Positions 1 to 41,011 of a stretch of 41,011 nucleotides of DNA are shown here, piece by piece. Location of the stretch: contig JACQJF010000052.1 of NCBI GenBank assembly GCA_016198165.1, positions 1 through 41,011 on the forward strand. The letters are read 5' to 3'. Origin of the DNA: Candidatus Iainarchaeum sp. GTDB lineage: Archaea > Iainarchaeota > Iainarchaeia > Iainarchaeales > GW2011-AR10. Each line of letters opens with the position of its first letter. Position 1 is the stretch's first letter. The notes under the pieces are model-generated. The model worked only from the letters and a program-made list of their open reading frames with translations, was not told where the DNA came from and searched no databases. A program made the translations under genes and the position numbers.

Positions 1-7
1 ATGGTTT

Positions 8-355
8 ATGGATAAGATTTTTATCGCGATTCTGGGTGTCGGAAAGGGCACCTGGGGTCATGTGGCAAGGATTATTTCCGACCAGGAATTTGACAAGAGG
101 CTCCTTATTTCCACTGAATGGGTGAAAGAAAATTTTGCACCCCCCAAGGAATGCGAGTGGATTCTGATTAACAACCGCGCAGGCTTTGACGTCATAAAGG
201 ATGAAATAAAGTCCAAGTTGCCAAAGGGCGAGCTTGTGGTTTCAATTGTTTCTGGTTCCGGTAAGGAGCACATGGCGCTCATTGCGGCTTTCAGGGAAAT
301 CGGCGTTGACTACAAGCTTGTCACCCTGACTGGTGACGGCGTCAAATACTACTAG
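8..355 (+). CDS. Small Rossmann-like protein, possibly a stand-alone CARF-like domain
   Basis: 115 aa; beta-strand plus G-x-GKGT at the N-terminus and VSIVSGSGKEHMAL, resembling the CARF 'hnhTGG.K.h' motif. Confidence 0.55.
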   Translation: MDKIFIAILGVGKGTWGHVARIISDQEFDKRLLISTEWVKENFAPPKECEWILINNRAGFDVIKDEIKSKLPKGELVVSIVSGSGKEHMALIAAFREIGVDYKLVTLTGDGVKYY

Positions 356-383
356 CCAGAAAAAAAAGGGGGGCTGTTTTTTT

Positions 384-752
384 TTGGCAGACCTGGTTCT
401 CCTCGTCCTGCTCTCCCTGGCAATACTGCTTGGAGCCGCGGCTTTTTTTCTCCTGCGTAAAATTTCTGTGCTTGAACAAAGGATTTCTGACTTGTTGTTT
501 GACAGGTCGAGTTCTGCCGTGCGCTTTGGAAAAATGTCAGAGCAATTAATGCCGTTTTCCGGCAAGACTCCATTTTCCCCCGGGAATTTTCGCTTCATTG
601 GCGCGCCCATTGACGGCATTGCCTTTGAAGACGACTGGATTGTTTTTTGCGAGTTCAAGTCCGGTGGCGCGGTTCTTTCCGAGCGCCAGAAAAAAATCAG
701 GAAACTTGTGGAGGAAAAAAAAGTGCGCTGGGAAGAAATCCGGCTTTCTTAG
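384..752 (+). CDS. Membrane-anchored Holliday junction resolvase-like PD-(D/E)xK endonuclease (Endonuc_Holl family)
   Basis: N-terminal TM helix; GKMSEQLMPF...FRFIGAPIDGIAF...FCEFKSG...LSERQKKIR...VRWEE motifs; TTG start at 384 after a G-run (ORF track starts at 333). Confidence 0.8.
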   Translation: MADLVLLVLLSLAILLGAAAFFLLRKISVLEQRISDLLFDRSSSAVRFGKMSEQLMPFSGKTPFSPGNFRFIGAPIDGIAFEDDWIVFCEFKSGGAVLSERQKKIRKLVEEKKVRWEEIRLS

Positions 753-1792
753 TATTTCATCCTGTAGCGCAGAAGGCAACTGGTTCCGCCAAGGCCGCTT
801 AGTTTTTTCCCTGCTTCGGTCTTTGAAGAGATTATGTGTATTTTTCCGCCGCTTTGTTCAACCATTGCAAGGAGTTCTTCTGCGTGCTTCCTGTTTTTGA
901 GGAGATAATCATCGCTTAATAGAAAATGTTCGGCGGCTCCTGTCCGGATTGCTTTTCCGCATTCCTCAGGAGTTACAACCGCAAGCCCGCTTCCGCGCCC
1001 CAGCTCTTCAAGTACTTTTTCCAGGAGCCTTGTTTCTTTCGCCAATTGTGACTGCGTGATTATTTCCTCTATCGCGCCGCTTTTTATGAGCTCGTTTAAG
1101 CCTGTTACCCCGACTGAGTCTGTGTGCAGGTAAAATGCGGGGAGTTTTATTCTTTTGTCCTCGAGGAATTTTTTGAAGTTGTCTTTTGTAAAGCCGGGGC
1201 CTGCAAAGATGGCTTTTTGCGGTGCTTCCTCGACGGCTTTTTTTGCTATTGTTTCAAAGAAAACGTCTTTTTTTTCCTGGGTGAAAAACATTTTCCCGCT
1301 TTTCTGCGACCTGATTCTTGCCTTTGTCTCAAAGCCTTTTTCTGCAAGCAGGGCGATTTCCGCTTCCTCGTCGTCAAGCACTATGATGAGTGTCTTGCCT
1401 CTTCCTGATGCCTGTTTGGCTTCTTTTAGGCGTTCAACCTGGTGGTTTTTGAGGGCTTTTTTCTTCACTTTGACTTCTTTTCCGGGGAAAATGTCAAGGG
1501 CGTGGTGTGCCTTCATTTCCACGAGCTCGGGGGGCTTTCCGCCAACTATTACCCCGAGTATACGCAGGTGGCCGCTTGACTCGTGGAACTCTATCCTTTC
1601 AGCCTCGATTTCGTAGTAAACGTTTTCCTTGGTGACTTCCATGCCTTCCTCTCTGGGCTTTATTTTCCGCTCTGTTTTTGCGCATACCGTGTCCATGGGC
1701 TCGATGATTCTTTCAAGGTGCCACAGGTCGTCAAGGTTGTCCGGCACGACTTCAAAAAAACCGTTTTTTGTGTCAATCTTTAAAATGCGCAT
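749..1792 (-). CDS. pelA: mRNA surveillance/ribosome rescue protein pelota (Dom34)
   Basis: VPDNLDDLWHL, AGPGFTK and GKKLSGLGG...LLRY motifs; 347 aa. Confidence 0.95.
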   Translation of the reverse strand: MRILKIDTKNGFFEVVPDNLDDLWHLERIIEPMDTVCAKTERKIKPREEGMEVTKENVYYEIEAERIEFHESSGHLRILGVIVGGKPPELVEMKAHHALDIFPGKEVKVKKKALKNHQVERLKEAKQASGRGKTLIIVLDDEEAEIALLAEKGFETKARIRSQKSGKMFFTQEKKDVFFETIAKKAVEEAPQKAIFAGPGFTKDNFKKFLEDKRIKLPAFYLHTDSVGVTGLNELIKSGAIEEIITQSQLAKETRLLEKVLEELGRGSGLAVVTPEECGKAIRTGAAEHFLLSDDYLLKNRKHAEELLAMVEQSGGKIHIISSKTEAGKKLSGLGGTSCLLRYRMKY

Positions 1793-1901
1793 AAAACCAC
1801 TGCATTAAAGCCAGTGCCCCGAAAAAGAGTTAAAATATGGCGCAATGCAAAACCATTTTTTCTTCTTTTTTTAACCTTTTTTCTATGGAATACTTGTTTG
1901 C

Positions 1902-3326
1902 ATGTGCTCGATTGCCGGTGCGGTAGCCAGGGGTGGCAAGGACGTTTTTCCCGTTCTTGTGGAACTGCTTTCATTCATGCCCCACAGGGGCCCTGACGGC
2001 TTCGGGGTCGCGGTGAATGGCCAGGCCGTGCACGCAAAAACCATTGCCGGGCTAGCCGGGGAGAAACCTTTGCCGGGCCATCTTGGAATCGGGCATTCCC
2101 TGCTTTCAATTACAGGGCATGGAAAACAGCCGTTTTCATCCTGTGATGGCAAGGCTTTTTTATGCCACAACGGCCAGATATACAACCACGAGGAAATCAG
2201 CAGTGGCCTTTCGGGGAAACATTCTTTTGTCTCGACGTCCGATTCTGAAGCGATTCTTCATTTCCTCGAGGAGCACGGCTTTGACTTTGAGGAATTCTTT
2301 TCTGTTTCGCGTGGAGTGTTTTCCTGTGCCGTTGCCCTGCAGGATACACTTGTTGCTTTTCGTGACATCATCGGGGAGAAGCCCCTTTGGTTTGGATGGA
2401 CGGGTGATTTTTTTGTTTTTGCTTCCGAGCCGCAGGCGCTGAAAAGAATCGGGGTAGCGTTCCCGCGCCCTCTTGAACCTGGGTTTTGCCTGACTGTTTC
2501 AAAAAAAGGGTTTCGGGTGAAAAAAGTTTTTTCGATTGCGGATTTTTTGAAAACCGTGCCAAAAAAACACTCTTTTGATTCCCTTTTCGGGTCGTTTCAG
2601 GAAAGCGTTCAATTGCAGACGCGCACTGTAAAAAAGGCGGGCGTTCTTTTTTCGGGCGGGATAGATTCGAGTGTGATTGCAAAAGCGGTTTCTGAAAGCG
2701 TGAAAGAAGCCTGCCTTTTCACGTGTGGGGTTGAAGGCAGCCATGATCTTTCGGTTGCAGACAACACGGCTCAAGCGTTTGGCCTGAAACTTGTTGCAAA
2801 AGTTGTTGCAAAGGACGAAGTCCCGCAAATGGCGTTGAGTGCAGCAAGTTCTTTGTTTTTTTTTGACAAAATGCAGCTTGGAATCGGTCTGCCGTTGTTT
2901 GGGGCATGTCAGGAGGCTTCCAAAAAAGGTTTTCGCGTGGTTTTTTCTGGCCAGGGAAGCGACGAGGTTTTCTGCGGTTACTCATACTACATGAAAGCCC
3001 TGCGTGAGACTGGTTTTGCGGGGGTTGAAAAAAAAATCCGGGAATCCCTTGAACAAATGTGGTTTCACGACCTTTTGCGCGATGATGCGTTGTCGATGGC
3101 GAATTCCGTTGAACTGCGCCTGCCTTTTTTGGAGATGGAATTTTTGAGGCAGGCACTCGCTGTCCCTGTGTCAGAAAAAATAAAGTCCGCAAGTGACAAT
3201 CTTAGAAAGCACCCTGTGCGAAAAATCGGTGAAAAGCTTGGGCTTTCAGAAGAACTTGTTTTCAGGCCAAAGAAAGCAATGCAGTATGGTTCCGGTTTTG
3301 CAAGAGAGCTTGAAAAACTATTTTAG
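1902..3326 (+). CDS. asnB: Asparagine synthetase (glutamine-hydrolysing) family
   Basis: N-terminal Cys2 Ntn domain, HRGPDG, HNGQIYNH, SGGIDSS, SGQGSDEVFCGY, ELRLPFL. Confidence 0.9.
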   Translation: MCSIAGAVARGGKDVFPVLVELLSFMPHRGPDGFGVAVNGQAVHAKTIAGLAGEKPLPGHLGIGHSLLSITGHGKQPFSSCDGKAFLCHNGQIYNHEEISSGLSGKHSFVSTSDSEAILHFLEEHGFDFEEFFSVSRGVFSCAVALQDTLVAFRDIIGEKPLWFGWTGDFFVFASEPQALKRIGVAFPRPLEPGFCLTVSKKGFRVKKVFSIADFLKTVPKKHSFDSLFGSFQESVQLQTRTVKKAGVLFSGGIDSSVIAKAVSESVKEACLFTCGVEGSHDLSVADNTAQAFGLKLVAKVVAKDEVPQMALSAASSLFFFDKMQLGIGLPLFGACQEASKKGFRVVFSGQGSDEVFCGYSYYMKALRETGFAGVEKKIRESLEQMWFHDLLRDDALSMANSVELRLPFLEMEFLRQALAVPVSEKIKSASDNLRKHPVRKIGEKLGLSEELVFRPKKAMQYGSGFARELEKLF

Positions 3327-3328
3327 TT

Positions 3329-3877
3329 TCACTGTGTGAACTCGGTTTCCGAGTCGAGGTCTCTTATGGTTACAGTGCACGGATTACTGTTAATGGTGTC
3401 AAGCCGCAGTTTGTTGAAGTCGTAGTTTTTTGTTATCTCTACAAAAATCCTTTCTTCCGGCATTCCGGTTTTGCATTTTACTTCTATGGCTGCATTGTAT
3501 TGTTCAAGGCCGGTGTTTGGAGGTTCTGGCGGTACAAGGCTTGAGTCAACAAGAGTCGCATTGCAATCCTGGTTTTCCGGCTGGTTGTTTATTGTAGTTA
3601 AATATGTTCCTGTTTGTGAGTCTAGCGTGCCTTTGATGGAAAGTGCATCGCAATTCCCTCCACTTGTTTGCTCAAGCGCGTGGTCTGCAAAGGCTTCCGT
3701 TACTGCCTGGTCTGCGAGGTAGCGCATGACGAGTTTTTTCTGGTCGGTTTTTTCAATGAAAGAGTAGACCGCGCTTTTTTCGCCTTCAAACCCAAGTGGC
3801 CCGAACAGGGAAAAAGCCGCGACCAGGGCGGTGATTGCAATCAGGGCTACTGCCGAGTTGGTCATTCCTTTTTCCAT
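3329..3877 (-). CDS. Putative minor pilin / class III signal peptide protein
   Basis: MEKG then a hydrophobic helix; Cys-containing extracellular domain; last gene of a 4-gene pilin-like cluster. Confidence 0.55.
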   Translation of the reverse strand: MEKGMTNSAVALIAITALVAAFSLFGPLGFEGEKSAVYSFIEKTDQKKLVMRYLADQAVTEAFADHALEQTSGGNCDALSIKGTLDSQTGTYLTTINNQPENQDCNATLVDSSLVPPEPPNTGLEQYNAAIEVKCKTGMPEERIFVEITKNYDFNKLRLDTINSNPCTVTIRDLDSETEFTQ

Positions 3878-4197
3878 TCAATCACCCTGCAGTATTCTTT
3901 TGGCGAGTTAAAGTCGGACTGGCCGCTGCCCGGTTGGAGGTTGAATATCCTGTGTCTTGTGCACTCGTAAAACTCTTGGCCATTGAGGCTTCCCGGTTCG
4001 TCAAGCCCCAGGCCCACCCCGTCCTTGGCCGTGTAAAAACCAATGATTGCCCCGTCGTTTGTCTCGGGCCCGGTTTTTTTTGCAAAATCAGGGGTATTTC
4101 CAGCTTCGATGTAGTGGAACGACAAGAGGCTCAGGACAAAGAACACTGCAAGCATCCCGTACGTGGCGTCAACCGAAAAAATTATCCCCTTTTTCAT
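3862..4197 (-). CDS. Putative minor pilin
   Basis: MKKG/IIFSVDA followed by a hydrophobic helix; ATG at 4197. Confidence 0.7.
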   Translation of the reverse strand: MKKGIIFSVDATYGMLAVFFVLSLLSFHYIEAGNTPDFAKKTGPETNDGAIIGFYTAKDGVGLGLDEPGSLNGQEFYECTRHRIFNLQPGSGQSDFNSPKEYCRVIEWKKE

Positions 4198-4199
4198 GC

Positions 4200-4715
4200 C
4201 TATTGCCTCCAAACGGCTATTGTGAGATTGGCGTCAGCCAACGGGCAGTTCACGCTGTTCACGCATTTTTCCAGCGCCAGTTTGTTTACATCCGGAGCGC
4301 CGTTTTTTACGAGTATTTTTCTTGTCATGGAATAATAGTTTTCCACGTCATCGGGGGTTTCATCCAGACAACCTGTGCCTGTGAAAATTCCAGCAGGCAT
4401 TATAGCGCATCCAAACCAGGCGGGTATTCCAAGCTTTTCTTTTGTCAGCCTTCCTGGTTCACTTGGTATGCAGTTTGGGAGAACGCCGATGTCTTTTGTG
4501 TCTGCATTGTTTGTGAGTATGCATGCAATGTCGGGGCTTGCAAGCGCAAGCCTTGTGGCTCCCTGTGCAATCGATTTCAGCTCGTTTTCCAGTTGTGCCT
4601 CTTTTGCGTTCACTGCCTGCAGTTCAAAGAAATTGAGGAGTAACCCGATTGCAAGCATTATGAGTATGAGTGAAATCACGTAGTCAAGCGAAACTATCTG
4701 CCCCCGCGTTTTCAT
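4200..4715 (-). CDS. Putative minor pilin
   Basis: MKTRG/QIVSLDY class III signal; Cys-rich C-terminal domain. Confidence 0.8.
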   Translation of the reverse strand: MKTRGQIVSLDYVISLILIMLAIGLLLNFFELQAVNAKEAQLENELKSIAQGATRLALASPDIACILTNNADTKDIGVLPNCIPSEPGRLTKEKLGIPAWFGCAIMPAGIFTGTGCLDETPDDVENYYSMTRKILVKNGAPDVNKLALEKCVNSVNCPLADANLTIAVWRQ

Positions 4716-4720
4716 TTTTT

Positions 4721-5167
4721 TCAGCTTCCTGTTTTCCTGATTGCCAAGAGGGAGCCACAGCCTGTATTCAGGTCGTGGCTGCCTGCGTATGGAATGGTTT
4801 CACTTATTGTTTCGGTTTCACCAAGGCGCGGGTAGTGGTTTTGGTCAATGGTCAGGCTAATCAGGCCTTCCACTGGGTCTACTTCGATGTCACAGCTTGC
4901 CAGTGCGCGTGAGCCATTTTTCTGTGCGGATGAAAGGCTCATGAGCGGGATGGCGTAGTTTATGGTGTAATTGTTGTCTTTTTCCAGTGTATGCGCGTAT
5001 TTGAATGCAAGCCCCAGGTCGTTTATTACCCGCTTTGCCTGGAGCCTTACCGCGGTTTTTTCCTGGTTGAGTGAAAAATTGTCGCCAAAGCCCTGGAGCA
5101 CCTGTATTAGTATGAGCGTCATCACGAGTGCTATCAAGAGGTCAAGGCTGAGTTGTCCTTTGTTCAT
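4721..5167 (-). CDS. Putative minor pilin
   Basis: MNKG/QLSLDLL class III signal (QxSx[DE]). Confidence 0.8.
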   Translation of the reverse strand: MNKGQLSLDLLIALVMTLILIQVLQGFGDNFSLNQEKTAVRLQAKRVINDLGLAFKYAHTLEKDNNYTINYAIPLMSLSSAQKNGSRALASCDIEVDPVEGLISLTIDQNHYPRLGETETISETIPYAGSHDLNTGCGSLLAIRKTGS

Positions 5168-5199
5168 CCCAAGGATAATGTTTCTGGAATTATTTAAGG

Positions 5200-6750
5200 T
5201 TAGCGGATTTTTTCAACCAGCGTCATTCCTGTCATTTCCATTGGCTTTTCAAGCCCGAAGAGTTCTATTATTGTAGGCGCAATGTCTGATAATGCCCCGT
5301 GTTTTCGGAGCCGTGCTTTCTGCAGTCCGGTGTCTTCTGACGCGAGTATGAAGGGCACGGGGTTTGTGGAATGGCTTGGGATTTTTTCTCCGAGAGGCGA
5401 GATTTTTTCCTCGGCATTCCCGTGGTCAGATGTAACAATGACAGTGTAATCGTTTTCAAAAGCGGTTTTACAGACTTTTTCCAGGCAAGCGTCGACCACT
5501 TCAATTGCTTTCACGATTGCCGGAATGTTCGCTGAATGCCCCACGAGGTCCGGGTTTGCATAGTTGATTGCCACAAAGTCAAATTTTTTCGCGGCAAGCT
5601 GTCCGCATGCCTTTTCAGTTATCTCGTGCGCGGACATTTCTGGCGCCATGTCGTAGCTTGGCACTTTTTTTGAAGGCACGAGTATTCTTTCCTCGTTTTT
5701 GTTCGGCGTTTCCGCCTGGGAATTGAAAAAATACGTGACGTGTGCGTATTTTTCCGTTTCCGCAACCCGCAGCTGCCTCATGCCTGCCCTGGAAATTATT
5801 TCGCCAAGGTTGTTTTTTACTTTGCCGGGGTTGAAGACGGGCGCGCATTTTTTTTCCGGTATCGTTTCATCTGTCTGGACGAAAGAGTAAAATGCCACGG
5901 CGGGCCGTTTCTTTCTCTCAAAGTACGGGAACTCATCCTGTGTAAAGCACTTGATTAACTGCCTCACTCTGTCTGTCCGCGTGTTGAAAAAAACAACTGC
6001 GTCGTTGTCATTGATTGTTGCAACGGGTTTTGCGTTTTCCAAAATAACGGTGGGTTGGATATAATAGTCTGTCTGGTCGTTGCGCGCATAGGCTTTTTCA
6101 ATGGCTTCGAAAACATTGCCCGCTGTAAATCCTTTTCCTTGCGTGAGAAGTTCGAATGCTTTGTGTGTCCGGTCAAAATTGTTGTCGCGGTCCATTGAGT
6201 AAAATCTGCCGACAAGCGTGGCTATTTTCCCGGTTCCAAGTTCTGCTGTCTTTTTTTCTATCTGTTCTGCGTATTTTTTCGCGGTTTTTTCGCCTACGTC
6301 GCGGCCGTCGGCGAAAAAATGTATGAAGACTTTTTTCACTTTTTCCTGTTTTGCCATTTCGAGTAGTGCAAGCAAGTGGCTTATCGTGGAGTGCACCTGG
6401 CCGTCCGAGCACAGGCCCATCAGGTGCAGTGCCGCGCCTGGGCTTTTTGCGTTTTCCATTGCGTTTAGAAGGGCCTTGTTTTTGTAGAACTCGCGGTTTT
6501 TTATCTGTGCGTCAATCAGTGCAAGCGGTTGCCAGACGGTTCTCCCGGCTCCCATGTGCAGGTGCCCTACTTCGCTTGTCCCCATTGCGCCTTGGGGCAG
6601 GCCGACTGCGTTCCCGCTTGCCTCAAGTTCCGTGTGCGGGAATTTTCGGAGAAGCGAATCGTAAAAAGGGGTTTTGGCACGCGAAATGCAGTTGCCAAGG
6701 CCAGGTGGCGCGATTCCAAACCCGTCGATTATTATCAGGGCTATCCTCAT
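5200..6750 (-). CDS. gpmI: 2,3-bisphosphoglycerate-independent phosphoglycerate mutase, bacterial type
   Basis: IIDGFG, GLPQGAMGTSEVGH, DGRD, GRFYSMDRD, AETEKYAHVT, DLVGH, SDHGNAE, SHSTNPVP; start taken at MRIAL (6750). Confidence 0.95.
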   Translation of the reverse strand: MRIALIIIDGFGIAPPGLGNCISRAKTPFYDSLLRKFPHTELEASGNAVGLPQGAMGTSEVGHLHMGAGRTVWQPLALIDAQIKNREFYKNKALLNAMENAKSPGAALHLMGLCSDGQVHSTISHLLALLEMAKQEKVKKVFIHFFADGRDVGEKTAKKYAEQIEKKTAELGTGKIATLVGRFYSMDRDNNFDRTHKAFELLTQGKGFTAGNVFEAIEKAYARNDQTDYYIQPTVILENAKPVATINDNDAVVFFNTRTDRVRQLIKCFTQDEFPYFERKKRPAVAFYSFVQTDETIPEKKCAPVFNPGKVKNNLGEIISRAGMRQLRVAETEKYAHVTYFFNSQAETPNKNEERILVPSKKVPSYDMAPEMSAHEITEKACGQLAAKKFDFVAINYANPDLVGHSANIPAIVKAIEVVDACLEKVCKTAFENDYTVIVTSDHGNAEEKISPLGEKIPSHSTNPVPFILASEDTGLQKARLRKHGALSDIAPTIIELFGLEKPMEMTGMTLVEKIR

Positions 6751-6766
6751 GCAGAGATGGGGGTTG

Positions 6767-7132
6767 TTAAACTGTTTTAATTTTAACTTCCCTTCCAGTT
6801 TGGTCAAAAGCCCTTATTGACGTGGTTGAAAAGGGCCTGCATGCAATCAGGTGGAGTGTGCCTGTTTTTTGGAATGTGCGCACGTCCTGGCTGGATGGCC
6901 TGTTTGAGAATGATGGGTGTGAGTGGCAGGTGCCGATGATTGGCTCGCTTAGCGGGAGCATGTGGAGGTAAATCTGTGAAAATGTCTCCCCGAAAACCGC
7001 GGGGACGACGACGAGTTCTTCGACGGCCATGTTTTTTTCATTGCCTGCAAGCAGGCCGATGAATTCGTGCGGGAAAGTGTTTTTTGAGGCTTCGAGGAAT
7101 GCTTCGATGACTTCGTTTTTGACTGAGAACAT
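6767..7132 (-). CDS. JAB/MPN (Mov34) metalloprotease domain protein
   Basis: PHEFIGLL...HSHPS...PSSQD JAMM motif. Confidence 0.9.
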   Translation of the reverse strand: MFSVKNEVIEAFLEASKNTFPHEFIGLLAGNEKNMAVEELVVVPAVFGETFSQIYLHMLPLSEPIIGTCHSHPSFSNRPSSQDVRTFQKTGTLHLIACRPFSTTSIRAFDQTGREVKIKTV

Positions 7133-7150
7133 TTGCAGTATTTTTTTTGT

Positions 7151-8341
7151 TCAGTGGTTTACATAAAACAATATCGTTGGGAGTATGAGGAATGCCATGC
7201 AGCAGCTCCGGTTGACTTTGCTTGAAACCGCTAAAAGCCCGATGCAGGTTGCAGTCAGGAGCGCGATTAACCCGAGTGGGCCGGCAAGCAGGAGAATCAG
7301 TGCGAGTATGAATGCAAGCGTTGCCCTGGTCAGGAGGGCGTAGTCTGTTTTTTCGAATTTTTTCACGGCGTGGCCTGCGATTATTTCGGTTGCAAGGCCC
7401 GCTAGTCCGCCTGCCGTGACTGCGGCTGCCATTGCAAAGAAGAGTGTTTCGCTTGTGAGCGGGAGTGCCTGTTTTACAAACACTGCCGTGCCTGTGCGCG
7501 TTTTGCCTATGAAGTAAAGCGCTGCAATGCTTGTCACATAGTTTGCTGTCGTGATTCCGCCTGTTAAAAGGAGGTAGCGGGTGCGGCTTGGCTTTGCCGA
7601 GAACTCGCTTGAGGCAAGGATTGCCTCGTTTGGCCCGATGGCGGGCAGGAACACCGTGAAGCAGGAAGCGATGCTTGACAAGAACCCGGCTTTGAGTGCT
7701 TTTCCCGAGTGGATTTTTTTTGCCGCGTAATTTTGTTTTGGGAGGGCGCTTTTCTGTGAAAGGGCAATGAGGAGCATGGGCATAGTGAAAAAACCGGTTA
7801 CGAGTACGAAGAGGTTGCTTTGGAAAAGCGAGTTGTTCAAAAGCGCTGCACCGCTCAGGCCTGCAAGGGCGACAACAAGGAGTGTGAGCAGTTTTTTCTC
7901 CAGGGTTTTCTCCCTCGCTATCATGAAAACGAGGATTCCTGCAAGGGCAACCGGCGTGAGTGGGGCAAAGTCATTGAAAGTTTTTTCAAGCAGTTTTCCC
8001 ATGAACGGTGTCAGTGCAACTGAAAACAACAATGCGGAAAGGCCGCCTGCTATTGTCAGCCTGATTGCGTGCAGAGCCATGCCTTTTTTTGCAAAAAAAT
8101 GCCCGGGTAGCACTGCGAGGGCCTTGTCCTCGCTTGGGATTCCAAGGAGCGTGGCTGGGATAAAGTTGACAAAAGAGTGTGTGATGCTTAAAGCAATGAC
8201 TCCGAAGGCGAAATCTGCCTGGGTTTGTGCGGGAAGCGTGAAAAACAGTGCAAGCAGCGTGTTCACGTGCAGTCCCGGGACAAGGCCTGTCACGAGGCCT
8301 GCTCCGACCCCCAAAAGAACCACGAGGATTGTTTCACTCAA
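7151..8341 (-). CDS. TctA/DUF112 family polytopic membrane protein
   Basis: GLVTGLVPGLHVNT, HSFVNFIPATLLGIP, VLPGH motifs; many TM helices; no TctB/TctC nearby. Confidence 0.85.
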   Translation of the reverse strand: MSETILVVLLGVGAGLVTGLVPGLHVNTLLALFFTLPAQTQADFAFGVIALSITHSFVNFIPATLLGIPSEDKALAVLPGHFFAKKGMALHAIRLTIAGGLSALLFSVALTPFMGKLLEKTFNDFAPLTPVALAGILVFMIAREKTLEKKLLTLLVVALAGLSGAALLNNSLFQSNLFVLVTGFFTMPMLLIALSQKSALPKQNYAAKKIHSGKALKAGFLSSIASCFTVFLPAIGPNEAILASSEFSAKPSRTRYLLLTGGITTANYVTSIAALYFIGKTRTGTAVFVKQALPLTSETLFFAMAAAVTAGGLAGLATEIIAGHAVKKFEKTDYALLTRATLAFILALILLLAGPLGLIALLTATCIGLLAVSSKVNRSCCMAFLILPTILFYVNH

Positions 8342-8699
8342 TTTTTTCCACTTCTTGCGCGATTATTTCCTGCTCGTTCTCGTATTTTTGCGCCCTTCCA
8401 ATTACGCGCACAAAGCCTATGGTGCCTGTTGCCTTGAGGTCCTCTTTTTCCGGGTTGAATTTCACGATTTTTATGCTTCCTGTGTGGTCTGTAAGCGTGA
8501 AAAAAAGGGTGTTTTTTGACACAAAGGCATTGGTTGCTTTGCCTTCAAGCAGGGCTTTTTTGTTCTCGGAAAGCTCGGAAGCCCCGGTGGCAGTTGTTTT
8601 TACAGGCTGGCTCTGCAGGTCCGCCAGAAAAAGGCCTGCCATCCCGATTAAAGAAACCACCGCGAGTGCGGCCCTGAGGTGGGAAGGTGAAATGTGCAT
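8334..8699 (-). CDS. Membrane-anchored OB-fold nucleic-acid-binding protein
   Basis: N-terminal TM; LFFTLTDHTGSIKIVKF...VRVIGRAQKYENEQEIIAQEVE, typical of RPA-like OB folds; overlaps the tctA-like start. Confidence 0.8.
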   Translation of the reverse strand: MHISPSHLRAALAVVSLIGMAGLFLADLQSQPVKTTATGASELSENKKALLEGKATNAFVSKNTLFFTLTDHTGSIKIVKFNPEKEDLKATGTIGFVRVIGRAQKYENEQEIIAQEVEKIE

Positions 8700-8736
8700 T
8701 CAGAAGAAAATGGTGCAGAAAAACAAATAAAAAATA

Positions 8737-8752
8737 TTCGTCAATTGACGAA
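8737..8752. promoter_or_regulatory. Palindromic operator TTCGTCAATTGACGAA, copy 1
   Basis: Perfect 16-bp palindrome 38 nt upstream of the ATG at 8699, next to an A/T-rich TATA-like stretch; identical copy at 25251. Confidence 0.75.
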
Positions 8753-8785
8753 AATAATGTTAATGTTTCTTTTGCCGGTTTGTTG

Positions 8786-8886
8786 CGGACGCAAGTTTGG
8801 CTTTAAGCCAAACAGCGGTGTGAACGGACGCAAGGGCTGTTGAGCGAAGCGAAACGCCCGCGGTGTGAACGGACGCATACCGTTCA
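8786..8886. repeat. Mini direct-repeat array with hairpin spacers (REP-like)
   Basis: GCGGTGTGAACGGACGCA at 8815-8832 and 8860-8877, partial CGGACGCA at 8786; spacers GTTTGGCTTTAAGCCAAAC and a GCGAAGC-containing hairpin. Confidence 0.75.
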
Positions 8887-9234
8887 TGGGCACGTGTCTG
8901 GCAGAGTGCCGTTCATGGTAAGTTCAACGTTTAGCCCTGAGGCCTGTTCTGCCTGGGTTTCCATGTTTTCCAGTTCCTGCCCCAGGTCCAGCCCTTGTGG
9001 GAGTGTCTGGAGGTTTATGTTCATTGTAGCCCCGCATACAAGATATTCGAGTTTTTCCGTCATTGCGTTTTGGTTCAAATCGGAGGCTTTTTCGTAGAAG
9101 CTTTCTTTGACGGTTGCAAGCGCGACAGTGGTTTTTGAAAGGCTTGAAAATTCCCCTGCAATGAAAATGGTTAGTATGAACACTACGGGGAGCGCCAGGA
9201 GGAATTCAATGCTTGACTGGCCTTTTGTCATCAT
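8884..9234 (-). CDS. Class III signal peptide pilin
   Basis: TKG/QSSIEFLL. Confidence 0.85.
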   Translation of the reverse strand: MMTKGQSSIEFLLALPVVFILTIFIAGEFSSLSKTTVALATVKESFYEKASDLNQNAMTEKLEYLVCGATMNINLQTLPQGLDLGQELENMETQAEQASGLNVELTMNGTLPDTCP

Positions 9235-9275
9235 GCGGCAATCAACTTTCCATAGAGCAATTTTTTTTTCCCAGT

Positions 9276-9794
9276 TTATGTTTCTATGTTTCCGGTAATC
9301 GTGACTTCGGCGTCGTTTTTTTCCACTTTCACGCCGGTGATTTTGCCCTTTTCATCCCCCCAGATGGGGAAGCTTCCGAGCGTGCACGTGAAATTAAAGC
9401 CGCTTACCGTGTTGAAATCCTTTGAGCACTCGGTTCCTTCAGGCATCTCATTTCCGCCGTCGCGCTCATCACACGCATAAACGGGTATTCCGAGGGAAAG
9501 GTTGTAGTCAAAAGATATTGTCGCTGGCATGCCGACCGAGGTGATATTGCAGTCTATAAATGTCCGCGCGGGGACGTAGACCCTGATTGTCTGTCGTGTT
9601 TTCTCGCCGCTTAGCGCCACTTCGTTTGCGGTGCTGAGGATTTTTTCCGCTGCAAGCCTTGCCTGGCTGATGCCTGCTATTTCTTTTGCCGTCTTTGCTG
9701 ACAGGTCGACGTTTGGGAGGATTATGACGGTGATGTATAAAAGCATGAGGCTGATTATCAGCAGGTATTCTATGGAGATTTGTCCTTTCCGCAT
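9276..9794 (-). CDS. Class III signal peptide pilin
   Basis: MRKG/QISIEYLL; start at 9794; Cys-containing domain. Confidence 0.85.
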   Translation of the reverse strand: MRKGQISIEYLLIISLMLLYITVIILPNVDLSAKTAKEIAGISQARLAAEKILSTANEVALSGEKTRQTIRVYVPARTFIDCNITSVGMPATISFDYNLSLGIPVYACDERDGGNEMPEGTECSKDFNTVSGFNFTCTLGSFPIWGDEKGKITGVKVEKNDAEVTITGNIET

Positions 9795-9798
9795 TTTT

Positions 9799-10908
9799 TC
9801 AGAACACCACGTTAAGCACAATATCGCCGGTTGCCTGCAGTATGATGTATGCTGCAAGTATTGCGGGCACAAAAGGCGTGCTTTCCTTTATCCTGATTTC
9901 TTTTTCGATAAGCCCCATTGAGGCAAGTTTCTGCAGTTCATTTATCTGTTCAAGCGTCAGGCCGTCTGCCTGTGAGCTTGAAACGATTGTCCTTGCGCTT
10001 GGAGCCAGCATTTCTTTTAGGGCCTCTACATTATTTTCCTTTACGTGCTTTAAAATGCTTTTGATTGAAAGTTTTTGTTCTGTGACCCGGCCGTTTTTTT
10101 CCACGAGCGTGACTGCGGTAATCATGCCTTCCTCAAGCTCATTTACCATGATTTTTTCCCCAAGGCGGGTTCTTGCAAAAAAAAGAAGCTTCACGATTGA
10201 AACAAGTGCTGTTCCGAGCGTGAAAATGAATCCTGCCTCCACAAGCACCGAGTTGTCAAGCAGGAACCCTGTTGCGAAAAGGGCAAGGGAAATTGGCTTG
10301 GAGGTTTTTTTGGCGAAAAAAAACAGGCAAAGCATTGCGGCAATGGCTGCCCAAAAAGGCAGGCCGAGGTTTCTTGCAATCGTGTCTGTTCCTGCTGCGG
10401 CCAGGGCAAAGAAAAAGGACGTAGTGGCTGTTTTTGCGAGTGTTTTTTTCAGCTCGCCTATGGCCTGCGTGTCTTTGGCGGTTTTTTTGAGTGCAATTAG
10501 GGTCCCGAGGGGGAGCATGGCGTAGACGCTGTAAATGAAAAGCGACAGTGAAAAGATTGGCAGGGCCGTGGTTGAAAACAGTTCCCCCTGCAACCCAAGG
10601 AGGTTTCCAATGGCCCTGTGGTTGACGGGGTTGAGGGCTGCAATGCCCGTGAAGAGTTTCACGTCCCCGCCTGCCCAGAAGCCGAGTTTCCAGAGCGCAA
10701 GTGAGCCTGCAAAAGTCGCAGCTGCCGCAAGGAAAGAGTTAATCGCGTACGAACTGTCCCCTGTAGAAACCGAGTAAAACGCGCTTACACCCAACCCAAT
10801 TATTATCATGCCATAGGAAACCCAGTCCGAGACGATTCTTTCCCGCAGGTCAGTGTAGGTTGCAATCAGCAAGCCGGCAAGTGTTATAGTGAAGAGTAAA
10901 AGTTCCAT
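9799..10908 (-). CDS. Prepilin peptidase (A24), EppA-like long form
   Basis: ATYTDLRERIVSD, WAGGDVKLF (GxGD), extra TM helices, ELEEGMI, PFVPAI. Confidence 0.9.
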   Translation of the reverse strand: MELLLFTITLAGLLIATYTDLRERIVSDWVSYGMIIIGLGVSAFYSVSTGDSSYAINSFLAAAATFAGSLALWKLGFWAGGDVKLFTGIAALNPVNHRAIGNLLGLQGELFSTTALPIFSLSLFIYSVYAMLPLGTLIALKKTAKDTQAIGELKKTLAKTATTSFFFALAAAGTDTIARNLGLPFWAAIAAMLCLFFFAKKTSKPISLALFATGFLLDNSVLVEAGFIFTLGTALVSIVKLLFFARTRLGEKIMVNELEEGMITAVTLVEKNGRVTEQKLSIKSILKHVKENNVEALKEMLAPSARTIVSSSQADGLTLEQINELQKLASMGLIEKEIRIKESTPFVPAILAAYIILQATGDIVLNVVF

Positions 10909-11064
10909 AATTTTTCAACTTATTTATTCTTTGGCCGCAAGCTTTTAATTCATGAACGGAGAGCGGGAACTGTTTTTTCCCTGGCCAGACGTTTCAAAAA
11001 TCAGTTGTTCAATCCTTTTGCCCCTGGAAAGAAATCACGCGTTAAAAATGCTATGCGTAATTTA

Positions 11065-11352
11065 TTAATCTGCGTTTGGGGGTGTGCAAAGTGATTGTGC
11101 TTCCACTTCGCATGCGTTTGTAGTTATGGGCCAGACACAATCACATGACGTTGAACCGACAACTACTTCGGAGTTCCCGCACGCCGCTTGGGTCTTGAAG
11201 CCGGCGCATAATGCTTTGATTGCGTTGTATTCTGTCTGTTTTCCGCTTGCAGAGCCGACACTTGTTATTATCGTTATTACAATGACTGCGACGAGTATTG
11301 CTCCGCCGATAAGCAAGAGGTACTCAAGTGCTCCTTGTCCTTTTTTGTTCAA
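11065..11352 (-). CDS. Probable major pilin, paralog 1
   Basis: KKG/QGALEYLLLIGG; short Cys-rich head; paralogous to 11713-11994. Confidence 0.9.
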   Translation of the reverse strand: MNKKGQGALEYLLLIGGAILVAVIVITIITSVGSASGKQTEYNAIKALCAGFKTQAACGNSEVVVGSTSCDCVWPITTNACEVEAQSLCTPPNAD

Positions 11353-11452
11353 AATTCAACGCCTCTTTTCTTGTAGTATAATGGACAATTGTGGTATAAA
11401 AACCTGCCTGATTTACCTTACAGTTTTTTTTAGTTGCTCCCAAAGATTGGTG

Positions 11453-11620
11453 TCAGGTCATTATCGCTTCTATTGTGGATGCCCTGTTGTCGAGTATTTT
11501 TGTTTTCACTACAAGTGTGATATTGACAACCTGCAGAGCGACTATGATTACAGCCGCGATTAATATGAGCACGAATGAAAGGGTCAATAGGTATTCAAAT
11601 GAAACTTGTCCGCGCGGCAT
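11453..11620 (-). CDS. Minimal 55-aa pilin, absent from the ORF track
   Basis: Manual translation: MPRG/QVSFEYLLTLSFVLILIAAVIIVALQVVNITLVVKTKILDNRASTIEAIMT*. Confidence 0.85.
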   Translation of the reverse strand: MPRGQVSFEYLLTLSFVLILIAAVIIVALQVVNITLVVKTKILDNRASTIEAIMT

Positions 11621-11712
11621 TTTTTTTCACCAAAAAAAGAAAAAAAGAAAAGGAAGAAATTTTTTCCAAGGGTTTTTTTCTTCCAATATTTCGCTATGAA
11701 TAAATTTTTTTA

Positions 11713-11994
11713 TTAGTCGCCTGCTACACAACTTGCTTGTGGTGTTTCCACGGCGCAAGAAGTGGTCCATATGCAGTCACAAGATGTACTCCCAACTAGT
11801 ACTTCTGCGGCTGTGCAGTTTGCTTGGGTTGCTTTTGAAGCGCATATTCCGCTGATTGCGTTGTATTCTGTCTGTTTTCCGCTTGAGCCTCCCACCTGTG
11901 ATAGTATTGTTATTACTACGACTGCGACTAGGATTGCCCCTCCTATCAGGAGGAGGTATTCTAGTGCTCCTTGTCCTTTTTTGTTCAAATTCAA
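11713..11994 (-). CDS. Probable major pilin, paralog 2
   Basis: KKG/QGALEYLLLIGG; GGAGG-like RBS upstream; Cys-rich head. Confidence 0.9.
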   Translation of the reverse strand: MNLNKKGQGALEYLLLIGGAILVAVVVITILSQVGGSSGKQTEYNAISGICASKATQANCTAAEVLVGSTSCDCIWTTSCAVETPQASCVAGD

Positions 11995-12092
11995 AACCTC
12001 CCTTTTTCACCTTTTTTTTTGAAGCTTATTTTTTAACCGATAAGCTTGAATTGATGATAAACATGGTTTTTCAAACTATTATTTAAGTCTTT

Positions 12093-12341
12093 TCATTCGC
12101 CGACTTTTTCGGTTGTCTGCTCTATGCCTGTCCTGACTTCCCCTTGCTGGGTGTTGAAGATGTTTTTAAGCGTGATGCCGACAATCATTGCAAGGACAAC
12201 CGCGCCACCGATTAGCAAGAGGGTTTCGACGCTTGCCTGGGCTCTTTTTCCAAGCGGGCCCTTGCGCGAGCCCGCGGCGCGTACATGCCCTGTTTTCAAC
12301 AGGGCGGTAGTATTGTTTTCCATGCCGTCACCAAATTTCAT
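12093..12341 (-). CDS. Short pilin
   Basis: KRA/QASVETLLLIGG. Confidence 0.8.
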   Translation of the reverse strand: MKFGDGMENNTTALLKTGHVRAAGSRKGPLGKRAQASVETLLLIGGAVVLAMIVGITLKNIFNTQQGEVRTGIEQTTEKVGE

Positions 12342-13285
12342 GCCCCGCCTACAAGTGCCTTTGAAAGGACGCTTGAAGCCGTGTAGGACAGGATTGCAAT
12401 AAACAGTATGATTGGGAAGTATATAATGGTTTTGGAGAGCCTTCCTTCCCTCATGAGCGCCATCATTGCGCTTGCGGCTATTACCTGTGCAACCATGTAA
12501 AACTGCACCCCCAGGTTAATCGTCTCGGCGGCCTTTTGTGCGGCAAGTTTTTCCTCCGGCTTTCCAATGGATGCCGCGGCGTTGATGAGGACGTTGCTTA
12601 TCGTGCCTACGAAACCGAAAATCATTGGAGCCACCACCCCGCCGGCTGCGGTCATGAAAATCACTTGGAGCAGTGTCCTTGTTTTCCTTTCCCTGCCAAT
12701 CTTGTGGGTTTCCCGGACATCGTCGCTGATTTCATCGAGTATTTCCGCAAGCCCCGCCCCTGCCTTGATGGAGTCGATTATTATGGTCACGGTCCTGTTT
12801 ATTATGCGGGAGTCAACGTTGTCCGAAAGGGTCGTCAGGGCGTTTGAAAAATTCTCTCCCTCTTCGAGTTTTCTCAGTATCTCGATGAGTTCTTTTTTGA
12901 GCGGCCCGTACTCGGAGTATGCCACTTCGCGCAGGGCAAACTCGATTGTCCCGCCGCTCTTGAGCGTGTCAGACATCTGCTTTAGGGCATCCGGTAGGTT
13001 TTCCTCTATGCTGTCTACCCTTTGCACTGCTTTTATGTAAGGGTATCCAAGCAGCAGGTCAAGGATGACGATTGTCGTCCCAAAGCCGATGAGCAAAAAC
13101 CCGGGGAGGTAAAAATAGAACATGGCTCCCGCAACCGCGGCTAAAGCCAGGCTTAGCGCTATCCAGATGACCGCGTCTATTTCCAGTTCTATCTGGTCAA
13201 ACATTCTCTGGTACTTTTTCAACGCCCCAATCCGGTTCAAGAACGGGGCCCTGTATGCGAGGTTTAGTGACATTTTTTTTTTCAC
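12338..13285 (-). CDS. Type IV pilus platform protein (T2SS-F/TadC-like)
   Basis: IEENLPDALKQMSDTLKSG...YGPL...GAGLAEIL. Confidence 0.9.
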   Translation of the reverse strand: MKKKMSLNLAYRAPFLNRIGALKKYQRMFDQIELEIDAVIWIALSLALAAVAGAMFYFYLPGFLLIGFGTTIVILDLLLGYPYIKAVQRVDSIEENLPDALKQMSDTLKSGGTIEFALREVAYSEYGPLKKELIEILRKLEEGENFSNALTTLSDNVDSRIINRTVTIIIDSIKAGAGLAEILDEISDDVRETHKIGRERKTRTLLQVIFMTAAGGVVAPMIFGFVGTISNVLINAAASIGKPEEKLAAQKAAETINLGVQFYMVAQVIAASAMMALMREGRLSKTIIYFPIILFIAILSYTASSVLSKALVGGA

Positions 13286-14451
13286 ACGCTTGGCTGTATT
13301 GATTTTATGTAATAAATGAGAAACCCTAGGATTCCCGGGAATATCATGGTATATAATGCAAGGATTATTGATGGCGGCATGCTGACACTTGCAATCGGCA
13401 GTCCAAGCGGCGCGTTGAGGATTGTCCCGATTATTGCAATGAATACGGGGATGACGATGGCGCCGAAAATGAATATTACCCCGAAAAAGTTCATTTTTTC
13501 GGCAAAGTCACGGATGCTCAGCTGCAAGTCAAATGACACGTCTTCTGCTATTTCGTTCATGACGTTTGAAAGCTTTCCGCCGGTCTTTAGGGCCCTGATG
13601 ATGTGGAACAAGGCGTTTCGCAGTGACTTTGACTGTGTGCGCAGGGCAAAGTGGCGCAGTGCCTCTTCAGTCCCGGTGCCCTCCTCGATTTCGTTGATTG
13701 TCCTTGCGAACTCCACTGACAACAACCCATAGTTGCTTGAGGCGATTGTTTCAAGTGTCTTGTAGAGGCTTATGCCGGCTCGAAGCTCGGTTGACATGTG
13801 GCGAAGCGCAAACGGGAGTTCCCTGCTTATTTCTTTCCCGCGTTTTTGTGCAATGCTTTTCGGAATCATTAGCACCATTATCAGCGTGAGGAAAAACATT
13901 CCAATGCCTATCGCAAAAGCCAGTGCGATGTCGAATTTGAGTGCAATGCTTGCCACAATTCCAATTGCCGTGGAAACAACAAACGCGAGGCCTGCAATCG
14001 TTACCGAGAGCGCAAGGTACTGCCTTGCGGAATAGTTTACGTTTGCACTGTACAGGTAAAACGCGAGTTCCTTTGAAATGGGGAACCTTTTAACCCCGCT
14101 GATTAATGGTTCAAGGAGGAGCCGTGTTGACAAAAAAATCCTTCCAAGCGTGCTTACAAGCGGGGATTTTATCTCTATGAGCTCTTCAACCGGTTGTGTC
14201 GAGACTTTGACGCTTTCTGTTCCGCTGACCATTCCGCGCAGTTCGTAAATGCTTTCTTTTGCCGGCTCCTGGGCTCTTCCTTCTTCGCGGTATTTTTTCT
14301 TCATTTCGGAGACAATCTTGTCCACTGTTTTTGGGTCAATCCTTAACTGTTCCTCCTGCTGTTCTTTTTTCTGTTTTTTTGATTCCTCGATTTTTTTCCT
14401 GATGTCTTCAAAATTCATTTTTTTTTCAGCCTGTTGGTTTTTCCTTGTCAA
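13282..14451 (-). CDS. Type IV pilus platform protein (T2SS-F/TadB-like)
   Basis: ISRELPFALRHMSTELRAG...YGLLS...LKTGGKLS. Confidence 0.9.
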   Translation of the reverse strand: MTRKNQQAEKKMNFEDIRKKIEESKKQKKEQQEEQLRIDPKTVDKIVSEMKKKYREEGRAQEPAKESIYELRGMVSGTESVKVSTQPVEELIEIKSPLVSTLGRIFLSTRLLLEPLISGVKRFPISKELAFYLYSANVNYSARQYLALSVTIAGLAFVVSTAIGIVASIALKFDIALAFAIGIGMFFLTLIMVLMIPKSIAQKRGKEISRELPFALRHMSTELRAGISLYKTLETIASSNYGLLSVEFARTINEIEEGTGTEEALRHFALRTQSKSLRNALFHIIRALKTGGKLSNVMNEIAEDVSFDLQLSIRDFAEKMNFFGVIFIFGAIVIPVFIAIIGTILNAPLGLPIASVSMPPSIILALYTMIFPGILGFLIYYIKSIQPSV

Positions 14452-16132
14452 TAAAATCGAGGCACATTTGTGTCACCTTGTCCATTGCGTGCGTTTCGTT
14501 GTCTATAAGTTCCTTGAGGAATTTTTCCCTTTTCTTTATTTCTTTTTCCACGCTGTCAACCGTTTTTCCGGAAAATATCGCAACCGCCTTGAGGTACTCT
14601 GAAGAGTTTTTTGTCCTTGAAATCGAGTCGCTTGCAGGGTCATACTGGAATATGGCCACTGTCTTGGTTTTCCCTTCAAGGCTTCCGGCGACTTCGGCTA
14701 TTTCCGTTACCCTGCGTATTGTCCCTTTTTTCTTGTCATGCAGCCTGTGTTCAACGAGGATGAAATCAAGCCCGCTGAGCATGACTTCTGGCACGTTCAT
14801 GGGCGGTGAAACCACTCTCACCACGGTTTCTCTTGGGGAGTTGGCGTGTATGGTGCCAAGGCAACCGGAATGACCCGTGTTAATTGCCGTGAAAAACGTG
14901 AAGGCCTCTGCGTGCCGTATTTCCCCGACGATTATCCTATCGGGCCTCATCCTCAGAGAGTTTTTTGTGAGAATGTCAAGTGTTATTTCCCCCTTGCCTT
15001 CAAGCCCGGGTGGTTTTCCCTCAAGCCTTATCCAGTGTTTTAACGGCAGGTTGAGTTCAGCGGTGTCTTCAATGCTTATTATCCTCTCATAGGGCGGGAT
15101 GAATGCAGCCAGGGCATTGAGGCTTGTGGTTTTTCCACTCCCCGTGCCCCCTGAAATCAGTATGTTTGCGGGTTTTACATTGAGTCCTTCCACGCAGAGC
15201 CACAGGAATGCCCCGACTTCCGTGTTTATAGTGTTTGAGGTTATGAGGTCAATTATGCTGTAGGGGTCTTTGCGGAATTTCCTGATTGTGAGTGTCGAGC
15301 CGTCAACTGACGCGGGTTCAACGGTCGCGTTCACCCGGCTCCCGTCAGCCAGCCGCGCGTCAAGCATTGGGGAGCTTATGTCCACGCGCCTTCCCACGAG
15401 CCTGGCAATCCTATTGACGAGGTCTATTATTTCCTGGTCCGAGTAGAACTCGATGTTTGTGGTCATCATTTCGTATTGCCTGTGGAAAATGTAAACAGGT
15501 TTTTTCGGGCCGATTACCATTATTTCCTCTATTTTGTCGTCGTTTACAAGCGGGTCTATCAGGCCGTATCCGACCATTTCGCGGACCACGGATTCCGCGT
15601 AAAATTCCCACCTGTGCTGGGGTATTCCAAGTTGTGGAGAGTTTTGTAGTATTTCGATTACTTTTTGGTAGTAGACGTTCCGCCTTTCCTGCTGGTCGCG
15701 TATCTTGAAAGGCGCAATTGTAATGAGGCGCGTGGCGGCTTCCTTTATAGTGTTGATTATCGCTTTTTCCGCGGCGGTGGGCCTTGGGACAGGGGTCGTG
15801 TATTCGGGGATGAATTCGCCCTGTACCGTGTATATTTTTGCGTTTCCATAGGACGTGACCAGTTTTTTCTTCCGGTTGTCCTTTTCCTGCTCCCGTGCCT
15901 CTTCAACCTGGCCCTGGGTTAGTGTTTCTGCGGCACCTGTCTTTTGTGCAGGTTTTGGCTCTTCAGCCTTTTTGAAGATTTTTTGCTCTTTTTCGCCTTT
16001 TTTTTCCTTGGAAAAAATTTCAGGGATTTTTTCTTCTTCCGGTTCCACTGGTTTGGGTTCGCCTGCTTCCTGTTCTGCAAGCCTTTTTTTCTTTTTTATC
16101 TTTTCAATCATTTCATCCATGTAATTAGGCAT
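14426..16132 (-). CDS. Type IV pilus assembly ATPase (VirB11/TadA/CpaF family)
   Basis: GGTGSGKTT, IEDTAEL, LRMRPDRIIVGEIR, NTGHSG...TIHA; start uncertain. Confidence 0.95.
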   Translation of the reverse strand: MPNYMDEMIEKIKKKKRLAEQEAGEPKPVEPEEEKIPEIFSKEKKGEKEQKIFKKAEEPKPAQKTGAAETLTQGQVEEAREQEKDNRKKKLVTSYGNAKIYTVQGEFIPEYTTPVPRPTAAEKAIINTIKEAATRLITIAPFKIRDQQERRNVYYQKVIEILQNSPQLGIPQHRWEFYAESVVREMVGYGLIDPLVNDDKIEEIMVIGPKKPVYIFHRQYEMMTTNIEFYSDQEIIDLVNRIARLVGRRVDISSPMLDARLADGSRVNATVEPASVDGSTLTIRKFRKDPYSIIDLITSNTINTEVGAFLWLCVEGLNVKPANILISGGTGSGKTTSLNALAAFIPPYERIISIEDTAELNLPLKHWIRLEGKPPGLEGKGEITLDILTKNSLRMRPDRIIVGEIRHAEAFTFFTAINTGHSGCLGTIHANSPRETVVRVVSPPMNVPEVMLSGLDFILVEHRLHDKKKGTIRRVTEIAEVAGSLEGKTKTVAIFQYDPASDSISRTKNSSEYLKAVAIFSGKTVDSVEKEIKKREKFLKELIDNETHAMDKVTQMCLDFIDKEKPTG

Positions 16133-16174
16133 AAACGCGTCTAAGATTAGACGCAATTATGATATTTAATAATA

Positions 16175-16312
16175 GCGGGGCCCGTGCAGGGCTCGTACCC
16201 TGCCGGGCACAAGCGACGCGTGCGGCCTAGCGGCCCTACTTGCCTTGCGGCAAAATCGCCTTTGCGTGGGCCCGCGGCGCGTATGTGTCTCCTCTTCGGG
16301 GAGACTGTAATA
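16175..16312 (-). repeat. Structured repeat copy A: TATTAC-hairpin-ACATACGCG plus a multi-stem domain
   Basis: Minus strand TATTACA-GTCTCCCC GAA GAGGAGAC-ACATACGCGCCG, then a GC-rich multibranch fold closed by GGGCCC/GGGCCC. Confidence 0.65.
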
Positions 16313-16380
16313 CATTTCTATTGAACCGCCGCCAAGTAGATGAGTAAATTTTTTTTATAGTAATCCAAAATTATATACTC

Positions 16381-16440
16381 TATTACCGCCCCATTGAAAA
16401 TGGGGCACATATGCGGCGCGTGTGCCCCGCAGGGTATAAA
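16381..16440 (+). repeat. Structured repeat copy B
   Basis: TATTACC-GCCCCATT GAA AATGGGGC-ACATATGCGGCG-C-GTGTGCCC CGCA GGGTAT. Confidence 0.7.
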
Positions 16441-16457
16441 CTCCAGCAAGGGTTTTT

Positions 16458-18353
16458 TTATTGGCCGTTGAATTGTTCCAGGAAATCCTGCAACTTGACG
16501 TTAAAACTGACCTGGGCGAATCTGTCGCGCACTGCAATCGTCCCATTTTTCTCCTCTTTTTCGCCAAGGGTAAGGATGAATGGCGTTTTTTGGAGTTGTG
16601 CGTTGCGGACCTTGTATGCAACGGTTTCGTTTGACAGGTCAAGTTCCGTCCTGATGCCTGCTTTGGAGAGCTGTGCGTGGATTTTTCTTGCATAATCCGC
16701 GTGCTTTTCGCTCACGGGAAAAAGAACTGCCTGTACGGGGGCAAGCCAAGTGGGGAAGCTTCCGCCGAAGTGCTCCACGAGGATTCCAATGAATCTTTCA
16801 AGCGAGCCATAAATCGCCCTGTGCACGATGACCGGGGTTTCTTTTTTGTCCTCGGAATTGATGAAGTAAATCCCGAATTTTTCGGGCATTGAAAAATCCA
16901 CCTGGATTGTGCCGACCTGCCAGTTCCTCCTCAAAGAATCCGTTATGTGGAAGTCTATTTTGGGGCCGTAGAATGCGCCGTCGCCGCTGTTTACCTTGTA
17001 ATTGATTTTTTTTTCCTTGAGCGCGTCTTCAAGGGCGCGTGTCGCGTTCTCCCAGATTTCCTTTGACCCCATTGCCTTTTCCGGGCGCGTGGACAACTCC
17101 ACTCTGTACTCGAACCCGAATTTGTTGTAGATTGTCGTGGTGAGGTCAATCACGTCGACCAGTTCTTTGCGCAGCTGCCCGTGGCTTGCGAAAATGTGTG
17201 CGTCATCCTGTGTGAATTTCCTGACCCTGAACAGGCCGTTGAGGACTCCTGACAGTTCGTGGCGGTGGACGGTTCCAAACTCCGCAATCCTTAGTGGCAA
17301 TTCCCGGTATGACCTTCTTTTTTCCCCGAAGATGAGTATGTGCCCGGGGCAGTTCATCGGCTTGACCGCAAAGTCTTCCTCGTCTATTTCGACAAAGTAC
17401 ATGTTTTCCTTGTAGTGTTCAAAGTGCCCTGATTGTTCCCACAGTTTTTTCTTCATTATCATGGGCGTGATTACTTCAAGGTAGTTTCTTTTTTCTTGTT
17501 CCCTGCGCAAAAACTCCATTAGCTTGTTGTAAATCACCGTTCCCTTCGGGTGGAAAAATACCGTGCCTGGTGCTTCCTCGTGCATTGAGAACAGGTCAAG
17601 TTCTTTTCCGAGTTTGAGGTGAGAGTTTTCAGCGGCCTTTTTCTGCATCTCCAAATACTCGTCGAGCATTTTTTTTTCAGGGAACGCTATGCCGTAGATT
17701 CTCTGAAGCGACTTGTTTTTCTGGTCCCCCCGCCAGTAGGCCCCGGATGTCTTGAGTATTTTCACTGCCTTTATCTTCCCGGTTTCGCTCACGTGGCCGC
17801 CCTTGCACAGGTCGGCGAATTTTCCAGTGAAGTAAACAGTCAGTGTTTTTCCCGCTCCTGTGAATTCTTCTATTAGCTCTTTTTTGTACGGGTTTTTTTC
17901 AAACAGCCTGATTGCGTCTTTTTTTTCGAGTTTTTTCCCGTGCACTTTTTCCTTGCGCGAGATTATTTCAATCATTTTTTTCTCTATTTTTTCAAGATCC
18001 TCTTTCGTGAACGGGTGTGAAACGTCAAAGTCGAAGTAGAAACCTTCGTCTATTGGTGGCCCGATTGCGGGCAATGCGTCTGGAAATACTTCCTGCACTG
18101 CTTCGTTGAGCACGTGTGCGGCCGTGTGCCAGAGGGCTTTTTTTCCCTCAGCGTCATTCCACGTTAGGATGCGGAAATTTCCGGATTCTTCAAGCGGTGC
18201 GTCAAGCTCGATTGTCCGTTCGCCCAGTTTTACCGCCAGTGCGTCGCGTGCGAGCCGCTCGCCGATGCTTGCTGCAACTTCAAGCCCCGTCGCCCCTTTG
18301 CGGAACTCTTTTTTCTTCCCGTCGGGAAAAACGAGGGTTATCTTATCAAACAT
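16458..18353 (-). CDS. thrS: Threonyl-tRNA synthetase, bacterial type
   Basis: TGS domain, WHTAAH/DLCKGGH editing domain, KPMNCPGH, RVRKFTQDDAH, AFYGPKID, HRAIYGSLERF; ATG at 18353. Confidence 0.97.
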   Translation of the reverse strand: MFDKITLVFPDGKKKEFRKGATGLEVAASIGERLARDALAVKLGERTIELDAPLEESGNFRILTWNDAEGKKALWHTAAHVLNEAVQEVFPDALPAIGPPIDEGFYFDFDVSHPFTKEDLEKIEKKMIEIISRKEKVHGKKLEKKDAIRLFEKNPYKKELIEEFTGAGKTLTVYFTGKFADLCKGGHVSETGKIKAVKILKTSGAYWRGDQKNKSLQRIYGIAFPEKKMLDEYLEMQKKAAENSHLKLGKELDLFSMHEEAPGTVFFHPKGTVIYNKLMEFLRREQEKRNYLEVITPMIMKKKLWEQSGHFEHYKENMYFVEIDEEDFAVKPMNCPGHILIFGEKRRSYRELPLRIAEFGTVHRHELSGVLNGLFRVRKFTQDDAHIFASHGQLRKELVDVIDLTTTIYNKFGFEYRVELSTRPEKAMGSKEIWENATRALEDALKEKKINYKVNSGDGAFYGPKIDFHITDSLRRNWQVGTIQVDFSMPEKFGIYFINSEDKKETPVIVHRAIYGSLERFIGILVEHFGGSFPTWLAPVQAVLFPVSEKHADYARKIHAQLSKAGIRTELDLSNETVAYKVRNAQLQKTPFILTLGEKEEKNGTIAVRDRFAQVSFNVKLQDFLEQFNGQ

Positions 18354-18412
18354 GGGAAATCCACAAAGATTATAACAAACCAAAAAAATAATTCGGCAAA
18401 TTTTTCATGGTT

Positions 18413-18465
18413 CCTTGCAAATGCTTTTGCATTTGCGAGGCCTCGCAAAGCTTCGCTTTGCAAGG
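18413..18465. repeat. Double-hairpin/cruciform palindrome
   Basis: CCTTGCAAATGC TTTT GCATTTGCGAGG | CCTCGCAAAGC TTC GCTTTGCAAGG. Confidence 0.8.
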
Positions 18466-18608
18466 TGTTATCTGTCAAACCATGCTAATATGCCTAAAAT
18501 ATTTTCATGGTTTGACATATTTTAAGCAAAAAAGCGTATAAAAACCATGCCTTTTTTTCCCTTTTCCAAAGGCAAAGTTAATAACTCGGCTTGAAGTTAT
18601 TTTTTCTT

Positions 18609-19259
18609 ATGCGCTGGAGAGCACACCCTGTTTTTGCATCGCGTTTACCCCACTTAAAGCCATTCTCTAAAATAGGAAATCATCGTGTTTGGCGCGTGGA
18701 AGATATAGGGCAGCAACTTAGCAAGCTTTTGGAAACGGAGAAAATAACCCCTGAGCAGGCAAGCAGGGTATTCACTTATGTTATAAACACTGCCAATGAC
18801 CCTTCAAAGCCTCTGCCCAAAGGAACTATTGAGTTAAGGCGTAAATACCCTTTTCTTCAGCCCCACCAGCCGGAAAACGTGGTCAGAGTGGAACGCGGGG
18901 TTTTTTCACGGATTCCTGCCCGCAGGGAAAGGGCTTTTAGGCGTTACAGGATTTACGCCAATGCAGGAAAATACATAAGTAAACATTTTGGCCAAGTGCT
19001 CAATCCAGTTCAAAGACGCGAGCTTAAAGATATCTTCATGGGTTGGTTCAGGCTGCGTTTTTCCAACACAGGCAGAATCCCTGATGCGGCAACTTCAGAA
19101 GAGTTTCTTGGGCATTTTGCGGATTTTTTGCAAAGACAGCGTAAAGTGGGAAACCGGGCTGATTTTCAAGCCAGCGTGAATTTCGCCGTAACCATGTTTG
19201 AGCGCGCACTAACAAGCAGGGCTCGCAGACCCCCATCGAGAAAGCCTCCTGTTCGTTAA
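18609..19259 (+). CDS. Arg-rich orphan protein
   Basis: About 216 aa ORF filling the intergenic gap; very basic; no family recognised. Confidence 0.65.
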   Translation: MRWRAHPVFASRLPHLKPFSKIGNHRVWRVEDIGQQLSKLLETEKITPEQASRVFTYVINTANDPSKPLPKGTIELRRKYPFLQPHQPENVVRVERGVFSRIPARRERAFRRYRIYANAGKYISKHFGQVLNPVQRRELKDIFMGWFRLRFSNTGRIPDAATSEEFLGHFADFLQRQRKVGNRADFQASVNFAVTMFERALTSRARRPPSRKPPVR

Positions 19260-19295
19260 AAACTCTTTTACCATTTTTCCATCCCTCATTTTTTC

Positions 19296-20543
19296 ATGCA
19301 AAAGATTTCACCACAGCTTTGCGTGCGCTGCAAGGGCCGCCTCTGGTGCGGCCTGTCGGCATGCCCCATTATGGAAAAATTCGAGTCACAGAAACAGTCG
19401 CTTGCACTGGTCAAGGGCACGAGGTTTGAGGGTTCGAACCCGCCTGGTTTTCTCGTCACGCACAAAAATTACCCCAACATCCAGGCAGGCCCTGTATCAC
19501 TGCCTGGGGTGGAAAAGGACTCGTCTTTTTTCGATGACCCCACAAAATGGTTCGGCATGTCAGCGCGCGAAATCATTTCCATGCGCGCACGCTTGTTGTC
19601 TTCAAGTGTGCCTGTCAAGGCAAGTGATGCATCCAACCCAAAGCGCGGGCTTTTGGAAATGCAGGAAGTCGTGCTTTCAAGAACCCCCGTGTCTGCAGAG
19701 TTTGAGTTGAAAGAAAAGCCAAAACATGTCCTGTCTTTTAGTGACACTGTTGCCCCGGTTGGCGCGCGTGCGCGCCTTGAAAAAATGTCCCTTTCAGGCT
19801 CGCCGAGGCTCCCGAAGAAGGCGGAGTATTTCTGGAGTGACTCCGACGCAAAAGCCATTGAAGCCCTGGAAGGCCTGTTCCAATCTGGCATGCCCGTGCA
19901 TTACCTGTACAAGGCGCTCAGTTCCGGCGCATTCGGGGTTAAAAAAAACCGCAAGCTTGTCCCAACGCGCTGGTCAATTACGAGCGTGGATTCCCGGTTG
20001 TCAGGGTTTTTAGTGGACAAAAAAATCAAGTCATTTAGGGAACTTGGGCCAGTAGAAGTTTACGCAGAATCTTTTTTGGGAAACCATTTTTTTGTCGTGC
20101 TTGTCCCGCGTGAGTGGGGTTTTGAAATGCTTGAATCCTGGCTTCCTGGCGCAGGCTGGGCGGCTTTTGCTGAAAAAAAAGAATTCCATGTCCTGTGCGA
20201 CCACGAGGGTTATGACGGGCGCAGGGATTACGCGTCAAACATTACCGGGGCCTATTACGCCGCGCGCCTGCCGGTTGCAGAGCATCTCGTGCGCAAAAAG
20301 CGCCAGGCATCGGTTTTCGTTTTCCGTGAAATAGATGAAACATACAACATCGGCCTTGGGGTGTGGGTCATCCGCGAGACAATGAAAAAGGCGCTTGAAA
20401 AAAAGCCACAGGTTTTTTCTTCGCTGAATGAGGCTTTTTCTTTTGTCTCCCCGCGTTTGCAGGTGCCTTTTGCTTTGTATGAGAAAACGAGCAGTCTCAT
20501 GGGGCGCGTGAGGTTCCAGTCCAGACTATCGGATTTTTCTTGA
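19296..20543 (+). CDS. nreA: Nre family DNA repair protein
   Basis: CVRCKGRLWCGLSACP zinc motif, RKLVPTRWSITSVD, GAYYAARL, C-terminal PIP box QSRLSDF. Confidence 0.92.
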   Translation: MQKISPQLCVRCKGRLWCGLSACPIMEKFESQKQSLALVKGTRFEGSNPPGFLVTHKNYPNIQAGPVSLPGVEKDSSFFDDPTKWFGMSAREIISMRARLLSSSVPVKASDASNPKRGLLEMQEVVLSRTPVSAEFELKEKPKHVLSFSDTVAPVGARARLEKMSLSGSPRLPKKAEYFWSDSDAKAIEALEGLFQSGMPVHYLYKALSSGAFGVKKNRKLVPTRWSITSVDSRLSGFLVDKKIKSFRELGPVEVYAESFLGNHFFVVLVPREWGFEMLESWLPGAGWAAFAEKKEFHVLCDHEGYDGRRDYASNITGAYYAARLPVAEHLVRKKRQASVFVFREIDETYNIGLGVWVIRETMKKALEKKPQVFSSLNEAFSFVSPRLQVPFALYEKTSSLMGRVRFQSRLSDFS

Positions 20544-20557
20544 ACGCGGGGCAAAAT

Positions 20558-21532
20558 TTATTCGTGCTGTTTTTTGTGCTTTGCAAACTGTGCAAGCATT
20601 GCCTCAAGCTGTATTCTTTCGCTTGCGCCCTCTACAAGCCTGAAATCGTATTCGCCGATGATGTCTGCAAGGTCTGCCTTGAGTTTGAGCGGGATTACGG
20701 TGTCATCTGAGTTCATCATTTCCCTGTAGAGCTGCCCGATTACGTCTTCCCCGCTCATGCCGTAAGCGTAGAGCAAATAATCGAGTTTGTCGCGTGCTTC
20801 GAGGAATTTTCCCGAAAGCGCAAGCGTAATCATTTCCTTTATTTCCGCGGGGTTTGCGCGGCTTGAAATGGAAAAAACTTCCTTGTCCGAGATTTTTTTG
20901 TCCGCGCTTGAGGCCGCCTGGAGGACGTTGATTGCTTTTCTCATGTCTCCTTCCGAGACGTAGACAATTGCGTCAAGCGCGCTTTTTTCAAGCTCCACTT
21001 TTTCGCTTTCCGCCACTTCCAAGATTTTTTTTTCAACGTCTTTTGAAGGCAGGCTCTTGAAGCGGAAAACGACACAGCGTGACTGTATGGGTTCAATTAG
21101 CTTTGATGAAAAATTGCATGACAAAATGAAGCGGCATGTTTTCGAGTATTTTTCCATGGTTCTCCTGAGTGCCTGCTGTGCGTCCTGCGTCAAGGCGTCC
21201 GACTCGTCGAGGAAAATTATCTTGAAGGAAGAGTCGAATGCAAGCGTGCGCGCGAAGTCCTTGATTGTCCCGCGAACGACATCGATGCCTCTTGCATCAC
21301 TCGCATTCAACTCTAAAAAATTCTGTTCAAAGCTTTTTGGGAACAGTTCTTTTGCCAGGGCGATTGCCGCTGAGGTTTTCCCTATTCCTGCGCGGCCTGC
21401 AAAGAGCATGTTCGGAACCGACCGGTTTTTTGCGTATTCCTCGAGTTTTTTCGTTATTTCCCCGTGGCCAACCACTTCTTTGAGTGTTTTTGGCCTGTAT
21501 TTTTCAATCCATGGAAGCCCTTCGTTCATCAA
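20558..21532 (-). CDS. rfcS: Replication factor C small subunit
   Basis: PWIEKYRP, GRAGIGKT, ELNASDARG, DESD, QSRC, GDMRKAIN; no intein. Confidence 0.97.
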   Translation of the reverse strand: MMNEGLPWIEKYRPKTLKEVVGHGEITKKLEEYAKNRSVPNMLFAGRAGIGKTSAAIALAKELFPKSFEQNFLELNASDARGIDVVRGTIKDFARTLAFDSSFKIIFLDESDALTQDAQQALRRTMEKYSKTCRFILSCNFSSKLIEPIQSRCVVFRFKSLPSKDVEKKILEVAESEKVELEKSALDAIVYVSEGDMRKAINVLQAASSADKKISDKEVFSISSRANPAEIKEMITLALSGKFLEARDKLDYLLYAYGMSGEDVIGQLYREMMNSDDTVIPLKLKADLADIIGEYDFRLVEGASERIQLEAMLAQFAKHKKQHE

Positions 21533-21670
21533 AAAAACCTTTTTTTTCTTTGAAATCTTTGAAATATTTTCTTCCCGTGAAGGTGTTTTAAAAGCATAAG
21601 GGGGCCTCTTTCTTGTAGCTTTTAATTATTAATGTTACAAAAAGTAGTGTGTTTTCATGTTAACCCAAAA

Positions 21671-21728
21671 TATTACCGTCCCTTCGCAGGAAGGGGCACA
21701 TATGCGGCGTAAACCTGCGCACAGGTTT
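21671..21728 (+). repeat. Structured repeat copy C
   Basis: TATTACC-GTCCCTTC GCAG GAAGGGGC-ACATATGCGGCG-T-AAACCTG CGCA CAGGTTT, ending just before the ATG at 21734. Confidence 0.7.
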
Positions 21729-21733
21729 TTTTC

Positions 21734-22306
21734 ATGAACCGGGATAACGCGTTAAAGATTGGCTTTGTTTTCATTGTCAGTTACGTTTTTTTGTTCGTGC
21801 TTTCATCGCTTAGCGACCTGACCGGTTTTCGGAAATGGGGTTTGACAACGGATATTTTCCGCCTTGACTACATGTATGCCCTCCTGCCTGTCGCAGGCTT
21901 TTTCTTCATGTTTTTCCTTGTTGACTGGATTGAGTCTTTTTTTGAAACAAGGTTCACGCGCACGCCGTGGTTTGGGGTGTTTGTCCTCGTGATGGGCATT
22001 GTGGCTTTCTACATTGCGTCTTTCTGGTTTTTCTGCAACGTTTTCGGGTTTTCGACAAATGAGGCGTGCGGTCAGCAGGGTGCAAAGAACACTCTTGAGT
22101 ACCTGTCTGCAAATGCTGATACCAGAAACGTAATCATCGGCTTTTTGTCAGGCTTGCCGGGGGTAGGGCCTTTTTTCGGGTCTTTTCTGGGCACGAATTT
22201 TTTCAGGCTTTTTCTGGAGAGCGCCTTTGTTCTTTTCCTGCTTTCGGCAGTTTTCGGCTGGGCGGCAAGACTTATTTACTTTAAGCTTGAAGGGGCAAAG
22301 GCTTAA
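21734..22306 (+). CDS. Hypothetical integral membrane protein
   Basis: About 4 hydrophobic helices. Confidence 0.75.
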   Translation: MNRDNALKIGFVFIVSYVFLFVLSSLSDLTGFRKWGLTTDIFRLDYMYALLPVAGFFFMFFLVDWIESFFETRFTRTPWFGVFVLVMGIVAFYIASFWFFCNVFGFSTNEACGQQGAKNTLEYLSANADTRNVIIGFLSGLPGVGPFFGSFLGTNFFRLFLESAFVLFLLSAVFGWAARLIYFKLEGAKA

Positions 22307-22374
22307 ACCACTCCCCGTTATTGCGGGGGTTTTTTAAAAGTTTTCGAGGAATTGTTTTTTTTGGGGTTAAGGGG

Positions 22375-23112
22375 GTGTCGTTTATTTTCAGGACTGCGTT
22401 GAAGCTTTATTTTTCAAACATTTCAAGCGTGCTTGGGTTTGGGCTTCTCCTGGTTTTCGTGCTTTTTTTTCTCGGCATGCAGGGGGTTTTTACTTCAAGC
22501 GGCTCGATTTTTTTCACTTATGCTGTCCCGGCTGCCGGGTATCTCGAATCCCTGATTTTTGGCCTCGTGTTTCTTGGGTTTATTTTCGCATACTCGGTTT
22601 TCACAATCACGGTTGTGTTTGCGGTGCGCTCACAGCTGAGCCGGGTAAAACTCCACTATTATTTTTCCGAGAAAATAAGGCGGTTTGCAGTCAAGTATTT
22701 CGTTTTTCTGGCCTTGTTTTCGCTTGCATCATTTTTCCTTTCCGTTCTTTTGGGGTTTGCAGGGTTCAAGGCACTGGGTTTTCTTCTTTCAGCCGCCGTA
22801 GTGTTCTTCCTCATGTTTTTGCCCCAGGCGATAGTTGTTGACGAGGAAAGCATGCAGTCATCACTGCAGAACGCATTTGAGTTTTCATTGAAGCACAAAA
22901 AAACGACGTTCCTGGTTTTTTTGTCAGCCCTGTTGGCTGTTTTTGCCCTCTCGGTTTTGGAGTTTGCCCTCAACGTGTTTTTGCTTCCGGGTGAGTTTTT
23001 GTCGCTTCTTGTGGTTTCATTTTTTCTTGTCCCGTTTATCGAGGTTGTCAAGACTATTTACTACATGGAAAAAATGGGCCTCGTGAAAAACGTTTCACTG
23101 AAACTGCAGTGA
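22375..23112 (+). CDS. Hypothetical polytopic membrane protein
   Basis: About 6 TM helices, FLPQAIVVDE...SLQNAF pattern; GTG start at 22375 assumed. Confidence 0.7.
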   Translation: MSFIFRTALKLYFSNISSVLGFGLLLVFVLFFLGMQGVFTSSGSIFFTYAVPAAGYLESLIFGLVFLGFIFAYSVFTITVVFAVRSQLSRVKLHYYFSEKIRRFAVKYFVFLALFSLASFFLSVLLGFAGFKALGFLLSAAVVFFLMFLPQAIVVDEESMQSSLQNAFEFSLKHKKTTFLVFLSALLAVFALSVLEFALNVFLLPGEFLSLLVVSFFLVPFIEVVKTIYYMEKMGLVKNVSLKLQ

Positions 23113-23118
23113 GTTTTG

Positions 23119-24630
23119 TCACTCTCTTTTTTCAATGGTGCAGGCAAGCGCGTTTTTTGAGAACAATGACTCCATTTCGTCCGCGTCCATGGCGTGAAAG
23201 TTTTTCTGCAGGCCATTTTTGAGCAGCCCCATGTTTTCCTCAATCCCTGTTTGCCAGTCGCTTTCAATGAAAATTCCTGTGCCGCTTTTAAGCGCTTTTT
23301 TCGCCTCCGCGGAAATAACTGAAATTTTTTCCGCGAAATTTTCCGGTTTTTGGGCCCTCACAATTATCGCGTTGTCGCATTCGGGTGTTGAAATTCTTTT
23401 TTCTTTCTCCGAGAATGCCTCCTGCAGGGCTTTGAGCGCCGCCAGCATATCTTCTTTCGGGCTCCCTGCTTTTTTGTCGAAAAACTTTTCCTGGAAAAGC
23501 TCTGCTGCCATGCCAAGCGTGCTGGTGCTACCGTGGATTTGCTCCGTGAACAGGAATTTTTTCTGCTTTTGGCAGTTGAGGAAAATCATGGAGTGTGTTT
23601 TCTCGAAAAGTTTAAGCTTGTACCTTGAATCGATTGCCGCTGCCAGGGCAAAATGCCTGCTTTTTCCTGCCTGGAACGCTTTTGCGAAATGTTTTGCGAA
23701 CTCGACTGCTTTTTCTTTTTGCCTTTGCGGCATTTCCGTTTCCTCGCCGGGGGACATGTTGAGCGTGACTGCCGGAGTGAAATGACCGGTGTTATGCATG
23801 TACGACTGGTTGAGCTGTTCAAGCGCGAACACTGCGGTTGCTTTTGTTTCAGCCGCGCTTTTTTTTTCAAGTGGTTTTGCAAAAAACTCGTTTAATCCCC
23901 TGAGGGCCGGTTGGATTGTAGTATTTTTTGCCTGTGTGAAAAAAATTCCCTGCAGTTCGAGGAAAGAGAAAGGATGGTTTTTTTGCGCGCAGGGAAGCAA
24001 GAAGGACGCGGCGAAAGGTTTTGTCGAGTAATCGTGGATGCCGTGGAGAAATATTTTCTGCTTGAAGTGAAGCTCTTTTGCTTTTTGTGGCACTGCCGCA
24101 AGCCAGTTGTACTGCCTTGAAATCTCGTTTTCGGGCACTGCTTCTTTTGCAGTAATTTTTTTTTCGGCGTCAAAAACGGGGAGCCCGAGCCTTGAGTACC
24201 GGTAGTATGTTTTTGTCTGCCCGAATTCAAGTAGTTTTTCTGCAGCCATGTCCCGTATAAGTGAAGTGGTGAAATATCGTGTTCCGAGCGTTTTGAGTTT
24301 TTCCTCGACTTCGGAGCTTATTTTTTCCGCCAGCTGCCTATTGAGCCGTGTTTCATTCACAAGCGACTTGGTTATGTTTCCCCTGTTGAATGGCTCAAGC
24401 TTTTCTTTTGAAGTGAAAACCCTCATTTTGCGGAACGAATAGAAGACTTTTGCCGCGTCAGGGTTTATTTTTTTCAGCTGTTCGAAAGCGTTTTTGAGGG
24501 TCTGTTTTTTGTCAAGCTCCAGGCCCTTTAGCTGCTGGATTATCTTGAGTATTTCCCATTTCGTGGCTCCGGCTTCCTGGAACTCTTTTGCGATTTTTTC
24601 AATGAACGGGTTGACAAGTTTTTCAGGCAT
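23119..24630 (-). CDS. ATP-cone protein related to class III ribonucleotide reductase NrdD, apparently inactive
   Basis: RVFTSKEKLEPFNRGNITKSLVNET...TTSLIRD...YSRLGLPVFD matches the archaeal NrdD N-terminus; no glycyl-radical loop or Zn CxxC pairs at the C-terminus. Confidence 0.7.
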   Translation of the reverse strand: MPEKLVNPFIEKIAKEFQEAGATKWEILKIIQQLKGLELDKKQTLKNAFEQLKKINPDAAKVFYSFRKMRVFTSKEKLEPFNRGNITKSLVNETRLNRQLAEKISSEVEEKLKTLGTRYFTTSLIRDMAAEKLLEFGQTKTYYRYSRLGLPVFDAEKKITAKEAVPENEISRQYNWLAAVPQKAKELHFKQKIFLHGIHDYSTKPFAASFLLPCAQKNHPFSFLELQGIFFTQAKNTTIQPALRGLNEFFAKPLEKKSAAETKATAVFALEQLNQSYMHNTGHFTPAVTLNMSPGEETEMPQRQKEKAVEFAKHFAKAFQAGKSRHFALAAAIDSRYKLKLFEKTHSMIFLNCQKQKKFLFTEQIHGSTSTLGMAAELFQEKFFDKKAGSPKEDMLAALKALQEAFSEKEKRISTPECDNAIIVRAQKPENFAEKISVISAEAKKALKSGTGIFIESDWQTGIEENMGLLKNGLQKNFHAMDADEMESLFSKNALACTIEKRE

Positions 24631-24756
24631 CCATTGATTTGTTGGAAAACTTAATTAAAAACATGACACGCAAAAAACCCGCTTAAGTTTGCAAACTTTT
24701 TATTAATTGTTTGTTCAATTAGTTAATCATTTGGTTTTTGTGGGGGGGATTTTTTT

Positions 24757-25233
24757 TTGCCTGTGTCTGAGCTTGACAAGATTGACCTGCGTATTCTTCA
24801 GAGCCTTCTTTATGACGGCAGGATTTCTTTCAGTGCCATTGCAAAGGAGGTCGGCCTGACTGACGTTGCTATCAAGAAGCGTTTTGAACGCCTCAAGCGC
24901 AAGGGCGTTATAGCGTCAATTTCGGCAAACCTTGACCTCAAGACGCTTGGGTATGAGAACCCTATTTTTGTCCAGATTCGTTCAGAGATTTCAAAAAACA
25001 AGAATCTGGTCAAGAGGCTTCGGGAGTTTGACTCGATTGTGGAGCTTTACCAGGTTCTTGGGGAATACAACCTGCTTGCAAAACTCGTGGTCCCAAACCT
25101 TGAAATGGCTGAAAAATTCATCGAGTCGCTTGGAACACTTGACGGCGTTTTGGACATAAAGGCATCGGTAATCCTTTCTGAACTGAAAAAAACCAATTCC
25201 CTGCCGATTTTTTCGCTCCAAAAAAAACTCTGA
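24757..25233 (+). CDS. Lrp/AsnC family transcriptional regulator
   Basis: LDKIDLRILQSLLYDGRISFSAIAKEVGLT...RFERLKRKGVI; RAM domain VLGEYNL. Confidence 0.93.
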   Translation: MPVSELDKIDLRILQSLLYDGRISFSAIAKEVGLTDVAIKKRFERLKRKGVIASISANLDLKTLGYENPIFVQIRSEISKNKNLVKRLREFDSIVELYQVLGEYNLLAKLVVPNLEMAEKFIESLGTLDGVLDIKASVILSELKKTNSLPIFSLQKKL

Positions 25234-25250
25234 AAAACCCCACAAGCCTA

Positions 25251-25266
25251 TTCGTCAATTGACGAA
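25251..25266. promoter_or_regulatory. Palindromic operator TTCGTCAATTGACGAA, copy 2
   Basis: Identical to copy 1; followed by AAGCTTTTTAT; ATG 35 nt downstream. Confidence 0.75.
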
Positions 25267-25300
25267 AAGCTTTTTATTTTCTTTGGCTCACCGTTTTTTC

Positions 25301-25480
25301 ATGGTTTCTAGGTTTCATTCAAGGGCACAGGTTTCAGTGGAACTCATAATAATTTTTGCCGCGGTGGTCGCAGTTGCCCTGCTCCTCATAACACAACTCC
25401 AGAAGACAACCAAGGAGGGTTCTGAAGTCATTGAGGACAAGGCAGAAGACATTTTTGACCAGATAAGTGACATAAAGTGA
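25301..25480 (+). CDS. Short pilin
   Basis: SRA/QVSVELIIIF; ATG at 25301. Confidence 0.85.
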   Translation: MVSRFHSRAQVSVELIIIFAAVVAVALLLITQLQKTTKEGSEVIEDKAEDIFDQISDIK

Positions 25481-25899
25481 GTGCAGGGAAAGCCCAGTCA
25501 AGCATTGAGTTTCTAATGCTTCTTGCAGCGTCCACGGCAGTCCTGCTTGTCCTCGTCGGGGCCTCCAAGTCAGTGTTTTTTTCCGGGCTTTTTGCACTTG
25601 ACATCCAGACAGCGCAGGGTTTTCTTTCCGAGCTGAACGCAAAATCCGACATGCTCTCTTTTTTCGGCGAAGGCTCAATCCTTCAGGCAAAGGCGAGTTT
25701 TTTCGGTTCCGCGAGGATTTTTTCAGAAGATGGTTTTGTCCTCATCGAGGTAAAAAGCCCGGTTCTTGTGCAGTCAAAACTTCTTTCGCAAAAAACTTCA
25801 ACCGATGTAAACGCTTTTGTCCCTGAAACAAGCGGGCCTGTCAGGGTTGAACTGGTGCGCACAGGGACGGGAGTTTTAATCAAAGACGGTGACCCTTAG
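25477..25899 (+). CDS. Class III signal peptide pilin
   Basis: GKA/QSSIEFLML; GTGA overlap with the previous gene. Confidence 0.85.
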   Translation: MSAGKAQSSIEFLMLLAASTAVLLVLVGASKSVFFSGLFALDIQTAQGFLSELNAKSDMLSFFGEGSILQAKASFFGSARIFSEDGFVLIEVKSPVLVQSKLLSQKTSTDVNAFVPETSGPVRVELVRTGTGVLIKDGDP

Positions 25900-26226
25900 C
25901 CTGACTGGTTTGAGGTTTTCGTCAAGGAAAAAAGTTTCGGAAGAAAACGCCTTTGCCCCGTGGGGGTTTCCTACGGGAATTTTTTCCTCTCCCGCAATTA
26001 TCTCGCCGTTTTTTTCGCCAAAAGCCAGCCTGAAATCTTTTCTCAACTCTTCTGGTGAAACAATCTTTTCTGCCTGCCACACTGCCAATAGGTCGTGGGT
26101 TTTCTGTGCAATTGCAAGGCTTGTGAAATTGTTCATTTCAGGTGCCTCAAGCGTGGAAAGAAAAACAACGATGACGATGAACCCGAGAATGCAGTCAAAA
26201 AGCGCATAATGGCCGTGCCTATCCAC
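25876..26226 (-). CDS. Putative minor pilin-like protein
   Basis: MDRHG/HYALFD then a hydrophobic helix. Confidence 0.55.
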   Translation of the reverse strand: MDRHGHYALFDCILGFIVIVVFLSTLEAPEMNNFTSLAIAQKTHDLLAVWQAEKIVSPEELRKDFRLAFGEKNGEIIAGEEKIPVGNPHGAKAFSSETFFLDENLKPVRLRVTVFD

Positions 26227-26686
26227 AGGCAGTCACCTCAAGGAGAATTTTCTCATTTTTTTCCAAGTCTACGATGAATCTCTGTGCGGCAAGGCATTCT
26301 GCAAAACTTGTTTTGCCGTAATCAAAGATTGTTTCCTTTTCCCCGTTTTCATGCACCGCCTCTACTTTTTTCACGGTAACTCCTGCGATTTGCGCGTGTT
26401 CCCTGCCTGCATTTCTGAGTGCCTCAAGTGAAATGACGTTTGCCCTCACGCGCCCAAGGAGGGGGTCAAAGACTGCCGCGCCCAGAAAAGGGTTTTCCGT
26501 GTTGTGGTTTTTCACCATTGCGTCTGCAAGGAAGATTGTTTTTCTCCAAAACTCGGCGTTTTTTTCGTTTGCAAGCGTTTTTCCAGCCAGGCTGCTTACC
26601 GAATGAATCATTGCCATGGCTATGAACAGCATGCCGATTAATGCAAAAGCTCCCTGGAAAGAAAAAAGCCCTCCTTTATCCCGCAT
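26219..26686 (-). CDS. Putative minor pilin-like protein
   Basis: MRDKG/GLFSFQG then a hydrophobic helix; ATG at 26686. Confidence 0.6.
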   Translation of the reverse strand: MRDKGGLFSFQGAFALIGMLFIAMAMIHSVSSLAGKTLANEKNAEFWRKTIFLADAMVKNHNTENPFLGAAVFDPLLGRVRANVISLEALRNAGREHAQIAGVTVKKVEAVHENGEKETIFDYGKTSFAECLAAQRFIVDLEKNEKILLEVTACG

Positions 26687-27023
26687 AGTGTGCCTCCACT
26701 TCAACTTCGATTACAACGCCGTTTTCGTTTGTAGAGATTTTTTTTGCAGGCGCGATTGTCATGGAATTTTTGGCAAAACCGTTTTTTGCCGCCCATATTT
26801 TTTCATCTGCCGCGTGGCATTCTGTTTCAAGCTCCGCGAATTTTCCCCCGCTGTTTGCATAAAACGAGTCGATGAGTGCTGCGCATTTTTCCGCCTCCAC
26901 CTTTGCCCCAAACGCGTAGAACGCGCCTTGGGTTTTTTCATGCAGTGTCGTGGCCGCCTCAAGCCCGAATCCTGTTACAAGGAGCACGATTATTGCCGAC
27001 ATTGTAAAGTCAATGGTGTTCAT
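26676..27023 (-). CDS. Putative pilin-like protein lacking a basic leader
   Basis: MNTIDF then a hydrophobic helix; ATGA coupling with the upstream gene. Confidence 0.55.
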   Translation of the reverse strand: MNTIDFTMSAIIVLLVTGFGLEAATTLHEKTQGAFYAFGAKVEAEKCAALIDSFYANSGGKFAELETECHAADEKIWAAKNGFAKNSMTIAPAKKISTNENGVVIEVEVEAHYAG

Positions 27024-27562
27024 TTGAGGGCCACTACCGCTGCCATTGAATAGCCGATGGGAAGCATGAATTCGGTTGAATAATTCGGCCCGCTTATCCG
27101 TGCCTTGAAATGCGTGTCCCGCAGAATTCCTCCTGTGAAAAAAAACCATGCAGTGGTGATTCCTTCTTCGCTTATGACAAGGACTGAAGAGGATTCTCCC
27201 AGGATAGTGTCCGAGATTTTTTCTTTTGCCCCATGTTTTTCAATGAAAAATTCCGCTTTTATGCTGCCTGAGTCAAACAGGCCCTGTTCAGAAAGCCAAA
27301 TGATTTTTTCCACTGTTTTTTTCTTTATTTCTTGCGCGTCAAGGTTGTTGTTTTTGATTTCGTTTTCAAGCGCGGTTTTCACCGTGTCGTCGAAAATGTT
27401 TTCCATCTGGGTTCTTGTGAAAGTGACTTTCTCCATTTCAAGTGCCTGTGTCAGGACAGTGTCTGCTTGTTTTTCCGCGTTAAAGCGCGTGTTTTGAAGC
27501 GAGATTGTCGCAGCCAGTGCCGCAAGGGCAATTACTGCAAAGGAAAACCCGCGCCGGTTCAT
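27020..27562 (-). CDS. Putative minor pilin-like protein
   Basis: MNRRG/FSFAVIAL; ATG at 27562. Confidence 0.65.
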   Translation of the reverse strand: MNRRGFSFAVIALAALAATISLQNTRFNAEKQADTVLTQALEMEKVTFTRTQMENIFDDTVKTALENEIKNNNLDAQEIKKKTVEKIIWLSEQGLFDSGSIKAEFFIEKHGAKEKISDTILGESSSVLVISEEGITTAWFFFTGGILRDTHFKARISGPNYSTEFMLPIGYSMAAVVALK

Positions 27563-27596
27563 CCATGGACTAATGCCTGAAAACAAACTTAAATAT

Positions 27597-27612
27597 TTCG
27601 TCAATCGCCGAA
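27597..27612. promoter_or_regulatory. Palindromic operator, copy 3 (TTCGTCAATCGCCGAA, 2 mismatches)
   Basis: 35 nt upstream of the ATG at 27562, abutting a minus-strand ATATTTAAG TATA-like box. Confidence 0.65.
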
Positions 27613-27675
27613 AACCGTTTTGTTGTGGTTTTTTATTGTTTTTGCCTTTTTAATGTGTTTTACTGGTGTTTTTTG

Positions 27676-28272
27676 GTGGACAGGGAAAAAAGGGACCTCA
27701 TTGTAAGCTGGCTGACGGTGAGTTTTGCTTTCGCCTGGGCAGGGCCCCAGATTTTTTTTTCAAGCAGGATTTTTGGGGATTTTTTGTTCAATTTTTTTGT
27801 CGTGCTCATAGCCGTTGGCTTTGGTTTTATACTTCATGAGCTTGCGCACAAGTACGTCTCTCTCCATTACGGGGTTCATGCGGAGTTCCGTGCCTGGAAT
27901 TTCGGGCTGGTCCTGGCGGTTTTGTTTGCTTTTCTCACAAACGGGGTGTTCACTTTCGCGGCTCCCGGTGCGGTTTACATTCTTGGCGAGGTTTCAAGGA
28001 AACAGAACGGGATAATCTCACTTGCCGGCCCGCTTACAAACATTGTCATCGGCCTTGCTTTTTCCGCAGTGGCTTTTTTGTTTGCGGGAAGCATTGTGTC
28101 GGAAATAGCTGGGTATGTTGCGTACATAAATTTTTTCCTTGCGGCTTTCAACCTGCTTCCGATTCCCCCGCTTGACGGCTCGAAAGTCATTAACTGGAAT
28201 GCTTTGGTGTGGGCGGTCTTTTTCATCCCGCTTGCGCTCTTCATTTTCCTGCCGGGCTTTTTCGGGTTTTAG
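27676..28272 (+). CDS. Site-2 protease (peptidase M50)
   Basis: [23 protein letters not shown]; GTG start assumed. Confidence 0.92.
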
Positions 28273-31200
28273 CGCACGTAGCTTAGCCTGATTGTGGAGT
28301 AGTTTTTGCGGAACTGGTCGTAGGCGTTCATTACGTCCATGGAAATTGATGGCGGGATTTTTTCAAGGGCGGTGTCGATGTCGCTTTTGGTTACTTCAAG
28401 TGTTTTTCCCCTGTTTTTCTCGATTGCAATGAGGGCGGCTTCGCGTATAACTCCCTGCAGGTCGGCGCCGCTGTAGCCTTCGGTCTTTCTTGCGATTTCC
28501 TCAAGCCTGACGTCTTTCCCAAGGGGGGTTTTTTTCGTGTGCACTTTGAGTATTGAAAGCCTTGCTTTTTCATCAGGGGCCCCGATCATTATTATCTTGT
28601 CTATCCTTCCGGGCCTCAGCAGGCCGGGGTCAATGAGGTCAGGCCTGTTTGTCGCGGCAATGAAGACAACGTCCTTTAGTTCCTCGATTCCATCGAGCTC
28701 CGTGAGCAACTGGTTTACGACCCGCTCGTTTGTGCCCGAGTCGAATGCCTGGCCGCGCATGCTTGCCATTGCGTCAATCTCGTCGAAGAAAATTATTGTC
28801 GGGCTTACTTGGCGCGCGCGGTGAAAAACCTTGCGGATTCCCCGTTCGCTGTTGTGTGCAAAAATGCCGCCAAAACCTGCTATAAAATTCTGGCAGGGTT
28901 CAACTGAAACATCAAAAACATTGTCCGTATACTCAACAGGCACTATTTTTTTCACCAAGTCCCAATAAATATCTGATTCGCATAGTTTCCAGAGTTCGGA
29001 GTATTGTTGTTTTTGGCTATCCACCATAACTAGCGCTTCGCGCACTTTTCGGAGGCTGACTGTTTGATTGTTTGCATAACTGACAAATGCCTCTCTCAGA
29101 AGATTTTTGATTTTTTCATTAACCGGAATTGCATTGCCTCTTTTCCATTGTACTTCCATTATGTAGTTCTGGAGCGCGTTGTTACGGTGAGAGTCTATAA
29201 ATCCGGCAGCTTGGAATTTTTTCAGGTTTTCAACTCCAAAAATCTGTACCCTAAAGCTTATGCTGCCGGTCCATTCTTTTTTAGTTCTGCAAAAGGCAAC
29301 AATCCCTTGTTTTAGCAACAGATAAAGCAAATCATTGGCCAAAGTTTTGCTGGTTGTAGAAGATTCTACCATTGCGCTATGGCCATTAAATCTGAAGGTT
29401 CCATCCCCACTAAAATAACCCCTCAAGAATGCATTTGTTTGAACATTATTGGAAGTGAACAGCAACCCGGGTATTTTTTTATTAAATGCCCCTGATTTCA
29501 AACCCATTTCTACAAATACATCATGCAACGTTGTACTGTTAATTACAATAGAGTATTCATATTGTGATGCTTGCAATCCTAAGTGTGCAATAGCTTTCAA
29601 TAAGCGGGTGCGGATTTCCTGATCTGCGGCTGTAAACCTCAGCATTTCGTTATTGAATTCACCTTCAGCAATCCATAACCCCGTCATTTCCCAGAAGAAT
29701 TCATCTAACGGCAACAACGCGGGCAAAGAGTGTCTTGCACCTTTACGGGAAATTCTGGCAATGGGCCACTGGGGGGCAAGTTCTGCTGATTTAAGTAATA
29801 GCAAAAAGCTGGCAAGTGAAACCGGCAATTTTTTATCAACTATCTCATACAAAAACTTGGTTTTTTTGTGCAATAATTTGGCAGCCACTGTATATCCTGT
29901 TTTTTTAATGGACTCCACTATTTGTGGGCTTTCAATGAAATACTTTTCTTTTTTTGAAAACAGTTCGGGCAAATTTAAAAACTGGTTTTCAATTGAAACA
30001 TTTGGTAGCTTTGCCGGTATCGCAATAACGCTTTTTCCATTTACTAATTGATCCGGCGTGACAGATTCAATCTCGTTTTCAACCAAGGAAAATACTGAGT
30101 GCTTGTCTGTTACCCTGAGTTTTCTGCCTGTTCTTGTGGTGATCTCAAGCATTTTTCCGTTTAGCGGATGACTAATATAGTCTACGATTTTTGAAAAAAG
30201 AACCCTCCCATCGTTGTCAAACGTAACCACTTGCAGGGGAAGCTTTTCTTCCACGATTTTACCAATTTTTTCCCTGAATATTTTTTTCCCGTCAAAAACA
30301 AGCAATTCTTCCTCATAAGGGAGGCTTTCGCCGACCCAAAGACTTATTAACTGCGGGCCTTTTACCGAAATGAAGTTTGCCTCGCTTTCGGTTGCAACCG
30401 CTTTTGCAAGGAGTGTTTTTCCAGTTCCGGGCGGGCCGTACAACAGTATCCCGCTTGGTGCCTTGATTCCGAGTTTTTTGAAGTCATCAGGCCTTTTCAG
30501 TGGCCATTCAACTGCCTGCCTTAATTCGTTTTTCACGTTTTCAAGCCCGCCGATGTCGTTCCACTGGATGTTTGGTATCTCAATTGTGACTTCGCGCAGG
30601 GCGCTTGGCTGTACATCGCGCAGTGCATCGAGGAAGTCCTGTTTGTTGACTTCAAGGCTTTCAAGGACCTCTGCAGGAATCGTTTCTTCCTCAAGATTGA
30701 TTTTTGGCAGGTACCTGCGCAGTGCTTTCATCGCGGCTTCCTTTGCCAAAGCCTCGAGGTCCGCGCCTACAAAACCATGCGTTATTTTTGCAAAGTTGTC
30801 CAGGTCTACATCCTCTGCAAGTGGCATTCCGCGCGTGTGAATCTGGAGTATTTTTTTCCTGCCCTCTTTTGAAGGAACCCCGATTTCTATTTCGCGGTCA
30901 AACCTGCCGGGCCTTCTTAGTGCCTCGTCTAAGCTGTTGACCCTGTTAGTAGCCGCGATAACAATGACATTTCCGCGCGACTCCATGCCATCCATTGCAG
31001 CGAGAATCTGTGCAACAACGCGCCGCTCGACTTCCCCGATTACTTCTTCGCGCTTTGGGGCAATCGAGTCTATTTCGTCAAAGAAAACAATGCTTGGAGA
31101 GTTTTTTTCCGCTTCCTTGAACACGTCCCGGATTCTTTCCTCGGCTTCCCCGACAAATTTTGAGTTATGCATTACAAGCAATGAATGCCCTGCTAAAAAG

Positions 31201-33371
31201 TTTGAGTAAGGCTCGACACTCAGGTCGAACAATTCTTTATTCCCTTCCTGTTTTATATTTTCAATTTTTGTCCAACTGACTTGCGCTTTTGCAAGTTTTT
31301 GAAGGCGTGCATCAGGCATGAACTGCGTTATTTCTTCCAGTTTTCTTTGTGTCAGGTAATCCCTGCCGGAAATATACCTTTCTGTCGGGCCTTCTGGAAG
31401 GTTTTTGCCGTAAAAATAATTATTTTTTTGCTTTACTTGCTTTAAAAGCGGGGAAATGTTTGGTATTCTTAAGTCATCTCCAGTTTTTTTTCTCCCGGCG
31501 TACCATTTCTTTATAATTGAAAATTTTTCTGTGTTCGACTTTGCCTGTTCTGCAAATATTTCGCGTGAGCGGTTCCCGACAACTACAAGTGCAAGCATGT
31601 CGGAAAATTCTGTCTTCCAAGGGACAATTTTAGTTATAATCCCTAATTTCCTGCAAAGTATTGACAAATCCTCAAGGACATTTCTTGTAATTGAATAGAA
31701 CCGGATGGTCGGGTACCCGCCAGTCCCTTTGCTTGTAGTGCCATCGCCCTCCAAAAAACCGGTCAAAAACTCCATTGTTTCTTTTTTTGTCAATCCGAAA
31801 ATCCATTCCGGCAGTGAATAATTGCCTTTTTTCCCAATTGGCGGGAATTGAAGGGTTTTTTCGAAAAAGTGTTTTAATGCAACAGAGTAACAAAAAACTT
31901 TTTCTTTTTTTATTTTAGGCGTTATTCCAAAGAGTTTTTTTGCAAGATTTGCAAACTCTTGCTTCAGTATTTCATCCCTGTTTGCAAATTGGAGGCCATC
32001 CTGCTGCAGGTTTCCTTCTGAATACATGAGCCCCAAAATCCTCAGAAGTTCTGGCGAACTTTTATTTGGAAGGACAGTAAACTCGTGTTCTTTTATTTTT
32101 CTTCTTTTGGAAGCAATTTTTATCCCGGTTATTTCTTTTTGCTTTCCTTTAAACTCTCCAAGCTTCATTACCCCTTTTTTTGTCCTAATCCACGTGCCTG
32201 CGTCAAAATTTTTCAAATAATTGAATTTCCTGGTTTTTCCTTCAGGAAGCGTTTTGGCTATTGCAATCAGGTCTTTTCTTGAGAGTTCCTTTGCAGTTTT
32301 CCACACGATGCTCCCAAATGAGTCCATGCAGGCAAAAGGATGGTTTTCCGAGCAGACAATTTCTTCCTCAAGCCCTGTTTTTATGCGGAAAGTTTTTGCC
32401 TTTAACCTGGTTATGTGAGTGATTTTTCCCTGCTTTATTTTCAGGTTTTTATCAAGGGAAAAAACAGTTCCAGGTTTTTTTAATTCAATTATTTTCATTT
32501 TTCCATCTTTAATTGTTTTTCCGGTTTTTTCAGCCTCCAAAAAGAGTTCCTTAACCGCTTTTCCTCCGTGCGGGTTGGTGAGAATCCTTGTACCGCCGCC
32601 AACACACATAACTGCCGGGCTGTTGACTGCAATAAAGTGTGCCTGTGTCTCGTTTGCAACCGCTTTTGCAAGGAGTGTTTTTCCCGTTCCCGGGGGCCCG
32701 TGCAGCAAAACCCCCTTGGGTGCGTTTATGCCAAGTTTCGTGAAAATTTCCGGGTGGCGCAGTGGAAGCTCTATCATTTCCCTGATTTTCTGCACCTGTT
32801 CTTCCAGGCCCCCGATGTCCTCGTAGGAAATTTTTTGGAGCTGGTCAACCTCGTCCTTCACCGGCTCTTCGCGGAGGATGAATTGCGTGAAATCAGTGAT
32901 TTTGACGATGCCTTTTGGCGCGGTTTCAACGACCTTGTAGACAAAGCCCGAGCCAAACACGCTTATCCAGACGTTGTCTCCTTTTGCAAGCGGGCGGCCG
33001 ATGAAATTTTTTTTGAGTATCCTGTCATAGCCTGACGCTATTATCCTGACTTCCTGTGTCGGGGCAAGGACGACTCTTTTTGCTTCAGCGTAAATTGCGC
33101 GCCTGATTGTGACTTTTTCCCCAAGGCCGGTTCCAGCGTTGTGGCGTATGAGGTTGTCCATCCTGATTATTGCCTTTCCCTCGTCTTCCGCGCGCGCGGG
33201 CCAGATGACTGCCGCGGTTTTTTTCGTGCCCTCGATTTCAACGATGTCCCCCGAAGTAACGCCAAGTTCTTCTTTGGTTCTCTTGTCAAGGGTTATTATG
33301 TTTCTTCCAACGTGGCTTGGGTCTGGCTCCTCGACGCGCAGCACGACTTCTTTTTTTTTCTGGCCAAGCAT
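28269..33371 (-). CDS. cdc48: Cdc48/VAT AAA+ ATPase with two inteins (727-aa extein)
   Basis: N domain, two GPPGTGKT Walker A motifs, FDEID Walker B motifs, RPGR fingers; 1700-481-492=727 aa. Confidence 0.96.
28851..30326 (-). mobile_element. Intein 2 with LAGLIDADG homing endonuclease (492 aa, Ser1) in the Cdc48 D2 domain
   Basis: WVGE|SLPYEE...FAHN|SERG; blocks TGLWIAEG and [10 protein letters not shown]; TDKHS block B. Confidence 0.93.
31164..32606 (-). mobile_element. Intein 1 with LAGLIDADG homing endonuclease (481 aa) in the Cdc48 D1 domain
   Basis: PAVM|CVGGGT...VMHN|SKFVGE; blocks LGLMYSEG and [10 protein letters not shown]; AT-richer than its host gene. Confidence 0.93.
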
Positions 33372-33439
33372 AGGTGAAAAACCCTTTAATTGAACTCTTG
33401 GTCCAGTAAGATTAATAATCTGAACCGCTGGAAATAATC

Positions 33440-33518
33440 AGGAAAAATAAAAAGTAGAAAAAGAAGGGGAAAAAAAGGAAAAAAATTTGGCCCGGTTTTT
33501 TTTTCAACCCAGGCCAAA
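33440..33518 (-). terminator. Hairpin plus T-rich tract, possible terminator after the Yip1 gene
   Basis: TTTGGCC...GGCCAAA inverted repeat at 33486-33518, followed on the minus strand by long T runs. Confidence 0.4.
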
Positions 33519-33549
33519 CGCGCCTGTGGGAGTAGTATTTCCAAGCAGG

Positions 33550-34107
33550 CTAAATACTTGTTGCCCCTATTAGCACAATTGCGATTATGACCAGCACCAC
33601 TACTATTATCGGCGGAATCAAAATCGTTGCTATTGATTTTCCAGTTGAGAGTTCCTGTGATTCCCTGACTGCAATAACCTCAAGCCACAGCAGGTAGAGC
33701 ATTACAAGTATTCCTACGTAGGGTATCCAGCTGATGAGCGAGAAAACCACCAATGGAAGTGAAACCAAATACAAAAGCGCTGTAAAGTTTCCCTTTCCGC
33801 CTAAAATCTTGGAAGCAACAAAAATAACTGTTGTCCAAATTATACCGATTACTATTGTTGCAACTGGCATTACTATGCTAATTCCAGCTATGTCGCTCAA
33901 TGGAAGTGGAAGAGTTGATGGCTGGTAACCATAAATAGAAAAAAACTGGTTTGGGAAAAGCGCAAAAATCAAGTAACTAATAAGCGCGGACATAAATCCC
34001 GCGATGAAAAAGTTAATACTTCCTTTTCCAGCAGTTGCGTTTGCCTTTTCCGCAGCAAAAGTTTCGCTTGGTTTAATGAAAGCATCAATCCATACTTTAA
34101 ACGTCAT
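33550..34107 (-). CDS. Yip1 domain membrane protein
   Basis: FIKPSETF...KILGGKGNF...WIPYVG...AVRESQELSTGKS; about 5 TM helices. Confidence 0.85.
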   Translation of the reverse strand: MTFKVWIDAFIKPSETFAAEKANATAGKGSINFFIAGFMSALISYLIFALFPNQFFSIYGYQPSTLPLPLSDIAGISIVMPVATIVIGIIWTTVIFVASKILGGKGNFTALLYLVSLPLVVFSLISWIPYVGILVMLYLLWLEVIAVRESQELSTGKSIATILIPPIIVVVLVIIAIVLIGATSI

Positions 34108-34187
34108 TTTTTTTTACACCCCGAAAAAAAGCGCCCAAAAAGAACGCCATTTCTATTTCAGATAATCGGAACTGTTATATAATCCTT

Positions 34188-34982
34188 TCATTTTGCGAGT
34201 TCTATGTTGACTTCCCCTGGGGGGAGTGCCTGGATGATTTCGTCAAGTGACAAGCGTGCGCCTTTTTTTTCAAAGAATTTCCTGATTTTTTTCGCGGCAT
34301 CGGTTTTTTTCTCGCTTCCGGGAAGGACTCGGAAAAAGTTTTCCGCATTTTTTTTCACCGCGCTTTCCGGGCCGGAAACAATCCCGCTTTTTTCGTCCAC
34401 GCCAACAGCGAATTCGAGCGGGGTTTTTCGGAACCATTCGCGTTTTCCGTAAACCATGAACGCCCCCGTGCCTATTGATTCGCCGCTTGGGGCTTGTTTT
34501 GTGACCTGTTCATACTCGGCAGAGTACACGTCTGCGCTTGCAAGTTTTTCCCGCCATGCCTTGCACATAACGGCTGCAAACTGCGCAGCCTCCCTGGCAG
34601 TCTGTCCAGGGATTTTTTTCCCGCCTGTTTTGACTATCACATGGGCTGAACCTGCGATTTCTGCATGGAAAAAAACGTCGCCTTTTTCAAAATGCTTTTT
34701 GAGCAGTTGCTCGTTTGATTTTGCGTCGCGCCCCGCAAGGACCAGAATGCCGTCGCTTGAATAGAACCACCTGAATTTTTCAAACCATTTTTTTTCCTTT
34801 TTTTTCTCAATGGTTTTTGCCCCCGGCAGGGTTTGCCCGGCATGCGCTGATTCAATCCGTTCATTCATTTTCAGTATTGCGGTTTTGAGGCCGCCCAGTT
34901 TTTTCCTGGCTTTTTTCGCTTTTTCAAAATACATTGCCGCGTTTTCCTGTGCCGTCCTGTCAAACCTGAGTGTGACTTTCAT
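34188..34982 (-). CDS. Short NFACT (DUF814)/RqcH-like RNA-binding protein
   Basis: TAQENAAMYFEKAKK, KWFEKFRWF, GRDAKSNE, FHAEIAGS, APSGESIGTGAFMVYG. Confidence 0.9.
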   Translation of the reverse strand: MKVTLRFDRTAQENAAMYFEKAKKARKKLGGLKTAILKMNERIESAHAGQTLPGAKTIEKKKEKKWFEKFRWFYSSDGILVLAGRDAKSNEQLLKKHFEKGDVFFHAEIAGSAHVIVKTGGKKIPGQTAREAAQFAAVMCKAWREKLASADVYSAEYEQVTKQAPSGESIGTGAFMVYGKREWFRKTPLEFAVGVDEKSGIVSGPESAVKKNAENFFRVLPGSEKKTDAAKKIRKFFEKKGARLSLDEIIQALPPGEVNIELAK

Positions 34983-35521
34983 TTCCTGTCAATTCCCTTG
35001 TGTTTCCTTATTATCCTTATGAGCGCCTCGGTCCTCGAGGCTGCCTTGTAGAACGGCTCTGTTTCAAAGATTATCTGCCTGTCCTTTATTGCGTCAAAAA
35101 CACCTGGAATGCTTTCGTAGTATTTTTTTGTAATGTCCTTGTGGTATGATTCGACGTCCCTGTAAATGTGGTGGGACAAAAAATTCCAATTGTGTGGGCC
35201 GATTATGCCTGAAAGCCTGTAGAGGTTCTCATCTTTTTTCGCAGTTTCCACTATTTTCTGGAAAACAGGCCTGTTTGATATGTCAATCTGCCACAAAACC
35301 ACGGCTTCAAGCCTGTAGTCGAATTTTTTGAAGTCGATTTTCGGGCCAAAACCCGTAAGCACTCCCTCTTTTTTAAGAAAATCAAGCGATGACTTTATTG
35401 TTGCCTTGTGGTAGCCGGTGCGTTTTTGTATCTGGCGTATGTTTGGCGAAACAGTGTTTTCCGAAAGCAGGGCCTCGAAAATGTTCAGCCTTATCTCGTC
35501 ATCAATCCGCATGATTGCCAC
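34979..35521 (-). CDS. Divergent Lrp/AsnC-like winged-helix regulator
   Basis: N-terminal HTH (NIRQIQKRTGYHKATIKSSLDFLKKEGVL), linker KIDFKKFDY, RAM-like C-terminus. Confidence 0.7.
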   Translation of the reverse strand: MAIMRIDDEIRLNIFEALLSENTVSPNIRQIQKRTGYHKATIKSSLDFLKKEGVLTGFGPKIDFKKFDYRLEAVVLWQIDISNRPVFQKIVETAKKDENLYRLSGIIGPHNWNFLSHHIYRDVESYHKDITKKYYESIPGVFDAIKDRQIIFETEPFYKAASRTEALIRIIRKHKGIDRK

Positions 35522-35679
35522 AACAAACCACCGCTATATTTTTGGTACACTTTGATTAAAAAAAGTATCCTAAAAAGTCCATGCAATGCTTGTCAATGTA
35601 TATAAACTTTGACACAAGAGATATTTTTGATAGTAAAATTGGGGGGATCCAATCCTAAATAAAACTGACATCACATCAC

Positions 35680-35747
35680 TTGGAACAGGGTTAGGCTCAC
35701 CAAGCTTATTGGTTTTCATCCAAGAACCCTGTTCCAAACTTTTTTTT
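35680..35747. repeat. 13-bp inverted repeat with an inner hairpin (terminator or small RNA)
   Basis: TTGGAACAGGGTT (35680-35692) and AACCCTGTTCCAA (35725-35737), followed by a T-run on the plus strand. Confidence 0.6.
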
Positions 35748-37804
35748 CAAGCGGCTTTTGCTTCCTTTGTTTTTTCCTTCTTTTTCCCCCACTCCGCCTT
35801 GCTTGGGCAGTTCATTTCAATGCACATCTCGTAACGGAAGCGCGGGCCGATTACTTTTATCATGGGTTTTTTGCATTGCTCGCATTTTTTGTCAAGCGGG
35901 ATTATTTTGCCTTTCTGCGGCAGGGGGTAAGTGTTTTTGCAGGCCGGGTAATTGTTGCACGCAAGGAACCATTTGCCGTTCCTGCTTTTGAGTTTGCGCA
36001 GCTTCCCAGTTTGGCATTTGTCGCAGTCCCCAAGGATTGAGTCTGCCTGGAGCGCTTTTCGCAATTCTGAGCCGATGTCGTTCTTTTTTTCGAGCAGTTC
36101 GTCAAGTATCCTGCCGAGTTTTTGCGTGGAATCGTTCACTACTTCCTGTTTTGCTTTTTTCCCGGAGGCAACCTCATCCATTTCCGCTTCGAGGTCCGCG
36201 GTCATTTTCGGCTCCGTAACCGTGCGCGCGTATTTTGAAAGCGAATCAATTACAGCAAAGGCGATTTTATTTGGCTCGATTGCCTTGAGGCCGGAAATGT
36301 AGTGGCGTGAATAGAGTTTCTGTATAATTTCATGGCGCGTAGCTTTCGTGCCAAGTCCAATGTCATCCATGAGCTTTATGAGTGAGGACTGCGAGTACCT
36401 TGCAGGCGGCTGGGTTTCTTTTTCAAGCATTTCGATTTTTTTCACGTTCACGATGTCGCCTTGTTTCAGTTCTGGGAGGATTGTTTCGCTTATTTTCGAG
36501 TAGGGGTAGAATTCTTTCCACCCTTCCCTTATGATTGTCTGGCCGTGCGCCACAAACGGCTCCCCGTTCACGATGATGGTCACCGTAATGTTTTCCGTCT
36601 CGGCGTCCTCTGACAATACGGCAAGGAACCTTCTTGTGACAAGCTCGTAGACTTTCCACTGCTTGTCGCTCAGGCTCTCTTTTTTTGCCGGCTCTGACGG
36701 GTAAATCGGCGGGTGGTCCTTTGTCTCCTTTGGGCCCCTTGAGGGCACGAGTTCTTTTTTTGCAAGAATCTTTCCTGCCAAAGGCGCGAATTCTTTTACC
36801 TGGCTGATTTTTTTCAGTATGTCGGCAAGGTCGATTGTTTTGGGAAAAACCGTGTTATCCGTTCTCGGGTAGGAGATGAGCCCCTGCTGGTAAAGGGACT
36901 CTGCGACATTCATCGCGTCCCCCGCTGTCAGCCCAAGGACGGTTGCGGCCCGCAGGAACTCCGTTGTATTAAATGGGGTTGGGCGCGCGAGGTTTTTTTT
37001 CTTTTTCACTATTTTTTCGACTGTGCCCTTGTTGTCTTTTTTTGCCAGGGTTTCCTCGGCTTTTTTTTTGTCCCAGAATTTTCCTTCCCTGTGCTCTCCG
37101 ATGAATTCTTTTTTGTCTTTTTCAAAAAGCGCGTTTATTACCCAGTATTTCTCTATTCTGAATGCGAGGCGCTCCTTTTCCTTGTTGACTATAAGTGCAA
37201 GTACGGGCGTCTGCACGCGTCCGGCTGAAAGGAATTCCTTTCCAAGTTGCCCAGAGACAAGCGAGAGGTATCTTGTGAGCACGGCTCCCCAGGCTAGGTC
37301 GATTTCCCTTCGTGAATCGGCGGAGTCGGCAAAATTGTAGTCCAGTTTTGAAAGCTCGTCAAATGCAGTTGTCACGTCTTTTTCCGTCAGTGCTGAAAAA
37401 TATGCCCTGTGTATTTTTATTTTCGGGTTTGTTTCCTGTATGAATCGCAGGGCTTCGACGCCGATGCTTTCGCCTTCCCGGTCTGCGTCGGTTGCAATGA
37501 TTACTTCGGAGCCGGTTTTTCCGGCTTCGCGCAGGGAACTTATTATTTTTTTTTCCTTTTCAATGTACTCGATGGGTGCGTGGACGAGTTTTCGCAGGTC
37601 GGTTCCAAGCCAGTAACTGTAGCTCTTTGGAAAATCGATGTCGACTATGTGGCCCCGCAGGGGGACGACGGTGAATTTTTCGCCCTTTTTTTCAAACTCG
37701 AAAACAGGGTTTTCCTGCAGTGCCCCCTGTGAGTATTTTCCGGCTGACAAAATGCCTGCTATCCTGTTGCCTGCAATGGCTTTTTCCGTGACGATTATTT
37801 TCAT
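35747..37804 (-). CDS. topA: Type IA DNA topoisomerase
   Basis: VTEK, ATDADREGE, SAGRVQTP, active-site ISYPRTD, GLGTKATR, C-terminal zinc ribbons. Confidence 0.96.
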   Translation of the reverse strand: MKIIVTEKAIAGNRIAGILSAGKYSQGALQENPVFEFEKKGEKFTVVPLRGHIVDIDFPKSYSYWLGTDLRKLVHAPIEYIEKEKKIISSLREAGKTGSEVIIATDADREGESIGVEALRFIQETNPKIKIHRAYFSALTEKDVTTAFDELSKLDYNFADSADSRREIDLAWGAVLTRYLSLVSGQLGKEFLSAGRVQTPVLALIVNKEKERLAFRIEKYWVINALFEKDKKEFIGEHREGKFWDKKKAEETLAKKDNKGTVEKIVKKKKNLARPTPFNTTEFLRAATVLGLTAGDAMNVAESLYQQGLISYPRTDNTVFPKTIDLADILKKISQVKEFAPLAGKILAKKELVPSRGPKETKDHPPIYPSEPAKKESLSDKQWKVYELVTRRFLAVLSEDAETENITVTIIVNGEPFVAHGQTIIREGWKEFYPYSKISETILPELKQGDIVNVKKIEMLEKETQPPARYSQSSLIKLMDDIGLGTKATRHEIIQKLYSRHYISGLKAIEPNKIAFAVIDSLSKYARTVTEPKMTADLEAEMDEVASGKKAKQEVVNDSTQKLGRILDELLEKKNDIGSELRKALQADSILGDCDKCQTGKLRKLKSRNGKWFLACNNYPACKNTYPLPQKGKIIPLDKKCEQCKKPMIKVIGPRFRYEMCIEMNCPSKAEWGKKKEKTKEAKAA

Positions 37805-37872
37805 TCAAACGAATTTCTTTGGCAATGTTTTTTAAAAGCCGGGTGCAAAAACCCGTCTGATGCAGGAGCGGC

Positions 37873-38208
37873 TCAGATGATGAAAATGAGTATGAGGCCG
37901 AGGAAAAGTATGACTGCAATGTCGCGGTTGTAGTAGGCAATGACGGCTGCCACGAGGGGCGCGAGGAGAATCGGGTTTGTTTCTGATGGCGGGATTTTCA
38001 GGACTATCACCGTGAAAACCACGCCTATGAAAATGAGTATGAACAGGAATGCGACAAAACCGGCTATTTTGTCTGTGAGGTAATCGTTTATTTTCTGGAA
38101 CACGGAATCCATTTGTGAGGAGATGAAGTTGTTTGGGCTGCTTGGGGCCGGAGTGCTTGCATGGGCTTCCGAATGGGCGGGCGGTGCATGGCTATGGTCG
38201 TCAGTCAT
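37873..38208 (-). CDS. Small hypothetical membrane protein
   Basis: His/Pro-rich N-terminus and about 3 TM helices. Confidence 0.7.
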   Translation of the reverse strand: MTDDHSHAPPAHSEAHASTPAPSSPNNFISSQMDSVFQKINDYLTDKIAGFVAFLFILIFIGVVFTVIVLKIPPSETNPILLAPLVAAVIAYYNRDIAVILFLGLILIFII

Positions 38209-38325
38209 ACATGATTTTCTCCTGATTTAAGCTTTTTAAACATATTACCAGGTATTCACAGGAAGATATTAATATTTAGTCATTTAATTATCTTCAAGGA
38301 GTTTGTCTTTGCCAGGGTTTTTTTT

Positions 38326-39183
38326 ATGGCTGATTTTTCCGGTTTTTCCGATTATTTTTCAAATACCCTGGTTAAGGGCGTGCTTGCAGGCGAGCCTACC
38401 TCGATAGTCATAGTGGGTGTCCTGGTCCTGATTCTCTTGGCGGTTTTTTTCAAGCTAAGCCAGCTCGTGTACGCCCTGGTGAAGCGTTTTTTCCTTTTCC
38501 TTGTCGTATTGCTTTCCCTTTACTTTTTTGCAGTTAATTTCCAGGACAAGATTTTTTCAGAGTCCCCTGACATGTTTATCCTTGCTGTCGGCATACTCGG
38601 GCTTCTCATAGGGCTTGTGGCTTTCGTGATTTCGGTTTTTTCTTTCCACTCAAGCTATTCATCCTTTAAGGCAAGGTCAGGTGAGGACAGCGATACTGAA
38701 ATAACCTTGCCAAAGAAAAAAAGCGTTGTTGTAGAGCCGTCCGCGCCGGTTGTCAAGCCGACACAGATACAGCAGCCTGATTTTTTTTCGCAGCAGTTTT
38801 TGAGCCGCCAGGCTTTTTCCGAGAGCATGGCAAGCGACCGCAGCCTTTTGGCAGTCCTGAGTTATGCGATTATCGCCCAGTTTGGGGTGTTTTCAGGGGT
38901 AACCGTTTCAGCTCCGAGCTTTGAAGTAGGGCTGGCGTTTTTCATCGCTTTTTTCATCGGGGCGTTCATTTTCATAAAAACCTCTTACCACAGTTATGCC
39001 CGGGGAATCACGCACCTTGTTCTTGCCTCTGTTTTCGGTTTTGGCCTGTCTATAGTCCTTGGCCATTACTGGGGCACAATCCCCTTTGAAGTCCTTTTAT
39101 CCACAGGTTACTTCACTTCGCATGCCCTTGTCGCCTTTGTCACGGGAATAGCGGTTTCCCTCCTCATGGGTTCAAAGCATTAA
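38326..39183 (+). CDS. Hypothetical polytopic membrane protein
   Basis: About 7 TM helices with a central polar linker. Confidence 0.75.
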   Translation: MADFSGFSDYFSNTLVKGVLAGEPTSIVIVGVLVLILLAVFFKLSQLVYALVKRFFLFLVVLLSLYFFAVNFQDKIFSESPDMFILAVGILGLLIGLVAFVISVFSFHSSYSSFKARSGEDSDTEITLPKKKSVVVEPSAPVVKPTQIQQPDFFSQQFLSRQAFSESMASDRSLLAVLSYAIIAQFGVFSGVTVSAPSFEVGLAFFIAFFIGAFIFIKTSYHSYARGITHLVLASVFGFGLSIVLGHYWGTIPFEVLLSTGYFTSHALVAFVTGIAVSLLMGSKH

Positions 39184-39360
39184 ACTGGCGTTTCCATTTT
39201 TTCACCCTGTTTGTTATGGGGGCAATATACTTACAAGTTGGAAATTCTTACTGCAAAAATCTACATTAAACTCCTTTTGGACAATAAACCCGCAAAGCCC
39301 TGCTAGCGAAATGATTTTCTACTCGGAAAGCATAGAATTTACACCGATAAGGTAAGTTTT

Positions 39361-40086
39361 ATGCCTTGGCCATTTAGAAGAAAAAAACAAACGCCCAATT
39401 TCGTTTCCCGGACCAAAGGCACAACGGTGAGATTACGTCGGGCGCCTCGTAGTCCTTTTCAGGGCAGATTAAGAAAAAAACTGATTGCAAGTGCCGTGGG
39501 CGCGGCCATGGGTGCTTGGAGCGGAGCAGGCATTTCACGCGACATCATGTCCAAACAAATGGATACAGTCCGTGCAAAGGAAAACGCTGCATTAATGGGG
39601 GAGCTTGCTGCAGAAGACAAATATGTTTTGGCCCTTAAAGGCAGGAACAAGATGGAAATTGAAGAAGCACAAAAAGAGCTAGATCGGGCCAAGATGGCTT
39701 GGGAAAAAGAGTTGGCAAAAGTTTGGCAGACTGAAAGAATTGCTCGTAAAGCCCATGCTGATCGGCTGGGTAGAGTAACGACTGCGGGCGCTGTTTTTGG
39801 GGGCCTGCTTGGTTATTCAGCCGCCCAGTTTGTGCAAAGAAGAAAACAACGGAAATACCAGCGCAAGTTTCGGGGCATTGTGGTTTCGCCGCAGATGTAC
39901 GATTCAACGGAAATTGAGGATGCAATACGCTCCTTTCAACGGGCTCGGGGAATCAAAAGCCGATTGGAAGCAACACGGTATCTTCAAACCCTCATAAACG
40001 AATCACCCAATACTTATATTTCAAGAGCAAGGGAACAAAGAAAGTCGTTTTTCGTTGACAATGACGGAAACCTAATTTTTGATTGA
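39361..40086 (+). CDS. Arg-rich orphan with two glycine-zipper-like helices
   Basis: MPWPFRRKK leader; ASAVGAAMGAWSGAG and AGAVFGGLLGYSA flank a coiled-coil-like segment. Confidence 0.7.
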   Translation: MPWPFRRKKQTPNFVSRTKGTTVRLRRAPRSPFQGRLRKKLIASAVGAAMGAWSGAGISRDIMSKQMDTVRAKENAALMGELAAEDKYVLALKGRNKMEIEEAQKELDRAKMAWEKELAKVWQTERIARKAHADRLGRVTTAGAVFGGLLGYSAAQFVQRRKQRKYQRKFRGIVVSPQMYDSTEIEDAIRSFQRARGIKSRLEATRYLQTLINESPNTYISRAREQRKSFFVDNDGNLIFD

Positions 40087-40341
40087 TGGCTCAAAAAATA
40101 AAAACTGACTTCCCCAACTGAACCGTGAGAAAAAGCTCATGTGCTCGGCCCGGAAAACTCGTGTGGCAAGCCAGTTGCATTTTTTTGCCACTCTTTTTAG
40201 GTTCCGGTAAAACGTTAATCTTTCTCGATTCGCACTCCATTAGCTGTTTTAAGCGGTGGGAATCGAAAATTGATTCCATACAATCACTCCTTATTCCAGA
40301 ATTTATAAGGGGCGAGGAAAGGCTATTAACTTTTCACTGAT

Positions 40342-40369
40342 TAGCCCCGGAGGGGTTCGAACTCTCGTC
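40342..40369 (-). pseudogene. tRNA 3'-end remnant (T-arm plus acceptor strand), att-like
   Basis: Minus strand GACGAGAG-TTCGAAC-CCCTC-CGGGGCTA; no D-arm or anticodon arm upstream. Confidence 0.55.
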
Positions 40370-40449
40370 CCTAAGTGCCTGATTTGACATAAAAACCTTT
40401 TTAAATTTACACATAATACACATAATATATTGCAAAGAGGTGGTTTTTG

Positions 40450-40665
40450 ATGGTTAACATTACTTTATCTGTTTCATCGGAAATGAAAAAGGAAATGGGG
40501 CAATTTCCTGAAATTAACTGGAGTGAAATAGCAAGGGCGGCTATCAAGGAAAGACTTGAAATGCTTGTAAAATTCAAAAAATTCACAGAACAAAGCACTA
40601 TGACAGAACAAGAAGCAGTTACGCTTGGCAGGCAATTAAAACAAAGAGTAGTGGCAAGAAGGTAA
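40450..40665 (+). CDS. VapB-type antitoxin (RHH-like)
   Basis: MVNITLSV...EINWSEIARAAI; directly upstream of a PIN gene; GAGGTG RBS. Confidence 0.85.
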   Translation: MVNITLSVSSEMKKEMGQFPEINWSEIARAAIKERLEMLVKFKKFTEQSTMTEQEAVTLGRQLKQRVVARR

Positions 40666-40669
40666 ATTT

Positions 40670-41011
40670 GTGGAACTTGTTTTGGACTCAAACATCCTGT
40701 TTGCAGCACTCATAAAGGACGGCAAAACAACAGAACTCCTTTTAGACCCGAGGCTAAAACTTTATCTGCCAGAATTTGTTTTACAGGAATTCGCAAAATA
40801 TGAAAAAGAGCTTTTACAAAAAACCCACAGAACAAAAGAAGAGTTTTACGAAATATATGCAATTTTGCAAAAAATAATCAAAATAATACCCAGAGAGGAA
40901 TTCAGAAACAAAATCAAAGTAGCCGCAAAAATTTGCCCAGACAAAGGAGACATTGACTATTTTGCACTTGCATTCAAATTGAATAGTCCACTCTGGAGCA
41001 ATGACAAAAAA
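40670..41011 (+). CDS. PIN-domain toxin (VapC-like), truncated by the window edge
   Basis: Manual translation from GTG at 40670: MELVLDSNILFAAL...PEFVLQE...PDKGDIDYFALA...LWSNDK. Confidence 0.9.
   Translation, partial: MELVLDSNILFAALIKDGKTTELLLDPRLKLYLPEFVLQEFAKYEKELLQKTHRTKEEFYEIYAILQKIIKIIPREEFRNKIKVAAKICPDKGDIDYFALAFKLNSPLWSNDKK

Follow-up and report, generated by a model that had tools for sequence, protein, structure and literature searches.

A palindromic element shared by pilin and OB-fold/TctA-like operons in a DPANN archaeon marks a candidate DNA-uptake regulon

Genes and palindrome copies at the locus

The window analyzed here is a 41,011-nt stretch of Candidatus Iainarchaeum sp. 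DNA (contig JACQJF010000052.1). Its relevant features are as follows.

6767..7132, minus strand: JAB/MPN metalloprotease-like protein, 121 aa (Prok-JAB, E 2.2e-14)
7151..8341, minus strand: TctA-like polytopic membrane protein, 396 aa (PF01970, E 9.8e-35), about 10-11 hydrophobic segments
8334..8699, minus strand: OB-fold protein, 121 aa (PF01336, E 1.5e-8), single N-terminal hydrophobic segment (residues 10-28)
8700..8736, minus strand: TATA-like box of the OB/TctA/JAB operon, with a leader that is short or absent, judged by spacing
8737..8752, no strand assigned: predicted operator copy 1, exact, serving the minus-strand OB/TctA/JAB promoter; TATTTTTTATTT follows on the minus strand
8884..16156, minus strand: core Epd-like ("system 1") pilus cluster, no operator
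24757..25233, plus strand: Lrp/AsnC regulator (Pfam Lrp/AsnC), a neighbor judged not to bind the motif
25251..25266, no strand assigned: predicted operator copy 2, exact, ahead of the plus-strand short-pilin operon; TTTTTATT begins 5 nt past the motif
25301..25480, plus strand: 59-aa pilin, Flp/Epd-like, with a class III signal peptide (PF04021, E 1.2e-6) and no globular domain
25477..25899, plus strand: 140-aa pilin, N-terminus ...GKAQSSIEFLMLLAA
25876..27562, minus strand: four-gene pilin-like operon, products as listed 180, 157, 161 and 116 aa
27597..27612, no strand assigned: predicted operator copy 3, two mismatches, ahead of the minus-strand four-gene operon; the minus strand reads TTCGGCGATTGACGAA then ATATTTAA
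27625..28272, plus strand: M50 site-2-type protease (PF02163), divergent neighbor of copy 3

The TctA-like and OB genes overlap by 8 nt, the TctA match is the only one in the genome, and the JAMM motif of the JAB-like protein (E...HSHP-x7-S-xx-D) is intact by eye. Pfam supports the OB-fold, TctA, JAB, Lrp/AsnC and 59-aa pilin assignments made in an earlier sequence-only reading of this DNA, whereas its four pilin-like proteins can be so called only by their N-termini: each has a K/R/H-G followed by a hydrophobic stretch, none has a match in Pfam or NCBIfam, and the starts of the inner three genes are uncertain. The 140-aa pilin likewise had no match in a Pfam search.

The core pilus cluster encodes a T2SSE ATPase and two T2SSF platform proteins, along with three class III pilins, an A24 prepilin peptidase and another two pilin-like proteins. 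No copy of the motif with up to three mismatches precedes this ATPase/platform/peptidase cluster (8.9-16.2 kb), in agreement with the sequence-only reading. That reading also described the loci as dispersed, which does not hold for the OB operon: it directly follows the pilus cluster, both here and, in the order peptidase, pilin-like gene, motif, OB, TctA, JAB, in at least 17 relatives.

Sequence, frequency and geometry of the palindrome

The shared element, TTCGTCAATTGACGAA, is a 16-base palindrome with half-sites TTCGTC and GACGAA around a 4-nt center. A scan of the window placed exact copies at 8737 and 25251 and a two-mismatch copy at 27597, just where they had first been reported, and the distances of 38, 35 and 35 nt from motif edge to the A of the ATG are also right (the intervening gaps are 37, 34 and 34 nt, and the ATGs lie at 8699 on the minus strand, 25301 on the plus strand and 27562 on the minus strand). 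A TATA-like box rich in T, either TTTTTATT or ATATTTAA, begins 1-5 nt past the motif at all three copies; the palindrome abuts BRE/TATA, as had been claimed. Both mismatches of copy 3 fall in the promoter-distal half. Because the spacing between motif and ATG leaves no other room, the OB/TctA/JAB mRNA is predicted to be leaderless or nearly so.

With up to three mismatches allowed, the window holds four matches to TTCGTCAATTGACGAA against 0.29 expected, a number reached in none of 100 shuffles; a three-mismatch match, at 34239, lies within coding sequence. The 961-kb genome as a whole has three exact copies, none with one mismatch, two with two and four with three, and by our own arithmetic the chance expectation for exact copies is ~2e-4. 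All five copies with at most two mismatches (three exact, two with two) are followed by a TATA-like box and, 33-37 nt downstream, a start codon, an architecture that matches beyond two mismatches lack. Given these counts the motif is rare and positionally fixed, the opposite of the genome-wide abundance that would speak against a shared operator.

Three of the five copies precede operons of the window (OB-fold/TctA-like/JAB, short-pilin and four-gene pilin-like); the other two, on two further contigs, precede a large lipoprotein gene and an XRE-type HTH gene. The lipoprotein (contig C33) is ~1400 aa long, split here into pieces of 832 and 513 aa; it has no Pfam or Atlas match and no nucleic-acid-related domain.

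Conservation in related genomes

We compared an order-level sample (41 genomes) and a phylum-level sample (121 genomes) using the reversed motif pattern as a control. With up to one mismatch, sites occur in 12 of the 41 order-sample genomes (control, three genomes), and in 20 of the 121 phylum-sample genomes (40 sites; control, nine sites in eight genomes). The strict palindrome is patchy, being found in 0/13, 0/11 and 0/15 genomes of families f3, f27 and f30 of the phylum sample.

Relatives from several families have these sites ahead of orthologs of the target genes, and at the OB/TctA/JAB and pilin operons the motif is conserved. Orthologs of the 59-aa pilin have the motif 32-36 nt upstream in five relatives; the two pilins, of 59 and 140 aa, are co-linear in relatives, and the four-gene operon is retained with its motif in G001, G003, G004, G018 and G027. 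The TctA-like gene is present in 39/41 order-sample genomes, all very small. It is preceded by an OB-like ORF in 25 of 28 evaluable loci (our own included) and followed by JAB in 24 of 29 relatives' loci. The M50 protease of relatives is always divergent to a pilin operon or the OB operon; its membership in the regulon is uncertain.

Counting 16-mers with up to three mismatches that end 25-60 nt before the start, and excluding our own genome, the full site is found in the promoters of OB (10/25), lipoprotein (10/27), XRE (5/28), M50 (3/27) and Lrp (0/29) orthologs; a recognizable full site is missing from about half of OB and lipoprotein promoters. The promoter-proximal half-site at the same distance is found at 22/28 XRE, 13/25 OB and 0/29 Lrp promoters, counts that may be inflated because its CGAA(A) end resembles a generic archaeal BRE.

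That resemblance raises the alternative that a TFB paralog reads the element as an unusual BRE, so that it would be an extended promoter element marking a promoter class. It abuts the TATA box, its invariant half TTGACGAA(A) terminates in a BRE-like CGAAA, and its distal half is more variable. We nevertheless judge this improbable: the two-fold symmetry is perfect across 16 bp, a copy in Methanolobus (see below) stands ~10 nt upstream of its TATA box rather than abutting it, isolated distal half-sites occur ~40 bp upstream at XRE promoters, and a second site falls within a coding region. Also considered and rejected, with next to no probability left to it, was an origin of the copies by chance or as relics of repeated or mobile DNA. 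Nothing beyond the repetition itself suggests such an origin, and against it stand the three exact copies where ~2e-4 were expected, the unrelated sequences upstream of the motif copies, and the position that the motif keeps, in many genomes, before orthologs whose coding sequences share only 30-40% identity. At the level of sequence, the palindrome is confirmed as a real cis-element common to the OB/TctA/JAB operon and two pilin operons.

A candidate regulator

The sequence-only reading proposed the neighboring Lrp/AsnC protein as the binder. Its gene does end 18 nt before copy 2, its ortholog is as widespread (39/41 genomes) as that of the XRE protein, in G018 the motif of the lipoprotein promoter has an Lrp-like paralog ~300 nt upstream, and a type IV filament of Haloferax volcanii is controlled by the Lrp-like CsmR, encoded beside the filament genes (bioRxiv 10.64898/2026.02.03.703544). 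However, Lrp adjoins the pilin in only 4/30 loci, which all belong to one family; the partner conserved beside it is the divergent ATP-cone gene; and the promoters of its orthologs, besides having the motif in 0/29 cases, carry a different conserved palindrome, GAAAAGC(A/T)AACTTTTTAT. The exact motif at XRE orthologs of Methanolobus has no Lrp counterpart either, and we regard Lrp as an unlikely binder.

The better candidate, judged from sequence comparisons, is the XRE-type HTH protein, which with the lipoprotein we add to the predicted regulon. It is 233 aa long (contig C22:6602-7300), with an N-terminal XRE-type HTH and a C-terminal DRTGG-like domain; it matches the HTH_3 domain, and its NCBIfam matches are weak and limited to the HTH region. 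In a fold model (pLDDT 86.9) the N-terminal part resembles SinR, C.BclI and P22 c2, and the C-terminal part DRTGG (2ioj), with all E-values at or above 1e-3. Orthologs occur in 36/41 genomes, with identities of 62-97% except for one of 40% (G012), and have a near-invariant recognition helix, SSSTISDYEGGRR.

The regulator's promoter has the operator plus a second, weaker site 41 bp upstream, and most relatives retain the site at the XRE gene's own promoter. In G018 an HTH-only paralog lies downstream of a motif site, and in G007 and G038, where XRE was not found, the OB, lipoprotein and M50 promoters show no motif. Farther away, two Methanolobus genomes have the exact 16-mer 49 nt before the XRE ortholog (45% identity), and TTCGTC-N4-GACGAA occurs only twice per genome, both times at the XRE locus. 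Within a 201-genome Halobacteriota sample (up to one mismatch), three of nine matching genomes have the motif directly before the XRE ortholog; since it is no commoner there than the control (nine vs. nine genomes), only its position is informative. In Haloferax mucosum, TTCGTCAGGCGACGAC lies upstream of the XRE ortholog. A site at the XRE promoter is, it should be noted, equally compatible with XRE being a target of another factor.

Predicted output of the regulon

Judged from these comparisons, we rate it slightly better than even that the palindrome is the operator of a small regulon, that the XRE-DRTGG protein binds it, and that the output is DNA uptake. A dimer would bind just upstream of BRE, overlapping it slightly, at five promoters that would be co-expressed and are apparently leaderless: those of the OB-fold/TctA-like/JAB operon, the short Flp/Epd-like pilin with the second pilin, the four pilin-like proteins, the ~1400-aa lipoprotein, and the regulator itself. 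Because no site lies at the genes for the assembly machinery (ATPase, both platform proteins, peptidase) or for the remaining pilins, the regulon would add a membrane module and conditional filament subunits to machinery already in place. As for the direction of control, we lean toward activation, which the sequence-only reading assumed, with repression the lesser but serious option. The site would thus mark, in a tiny DPANN archaeon, a small co-regulated set of pilins and a membrane module, under a widespread regulator of an uncharacterized family.

The proposed end point of the regulon is the uptake of extracellular DNA, and it draws support from published genetics of Methanococcus maripaludis, in which in-frame deletion of either MMJJ_13020 (OB-fold, one TM) or MMJJ_13030 (TctA-like, 11 TM) abolishes transformation, with complementation in both cases; the screen in that study also hit pilus genes and an M50 peptidase, and pilin expression confers competence on a non-competent strain (PMC10133366). 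Since transformation there needs the OB/TctA pair, a type IV-like pilus and the expression of pilins, DNA uptake is, by analogy, the most likely output here. An independent genomic link comes from the conserved placing of the OB operon directly behind the pilus cluster, and the TctA-like gene is retained in nearly all of the very small genomes of the order sample. The competence link of the sequence-only reading gains an experimental precedent; its Lrp component is not supported. The link between regulator and DNA uptake may be specific to the DPANN lineage, because in Methanolobus the XRE locus is the only place where the site was found, and the TctA-like gene has neither an adjacent OB gene nor a site.

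Possible, though clearly less probable, is that the same regulon serves attachment or contact with a host in an episymbiotic DPANN cell, without DNA uptake. The apparatus would then consist of a pilus used for adhesion, a giant lipoprotein at the surface and a solute importer of the TctA type. Bacterial TctA proteins are tricarboxylate transporters (PMC10133366), Epd pili have been described as adhesion pili (PMC13705601), the lipoprotein's lack of a nucleic-acid-related domain fits, and searches of this genome, which is 67% complete, found neither DprA nor a staphylococcal-type nuclease. Like these two absences, that of ComEC (PF03772), also not found, counts against the DNA-uptake reading. 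Against attachment, the TctA partner is a nucleic-acid-type OB fold (PF01336) rather than TctB or TctC (archaea are reported to have no clear homologs of either; PMC10133366), genetics in two methanogen genera show that transformation requires the OB/TctA pair, and in other lineages the operator lies ahead of nuclease genes (Cas4-like, PIN, GIY-YIG). DNA uptake remains our preferred output; we found no published description of this regulon.

Comparison with known systems

The nearest modeled folds are dimeric XRE/HTH_3 regulators (SinR, the controller C-proteins of R-M systems, P22 c2, 434 repressor), which have the HTH_3 domain in common with the candidate. The palindromic operator, half-sites one helical turn apart and apparent auto-regulation are also alike, as far as sequence can indicate; here a C-terminal DRTGG-like domain replaces the usual oligomerization domains, and host and promoter are archaeal. 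EarA (Methanococcus, Pyrococcus) and CsmR (Haloferax volcanii) are described as binding just upstream of BRE at filament-gene promoters, and the CsmR site, a semi-palindrome (TATCA-N4-TGATA) ~10 nt upstream of BRE, resembles ours in its 4-nt spacing and dispersed regulon. EarA is winged-helix and CsmR Lrp-like, in contrast to XRE-DRTGG; the motifs differ, and the targets described are archaellum and chemotaxis genes rather than pilins or OB-TctA.

In bacteria, competence regulons are built on one factor and one shared site (the ComK box of Bacillus, Sxy/TfoX acting with CRP-S sites in Haemophilus and Vibrio, the ComX cin-box of Streptococcus), which co-induce specialized pilins and the DNA receptor/channel ComEA/ComEC in addition to other functions. 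Here the promoter is of the archaeal BRE/TATA type, the putative factor is XRE-DRTGG, OB-TctA-JAB would stand in place of ComEA/ComEC, and the competence output is proposed by analogy. ComEC itself combines an OB-fold domain, a polytopic competence domain and a metallo-hydrolase domain. Here a similar three-part plan is spread over adjacent genes, one each for an OB-fold protein, a polytopic membrane protein and a zinc hydrolase, which suggests an analogy only: there is no homology, and JAB has an isopeptidase-type fold, not that of a beta-lactamase-type nuclease.

A further close likeness is to MMJJ_13020/MMJJ_13030, which also stand side by side and belong to the two Pfam families found here; they are putative counterparts, matched by family, adjacency and TM architecture (one transmembrane helix in the OB protein, ~11 in the TctA-like protein); this genome also has an Epd-type pilus, and ComEC was not found. 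The portions of that study available to us describe no regulator or cis-element (PMC10133366), whereas here a JAB metalloprotease gene follows the pair, the pair is joined to the end of a pilus cluster, and it carries a predicted operator that pilin genes also have.

A probable palindromic operator at five promoters

The 16-mer TTCGTCAATTGACGAA, a palindrome with half-sites TTCGTC and GACGAA around a 4-nt centre, occurs exactly at 8737-8752 and 25251-25266 of the window and with two mismatches at 27597-27612. Counting one 3-mismatch match, the window has four matches to the 16-mer where 0.29 would be expected; no shuffle out of 100 gave as many. The sequence-only reading had placed the motif at these positions, a short distance ahead of start codons, and direct reading of the sequence confirmed both positions and geometry. 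The genome-wide scan that it suggested shows the motif to be rare: the assembly (961 kb, 66 contigs, 67% complete; the window is contig C15) contains three exact copies, none with one mismatch, two with two and four with three. The exact and two-mismatch copies, including those on two other contigs (C33 and C22), sit in fixed geometry at five promoters.

Exact and two-mismatch operator copies in the genome
Window 8737-8752 (copy 1): exact; serves the minus-strand ATG at 8699; 37 nt from motif to ATG
Window 25251-25266 (copy 2): exact; serves the plus-strand ATG at 25301; 34 nt from motif to ATG
Window 27597-27612 (copy 3): two mismatches; serves the minus-strand ATG at 27562; 34 nt from motif to ATG
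C33:23287: third exact copy; 34 nt ahead of a GTG start, the gene encoding an 832-aa lipoprotein that bears a lipobox
C22:6553: second two-mismatch copy; 33 nt ahead of the ATG of a 233-aa HTH protein gene

In copies 1-3, a TATA-like, T-rich box starts 1-5 nt past the motif. Among all genome sites (listed as those in which the promoter-proximal half carries at most one mismatch), these five promoters alone pair a site with both an AT-rich box and, at 33-37 nt, a start codon. The proximal half (TTGACGAA) is identical at 5/5 promoters, and substitutions are confined to the distal half. When aligned, the promoters are alike in the TATA/T-rich block and the motif only; their upstream flanks differ from one another, and thus the motif is not a dispersed repeat. 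The promoter of the HTH protein gene has a further 3-mismatch copy 41 bp upstream of the C22:6553 site. We rejected as sites the 3-mismatch matches at 34239 (which falls within coding sequence), C29:3420 and C39:60, as these either fall within genes or do not show the expected spacing to a TATA box and start codon.

In the spacer that separates copy 1 from the last pilin-like gene (window ~8796-8877), a direct repeat, CGGTGTGAACGGACGCA, is present twice ~45 nt apart, along with a third, GCGGACGCAAG-like piece.

Genes served by the operator and their neighborhood

Copy 1 precedes the OB operon (window 6767-8699, minus strand), which encodes an OB-fold protein (PF01336, E 1.5e-8; one hydrophobic segment, residues 10-28), an adjacent TctA-like protein (PF01970, E 9.8e-35; 10-11 hydrophobic peaks in a crude hydropathy scan) and a JAB protein whose JAMM motif is intact as judged by eye. 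The OB and TctA-like genes overlap by 8 nt, and a complex prediction for their products gave a score that was not specific relative to one control. Pfam also confirms the Prok-JAB domain and the Lrp/AsnC domains of the Lrp protein, and it shows that the 59-aa pilin has a class III signal peptide. The four pilin-like proteins show only an N-terminal basic-Gly plus hydrophobic stretch, and searches of Pfam and NCBIfam returned no family match for them. An M50 protease gene is divergent from copy 3.

The core cluster at 8.9-16.2 kb comprises genes for a T2SSE ATPase, two T2SSF platform proteins, three class III pilins and an archaeal A24 peptidase, along with two more pilin-like genes. Its ATPase, two platform genes, class III signal peptidase and class III pilins are the make-up of an Epd-like "system 1" filament, as defined in the part of PMC13705601 applied here. 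Two extra T2SSE-type ATPase genes above the Pfam cut-off lie elsewhere in the genome (C17:3588-4100 and C52:3793-4377), so that it may encode more than one type IV filament-like system. Within the window, a 1700-aa CDC48/VCP-type AAA ATPase gene (28269-33371, minus strand) has intein-splicing and LAGLIDADG homing-endonuclease domains, each in two stretches, which suggests two inteins in one gene.

The arrangement of the OB operon is widely retained. The TctA-like gene is present in 39/41 genomes of the order sample, preceded by an OB-like ORF at 25/28 evaluable loci and followed by JAB at 24/29 of the relatives' loci. At least 17 relatives have genes for the prepilin peptidase and pilin-like proteins immediately upstream of the OB promoter, and the OB operon is therefore tied physically to the pilus cluster, independent of the operator. 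The M50 gene occurs in 37/41 genomes, always divergent to a pilin operon or, in genome G029, to the OB operon. In the very AT-rich genome G038 (GC ~25%), five in-frame TAG codons fall within the TctA-like match (C1:491479-492651; locus L329); this could be a pseudogene or TAG reassignment.

The lipoprotein, for which we found no Pfam family and no usable Atlas match, is a single ORF of ~1300-1440 aa in most relatives. In the genome studied here (G000) the gene is split into two ORFs of 832 and 513 aa with 83 nt between them (C33:19129-23252; L058:5130-9253); a frameshift, a fault in the assembly or a genuine split could explain this.

Conservation in relatives

Sites with at most one mismatch occur in 12/41 same-order genomes (own genome included) versus 3 genomes for a reversed control pattern, and in a phylum sample of 121 genomes there are 40 sites in 20 genomes versus 9 control sites in 8 genomes. 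Three families of that sample, f3 (0/13), f27 (0/11) and f30 (0/15), have no site. The contexts in relatives are the same as in the window: the motif stands 30-40 nt ahead of orthologues of the OB gene (G002, G018, G032, G039), the short pilin (G001, G002, G003, G018, G039), the pilin-like operon (G001, G003, G004, G027) and the lipoprotein gene (G001, G003, G018, G039). It also precedes PIN-domain genes in G018 and G029 and, in G018, a GIY-YIG gene that is followed by an HTH-only paralogue of XRE, the 233-aa HTH protein (C22:6602-7300).

Sites ahead of orthologues (own genome excluded; site end 25-60 nt ahead of the start). Columns: promoters; 16-mer at ≤3 mismatches; proximal half-site T[TC][GA]ACG[AT]A
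OB; 10/25; 13/25
Lipoprotein; 10/27; 8/27
XRE; 5/28; 22/28
M50; 3/27; 4/27
Lrp; 0/29; 0/29

In other families, many promoters have a CAATCAACGAA variant or no site at all. Judged from these sequences, the regulon is real and its conservation only partial. We did not retain the M50 gene as a firm member, given a canonical-distance site in only 3/27 orthologue promoters.

Candidate binders of the palindrome

The sequence-only reading had proposed a competence regulon with the Lrp/AsnC gene (window 24757-25233) as the nearest candidate regulator. This interpretation is partly supported: the shared regulon and its proposed link to DNA uptake stood up to analysis; the Lrp assignment did not. An Lrp orthologue is present in 39/41 genomes and is followed by a pilin in only 4/30 loci, all of one family, its constant partner being a divergent ATP-cone-domain gene. 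None of the 29 Lrp promoters carries the motif. Instead, these promoters (window ~24640-24756; L092-L119) share a palindrome of their own, GAAAAGC(A/T)AACTTTTTAT, which overlaps the TATA box and is probably a separate, auto-regulated Lrp operator.

The stronger candidate is XRE, which has an HTH_3 domain (PF01381, E 8.6e-8) and HTH matches in the PDB. It was found in 36/41 genomes, at 62-97% identity (40% in G012), compared with 25-43% for TctA-like proteins of the same genomes outside the closest genus-mate. Its HTH region is nearly invariant, and its promoter retains the site. In G007 and G038, where no XRE was found (one of the two is a 94%-complete single contig), the corresponding promoters have no motif. 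An argument from co-variation of regulator and site was discarded, as the recognition helix is invariant while sites range between CAATTGACGAA and CAATCAACGAA.

An exact-motif scan of named genomes returned at least 118 stretches, mostly chance bacterial matches (~140 would be expected by chance in 596 Gb, by arithmetic). Among the matches listed are several 'Candidatus Iainarchaeum' records, two Methanolobus genomes and Haloferax. Each of the two Methanolobus genomes has the exact palindrome 49 nt ahead of an XRE orthologue (45% identical). TTCGTC-N4-GACGAA has only two sites per Methanolobus genome, this one and another 269 bp off, inside a divergent Cas4-like nuclease gene. That gene, of the PD-(D/E)XK type (loci L129:344-613 and L156:804-1088), is divergent to the XRE orthologue, and the site in it encodes SSKDE. 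Across 201 genomes of Methanolobus' phylum, motif and control are equally frequent (9 genomes each), and 3/9 of the motif matches sit directly ahead of XRE orthologues. Upstream of the orthologue in Haloferax mucosum (41% identity) lies TTCGTCAGGCGACGAC. Because the site is kept ahead of one regulator family across two phyla, auto-regulation is the best explanation and XRE the best candidate; on this comparative evidence, we consider that XRE probably binds the palindrome.

In two genomes of the Halobacteriota sample (L320, L321), the intergenic space that separates a DUF5371 mini-protein gene from a conserved 345-aa gene contains a 1-mismatch palindrome, which may be one more target of this factor family or reflect a mobile element.

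The XRE family is pan-archaeal (Atlas), with no NCBIfam equivalog. In its fold model (pLDDT 86.9), the N-terminal HTH is closest to SinR, C.BclI and P22 c2, and the C-terminal alpha/beta domain to DRTGG (2ioj, TM 0.69 on target) and the HPr-kinase N-domain, every E-value being ≥1e-3.

Possible mode of control

The TATA 8-mer begins 3-5 nt past the motif, which places the presumed BRE across the final 2-3 nt of the proximal half-site. On the promoter, the factor would thus be positioned directly upstream of TFB, presumably as a dimeric HTH protein on half-sites one helical turn apart. Such a position next to TFB is typical for TFB-recruiting archaeal activators such as Ptr2 and TFB-RF1. A like position is described for EarA and for CsmR (bioRxiv 10.64898/2026.02.03.703544). 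At XRE promoters, the second, weaker site may allow cooperative binding, perhaps via the DRTGG-like domain; factor placement, dimer and cooperativity are inference throughout.

The site position is compatible with activators that bind upstream of the BRE, and the 2-3 nt overlap also fits repression by occlusion. In Methanolobus the site is ~10 nt upstream of the TATA box, which favours activation. We lean toward activation, with repression the less probable direction and dual control improbable.

DNA uptake as the putative output

In the passages of PMC10133366 drawn on here, the single genetic screen on archaeal DNA uptake points to an OB-fold/TctA-like pair and a pilus. The screen, in M. maripaludis, was dominated by pilus genes, and an M50 peptidase was hit once. 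Deletions of MMJJ_13020 and MMJJ_13030 in strain JJ abolished transformation and were complemented, a TctA-like homologue is likewise essential in Methanoculleus thermophilus, and pilin expression turns a non-competent M. maripaludis strain competent. The same passages establish neither transporter nor regulator; they suggest some regulation of competence and name no factor for it.

The window's OB/TctA pair resembles the M. maripaludis pair in families, adjacency and architecture. Searched for homologues with the TctA-like protein and with a 12-row profile, the databases yielded only DPANN proteins, one Haloarcula protein and bacterial TctA proteins, and none from a methanogen. The ComEC competence domain (PF03772) was not found in the 67%-complete genome. 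Given this likeness, and with no ComEC domain found, DNA uptake is the best-supported output, and we would put its chances at about even. An apparatus for attachment or nutrient uptake is the chief rival; the case for DNA uptake is weakened because DprA and thermonuclease were likewise not found in the 67%-complete genome and because in Methanolobus the TctA-like gene lacks both an OB neighbour and a site. OB-TctA-JAB beside pilus genes is nearly always retained in very small DPANN genomes, which fits reliance on external DNA or nucleotides.

Implications and relation to known systems

For archaeal DNA uptake, the locus gives a first testable regulatory link between the OB/TctA pair and the pilus. 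It supplies a 16-bp site, a candidate factor whose orthologues occur in tractable methanogens and haloarchaea, and a set of putatively co-regulated genes of uncharacterised role (the JAB protease, four pilin-like proteins, the giant lipoprotein and possibly the M50 protease). It also hints at natural transformation as a possible genetic tool for uncultivated DPANN lineages.

A broader reading, which we regard as speculative and on balance doubtful, is that XRE-DRTGG and TTCGTC-N4-GACGAA form an ancient, pan-archaeal pair that became the competence master switch in Iainarchaeota-type DPANN. If so, the regulon members would be the missing parts of an archaeal DNA-uptake machine: OB-TctA-JAB as a translocon comparable to ComEA/ComEC, a DNA-capturing filament built of the Flp-like pilin and four pseudopilins, and the ~1400-aa lipoprotein as a surface DNA receptor. 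These genome-reduced archaea would then be naturally transformable, feeding on or recombining foreign DNA.

Our literature searches returned no account of the motif, the factor family or a competence regulon in archaea. TctA, OB-fold, JAB, M50, HTH and DPANN all go unmentioned in the main text of a 2016 pilus census (PMC4858521), whose supplements could list such neighbours. The mechanism itself is of a known kind, namely an HTH factor paired with a palindromic operator at an archaeal promoter.

Follow-up and report, generated by a model that had tools for sequence, protein, structure and literature searches.

An OB-fold and TctA-like gene pair in an Iainarchaeota pilus cluster: a candidate archaeal DNA-uptake module

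For those archaea that have no ComEC, the sole candidate so far for a transporter that takes up DNA in natural transformation has come from one genetic screen in Methanococcus. The question of how DNA crosses the membrane is raised also by a 41,011-nucleotide stretch of DNA, hereafter the window, from the uncultivated archaeon Candidatus Iainarchaeum sp. (assembly GCA_016198165.1, contig JACQJF010000052.1). In this window a first-pass annotation, made from the sequence alone, had described overlapping genes for an N-terminally anchored, RPA-like OB-fold protein and a TctA-like permease, situated next to a pilin/peptidase cluster, and had proposed that the pair serves either DNA import or nucleotide scavenging. 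Can the genomic setting and the phyletic distribution of these two genes tell us what they are for?

The two genes were found as described, on the minus strand and at exactly the positions first reported (Table 1), with reading frames that share 8 bases (8334-8341). The OB protein matches PF01336 (OB-fold nucleic acid binding) over residues 51-120 with 34.9 bits (E 1.5e-8), the cut-off of this family being 27 bits, and its AlphaFold2 model (mean pLDDT 94.0) has a helix at residues 5-30 and, after it, a barrel of five strands in which a further helix separates strands 3 and 4. Among solved structures the top Foldseek match of this model is human RPA32 (2z6k_A; E 3.6e-6, TMq 0.64), with Stn1, AspRS anticodon domains and YgiW next in rank, so that the description of an anchored, RPA-like OB fold holds in the form of one helix and an RPA32-like barrel. 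A search with the OB protein alone returned 1 relative; a profile of 25 family members, searched against the PDB, found the AspRS anticodon domain (E 4.8e-7), Pyrococcus RPA32 (6.8e-7) and the large subunit of ExoVII. By its closest relatives in sequence and predicted structure, the OB domain is thus of the nucleic-acid-binding kind. The charges that flank the helix give a weak positive-inside signal that favours an N-in/C-out topology: among 60 family members the mean of K+R falls from 1.62 before the helix to 1.22 after, that of D+E rises from 1.30 to 2.10, and K+R is more frequent before the helix in 25 members, less frequent in 16 and equal in 19.

The permease matches the TctA family, PF01970, over profile positions 1-422 of 423 (E 9.8e-35, 120.4 bits), and its AlphaFold2 model is of comparable quality (pLDDT 92.1, pTM 0.91). 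Twelve hydropathy peaks can be counted along the sequence, and the model contains 16 helical elements, including short re-entrant-like ones. The two halves of the protein are homologous to each other (hhalign probability 80%, E 1.4e-5, 108 columns), each half comprising a helix and then a PG(L/I)(H/G)xN loop; TGLVPGLHVNT is a conserved motif of the permease. Foldseek returned no match for the model in the PDB at E <= 0.001. VIA-align placed barley YS1 of the OPT family first (Z 11.2, 277 residues aligned, rmsd 5.3), with INDY, YdaH and TRAP membrane subunits at Z 4.8-6.1, and a fold assignment on this basis was dropped, all Z values being below the level that is reliable for helical proteins. 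With two homologous halves and weak solute-carrier neighbours the TctA-like protein resembles a secondary transporter for small solutes, and we know of no member of such solute-carrier folds that passes a polymer. A complex prediction for the TctA-like and OB proteins scored 0.50, and a control in which an unrelated protein replaced TctA scored 0.63, so that the prediction speaks neither for nor against contact between the two. NCBIfam holds no specific model for either protein.

Table 1. Features of the gene pair and the surrounding cluster in the window
Feature	Position	Strand	Evidence and remarks
Pilus assembly ATPase (T2SSE/FlaI-EpdL type)	14426..16156	-	PF00437 E 2.3e-43; first gene of the co-oriented cluster
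Platform protein 1 (T2SSF/TadC-like)	13282..14451	-	PF00482 E 9.1e-19
Platform protein 2 (T2SSF/TadC-like)	12338..13285	-	PF00482 E 7.9e-18
Pilin, class III signal peptide	11713..11994	-	93 aa; PF04021 E 1.4e-8
Pilin, class III signal peptide	11065..11352	-	95 aa; PF04021 E 9.7e-9
Class III signal (prepilin) peptidase, A24, archaeal C-terminal domain	9799..10908	-	PF01478 E 1.3e-11; PF06819 E 1.9e-11
Pilin-like protein	9276..9872	-	PF04021 E 1.1e-4 at residues 28-49
Pilin-like protein	8884..9234	-	116 aa; N-terminus MMTKGQSSIEFLL then hydrophobic helix; weak TadE match, E 0.0049
Intergenic gap	8700..8883		184 bases; two exact 18-nt direct repeats, hairpin and T run, AT-rich stretch
OB-fold protein, membrane-anchored	8334..8699	-	121 aa, ATG start; TM helix 5-30, OB barrel ~48-119; PF01336
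TctA-like (DUF112) permease, short archaeal type	7151..8341	-	396 aa, TTG start; PF01970
JAB/JAMM-type small protein	6767..7132	-	PF14464 E 2.2e-14; directly after TctA, conserved in the phylum
Cofactor-independent phosphoglycerate mutase (iPGM)	5200..6807	-	PF06415 E 2.6e-75; within the cluster
Pilin-like protein	4721-5167	-	K/R-G-Q-type N-terminal motif then hydrophobic helix
Pilin-like protein	4200-4715	-	K/R-G-Q-type N-terminal motif then hydrophobic helix
Pilin-like protein	3862-4212	-	K/R-G-Q-type N-terminal motif then hydrophobic helix
Pilin-like protein	3329-3877	-	K/R-G-Q-type N-terminal motif then hydrophobic helix

The pair lies directly downstream of genes for a pilus ATPase, two platform proteins, pilins and a prepilin peptidase, all in the same orientation, and the Pfam matches of these upstream genes bear out the position first assigned to it. 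PF00437, two copies of PF00482, PF01478 together with PF06819, and two copies of PF04021, all at or above cut-off, identify an Epd/Tad-type pilus locus, and the two platform genes recall the split platform EpdJ/EpdK of Methanococcus maripaludis (PMC10133366). The cluster in the window has a single T2SSE gene and no further gene for a retraction ATPase. The pilin-like gene at 9276..9872 probably has its true start internally, at an MRKGQ motif, and homologues of its product occur in 16 loci, 6 of them of Hydrothermarchaeota type. The four pilin-like genes at 3329..5167 have no Pfam match, and homologues of them were found downstream in related loci; the pair is therefore placed with pilin-like genes on both sides. 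The gap ahead of the OB gene contains direct repeats at 8815-8832 and 8860-8877 (0.02 expected by chance) and a terminator-like site on the minus strand at 8752-8737, and may represent a terminator, a promoter or both. Consequently the pair may be transcribed apart from the upstream pilus genes, and with a hairpin and T run in the gap co-transcription with those genes is not assured.

Of 215 genomes in the phylum Iainarchaeota 162 have TctA, mostly in single copy; it is present in 45 of 58 high-quality genomes and in 69 of 79 genera, and the OB/TctA module is kept in the tiny genomes of this phylum. The first-pass annotation had looked to the co-occurrence of DUF112, a helix-plus-OB protein and pili as a check on its proposal, and this co-occurrence was indeed observed. 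In a synteny sample of 40 regions from 23 family codes, picked only by contig position, the OB gene adjoins TctA in 35, usually with an overlap of 4-8 bases, while a prepilin peptidase gene stands upstream and co-oriented in 31, as do the ATPase and platform genes in 28; downstream, a JAB gene on the same strand was seen in 36 regions and an iPGM gene in 17. Synteny inside one phylum is partly inherited, and these regions are not independent events. Long frames at the TctA position in two genomes (508 and 523 aa) were considered as possible OB-TctA fusions; in one of the two, at locus L116, OB proved to be encoded by an overlapping ORF of its own, which makes the long frame there an artefact.

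A wider set of 74 TctA loci from several phyla was gathered with a four-sequence alignment. The OB partner adjoins TctA in 28 of these loci, 16 of which have a prepilin peptidase upstream on the same strand, whereas a peptidase or platform gene is nearby in none of the 46 loci that have no OB neighbour, as against 16 of the 28 that do. Six OB-TctA loci (L006, L013, L042, L050, L055 and L075) show no peptidase nearby despite at least 6.5 kb of upstream DNA. Six loci of Hydrothermarchaeota type, from the kingdom Methanobacteriati, have their peptidase, pilin-like, OB and TctA genes all on the same strand; in one of them (L007) an A24 peptidase gene comes first, then four pilin-like genes, then DUF2101, OB and TctA. 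The other neighbours differ from those in Iainarchaeota, with DUF2101 upstream and GyrA downstream, and the pilus linkage persists at TctA identities of only ~30-40%. Judged by these gene orders, Hydrothermarchaeota represent an independent lineage for the linkage, and its recurrence across one phylum and in a second kingdom argues that the juxtaposition of pair and pilus genes is not due to chance. The conserved position in pilus operons adds independent support for a functional link between the two.

The window's assembly (0.96 Mb, 66 contigs, 67% complete) yields one TctA match and no match to TctB (PF07331) or TctC (PF03401); no TctB adjoins TctA in the window, and TctC was absent from all 41 sampled genomes of the phylum (from all 36 among the high-quality ones), a sample that includes a one-contig, 99%-complete genome of the window's own family. 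The lack of TctB and TctC noted at the outset therefore stands within these limits and, because of it, the permease is on gene content not part of a classical TTT transporter. The ComEC Competence domain PF03772 has no match in the pair or in the 67%-complete assembly, there is no metallo-beta-lactamase domain in the pair, and neither SNase nor DUF2101 was found in the assembly, the DUF2101 search being silent in control genomes too. The suggestion that the pair serves nucleotide scavenging in a reduced genome found no backing: PurC, an enzyme of purine synthesis, was detected in 31 of the 61 genomes sampled from the phylum, the window's own assembly, which is incomplete, yielded none, and TctA is retained in families with PurC and in families without it, with no pattern that matches TctA presence.

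A precedent for the pair exists in methanogens. In M. maripaludis JJ, Fonseca et al. [quoted passage not shown] In-frame deletion of either gene abolished transformation, with replicating and integrating plasmids alike, and was complemented in trans, and deletion of the TctA homologue of Methanoculleus thermophilus (SAMN04488571_104187) also abolished transformation (PMC10133366). These authors proposed the TctA-like protein as a ComEC-independent DNA transporter (PMC10133366), so the idea of a DNA transporter at our locus is a published hypothesis and not new; as regards the DNA-import reading of the first-pass annotation, its novelty falls and its link with the pilus gains support from the pilus-operon position. 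The two systems share the same Pfam-level families, an architecture of one helix plus OB, neighbouring genes in one orientation with OB leading, the lack of TctB, TctC and ComEC, and a type IV-like pilus whose platform is split. They differ in that the M. maripaludis pair lies, by its distant gene numbers, far from the pilus genes MMJJ_10560-80 (epdJKL) (PMC10133366), whereas here and across the phylum the pair sits inside the pilus cluster, and in that the present host is an uncultivated DPANN-type archaeon of ~1 Mb. Similarly, BLASTP gave no clear MMJJ_13020 homologue in M. thermophilus (PMC10133366), whereas the OB partner stands beside TctA in the 28 loci of our wider set. Searches with the TctA protein (a single sequence and a 19-sequence profile) listed no Methanococcus protein by name among their matches, and the likeness to MMJJ_13020/13030 is one of family, architecture and gene order only.

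On this evidence the pair is probably, at somewhat better than even odds (about 0.55), the Iainarchaeota version of an archaeal OB-fold/TctA-like transformation module that works with the surrounding type IV-like (Epd/Tad-type) pilus. Extracellular DNA would be captured by the pilus and its minor pilins and carried to the cell surface, where the OB-fold protein, tethered by its N-terminal helix and with its barrel most likely outside, would bind and receive the nucleic acid; the translationally coupled TctA-like protein, presumably in contact with it, would then carry out the passage of DNA across the membrane or be an essential part of it. The tethered OB protein would thus stand where the soluble TctC stands in bacterial TctABC. 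The genetics behind a requirement for the pair in transformation are confined to M. maripaludis and M. thermophilus (PMC10133366).

A different view, which we regard as unlikely, is that the two proteins form a secondary transporter of small solutes (such as carboxylates, nucleotides or short oligonucleotides, or selenium or other anionic compounds) in which the tethered OB protein is a binding subunit that replaces TctC, and that the link of the pair to pili and transformation is indirect. The permease belongs to PF01970 along the whole profile, has a two-repeat architecture with conserved loop motifs, and has structural neighbours that, though weak, are all solute carriers. OB folds can bind oligosaccharides and small ligands too, and YgiW/BOF is among the fold matches of the OB protein; its nearest relatives, however, bind nucleic acid. 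In M. maripaludis the MMJJ_13030 transcript is raised (+2.63) under selenium limitation, among other up-regulated transporter genes (PMC11097638), which would also suit a solute transporter, but the loss of either gene ends transformation there with both plasmid types (PMC10133366), and a location among pilin genes throughout Iainarchaeota and in Hydrothermarchaeota is unexpected for a general nutrient transporter.

It is somewhat less likely still that the pair assists the pilus in its assembly, anchoring or retraction, perhaps as a membrane platform or a stator-like element, and that transformation is lost only by way of pilus failure. The stems ‘piliat’ and ‘electron microscop’ do not occur in the searched text of PMC10133366, and since piliation of the mutants is not examined in that text the transformation defect could be indirect. 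The location inside a pilus cluster, with pilin-like genes on either side, and archaeal loci with no retraction ATPase gene besides the single T2SSE would also suit an accessory of this kind. However, neither a nucleic-acid-type OB fold nor a TctA permease resembles known parts of pilus assembly, many OB-TctA pairs are located away from pilus genes, including that of M. maripaludis by its gene numbers (PMC10133366), and the main text of a 2026 survey of archaeal type IV filament systems contains no occurrence of TctA or OB-fold. Finally, it is very doubtful that the gene order is merely inherited and that the pair, with some housekeeping function of another kind, accompanies the pilus operon in this lineage in the way the iPGM gene does, for although an unrelated iPGM gene and a JAB gene share the cluster and the OB gene is preceded by what may be a terminator or a promoter, Hydrothermarchaeota show the linkage among other neighbours (DUF2101 and GyrA), it holds at the low TctA identities given above, and Methanococcus genetics join pili and the pair in one phenotype (PMC10133366).

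The transformation module favoured here can be set against three known systems. It has in common with bacterial TctABC (citrate uptake in Salmonella; TTT family) a large subunit that fills the PF01970 profile, but it has no TctB or TctC, its partner is a tethered OB-fold protein and not a soluble binding protein, and the permease is 396 aa long as against 439-446 aa in the bacterial-type relatives found by search. The Ced system of Sulfolobales provides ComEC-independent archaeal DNA import alongside type IV pili (Ups) and relies on a VirB4/HerA-like ATPase together with small membrane proteins that have relatives in conjugation systems, but no VirB4/HerA-like or Ced-type genes occur in the window's cluster. 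With bacterial competence, in which a type IV (pseudo)pilus, ComEA and ComEC take part, the shared logic would be that of a pilus joined by an extracytoplasmic receptor for nucleic acid and by a polytopic protein in the membrane. The window's pair differs in having neither PF03772 nor a metallo-beta-lactamase domain, and Pfam shows no relationship between the TctA fold and the channel domain of ComEC.

There is one further point of contact with ComEC, the N-terminus of which is itself a TM-plus-OB module (Pfam DUF4131, PF13567) that some archaeal TctA partner proteins match. Of 38 upstream proteins scanned, 5 do so as partners of Thermoplasmatota TctA genes (E 5e-8 to 9e-4), one of them above the curated cut-off (33.3 against 31.6 bits), a point in favour of the transformation module; 4 of 25 short-form OB relatives do so weakly (best E 0.044). 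The window's OB protein gave no match at E up to 1, a point against it. One could speculate, and we think it improbable in this full form, that the single-helix-plus-OB protein corresponds in archaea to the ComEC N-terminal module and may be truly homologous to it, that both would go back to an ancient tethered DNA receptor coupled to type IV filaments in both domains, that archaea paired this receptor with a repurposed TctA-type carrier and not with the ComEC channel, and that in DPANN pilus, receptor and carrier became one operon-encoded, near-universal DNA-import machine.

That the OB/TctA pair is essential for transformation in M. maripaludis was already known; the pilus-cluster context and the phylum-wide spread are new here, and the comparative linkage of the pair with pili was found in none of the papers searched. 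A candidate pair that most genomes of a whole DPANN phylum retain, that is translationally coupled and set among pilus genes, and that is linked to them again in Hydrothermarchaeota provides comparative, independent support for a machine made of pilus, receptor and carrier. Transport of a nucleic-acid polymer by a TctA-fold protein would constitute a new mechanism. The two proteins, compact and well folding in prediction (pLDDT 92-94), are suited to biochemical tests. For the organisms themselves the finding points to possible natural competence in uncultivated, host-dependent archaea, with a bearing both on gene flow among them and on the development of genetics for them.

Two minus-strand genes of the window encode a membrane-anchored OB-fold protein and a TctA-like permease, and their reading frames share 8 bases, with the OB gene upstream; the coordinates and overlap given in the first-pass annotation are correct, and its observation of the pair is confirmed. 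The pair had been placed beside a pilus locus, and it is indeed co-oriented with pilin and peptidase genes, but it lies inside the cluster rather than just beside it, because every gene from 16156 down to 3329 is on the minus strand and pilin-like genes occur on both sides. Upstream of the pair, in order, are a T2SSE ATPase gene, two T2SSF platform genes, two short class III signal peptide pilins, a prepilin peptidase of the A24 type that carries the archaeal C-terminal domain, two pilin-like genes, and a gap; after OB and TctA come a small JAB/JAMM protein, a phosphoglycerate mutase and four further pilin-like genes. The gap contains an 18-nt word repeated exactly (0.02 by chance), a perfect palindrome, a hairpin with a T run, and an AT-rich stretch, elements that may act in termination, in binding a regulator, or in both. 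Since these repeats, hairpin and AT-rich stretch precede OB, the pair and the genes that follow may form their own transcription unit. The JAB protein matches a desampylase weakly in NCBIfam, and its H-x-H...S-x-x-D motif is intact.

Coordinates of the pair, its surroundings and features of comparison loci (L-numbers, related TctA loci with locus-internal positions)
Feature	Position	Strand	Remarks
OB-fold protein, 121 aa	8334-8699	minus	PF01336, E 1.5e-8
TctA-like permease, 396 aa	7151-8341	minus	TTG start; PF01970, E 9.8e-35
Prok-JAB protein, 121 aa	6767-7132	minus	18 bases after TctA
Phosphoglycerate mutase, cofactor-independent	5200-6807	minus	housekeeping glycolytic; between TctA-JAB genes and four pilin-like genes
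Gap before OB gene, 184 bases	8700-8883		after last upstream pilin-like gene
Direct repeats in gap	8815-8832, 8860-8877	minus
Palindrome in gap	near 8793-8811
Hairpin with T run in gap	8752-8737
Peptidase_M50 (site-2 protease) gene	27625-28272	plus
CDC48/VCP-type AAA ATPase, 1700 aa	28269-33371	minus	Intein_splicing, 2 stretches; LAGLIDADG_3, 2 stretches
DUF2101 membrane protein	L007:6891-7646	plus	PF09874, E 7.2e-32
Multi-helix membrane proteins, 186-204 aa	L079:8377-8937, L099:8331-8945		directly upstream of TctA, in place of OB

In the OB protein a short N-terminal tail leads into a single hydrophobic helix, and the OB fold follows. Its AlphaFold2 model (25-sequence alignment, mean pLDDT 94) has a helix at residues 5-30 followed by a five-stranded barrel whose third and fourth strands are separated by the usual helix. 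Foldseek matched the model to RPA32 (2z6k_A, E 3.6e-6, TMq 0.64) and also to Stn1, the anticodon-binding domains of AspRS, AsnRS and LysRS, the PolC OB and YgiW, while the family profile searched against PDB sequences retrieved the AspRS N-domain (4.8e-7), Pyrococcus abyssi RPA32 (6.8e-7) and the ExoVII large subunit. The earlier label of an RPA-like OB fold thus holds, given the agreement of Pfam, model, Foldseek and profile. Across 60 OB proteins the stretch before the helix averages 1.62 K+R and 1.30 D+E, against 1.22 and 2.10 for the stretch that follows it; K+R before the helix is more in 25 proteins, fewer in 16 and equal in 19, so that an N-in/C-out orientation is weakly favoured by the flanking charges. 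The family is large (5990 cluster representatives reach E <= 0.001 and 133 reach <= 1e-30, out of 1.84 billion), and its top profile matches contain 3-7 OB modules in tandem. The strongest of these (P0078-P0227) are 300-1000 aa long, and in one protein, 4767 aa in length, the profile matches 33 stretches; such proteins may be expanded surface arrays that bind nucleic acids. As a lead only, a protein-language-model atlas placed archaeal OB clusters of 111-121 aa in Iainarchaeota, Nanobdellota, Aenigmatarchaeota and Methanobacteriota.

The PF01970 match of the TctA-like protein spans profile positions 1-422 of 423, and its structural model is confident (pLDDT 92.1, pTM 0.91). The two halves of the protein show homology to each other (hhalign probability 80%, E 1.4e-5, 108 columns). 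A helix opens each half, and the loop behind it is conserved, reading TGLVPGLHVNT in the first half and LPxIGxN in the other. Because of these homologous halves and paired motifs, and because the structures that it weakly resembles are those of solute transporters, the protein looks like a carrier, which is the main difficulty for the earlier reading of it as a channel. The window's assembly, 66 contigs totalling 0.96 Mb and 67% complete, has one TctA match and no match to TctB or TctC. In the phylum, TctC was absent from every one of 41 genomes sampled; 36 of these are of high quality, and one, from the window's own family, is a single contig. The pair, as had been claimed, therefore does not make up a classical TctABC system. 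A search of the same 67% complete assembly for the ComEC Competence domain gave no match.

A first comparison set comprised 74 TctA loci from named genomes, the best matches to the window's TctA (36-40% identity) being records titled Candidatus Iainarchaeum (kingdom Nanobdellati, or DPANN). A small same-strand upstream gene with an N-terminal helix was present at 28 of the 74 loci. Among 38 upstream proteins scanned with Pfam, 28 matched PF01336; the other 10 included two phosphoribosyltransferases, one MTaX1, one with DUF4131 only and six without a useful match. DUF4131, the TM-plus-OB module at the N-terminus of ComEC, matched five of the 38, all longer OB partners from Thermoplasmatota (E from 4.9e-8 to 9.3e-4, with a single match passing the curated cut-off); short OB forms were barely matched (4/25, best E 0.044), and the Pfam model did not match the window's OB protein.

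Prepilin peptidase and pilin-like genes lay upstream on the same strand at 16 of the 28 OB-TctA loci. Six of the remaining 12 had less than 2.2 kb of upstream DNA, and in the other six, with at least 6.5 kb, these genes were truly missing. In the inspected flanks of the 46 loci without an adjoining OB gene there was no peptidase or platform gene, and one had a T2SSE-type ATPase 5 kb downstream. The 16 pilus-linked loci belong to two unrelated lineages, ten Iainarchaeota-like and six Hydrothermarchaeota-type (kingdom Methanobacteriati). In the Hydrothermarchaeota operon L007 an A24 peptidase comes first, then four pilin-like genes and, ahead of OB and TctA, a DUF2101 membrane protein. TctA is followed there by gyrase A, with no JAB gene; the core linkage is the same in both lineages and the neighbours differ. 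The DUF2101 protein, also present at other Hydrothermarchaeota-type loci, is a possible third partner; none was found in the window's assembly, and control genomes likewise gave none. One contig, L043, whose title assigns it to a Chloroflexi bacterium MAG, has a full archaeal pilus-OB-TctA locus of Iainarchaeota type, and its assignment is probably a binning error in the record.

Within the phylum 162 of 215 genomes carry PF01970, mostly as a single copy, as do 45 of the 58 high-quality genomes and 69 of 79 genera. Synteny was sampled in about 19 kb around TctA from 40 genomes (23 family codes), chosen solely by distance from the contig end; three regions were loci already in the 74-locus set (identical TctA rows). 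OB adjoins TctA in 35 regions, and the upstream DNA holds the peptidase in 31 of the 40 and the ATPase with the platform genes in 28; regions missing upstream pilus genes still keep downstream pilin-like genes. A same-strand JAB gene follows TctA in 36 regions, and the phosphoglycerate mutase holds the same position in 17. The five regions without OB comprise one without upstream DNA, two with a multi-helix protein, one with a pilin-like gene and one with nothing near. The multi-helix proteins, from one family code (L079 and L099), have no Pfam match. In a FastTree phylogeny of 111 TctA sequences, rooted on five bacterial-type relatives and with only approximate support values, the window's TctA falls in a 49-row clade (local support 98), 45 rows of which have an adjoining OB. 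The OB label requires 6 changes on this tree versus 35.5 when labels are shuffled, which shows clustering rather than co-evolution, because relatives share labels.

The involvement of a TctA-like gene in transformation, raised in the first-pass annotation, was confirmed. According to Fonseca et al. (2023, PMC10133366), 6144 transposon mutants of Methanococcus maripaludis JJ were screened, and in-frame deletion of the OB-fold gene MMJJ_13020 or the TctA-like gene MMJJ_13030 abolished transformation, which complementation restored. Deletion of the TctA homologue in Methanoculleus thermophilus likewise abolished transformation; BLASTP gave no clear homologue of MMJJ_13020 there. Pointing out that TctB, TctC and ComEC are missing from archaea, the authors proposed the TctA-like protein as a DNA transporter, so that the inference in the first-pass annotation is a published hypothesis. 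Their screen also hit a Peptidase M50 gene, MMJJ_13210; the window has an M50 gene as well, probably a coincidence. Elsewhere in the window, a CDC48/VCP-type AAA ATPase gene is interrupted by inteins.

The best-supported reading of the locus is one in which DNA would be captured by the pilus, taken over at the membrane by the tethered OB domain, and passed inward with a requirement for the coupled TctA-like protein. This import of DNA is partly supported: the published requirement for a TctA-like and an OB-fold protein in Methanococcus and the pilus linkage described here favour it, but the TctA-like protein is carrier-like. That resemblance keeps two other explanations serious. The pair may transport a small solute, with the tethered OB protein as binding protein; in keeping with this, a transcriptome study of M. 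maripaludis (PMC11097638) lists MMJJ_13030 among transporter genes whose transcripts rose (+2.63) under selenium limitation. It lies near the strongly induced YedE-family gene MMJJ_13000, and its rise may come from read-through or from another role in the physiology of the cell. The pair might instead be a pilus accessory, which stays in contention because the available text of PMC10133366 carries no piliation data for the mutants. Nucleotide scavenging is not specifically supported: of 61 genomes sampled, 31 have PurC, and TctA is retained both by families that have this gene and by families that lack it.

Neither pilus-gene synteny nor DPANN archaea occurs in the available text of PMC10133366, and the main text of a 2026 survey of archaeal type IV filaments (PMC13705601), as available, mentions neither TctA nor OB-fold; the search for later literature on the pair returned, besides the 2023 paper and its preprint, a single transcriptome study. 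Relative to the literature searched, what is new is the conserved linkage of the pair to pilus genes across kingdoms and its near-universal retention in a DPANN phylum.

What the first reader, a model, noticed from the sequence alone, without database searches (positions are those of the whole stretch)
16175..21728. Three-copy covarying structured element: TATTAC-hairpin-ACATAYGCG-hairpin
Seen: copy A (16312->16274, minus), copy B (16381-16440, plus) and copy C (21671-21728, plus) keep the unpaired TATTAC and ACATA(T/C)GCG(G/C)CG. The intervening stems differ in sequence yet stay paired (GTCTCC/GGAGAC, GCCCCATT/AATGGGGC, GTCCCTTC/GAAGGGGC). The second hairpin also varies. G-T wobbles favour the TATTAC orientation, and loops are GAA/GCA-type. 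I could not match it to a ribozyme, riboswitch, tRNA, SRP or RNase P RNA. Inference: either a new ncRNA/leader motif (A and C precede genes in sense) or an ssDNA substrate for an HUH transposase. GNA triloops are very stable in DNA, and IS608 cleaves at TTAC.
Basis: partly seen in the sequence, partly recalled or inferred. Interest (0 to 1): 0.75.

Follow-up and report, generated by a model that had tools for sequence, protein, structure and literature searches.

The report
Hairpin mobile element seeding tRNA introns
The three look-alike hairpin stretches are copies of a small repeat that has spread through the genome of a tiny groundwater archaeon, landing in front of genes, inside removable protein leaders and inside tRNA genes, where it forms the intron.

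Summary
The window holds 4 full copies, not 3. The 0.96-Mb genome holds 51-87, depending on threshold, and four sister genomes hold 34-96 each. No Rfam family matches. Both hairpins covary strongly, and wobble pairs favour the TATTAC strand, 46 G.U against 15 A.C.

It is not a gene-specific leader. Comparing congeneric genomes shows copies are insertions. Copy C is absent from G001, where an 8-nt target stands once; in G000 it stands twice. G002 has none of copies A, B and C at the matching spacers. Three further filled/empty pairs show duplications of up to 23-24 nt. There are no terminal inverted repeats. The 3' end is fixed after the last hairpin and the 5' arm varies.

Copies also sit in frame in a class III signal peptide. 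All 6 tRNA introns of 105 nt or more hold one. tRNA-Met has the 110-nt intron in G000 but none in G001.

Best reading: a non-autonomous, TIR-less mobile element spread through a single-stranded intermediate. The enzyme is unknown: no reverse transcriptase was found in 6 genomes, and its signature does not fit IS200/IS605. Earlier notes of this scan describe similar elements in other DPANN genomes.

The parts
12253..12319 (-).
   Evidence: cmsearch 71.1 bits, E 6.4e-23; sequence read
12093..12341 (-). 82-aa class III signal peptide (pilin-like) ORF. Its start overlaps the stop of the upstream T2SSF gene. Copy D lies in frame in its N-terminal leader.
   Evidence: Pfam Class_IIIsignal starts at residue 32 here, but at residue 9 in the 42-aa G005 ortholog, which has no element
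16175..16319 (-). Copy A: core 16319-16253 plus a GC-rich modular tail down to 16175, which includes the module 16221-16195. It lies in sense, 42 nt upstream of the ATG (16132) of the T2SSE-type ATPase gene.
   Evidence: 66.2 bits for the core and 13.1 bits for the tail module; sequence; no element in the G002 spacer
16359..16452 (+). Copy B (B-type subfamily): 22-nt 5' arm AGTAATCCAAAATTATATACTC, core, and two tail hairpins. It is flanked by TTTTTTTAT at 16350-16358 and 16453-16461, and points at the 3' end of thrS.
   Evidence: 70.2 bits; alignment of 6 B-type copies fixes the boundaries; direct repeat k=9; no element in G002
21660..21728 (+). Copy C, a 69-nt insert: 5' arm TTAACCCAAAA, core, and hairpin AAACCTG-CGCA-CAGGTTT
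   Evidence: 67.9 bits; the syntenic G001 site is empty; G002 is also empty
21652..21659 (+). Left copy of the target duplication TTTTCATG. The right copy is at 21729-21736 and holds the start codon of ORF 21734..22306.
   Evidence: G001 has gttttcATGaaccggg once; G000 has the octamer on both sides of copy C
8795..8885 (+). Tail-only fragments (GCGGTG-T-GAACGG-ACGCAA-type modules) without TATTAC or hairpin 1
   Evidence: Weak partial cmsearch matches, 8.2 and 9.5 bits, E 0.51 and 0.17; sequence

Best explanation
The stretches are copies of an abundant, non-autonomous mobile element of a small-genome (DPANN-type) groundwater archaeon and its relatives.

A copy consists of:
- a variable 5' arm of 12-40 nt;
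- TATTAC;
- an 8-bp hairpin whose sequence drifts by compensatory change;
- ACATAYGCG-NYG;
- one or more 6-bp hairpins with NNGCAA loops.
It ends directly after the last hairpin, in one subfamily with a few T.

Shown here: copies are inserted by a copy-and-paste event that duplicates 8 to about 24 nt of the target, without terminal inverted repeats. The surviving copies lie where extra sequence is tolerated:
- between promoter and start codon;
- just after stop codons;
- in frame in a cleavable class III signal peptide;
- in tRNA leaders and trailers;
- at position 37/38 of tRNA genes, where the copy is the intron.

Inferred: the hairpins and the unpaired motifs are kept because the spreading form is a single strand of TATTAC polarity that an unidentified enzyme must recognise.

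Most likely (about 0.35-0.4 on its own): that strand is a transcript running from a host start site to the last hairpin or T-run, copied into a nicked target in the manner of a SINE. A single-stranded DNA route with an unknown nuclease is nearly as likely.

Once inserted, a copy is a passenger. It becomes a structured 5' leader, an upstream reading frame or a tRNA intron, not a dedicated regulator.
For: Abundance and spread. The model R1 finds 87, 39, 67, 95 and 96 matches in G000, G001, G002, G005 and G004 at E<=0.01. 23 of 101 genomes sampled from the order match at E<=1e-5. All 6 genomes of the family have 13-51 matches; 17 of the other 95 have 1-6.

Insertion polymorphism:
- Copy C is filled in G000 and empty in G001, with the 8-nt target doubled.
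- G002 lacks A, B and C at the matching spacers.
- The C47 B-type copy is absent from G001, where the T-run stands once.
- C62-7481 is absent from G001, with (G)TTTTTTAT doubled in G000.
- C32-17125 is present in G000 and G001 and absent from G002, with a 23-24-nt duplication.
- G001 carries insertions that G000 lacks.

Flanking direct repeats. Repeats of 12 nt or more flank 4 of 60 copies against 1 of 300 controls. Repeats of 9 nt or more flank 14 of 60 against 19 of 300.

Structure on one strand. Covariation stands at 0 of 500 shuffles. G.U against A.C is 40:13 in ordinary copies and 6:2 in the 12 copies that lie antisense to tRNA transcripts. So the bias belongs to the element, not to the host RNA.

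Tolerated sites. A copy sits in frame in the leader of a class III signal peptide, and the G005 ortholog lacks it.

tRNA genes. All 6 introns of 105 nt or more hold a copy. tRNA-Met is interrupted in G000 and intronless at the syntenic G001 site. tRNA-Gly(TCC) is interrupted in G000, G001 and G002 and intact in G003.

Hint of a transcript intermediate. In 4 of 8 well-bounded lineages the 5' arm starts within 3 nt of an ATG. 4 of 10 B-type copies share (C)ATGCAA beyond the T-run.
Against: No mobilising enzyme was found.
- RVT_1 is not found in any of the 6 genomes of the family, including the 99%-complete G003.
- No TnpB-type domain is found in G000.
- Y1 transposase is patchy.
The other genomes are incomplete bins (60-89%), so an enzyme on an unbinned plasmid or virus is not excluded.

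The tRNA-Met insertion shows no target duplication; only 1 nt is ambiguous. So either two routes exist, or selection hides the footprint.

The strict orientation rule at tRNA genes is unexplained: 3 leader copies are sense, while 6 intron copies, a seventh at a contig end, and 5 trailer copies are antisense.

For the B-type subfamily, the left T-run plus AT could belong to the element itself and not be a duplication.

No RNA data exist, so no transcript has been seen.

Many short flanking repeats of 7-8 nt are at chance level.
Confidence: 0.7

Rival explanations
1. A family of structured RNAs with a cellular job. In this reading the motif is a shared 5' leader or small-RNA scaffold that regulates or processes the genes and tRNAs downstream, for example as a protein-binding handle, and copies arose by ordinary duplication.
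For: Hairpins are kept on one strand with G.U pairs. The unpaired motifs TATTAC and ACATAYGCG and the NNGCAA loops are conserved. By my crude gene calls, 16 ORFs and 3 tRNA genes lie directly downstream in the same sense. B-type copies look like small genes, with TTTATA about 25 nt upstream of TATTAC and a T7 run at the end.
Against: Copies come and go between congeners, with target duplications. Downstream genes are unrelated to one another: a pilus ATPase, an unknown membrane ORF, ribosomal-protein-like ORFs and tRNAs. 12 tRNA-associated copies and about 10 copies next to stop codons are antisense to the host transcript. One copy is translated as part of a signal peptide. There is no Rfam match.
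Confidence: 0.12
2. A portable promoter cassette. The AT-rich AAAATATTAC box would be a TATA box, and transcription would start about 30 bp downstream in ACATAYGCG. Every copy would then drive an RNA beginning GCGNCG plus a hairpin. The element may still be mobile.
For: The distance from TATTAC to the A/G of ATAYGCG is 29-32 nt in all copies, which fits archaeal TATA-to-start spacing (spacing recalled; distances). The box is the only AT-rich stretch between GC-rich hairpins. Divergent head-to-head pairs occur (A/B in the window; C18 and C21).
Against: tRNA genes without the element have TTTAAA/TTTATA-type boxes, not TATTAC. A covarying hairpin between box and start site has no role in this model. 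The pilin-like ORF needs a start codon upstream of the proposed start site. In copy C the native promoter is still in place upstream. Copies in tRNA introns and trailers would drive antisense tRNA transcripts.
Confidence: 0.1
3. A palindrome-associated element of the IS200/IS605 type, moved as single-stranded DNA by a Y1 (HUH) transposase that reads the hairpins and cuts next to TTAC.
For: Structure is strand-specific. 23 of 55 hairpin-1 loops are GNA triloops (GAA 17, GCA 4, GGA 2), which are known to be very stable in DNA (stability recalled; counts). There are no inverted terminal repeats. Y1_Tnp fragments occur in G000 and G001, and a full 141-aa gene in G004, with an element copy starting about 70 nt after its stop.
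Against: Insertions duplicate 8-24 nt of target. TATTAC is inside the insert, behind a variable arm, and the empty sites have no TTAC. The two hairpins are unlike each other. In G004 the transposase gene is flanked by hairpins of its own with TTTA loops. No Y1_Tnp was found in G002, G003 or G005, which hold 13-95 copies.
Confidence: 0.06

Closest known systems
Prokaryotic small non-autonomous repeats: MITEs, and modular hairpin repeats such as the BOX elements of Streptococcus pneumoniae (recalled; reviews seen only as search listings)
   Same: Both are 70-250 nt, non-coding, high-copy, hairpin-forming and mostly intergenic. Both have a modular tail with a variable number of hairpin units, and both vary in presence between close relatives.
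   Different: This element has no terminal inverted repeats. Its target duplication varies from 8 to about 24 nt where a MITE's is fixed. One end is fixed and the other variable. It is strand-specific with G.U pairs. No related transposase-bearing parent was found. A true TIR-bearing, TA-duplicating MITE is nested inside some copies, which makes the contrast plain.
SINE / non-LTR retroposons of eukaryotes (recalled)
   Same: Both lack inverted repeats, have target duplications of variable length, and have a fixed 3' end with a short homopolymer that matches the target (the T-run subfamily). In both, the 5' end is variable and set by a transcription start, and flanking sequence can be carried along.
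   Different: This element is archaeal. Its tail is T/U-rich, not A-rich. No reverse transcriptase was found in 6 genomes of the family. No internal promoter is shown.
Transposing tRNA introns of Thermoproteales (Fujishima et al. 2010, not read; described in passages of PMC4090602, and in section 2.5 of preprint 10.64898/2026.10.13.758758)
   Same: Similar intron sequences occur in tRNA genes of different isoacceptors: 7 tRNA genes here share the element. The gain is recent, since tRNA-Met differs between G000 and G001. The introns lie at a position compatible with splicing.
   Different: Here the intron body is a genome-wide repeat that is far commoner outside tRNA genes, so a donor pool is identified. 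All intron copies lie antisense to the element's own structured strand. The published cases name no such intergenic family, and the review calls the mechanism unknown.
IS200/IS605-derived palindrome-associated elements (recalled)
   Same: Both are hairpin-based, strand-specific and lack inverted repeats.
   Different: See the membership test: target duplications are present, there is no conserved flanking target, and the two hairpins are unlike each other.

Membership tests
Any Rfam 15 family | Match at the family's gathering score | tested here: not met
   0 matches in the whole window at gathering score. At E<=10 over 16000-22000 there were 7 weak hits, none on a copy.
Classical MITE | Terminal inverted repeats | tested here: not met
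   Ends fixed by filled/empty pairs share at most 4-6 complementary bases. This was read by eye; no formal scan was run.
Classical MITE | Target duplication of fixed length | tested here: not met
   Observed lengths are 8, 8-9, 11, 12, 15, 16 and 23-24 nt.
Classical MITE | Short, non-coding, many copies, insertion polymorphism | tested here: met
Classical MITE | A transposase-bearing parent with the same ends | tested here: not met
   None was seen among the copies examined. No systematic search for long copies was made.
IS200/IS605-type element (PATE) | Insertion without target duplication, next to a conserved 4-5 nt target | tested here: not met
   Duplications are present. Empty sites are GTTTTCATG, a T-run, GTTTTTTTAT and CAGTTTTTTAGG, and none holds TTAC.
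IS200/IS605-type element (PATE) | Similar subterminal hairpins at both ends | tested here: not met
   Hairpin 1 has an 8-bp stem and a 3-4 nt loop. Hairpin 2 has a 6-bp stem and an NNGCAA loop.
IS200/IS605-type element (PATE) | Y1 transposase in genomes that carry the element | tested here: inconclusive
   Fragments in G000 and G001, a full gene in G004, none found in G002, G003 or G005. Bins are incomplete.
SINE-like retroposon | Variable target duplication, no inverted repeats, fixed 3' end | tested here: met
SINE-like retroposon | A reverse transcriptase available in the cell | tested here: not met
   RVT_1 was found in 0 of 6 genomes of the family and in 7 of all 41 relatives searched. Unbinned elements were not covered.
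SINE-like retroposon | The element is transcribed from end to end | not testable with these tools
   No RNA run holds the stretch.
Archaeal bulge-helix-bulge tRNA intron | Interrupts the tRNA at a splice-competent site (canonical 37/38) | tested here: met
   ARAGORN with introns such genes, plus tRNA-Leu at a contig end. The exons are collinear with intronless orthologs.
Archaeal bulge-helix-bulge tRNA intron | Bulge-helix-bulge fold at both junctions | tested here: inconclusive
   The fold of pre-tRNA-Met pairs the two intron ends (8 bp) next to the anticodon stem, at -71.8 kcal/mol, z -2.96. A 4-bp central helix can be drawn by hand. No dedicated BHB scorer was run.

The most novel reading that the evidence does not exclude
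DPANN archaea carry a SINE-like element that is copied from transcripts of leaderless genes into nicked DNA. The copying enzyme would be either unrecognised or borrowed, since no canonical reverse transcriptase is present. The same element is the raw material of new tRNA introns, as in tRNA-Met, gained within one genus. That would give the first concrete donor and route for archaeal tRNA intron gain, and the first RNA-mediated small retroposon family in archaea.
Probability: 0.3. Interest if true: 0.9.

Novelty: new variant of a known kind. Interest (0 to 1): 0.7.

Why it matters
How archaeal tRNA introns arrive is an open question. A 2014 review calls the transposition mechanism unknown (PMC4090602, passages). 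[quoted passage not shown]

Here the intron body is an identifiable repeat whose copies lie mostly outside tRNA genes. One intron differs between two genomes of one genus, and intergenic insertions of the same family leave readable footprints. That turns the question into one that population metagenomics or an enrichment culture could answer.

The element also reshapes gene starts in a genome of about 1 Mb. It adds structured leaders, upstream reading frames and signal-peptide extensions. It breaks assemblies and hides tRNA genes from default finders (against 13).

Three full-text searches listed no paper describing such an element in DPANN archaea. That is no proof that none exists.

Tried and rejected
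- Rfam at gathering score and at E<=10: nothing on the copies.
- ARAGORN on the window: no tRNA.
- Sequencing runs: no RNA holder listed. Laying Logan contigs of 4 DNA runs showed contigs ending at the repeats and no contig bridging an empty site, so nothing was learned about polymorphism within samples.
- Two scans of viral contigs with element patterns: 0 matches.
- One metagenome scan gave 6 loci, two of them on a 742-kb contig; I did not analyse them.
- TnpB-type domain in G000: none. Reverse transcriptase in G000 and relatives: none in the family.
- Y1 transposase locus of G004: an element copy lies nearby, but the transposase gene is flanked by different hairpins of its own. I rejected it as the parent.
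- Long-range pairing of a reverse and a sense copy as an RNA processing stem between tRNA-Gly and tRNA-Val: the hairpin-2 sequences are not complementary to each other (by eye).
- A self-cleaving ribozyme or riboswitch: considered only; no known core motif was seen and nothing was tested beyond Rfam.
- Coding potential. One frame (I-T-A/V-P-S...) is usually open, and copy C forms a 26-codon upstream frame whose stop overlaps the real ATG. I did not test this against composition and make no claim.
- Two further ORFs on contig C52 carry a copy in frame before an R-A/G-Q-plus-hydrophobic stretch that looks like a class III signal. Pfam did not confirm it, so only the window's case is counted.
- The 1.5-kb G000-only insert on C62 proved to be an intein, not a parent element.
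- Strand test by folding energy of the whole 67-nt core: no significant difference (29 lower against 26 higher, p 0.23). Hairpin 1 alone favoured the TATTAC strand (16 against 9, with 30 ties, p 0.008).


Full report
**What is there.** The pattern TATTAC-N(10-35)-ACATAYGCG gives 3 matches in the window against 0.00 expected in 100 shuffles (sequence).

A covariance model built from 35 copies of the same genome (alignment A1; model R1) finds a fourth full copy at 12319-12253(-). It also finds partial tail modules at 16221-16195(-) and 8795-8885(+).

Nothing in Rfam 15 matches, and the window has no tRNA.

The genes are archaeal: Nre, RFC small subunit, and a type IV pilus-like cluster. The genome is a 0.96-Mb, 67%-complete bin with 46.5% GC. 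Its DNA is held by groundwater metagenomes.

**Anatomy.** A copy reads as follows:
- a variable 5' arm of 12-40 nt, in many copies holding YCCAAAA;
- TATTAC;
- one base;
- an 8-bp hairpin (G-N5-T-Y / R-A-N5-C) with a 3-4 nt loop;
- (C)ACATAYGCG-NYG-Y;
- then one to four or more 6-bp hairpins with NNGCAA or GNRA-like loops, sometimes separated by further GCG-NCG-Y units.

On A1, 88.8% of cells pair against 68.0% in shuffles (0 of 500 reach it). 13 of 14 pairs change on both sides, and slid controls fall to 31-48%.

Wobbles sit on the TATTAC strand. Hairpin 1 in 55 copies has 24 G.U against 7 A.C (binomial p 0.003). All stems together have 46 against 15.

GAA is the commonest hairpin-1 loop, in 17 of 55 copies.

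**How many and where.** R1 finds 87 matches in G000, 39 and 67 in the two other species of the genus, and 95 and 96 in a sister genus (E<=0.01).

In a sample of 101 genomes of the order, 23 match at E<=1e-5. All six genomes of the family have 13-51 matches, and 17 of the other 95 have 1-6.

In G000, I placed 60 nhmmer matches of at least 45 model positions against a crude gene call:
- 16 ORFs and 3 tRNA genes lie directly downstream in the same sense;
- 11 copies point at the 3' end of a convergent ORF;
- 6 copies lie inside tRNA introns.

In both orientations it is the hairpin-2/tail end that abuts a gene boundary.

**It is an insertion, not a fixed leader.** Synteny with other species of the genus gives filled and empty sites.

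1. Copy C. G001 reads ...gtagtatGTTTTCATGaaccggg. G000 reads TTTTCATG, a 69-nt element, then TTTTCATGaaccggg. G002 has no element there either.
2. G002 has a plain spacer of about 110 nt where G000 has copies A and B.
3. The B-type copy on C47 is absent from G001, where one T-run stands.
4. C62-7481 is absent from G001, and (G)TTTTTTAT is doubled in G000.
5. C32-17125 is present in G000 and G001 and absent from G002. The duplicated target is 23-24 nt with one mismatch.

G001 in turn has insertions upstream of the copy-C site that G000 lacks.

Within G000, flanking direct repeats of 12 nt or more occur at 4 of 60 copies, against 1 of 300 controls. Repeats of 9 nt or more occur at 14 of 60 against 19 of 300. 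Repeats of 7-8 nt are at chance level.

The ends defined in this way show no terminal inverted repeat. The 3' end lies 0-7 nt after the last hairpin, and the 5' arm differs between subfamilies.

**Sites that tolerate it.** Copy D lies in frame inside an 82-aa ORF whose ATG overlaps the stop of the upstream T2SSF gene. Pfam places the class III signal peptide at residues 32-57. The 42-aa ortholog in G005 has it at residues 9-33 and no element. Because that leader is cut off by the prepilin peptidase (established knowledge, recalled), an in-frame insert there can be harmless.

Copy C leaves the native promoter in place and creates a 26-codon upstream frame whose stop overlaps the true ATG. I did not test whether that is more than chance.

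**tRNA genes.** An intron-aware ARAGORN run tRNA genes with introns of 105-149 nt. Each holds a copy, always antisense to the tRNA. tRNA-Leu(TAA) at a contig end is a seventh.

Five 3' trailers hold antisense copies 2-70 nt after the tRNA. Three 5' leaders hold sense copies 0-4 nt before it.

tRNA-Met(CAT) has a 110-nt intron in G000. The syntenic G001 gene, with 95% identical flanks, is intronless. There is no target duplication at this site.

tRNA-Gly(TCC) is interrupted in G000, G001 and G002 and intact in the complete genome G003. G003 nevertheless has a diverged copy in the trailer.

The fold of pre-tRNA-Met pairs the two ends of the intron beside the anticodon stem. That is compatible with a bulge-helix-bulge site but does not prove one.

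**How it most likely works.**

Shown: copy-and-paste insertion with variable target duplication, no inverted repeats, and one-strand structure that persists even in copies read from the other strand by the host (6 G.U against 2 A.C in 12 antisense tRNA copies).

From this I infer that the hairpins serve the spreading form, a single strand of TATTAC polarity, and not the host transcript.

Four features resemble retroposed transcripts:
- the variable duplication;
- the fixed 3' end, with a few T that match T-run targets;
- 5' arms that begin at an ATG in the C16, C32-17125, C33-2453 and C10-27842 copies, as 5' ends of leaderless mRNAs would;
- the shared (C)ATGCAA beyond the T-run in 4 of 10 B-type copies.

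Against that route, RVT_1 is found in none of the six genomes of the family.

The IS200/IS605 idea fails on target duplication, on the position of TATTAC inside the insert, and on the patchy Y1 transposase.

I therefore hold 'mobile, non-autonomous, single-strand-structured element' at 0.7. Within it I give the transcript route about 0.35-0.4, with an unknown single-stranded-DNA route close behind.

**What remains unexplained.**
- The orientation rule at tRNA genes.
- The missing duplication at tRNA-Met.
- The identity of the enzyme.
- Whether inserted copies also act as promoters. The TATTAC box sits 29-32 nt before ATAYGCG, but tRNA genes without the element use TTTAAA/TTTATA boxes.

**Relation to what is known.** The element behaves like the small repeats of bacteria and like SINEs, but it meets the defining tests of neither MITEs nor IS200/IS605 elements (see the membership table).

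Intron families shared between tRNA genes are described for Thermoproteales. Their mechanism is called unknown (PMC4090602, passages). A 2026 preprint found no general arrival route in Asgard archaea (abstract and section 2.5). For PMC3293823 I saw only the abstract. Fujishima et al. 2010 I did not read. I opened no supplements.

Earlier notes of this scan describe similar hairpin repeats in leaders and tRNA introns of other DPANN genomes, and a different IS630-type MITE in this genome. I took them as leads. The nested TA-duplicating element I saw fits the latter.

Noticed in passing
window 18368-18524 (+): A copy of a different repeat family of about 150 nt, upstream of ORF 18591..19259. It is 85% identical to G000:C47:16706-16862 and is also found on C12, C11, G001:C65, G001:C70 and G002:C114. 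Only sub-threshold Rfam hits lie there.
   Followed up: no
G000:C62:12849-14376 (L080): A 1.5-kb in-frame insert in the V-type ATPase A subunit, between GPFGSGK and TVTQQQ, with C...HN borders, i.e. an intein. The syntenic G001 gene lacks it.
   Followed up: partly
G000 C13:3600-3680(-), C42:8850-8920, C33:6600-6680, C50:8180-8250(-); tRNA-Ile(TAT) trailer on C18: A second small element with inverted ends (AAAACCTTGGCAA...TTGCCAAGGTTTT) and a duplicated TA is nested at the same spot (GCG-TA-AAC) in the tails of four copies.
   Followed up: partly
window 18384-20557 against G002:C68: In G002, thrS is followed within 29 nt by the RFC small-subunit gene. G000 has an unknown 222-aa ORF and the Nre gene between them.
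   Followed up: no
window 12093-16156 (-): A type IV pilus-like cluster: a T2SSE-type ATPase, two T2SSF-domain proteins and two small class III signal peptide proteins.
   Followed up: partly
G000:C32:17125-17200 against G001:C74: Orthologous copies differ by a 15-nt mini-hairpin (GCTTGCCCTGAAAGG) sitting in the loop of hairpin 1. The same 'long hairpin 1' form recurs in copies on C47, C11, C26 and C10.
   Followed up: no
G000:C62:16806-16875: A 57-69-nt G000-only insert made of reverse tail modules (GGGCCC-TTGCGT-GAGCCC-GCGACGC...) at the end of an ORF. It was not detected by the core model.
   Followed up: no
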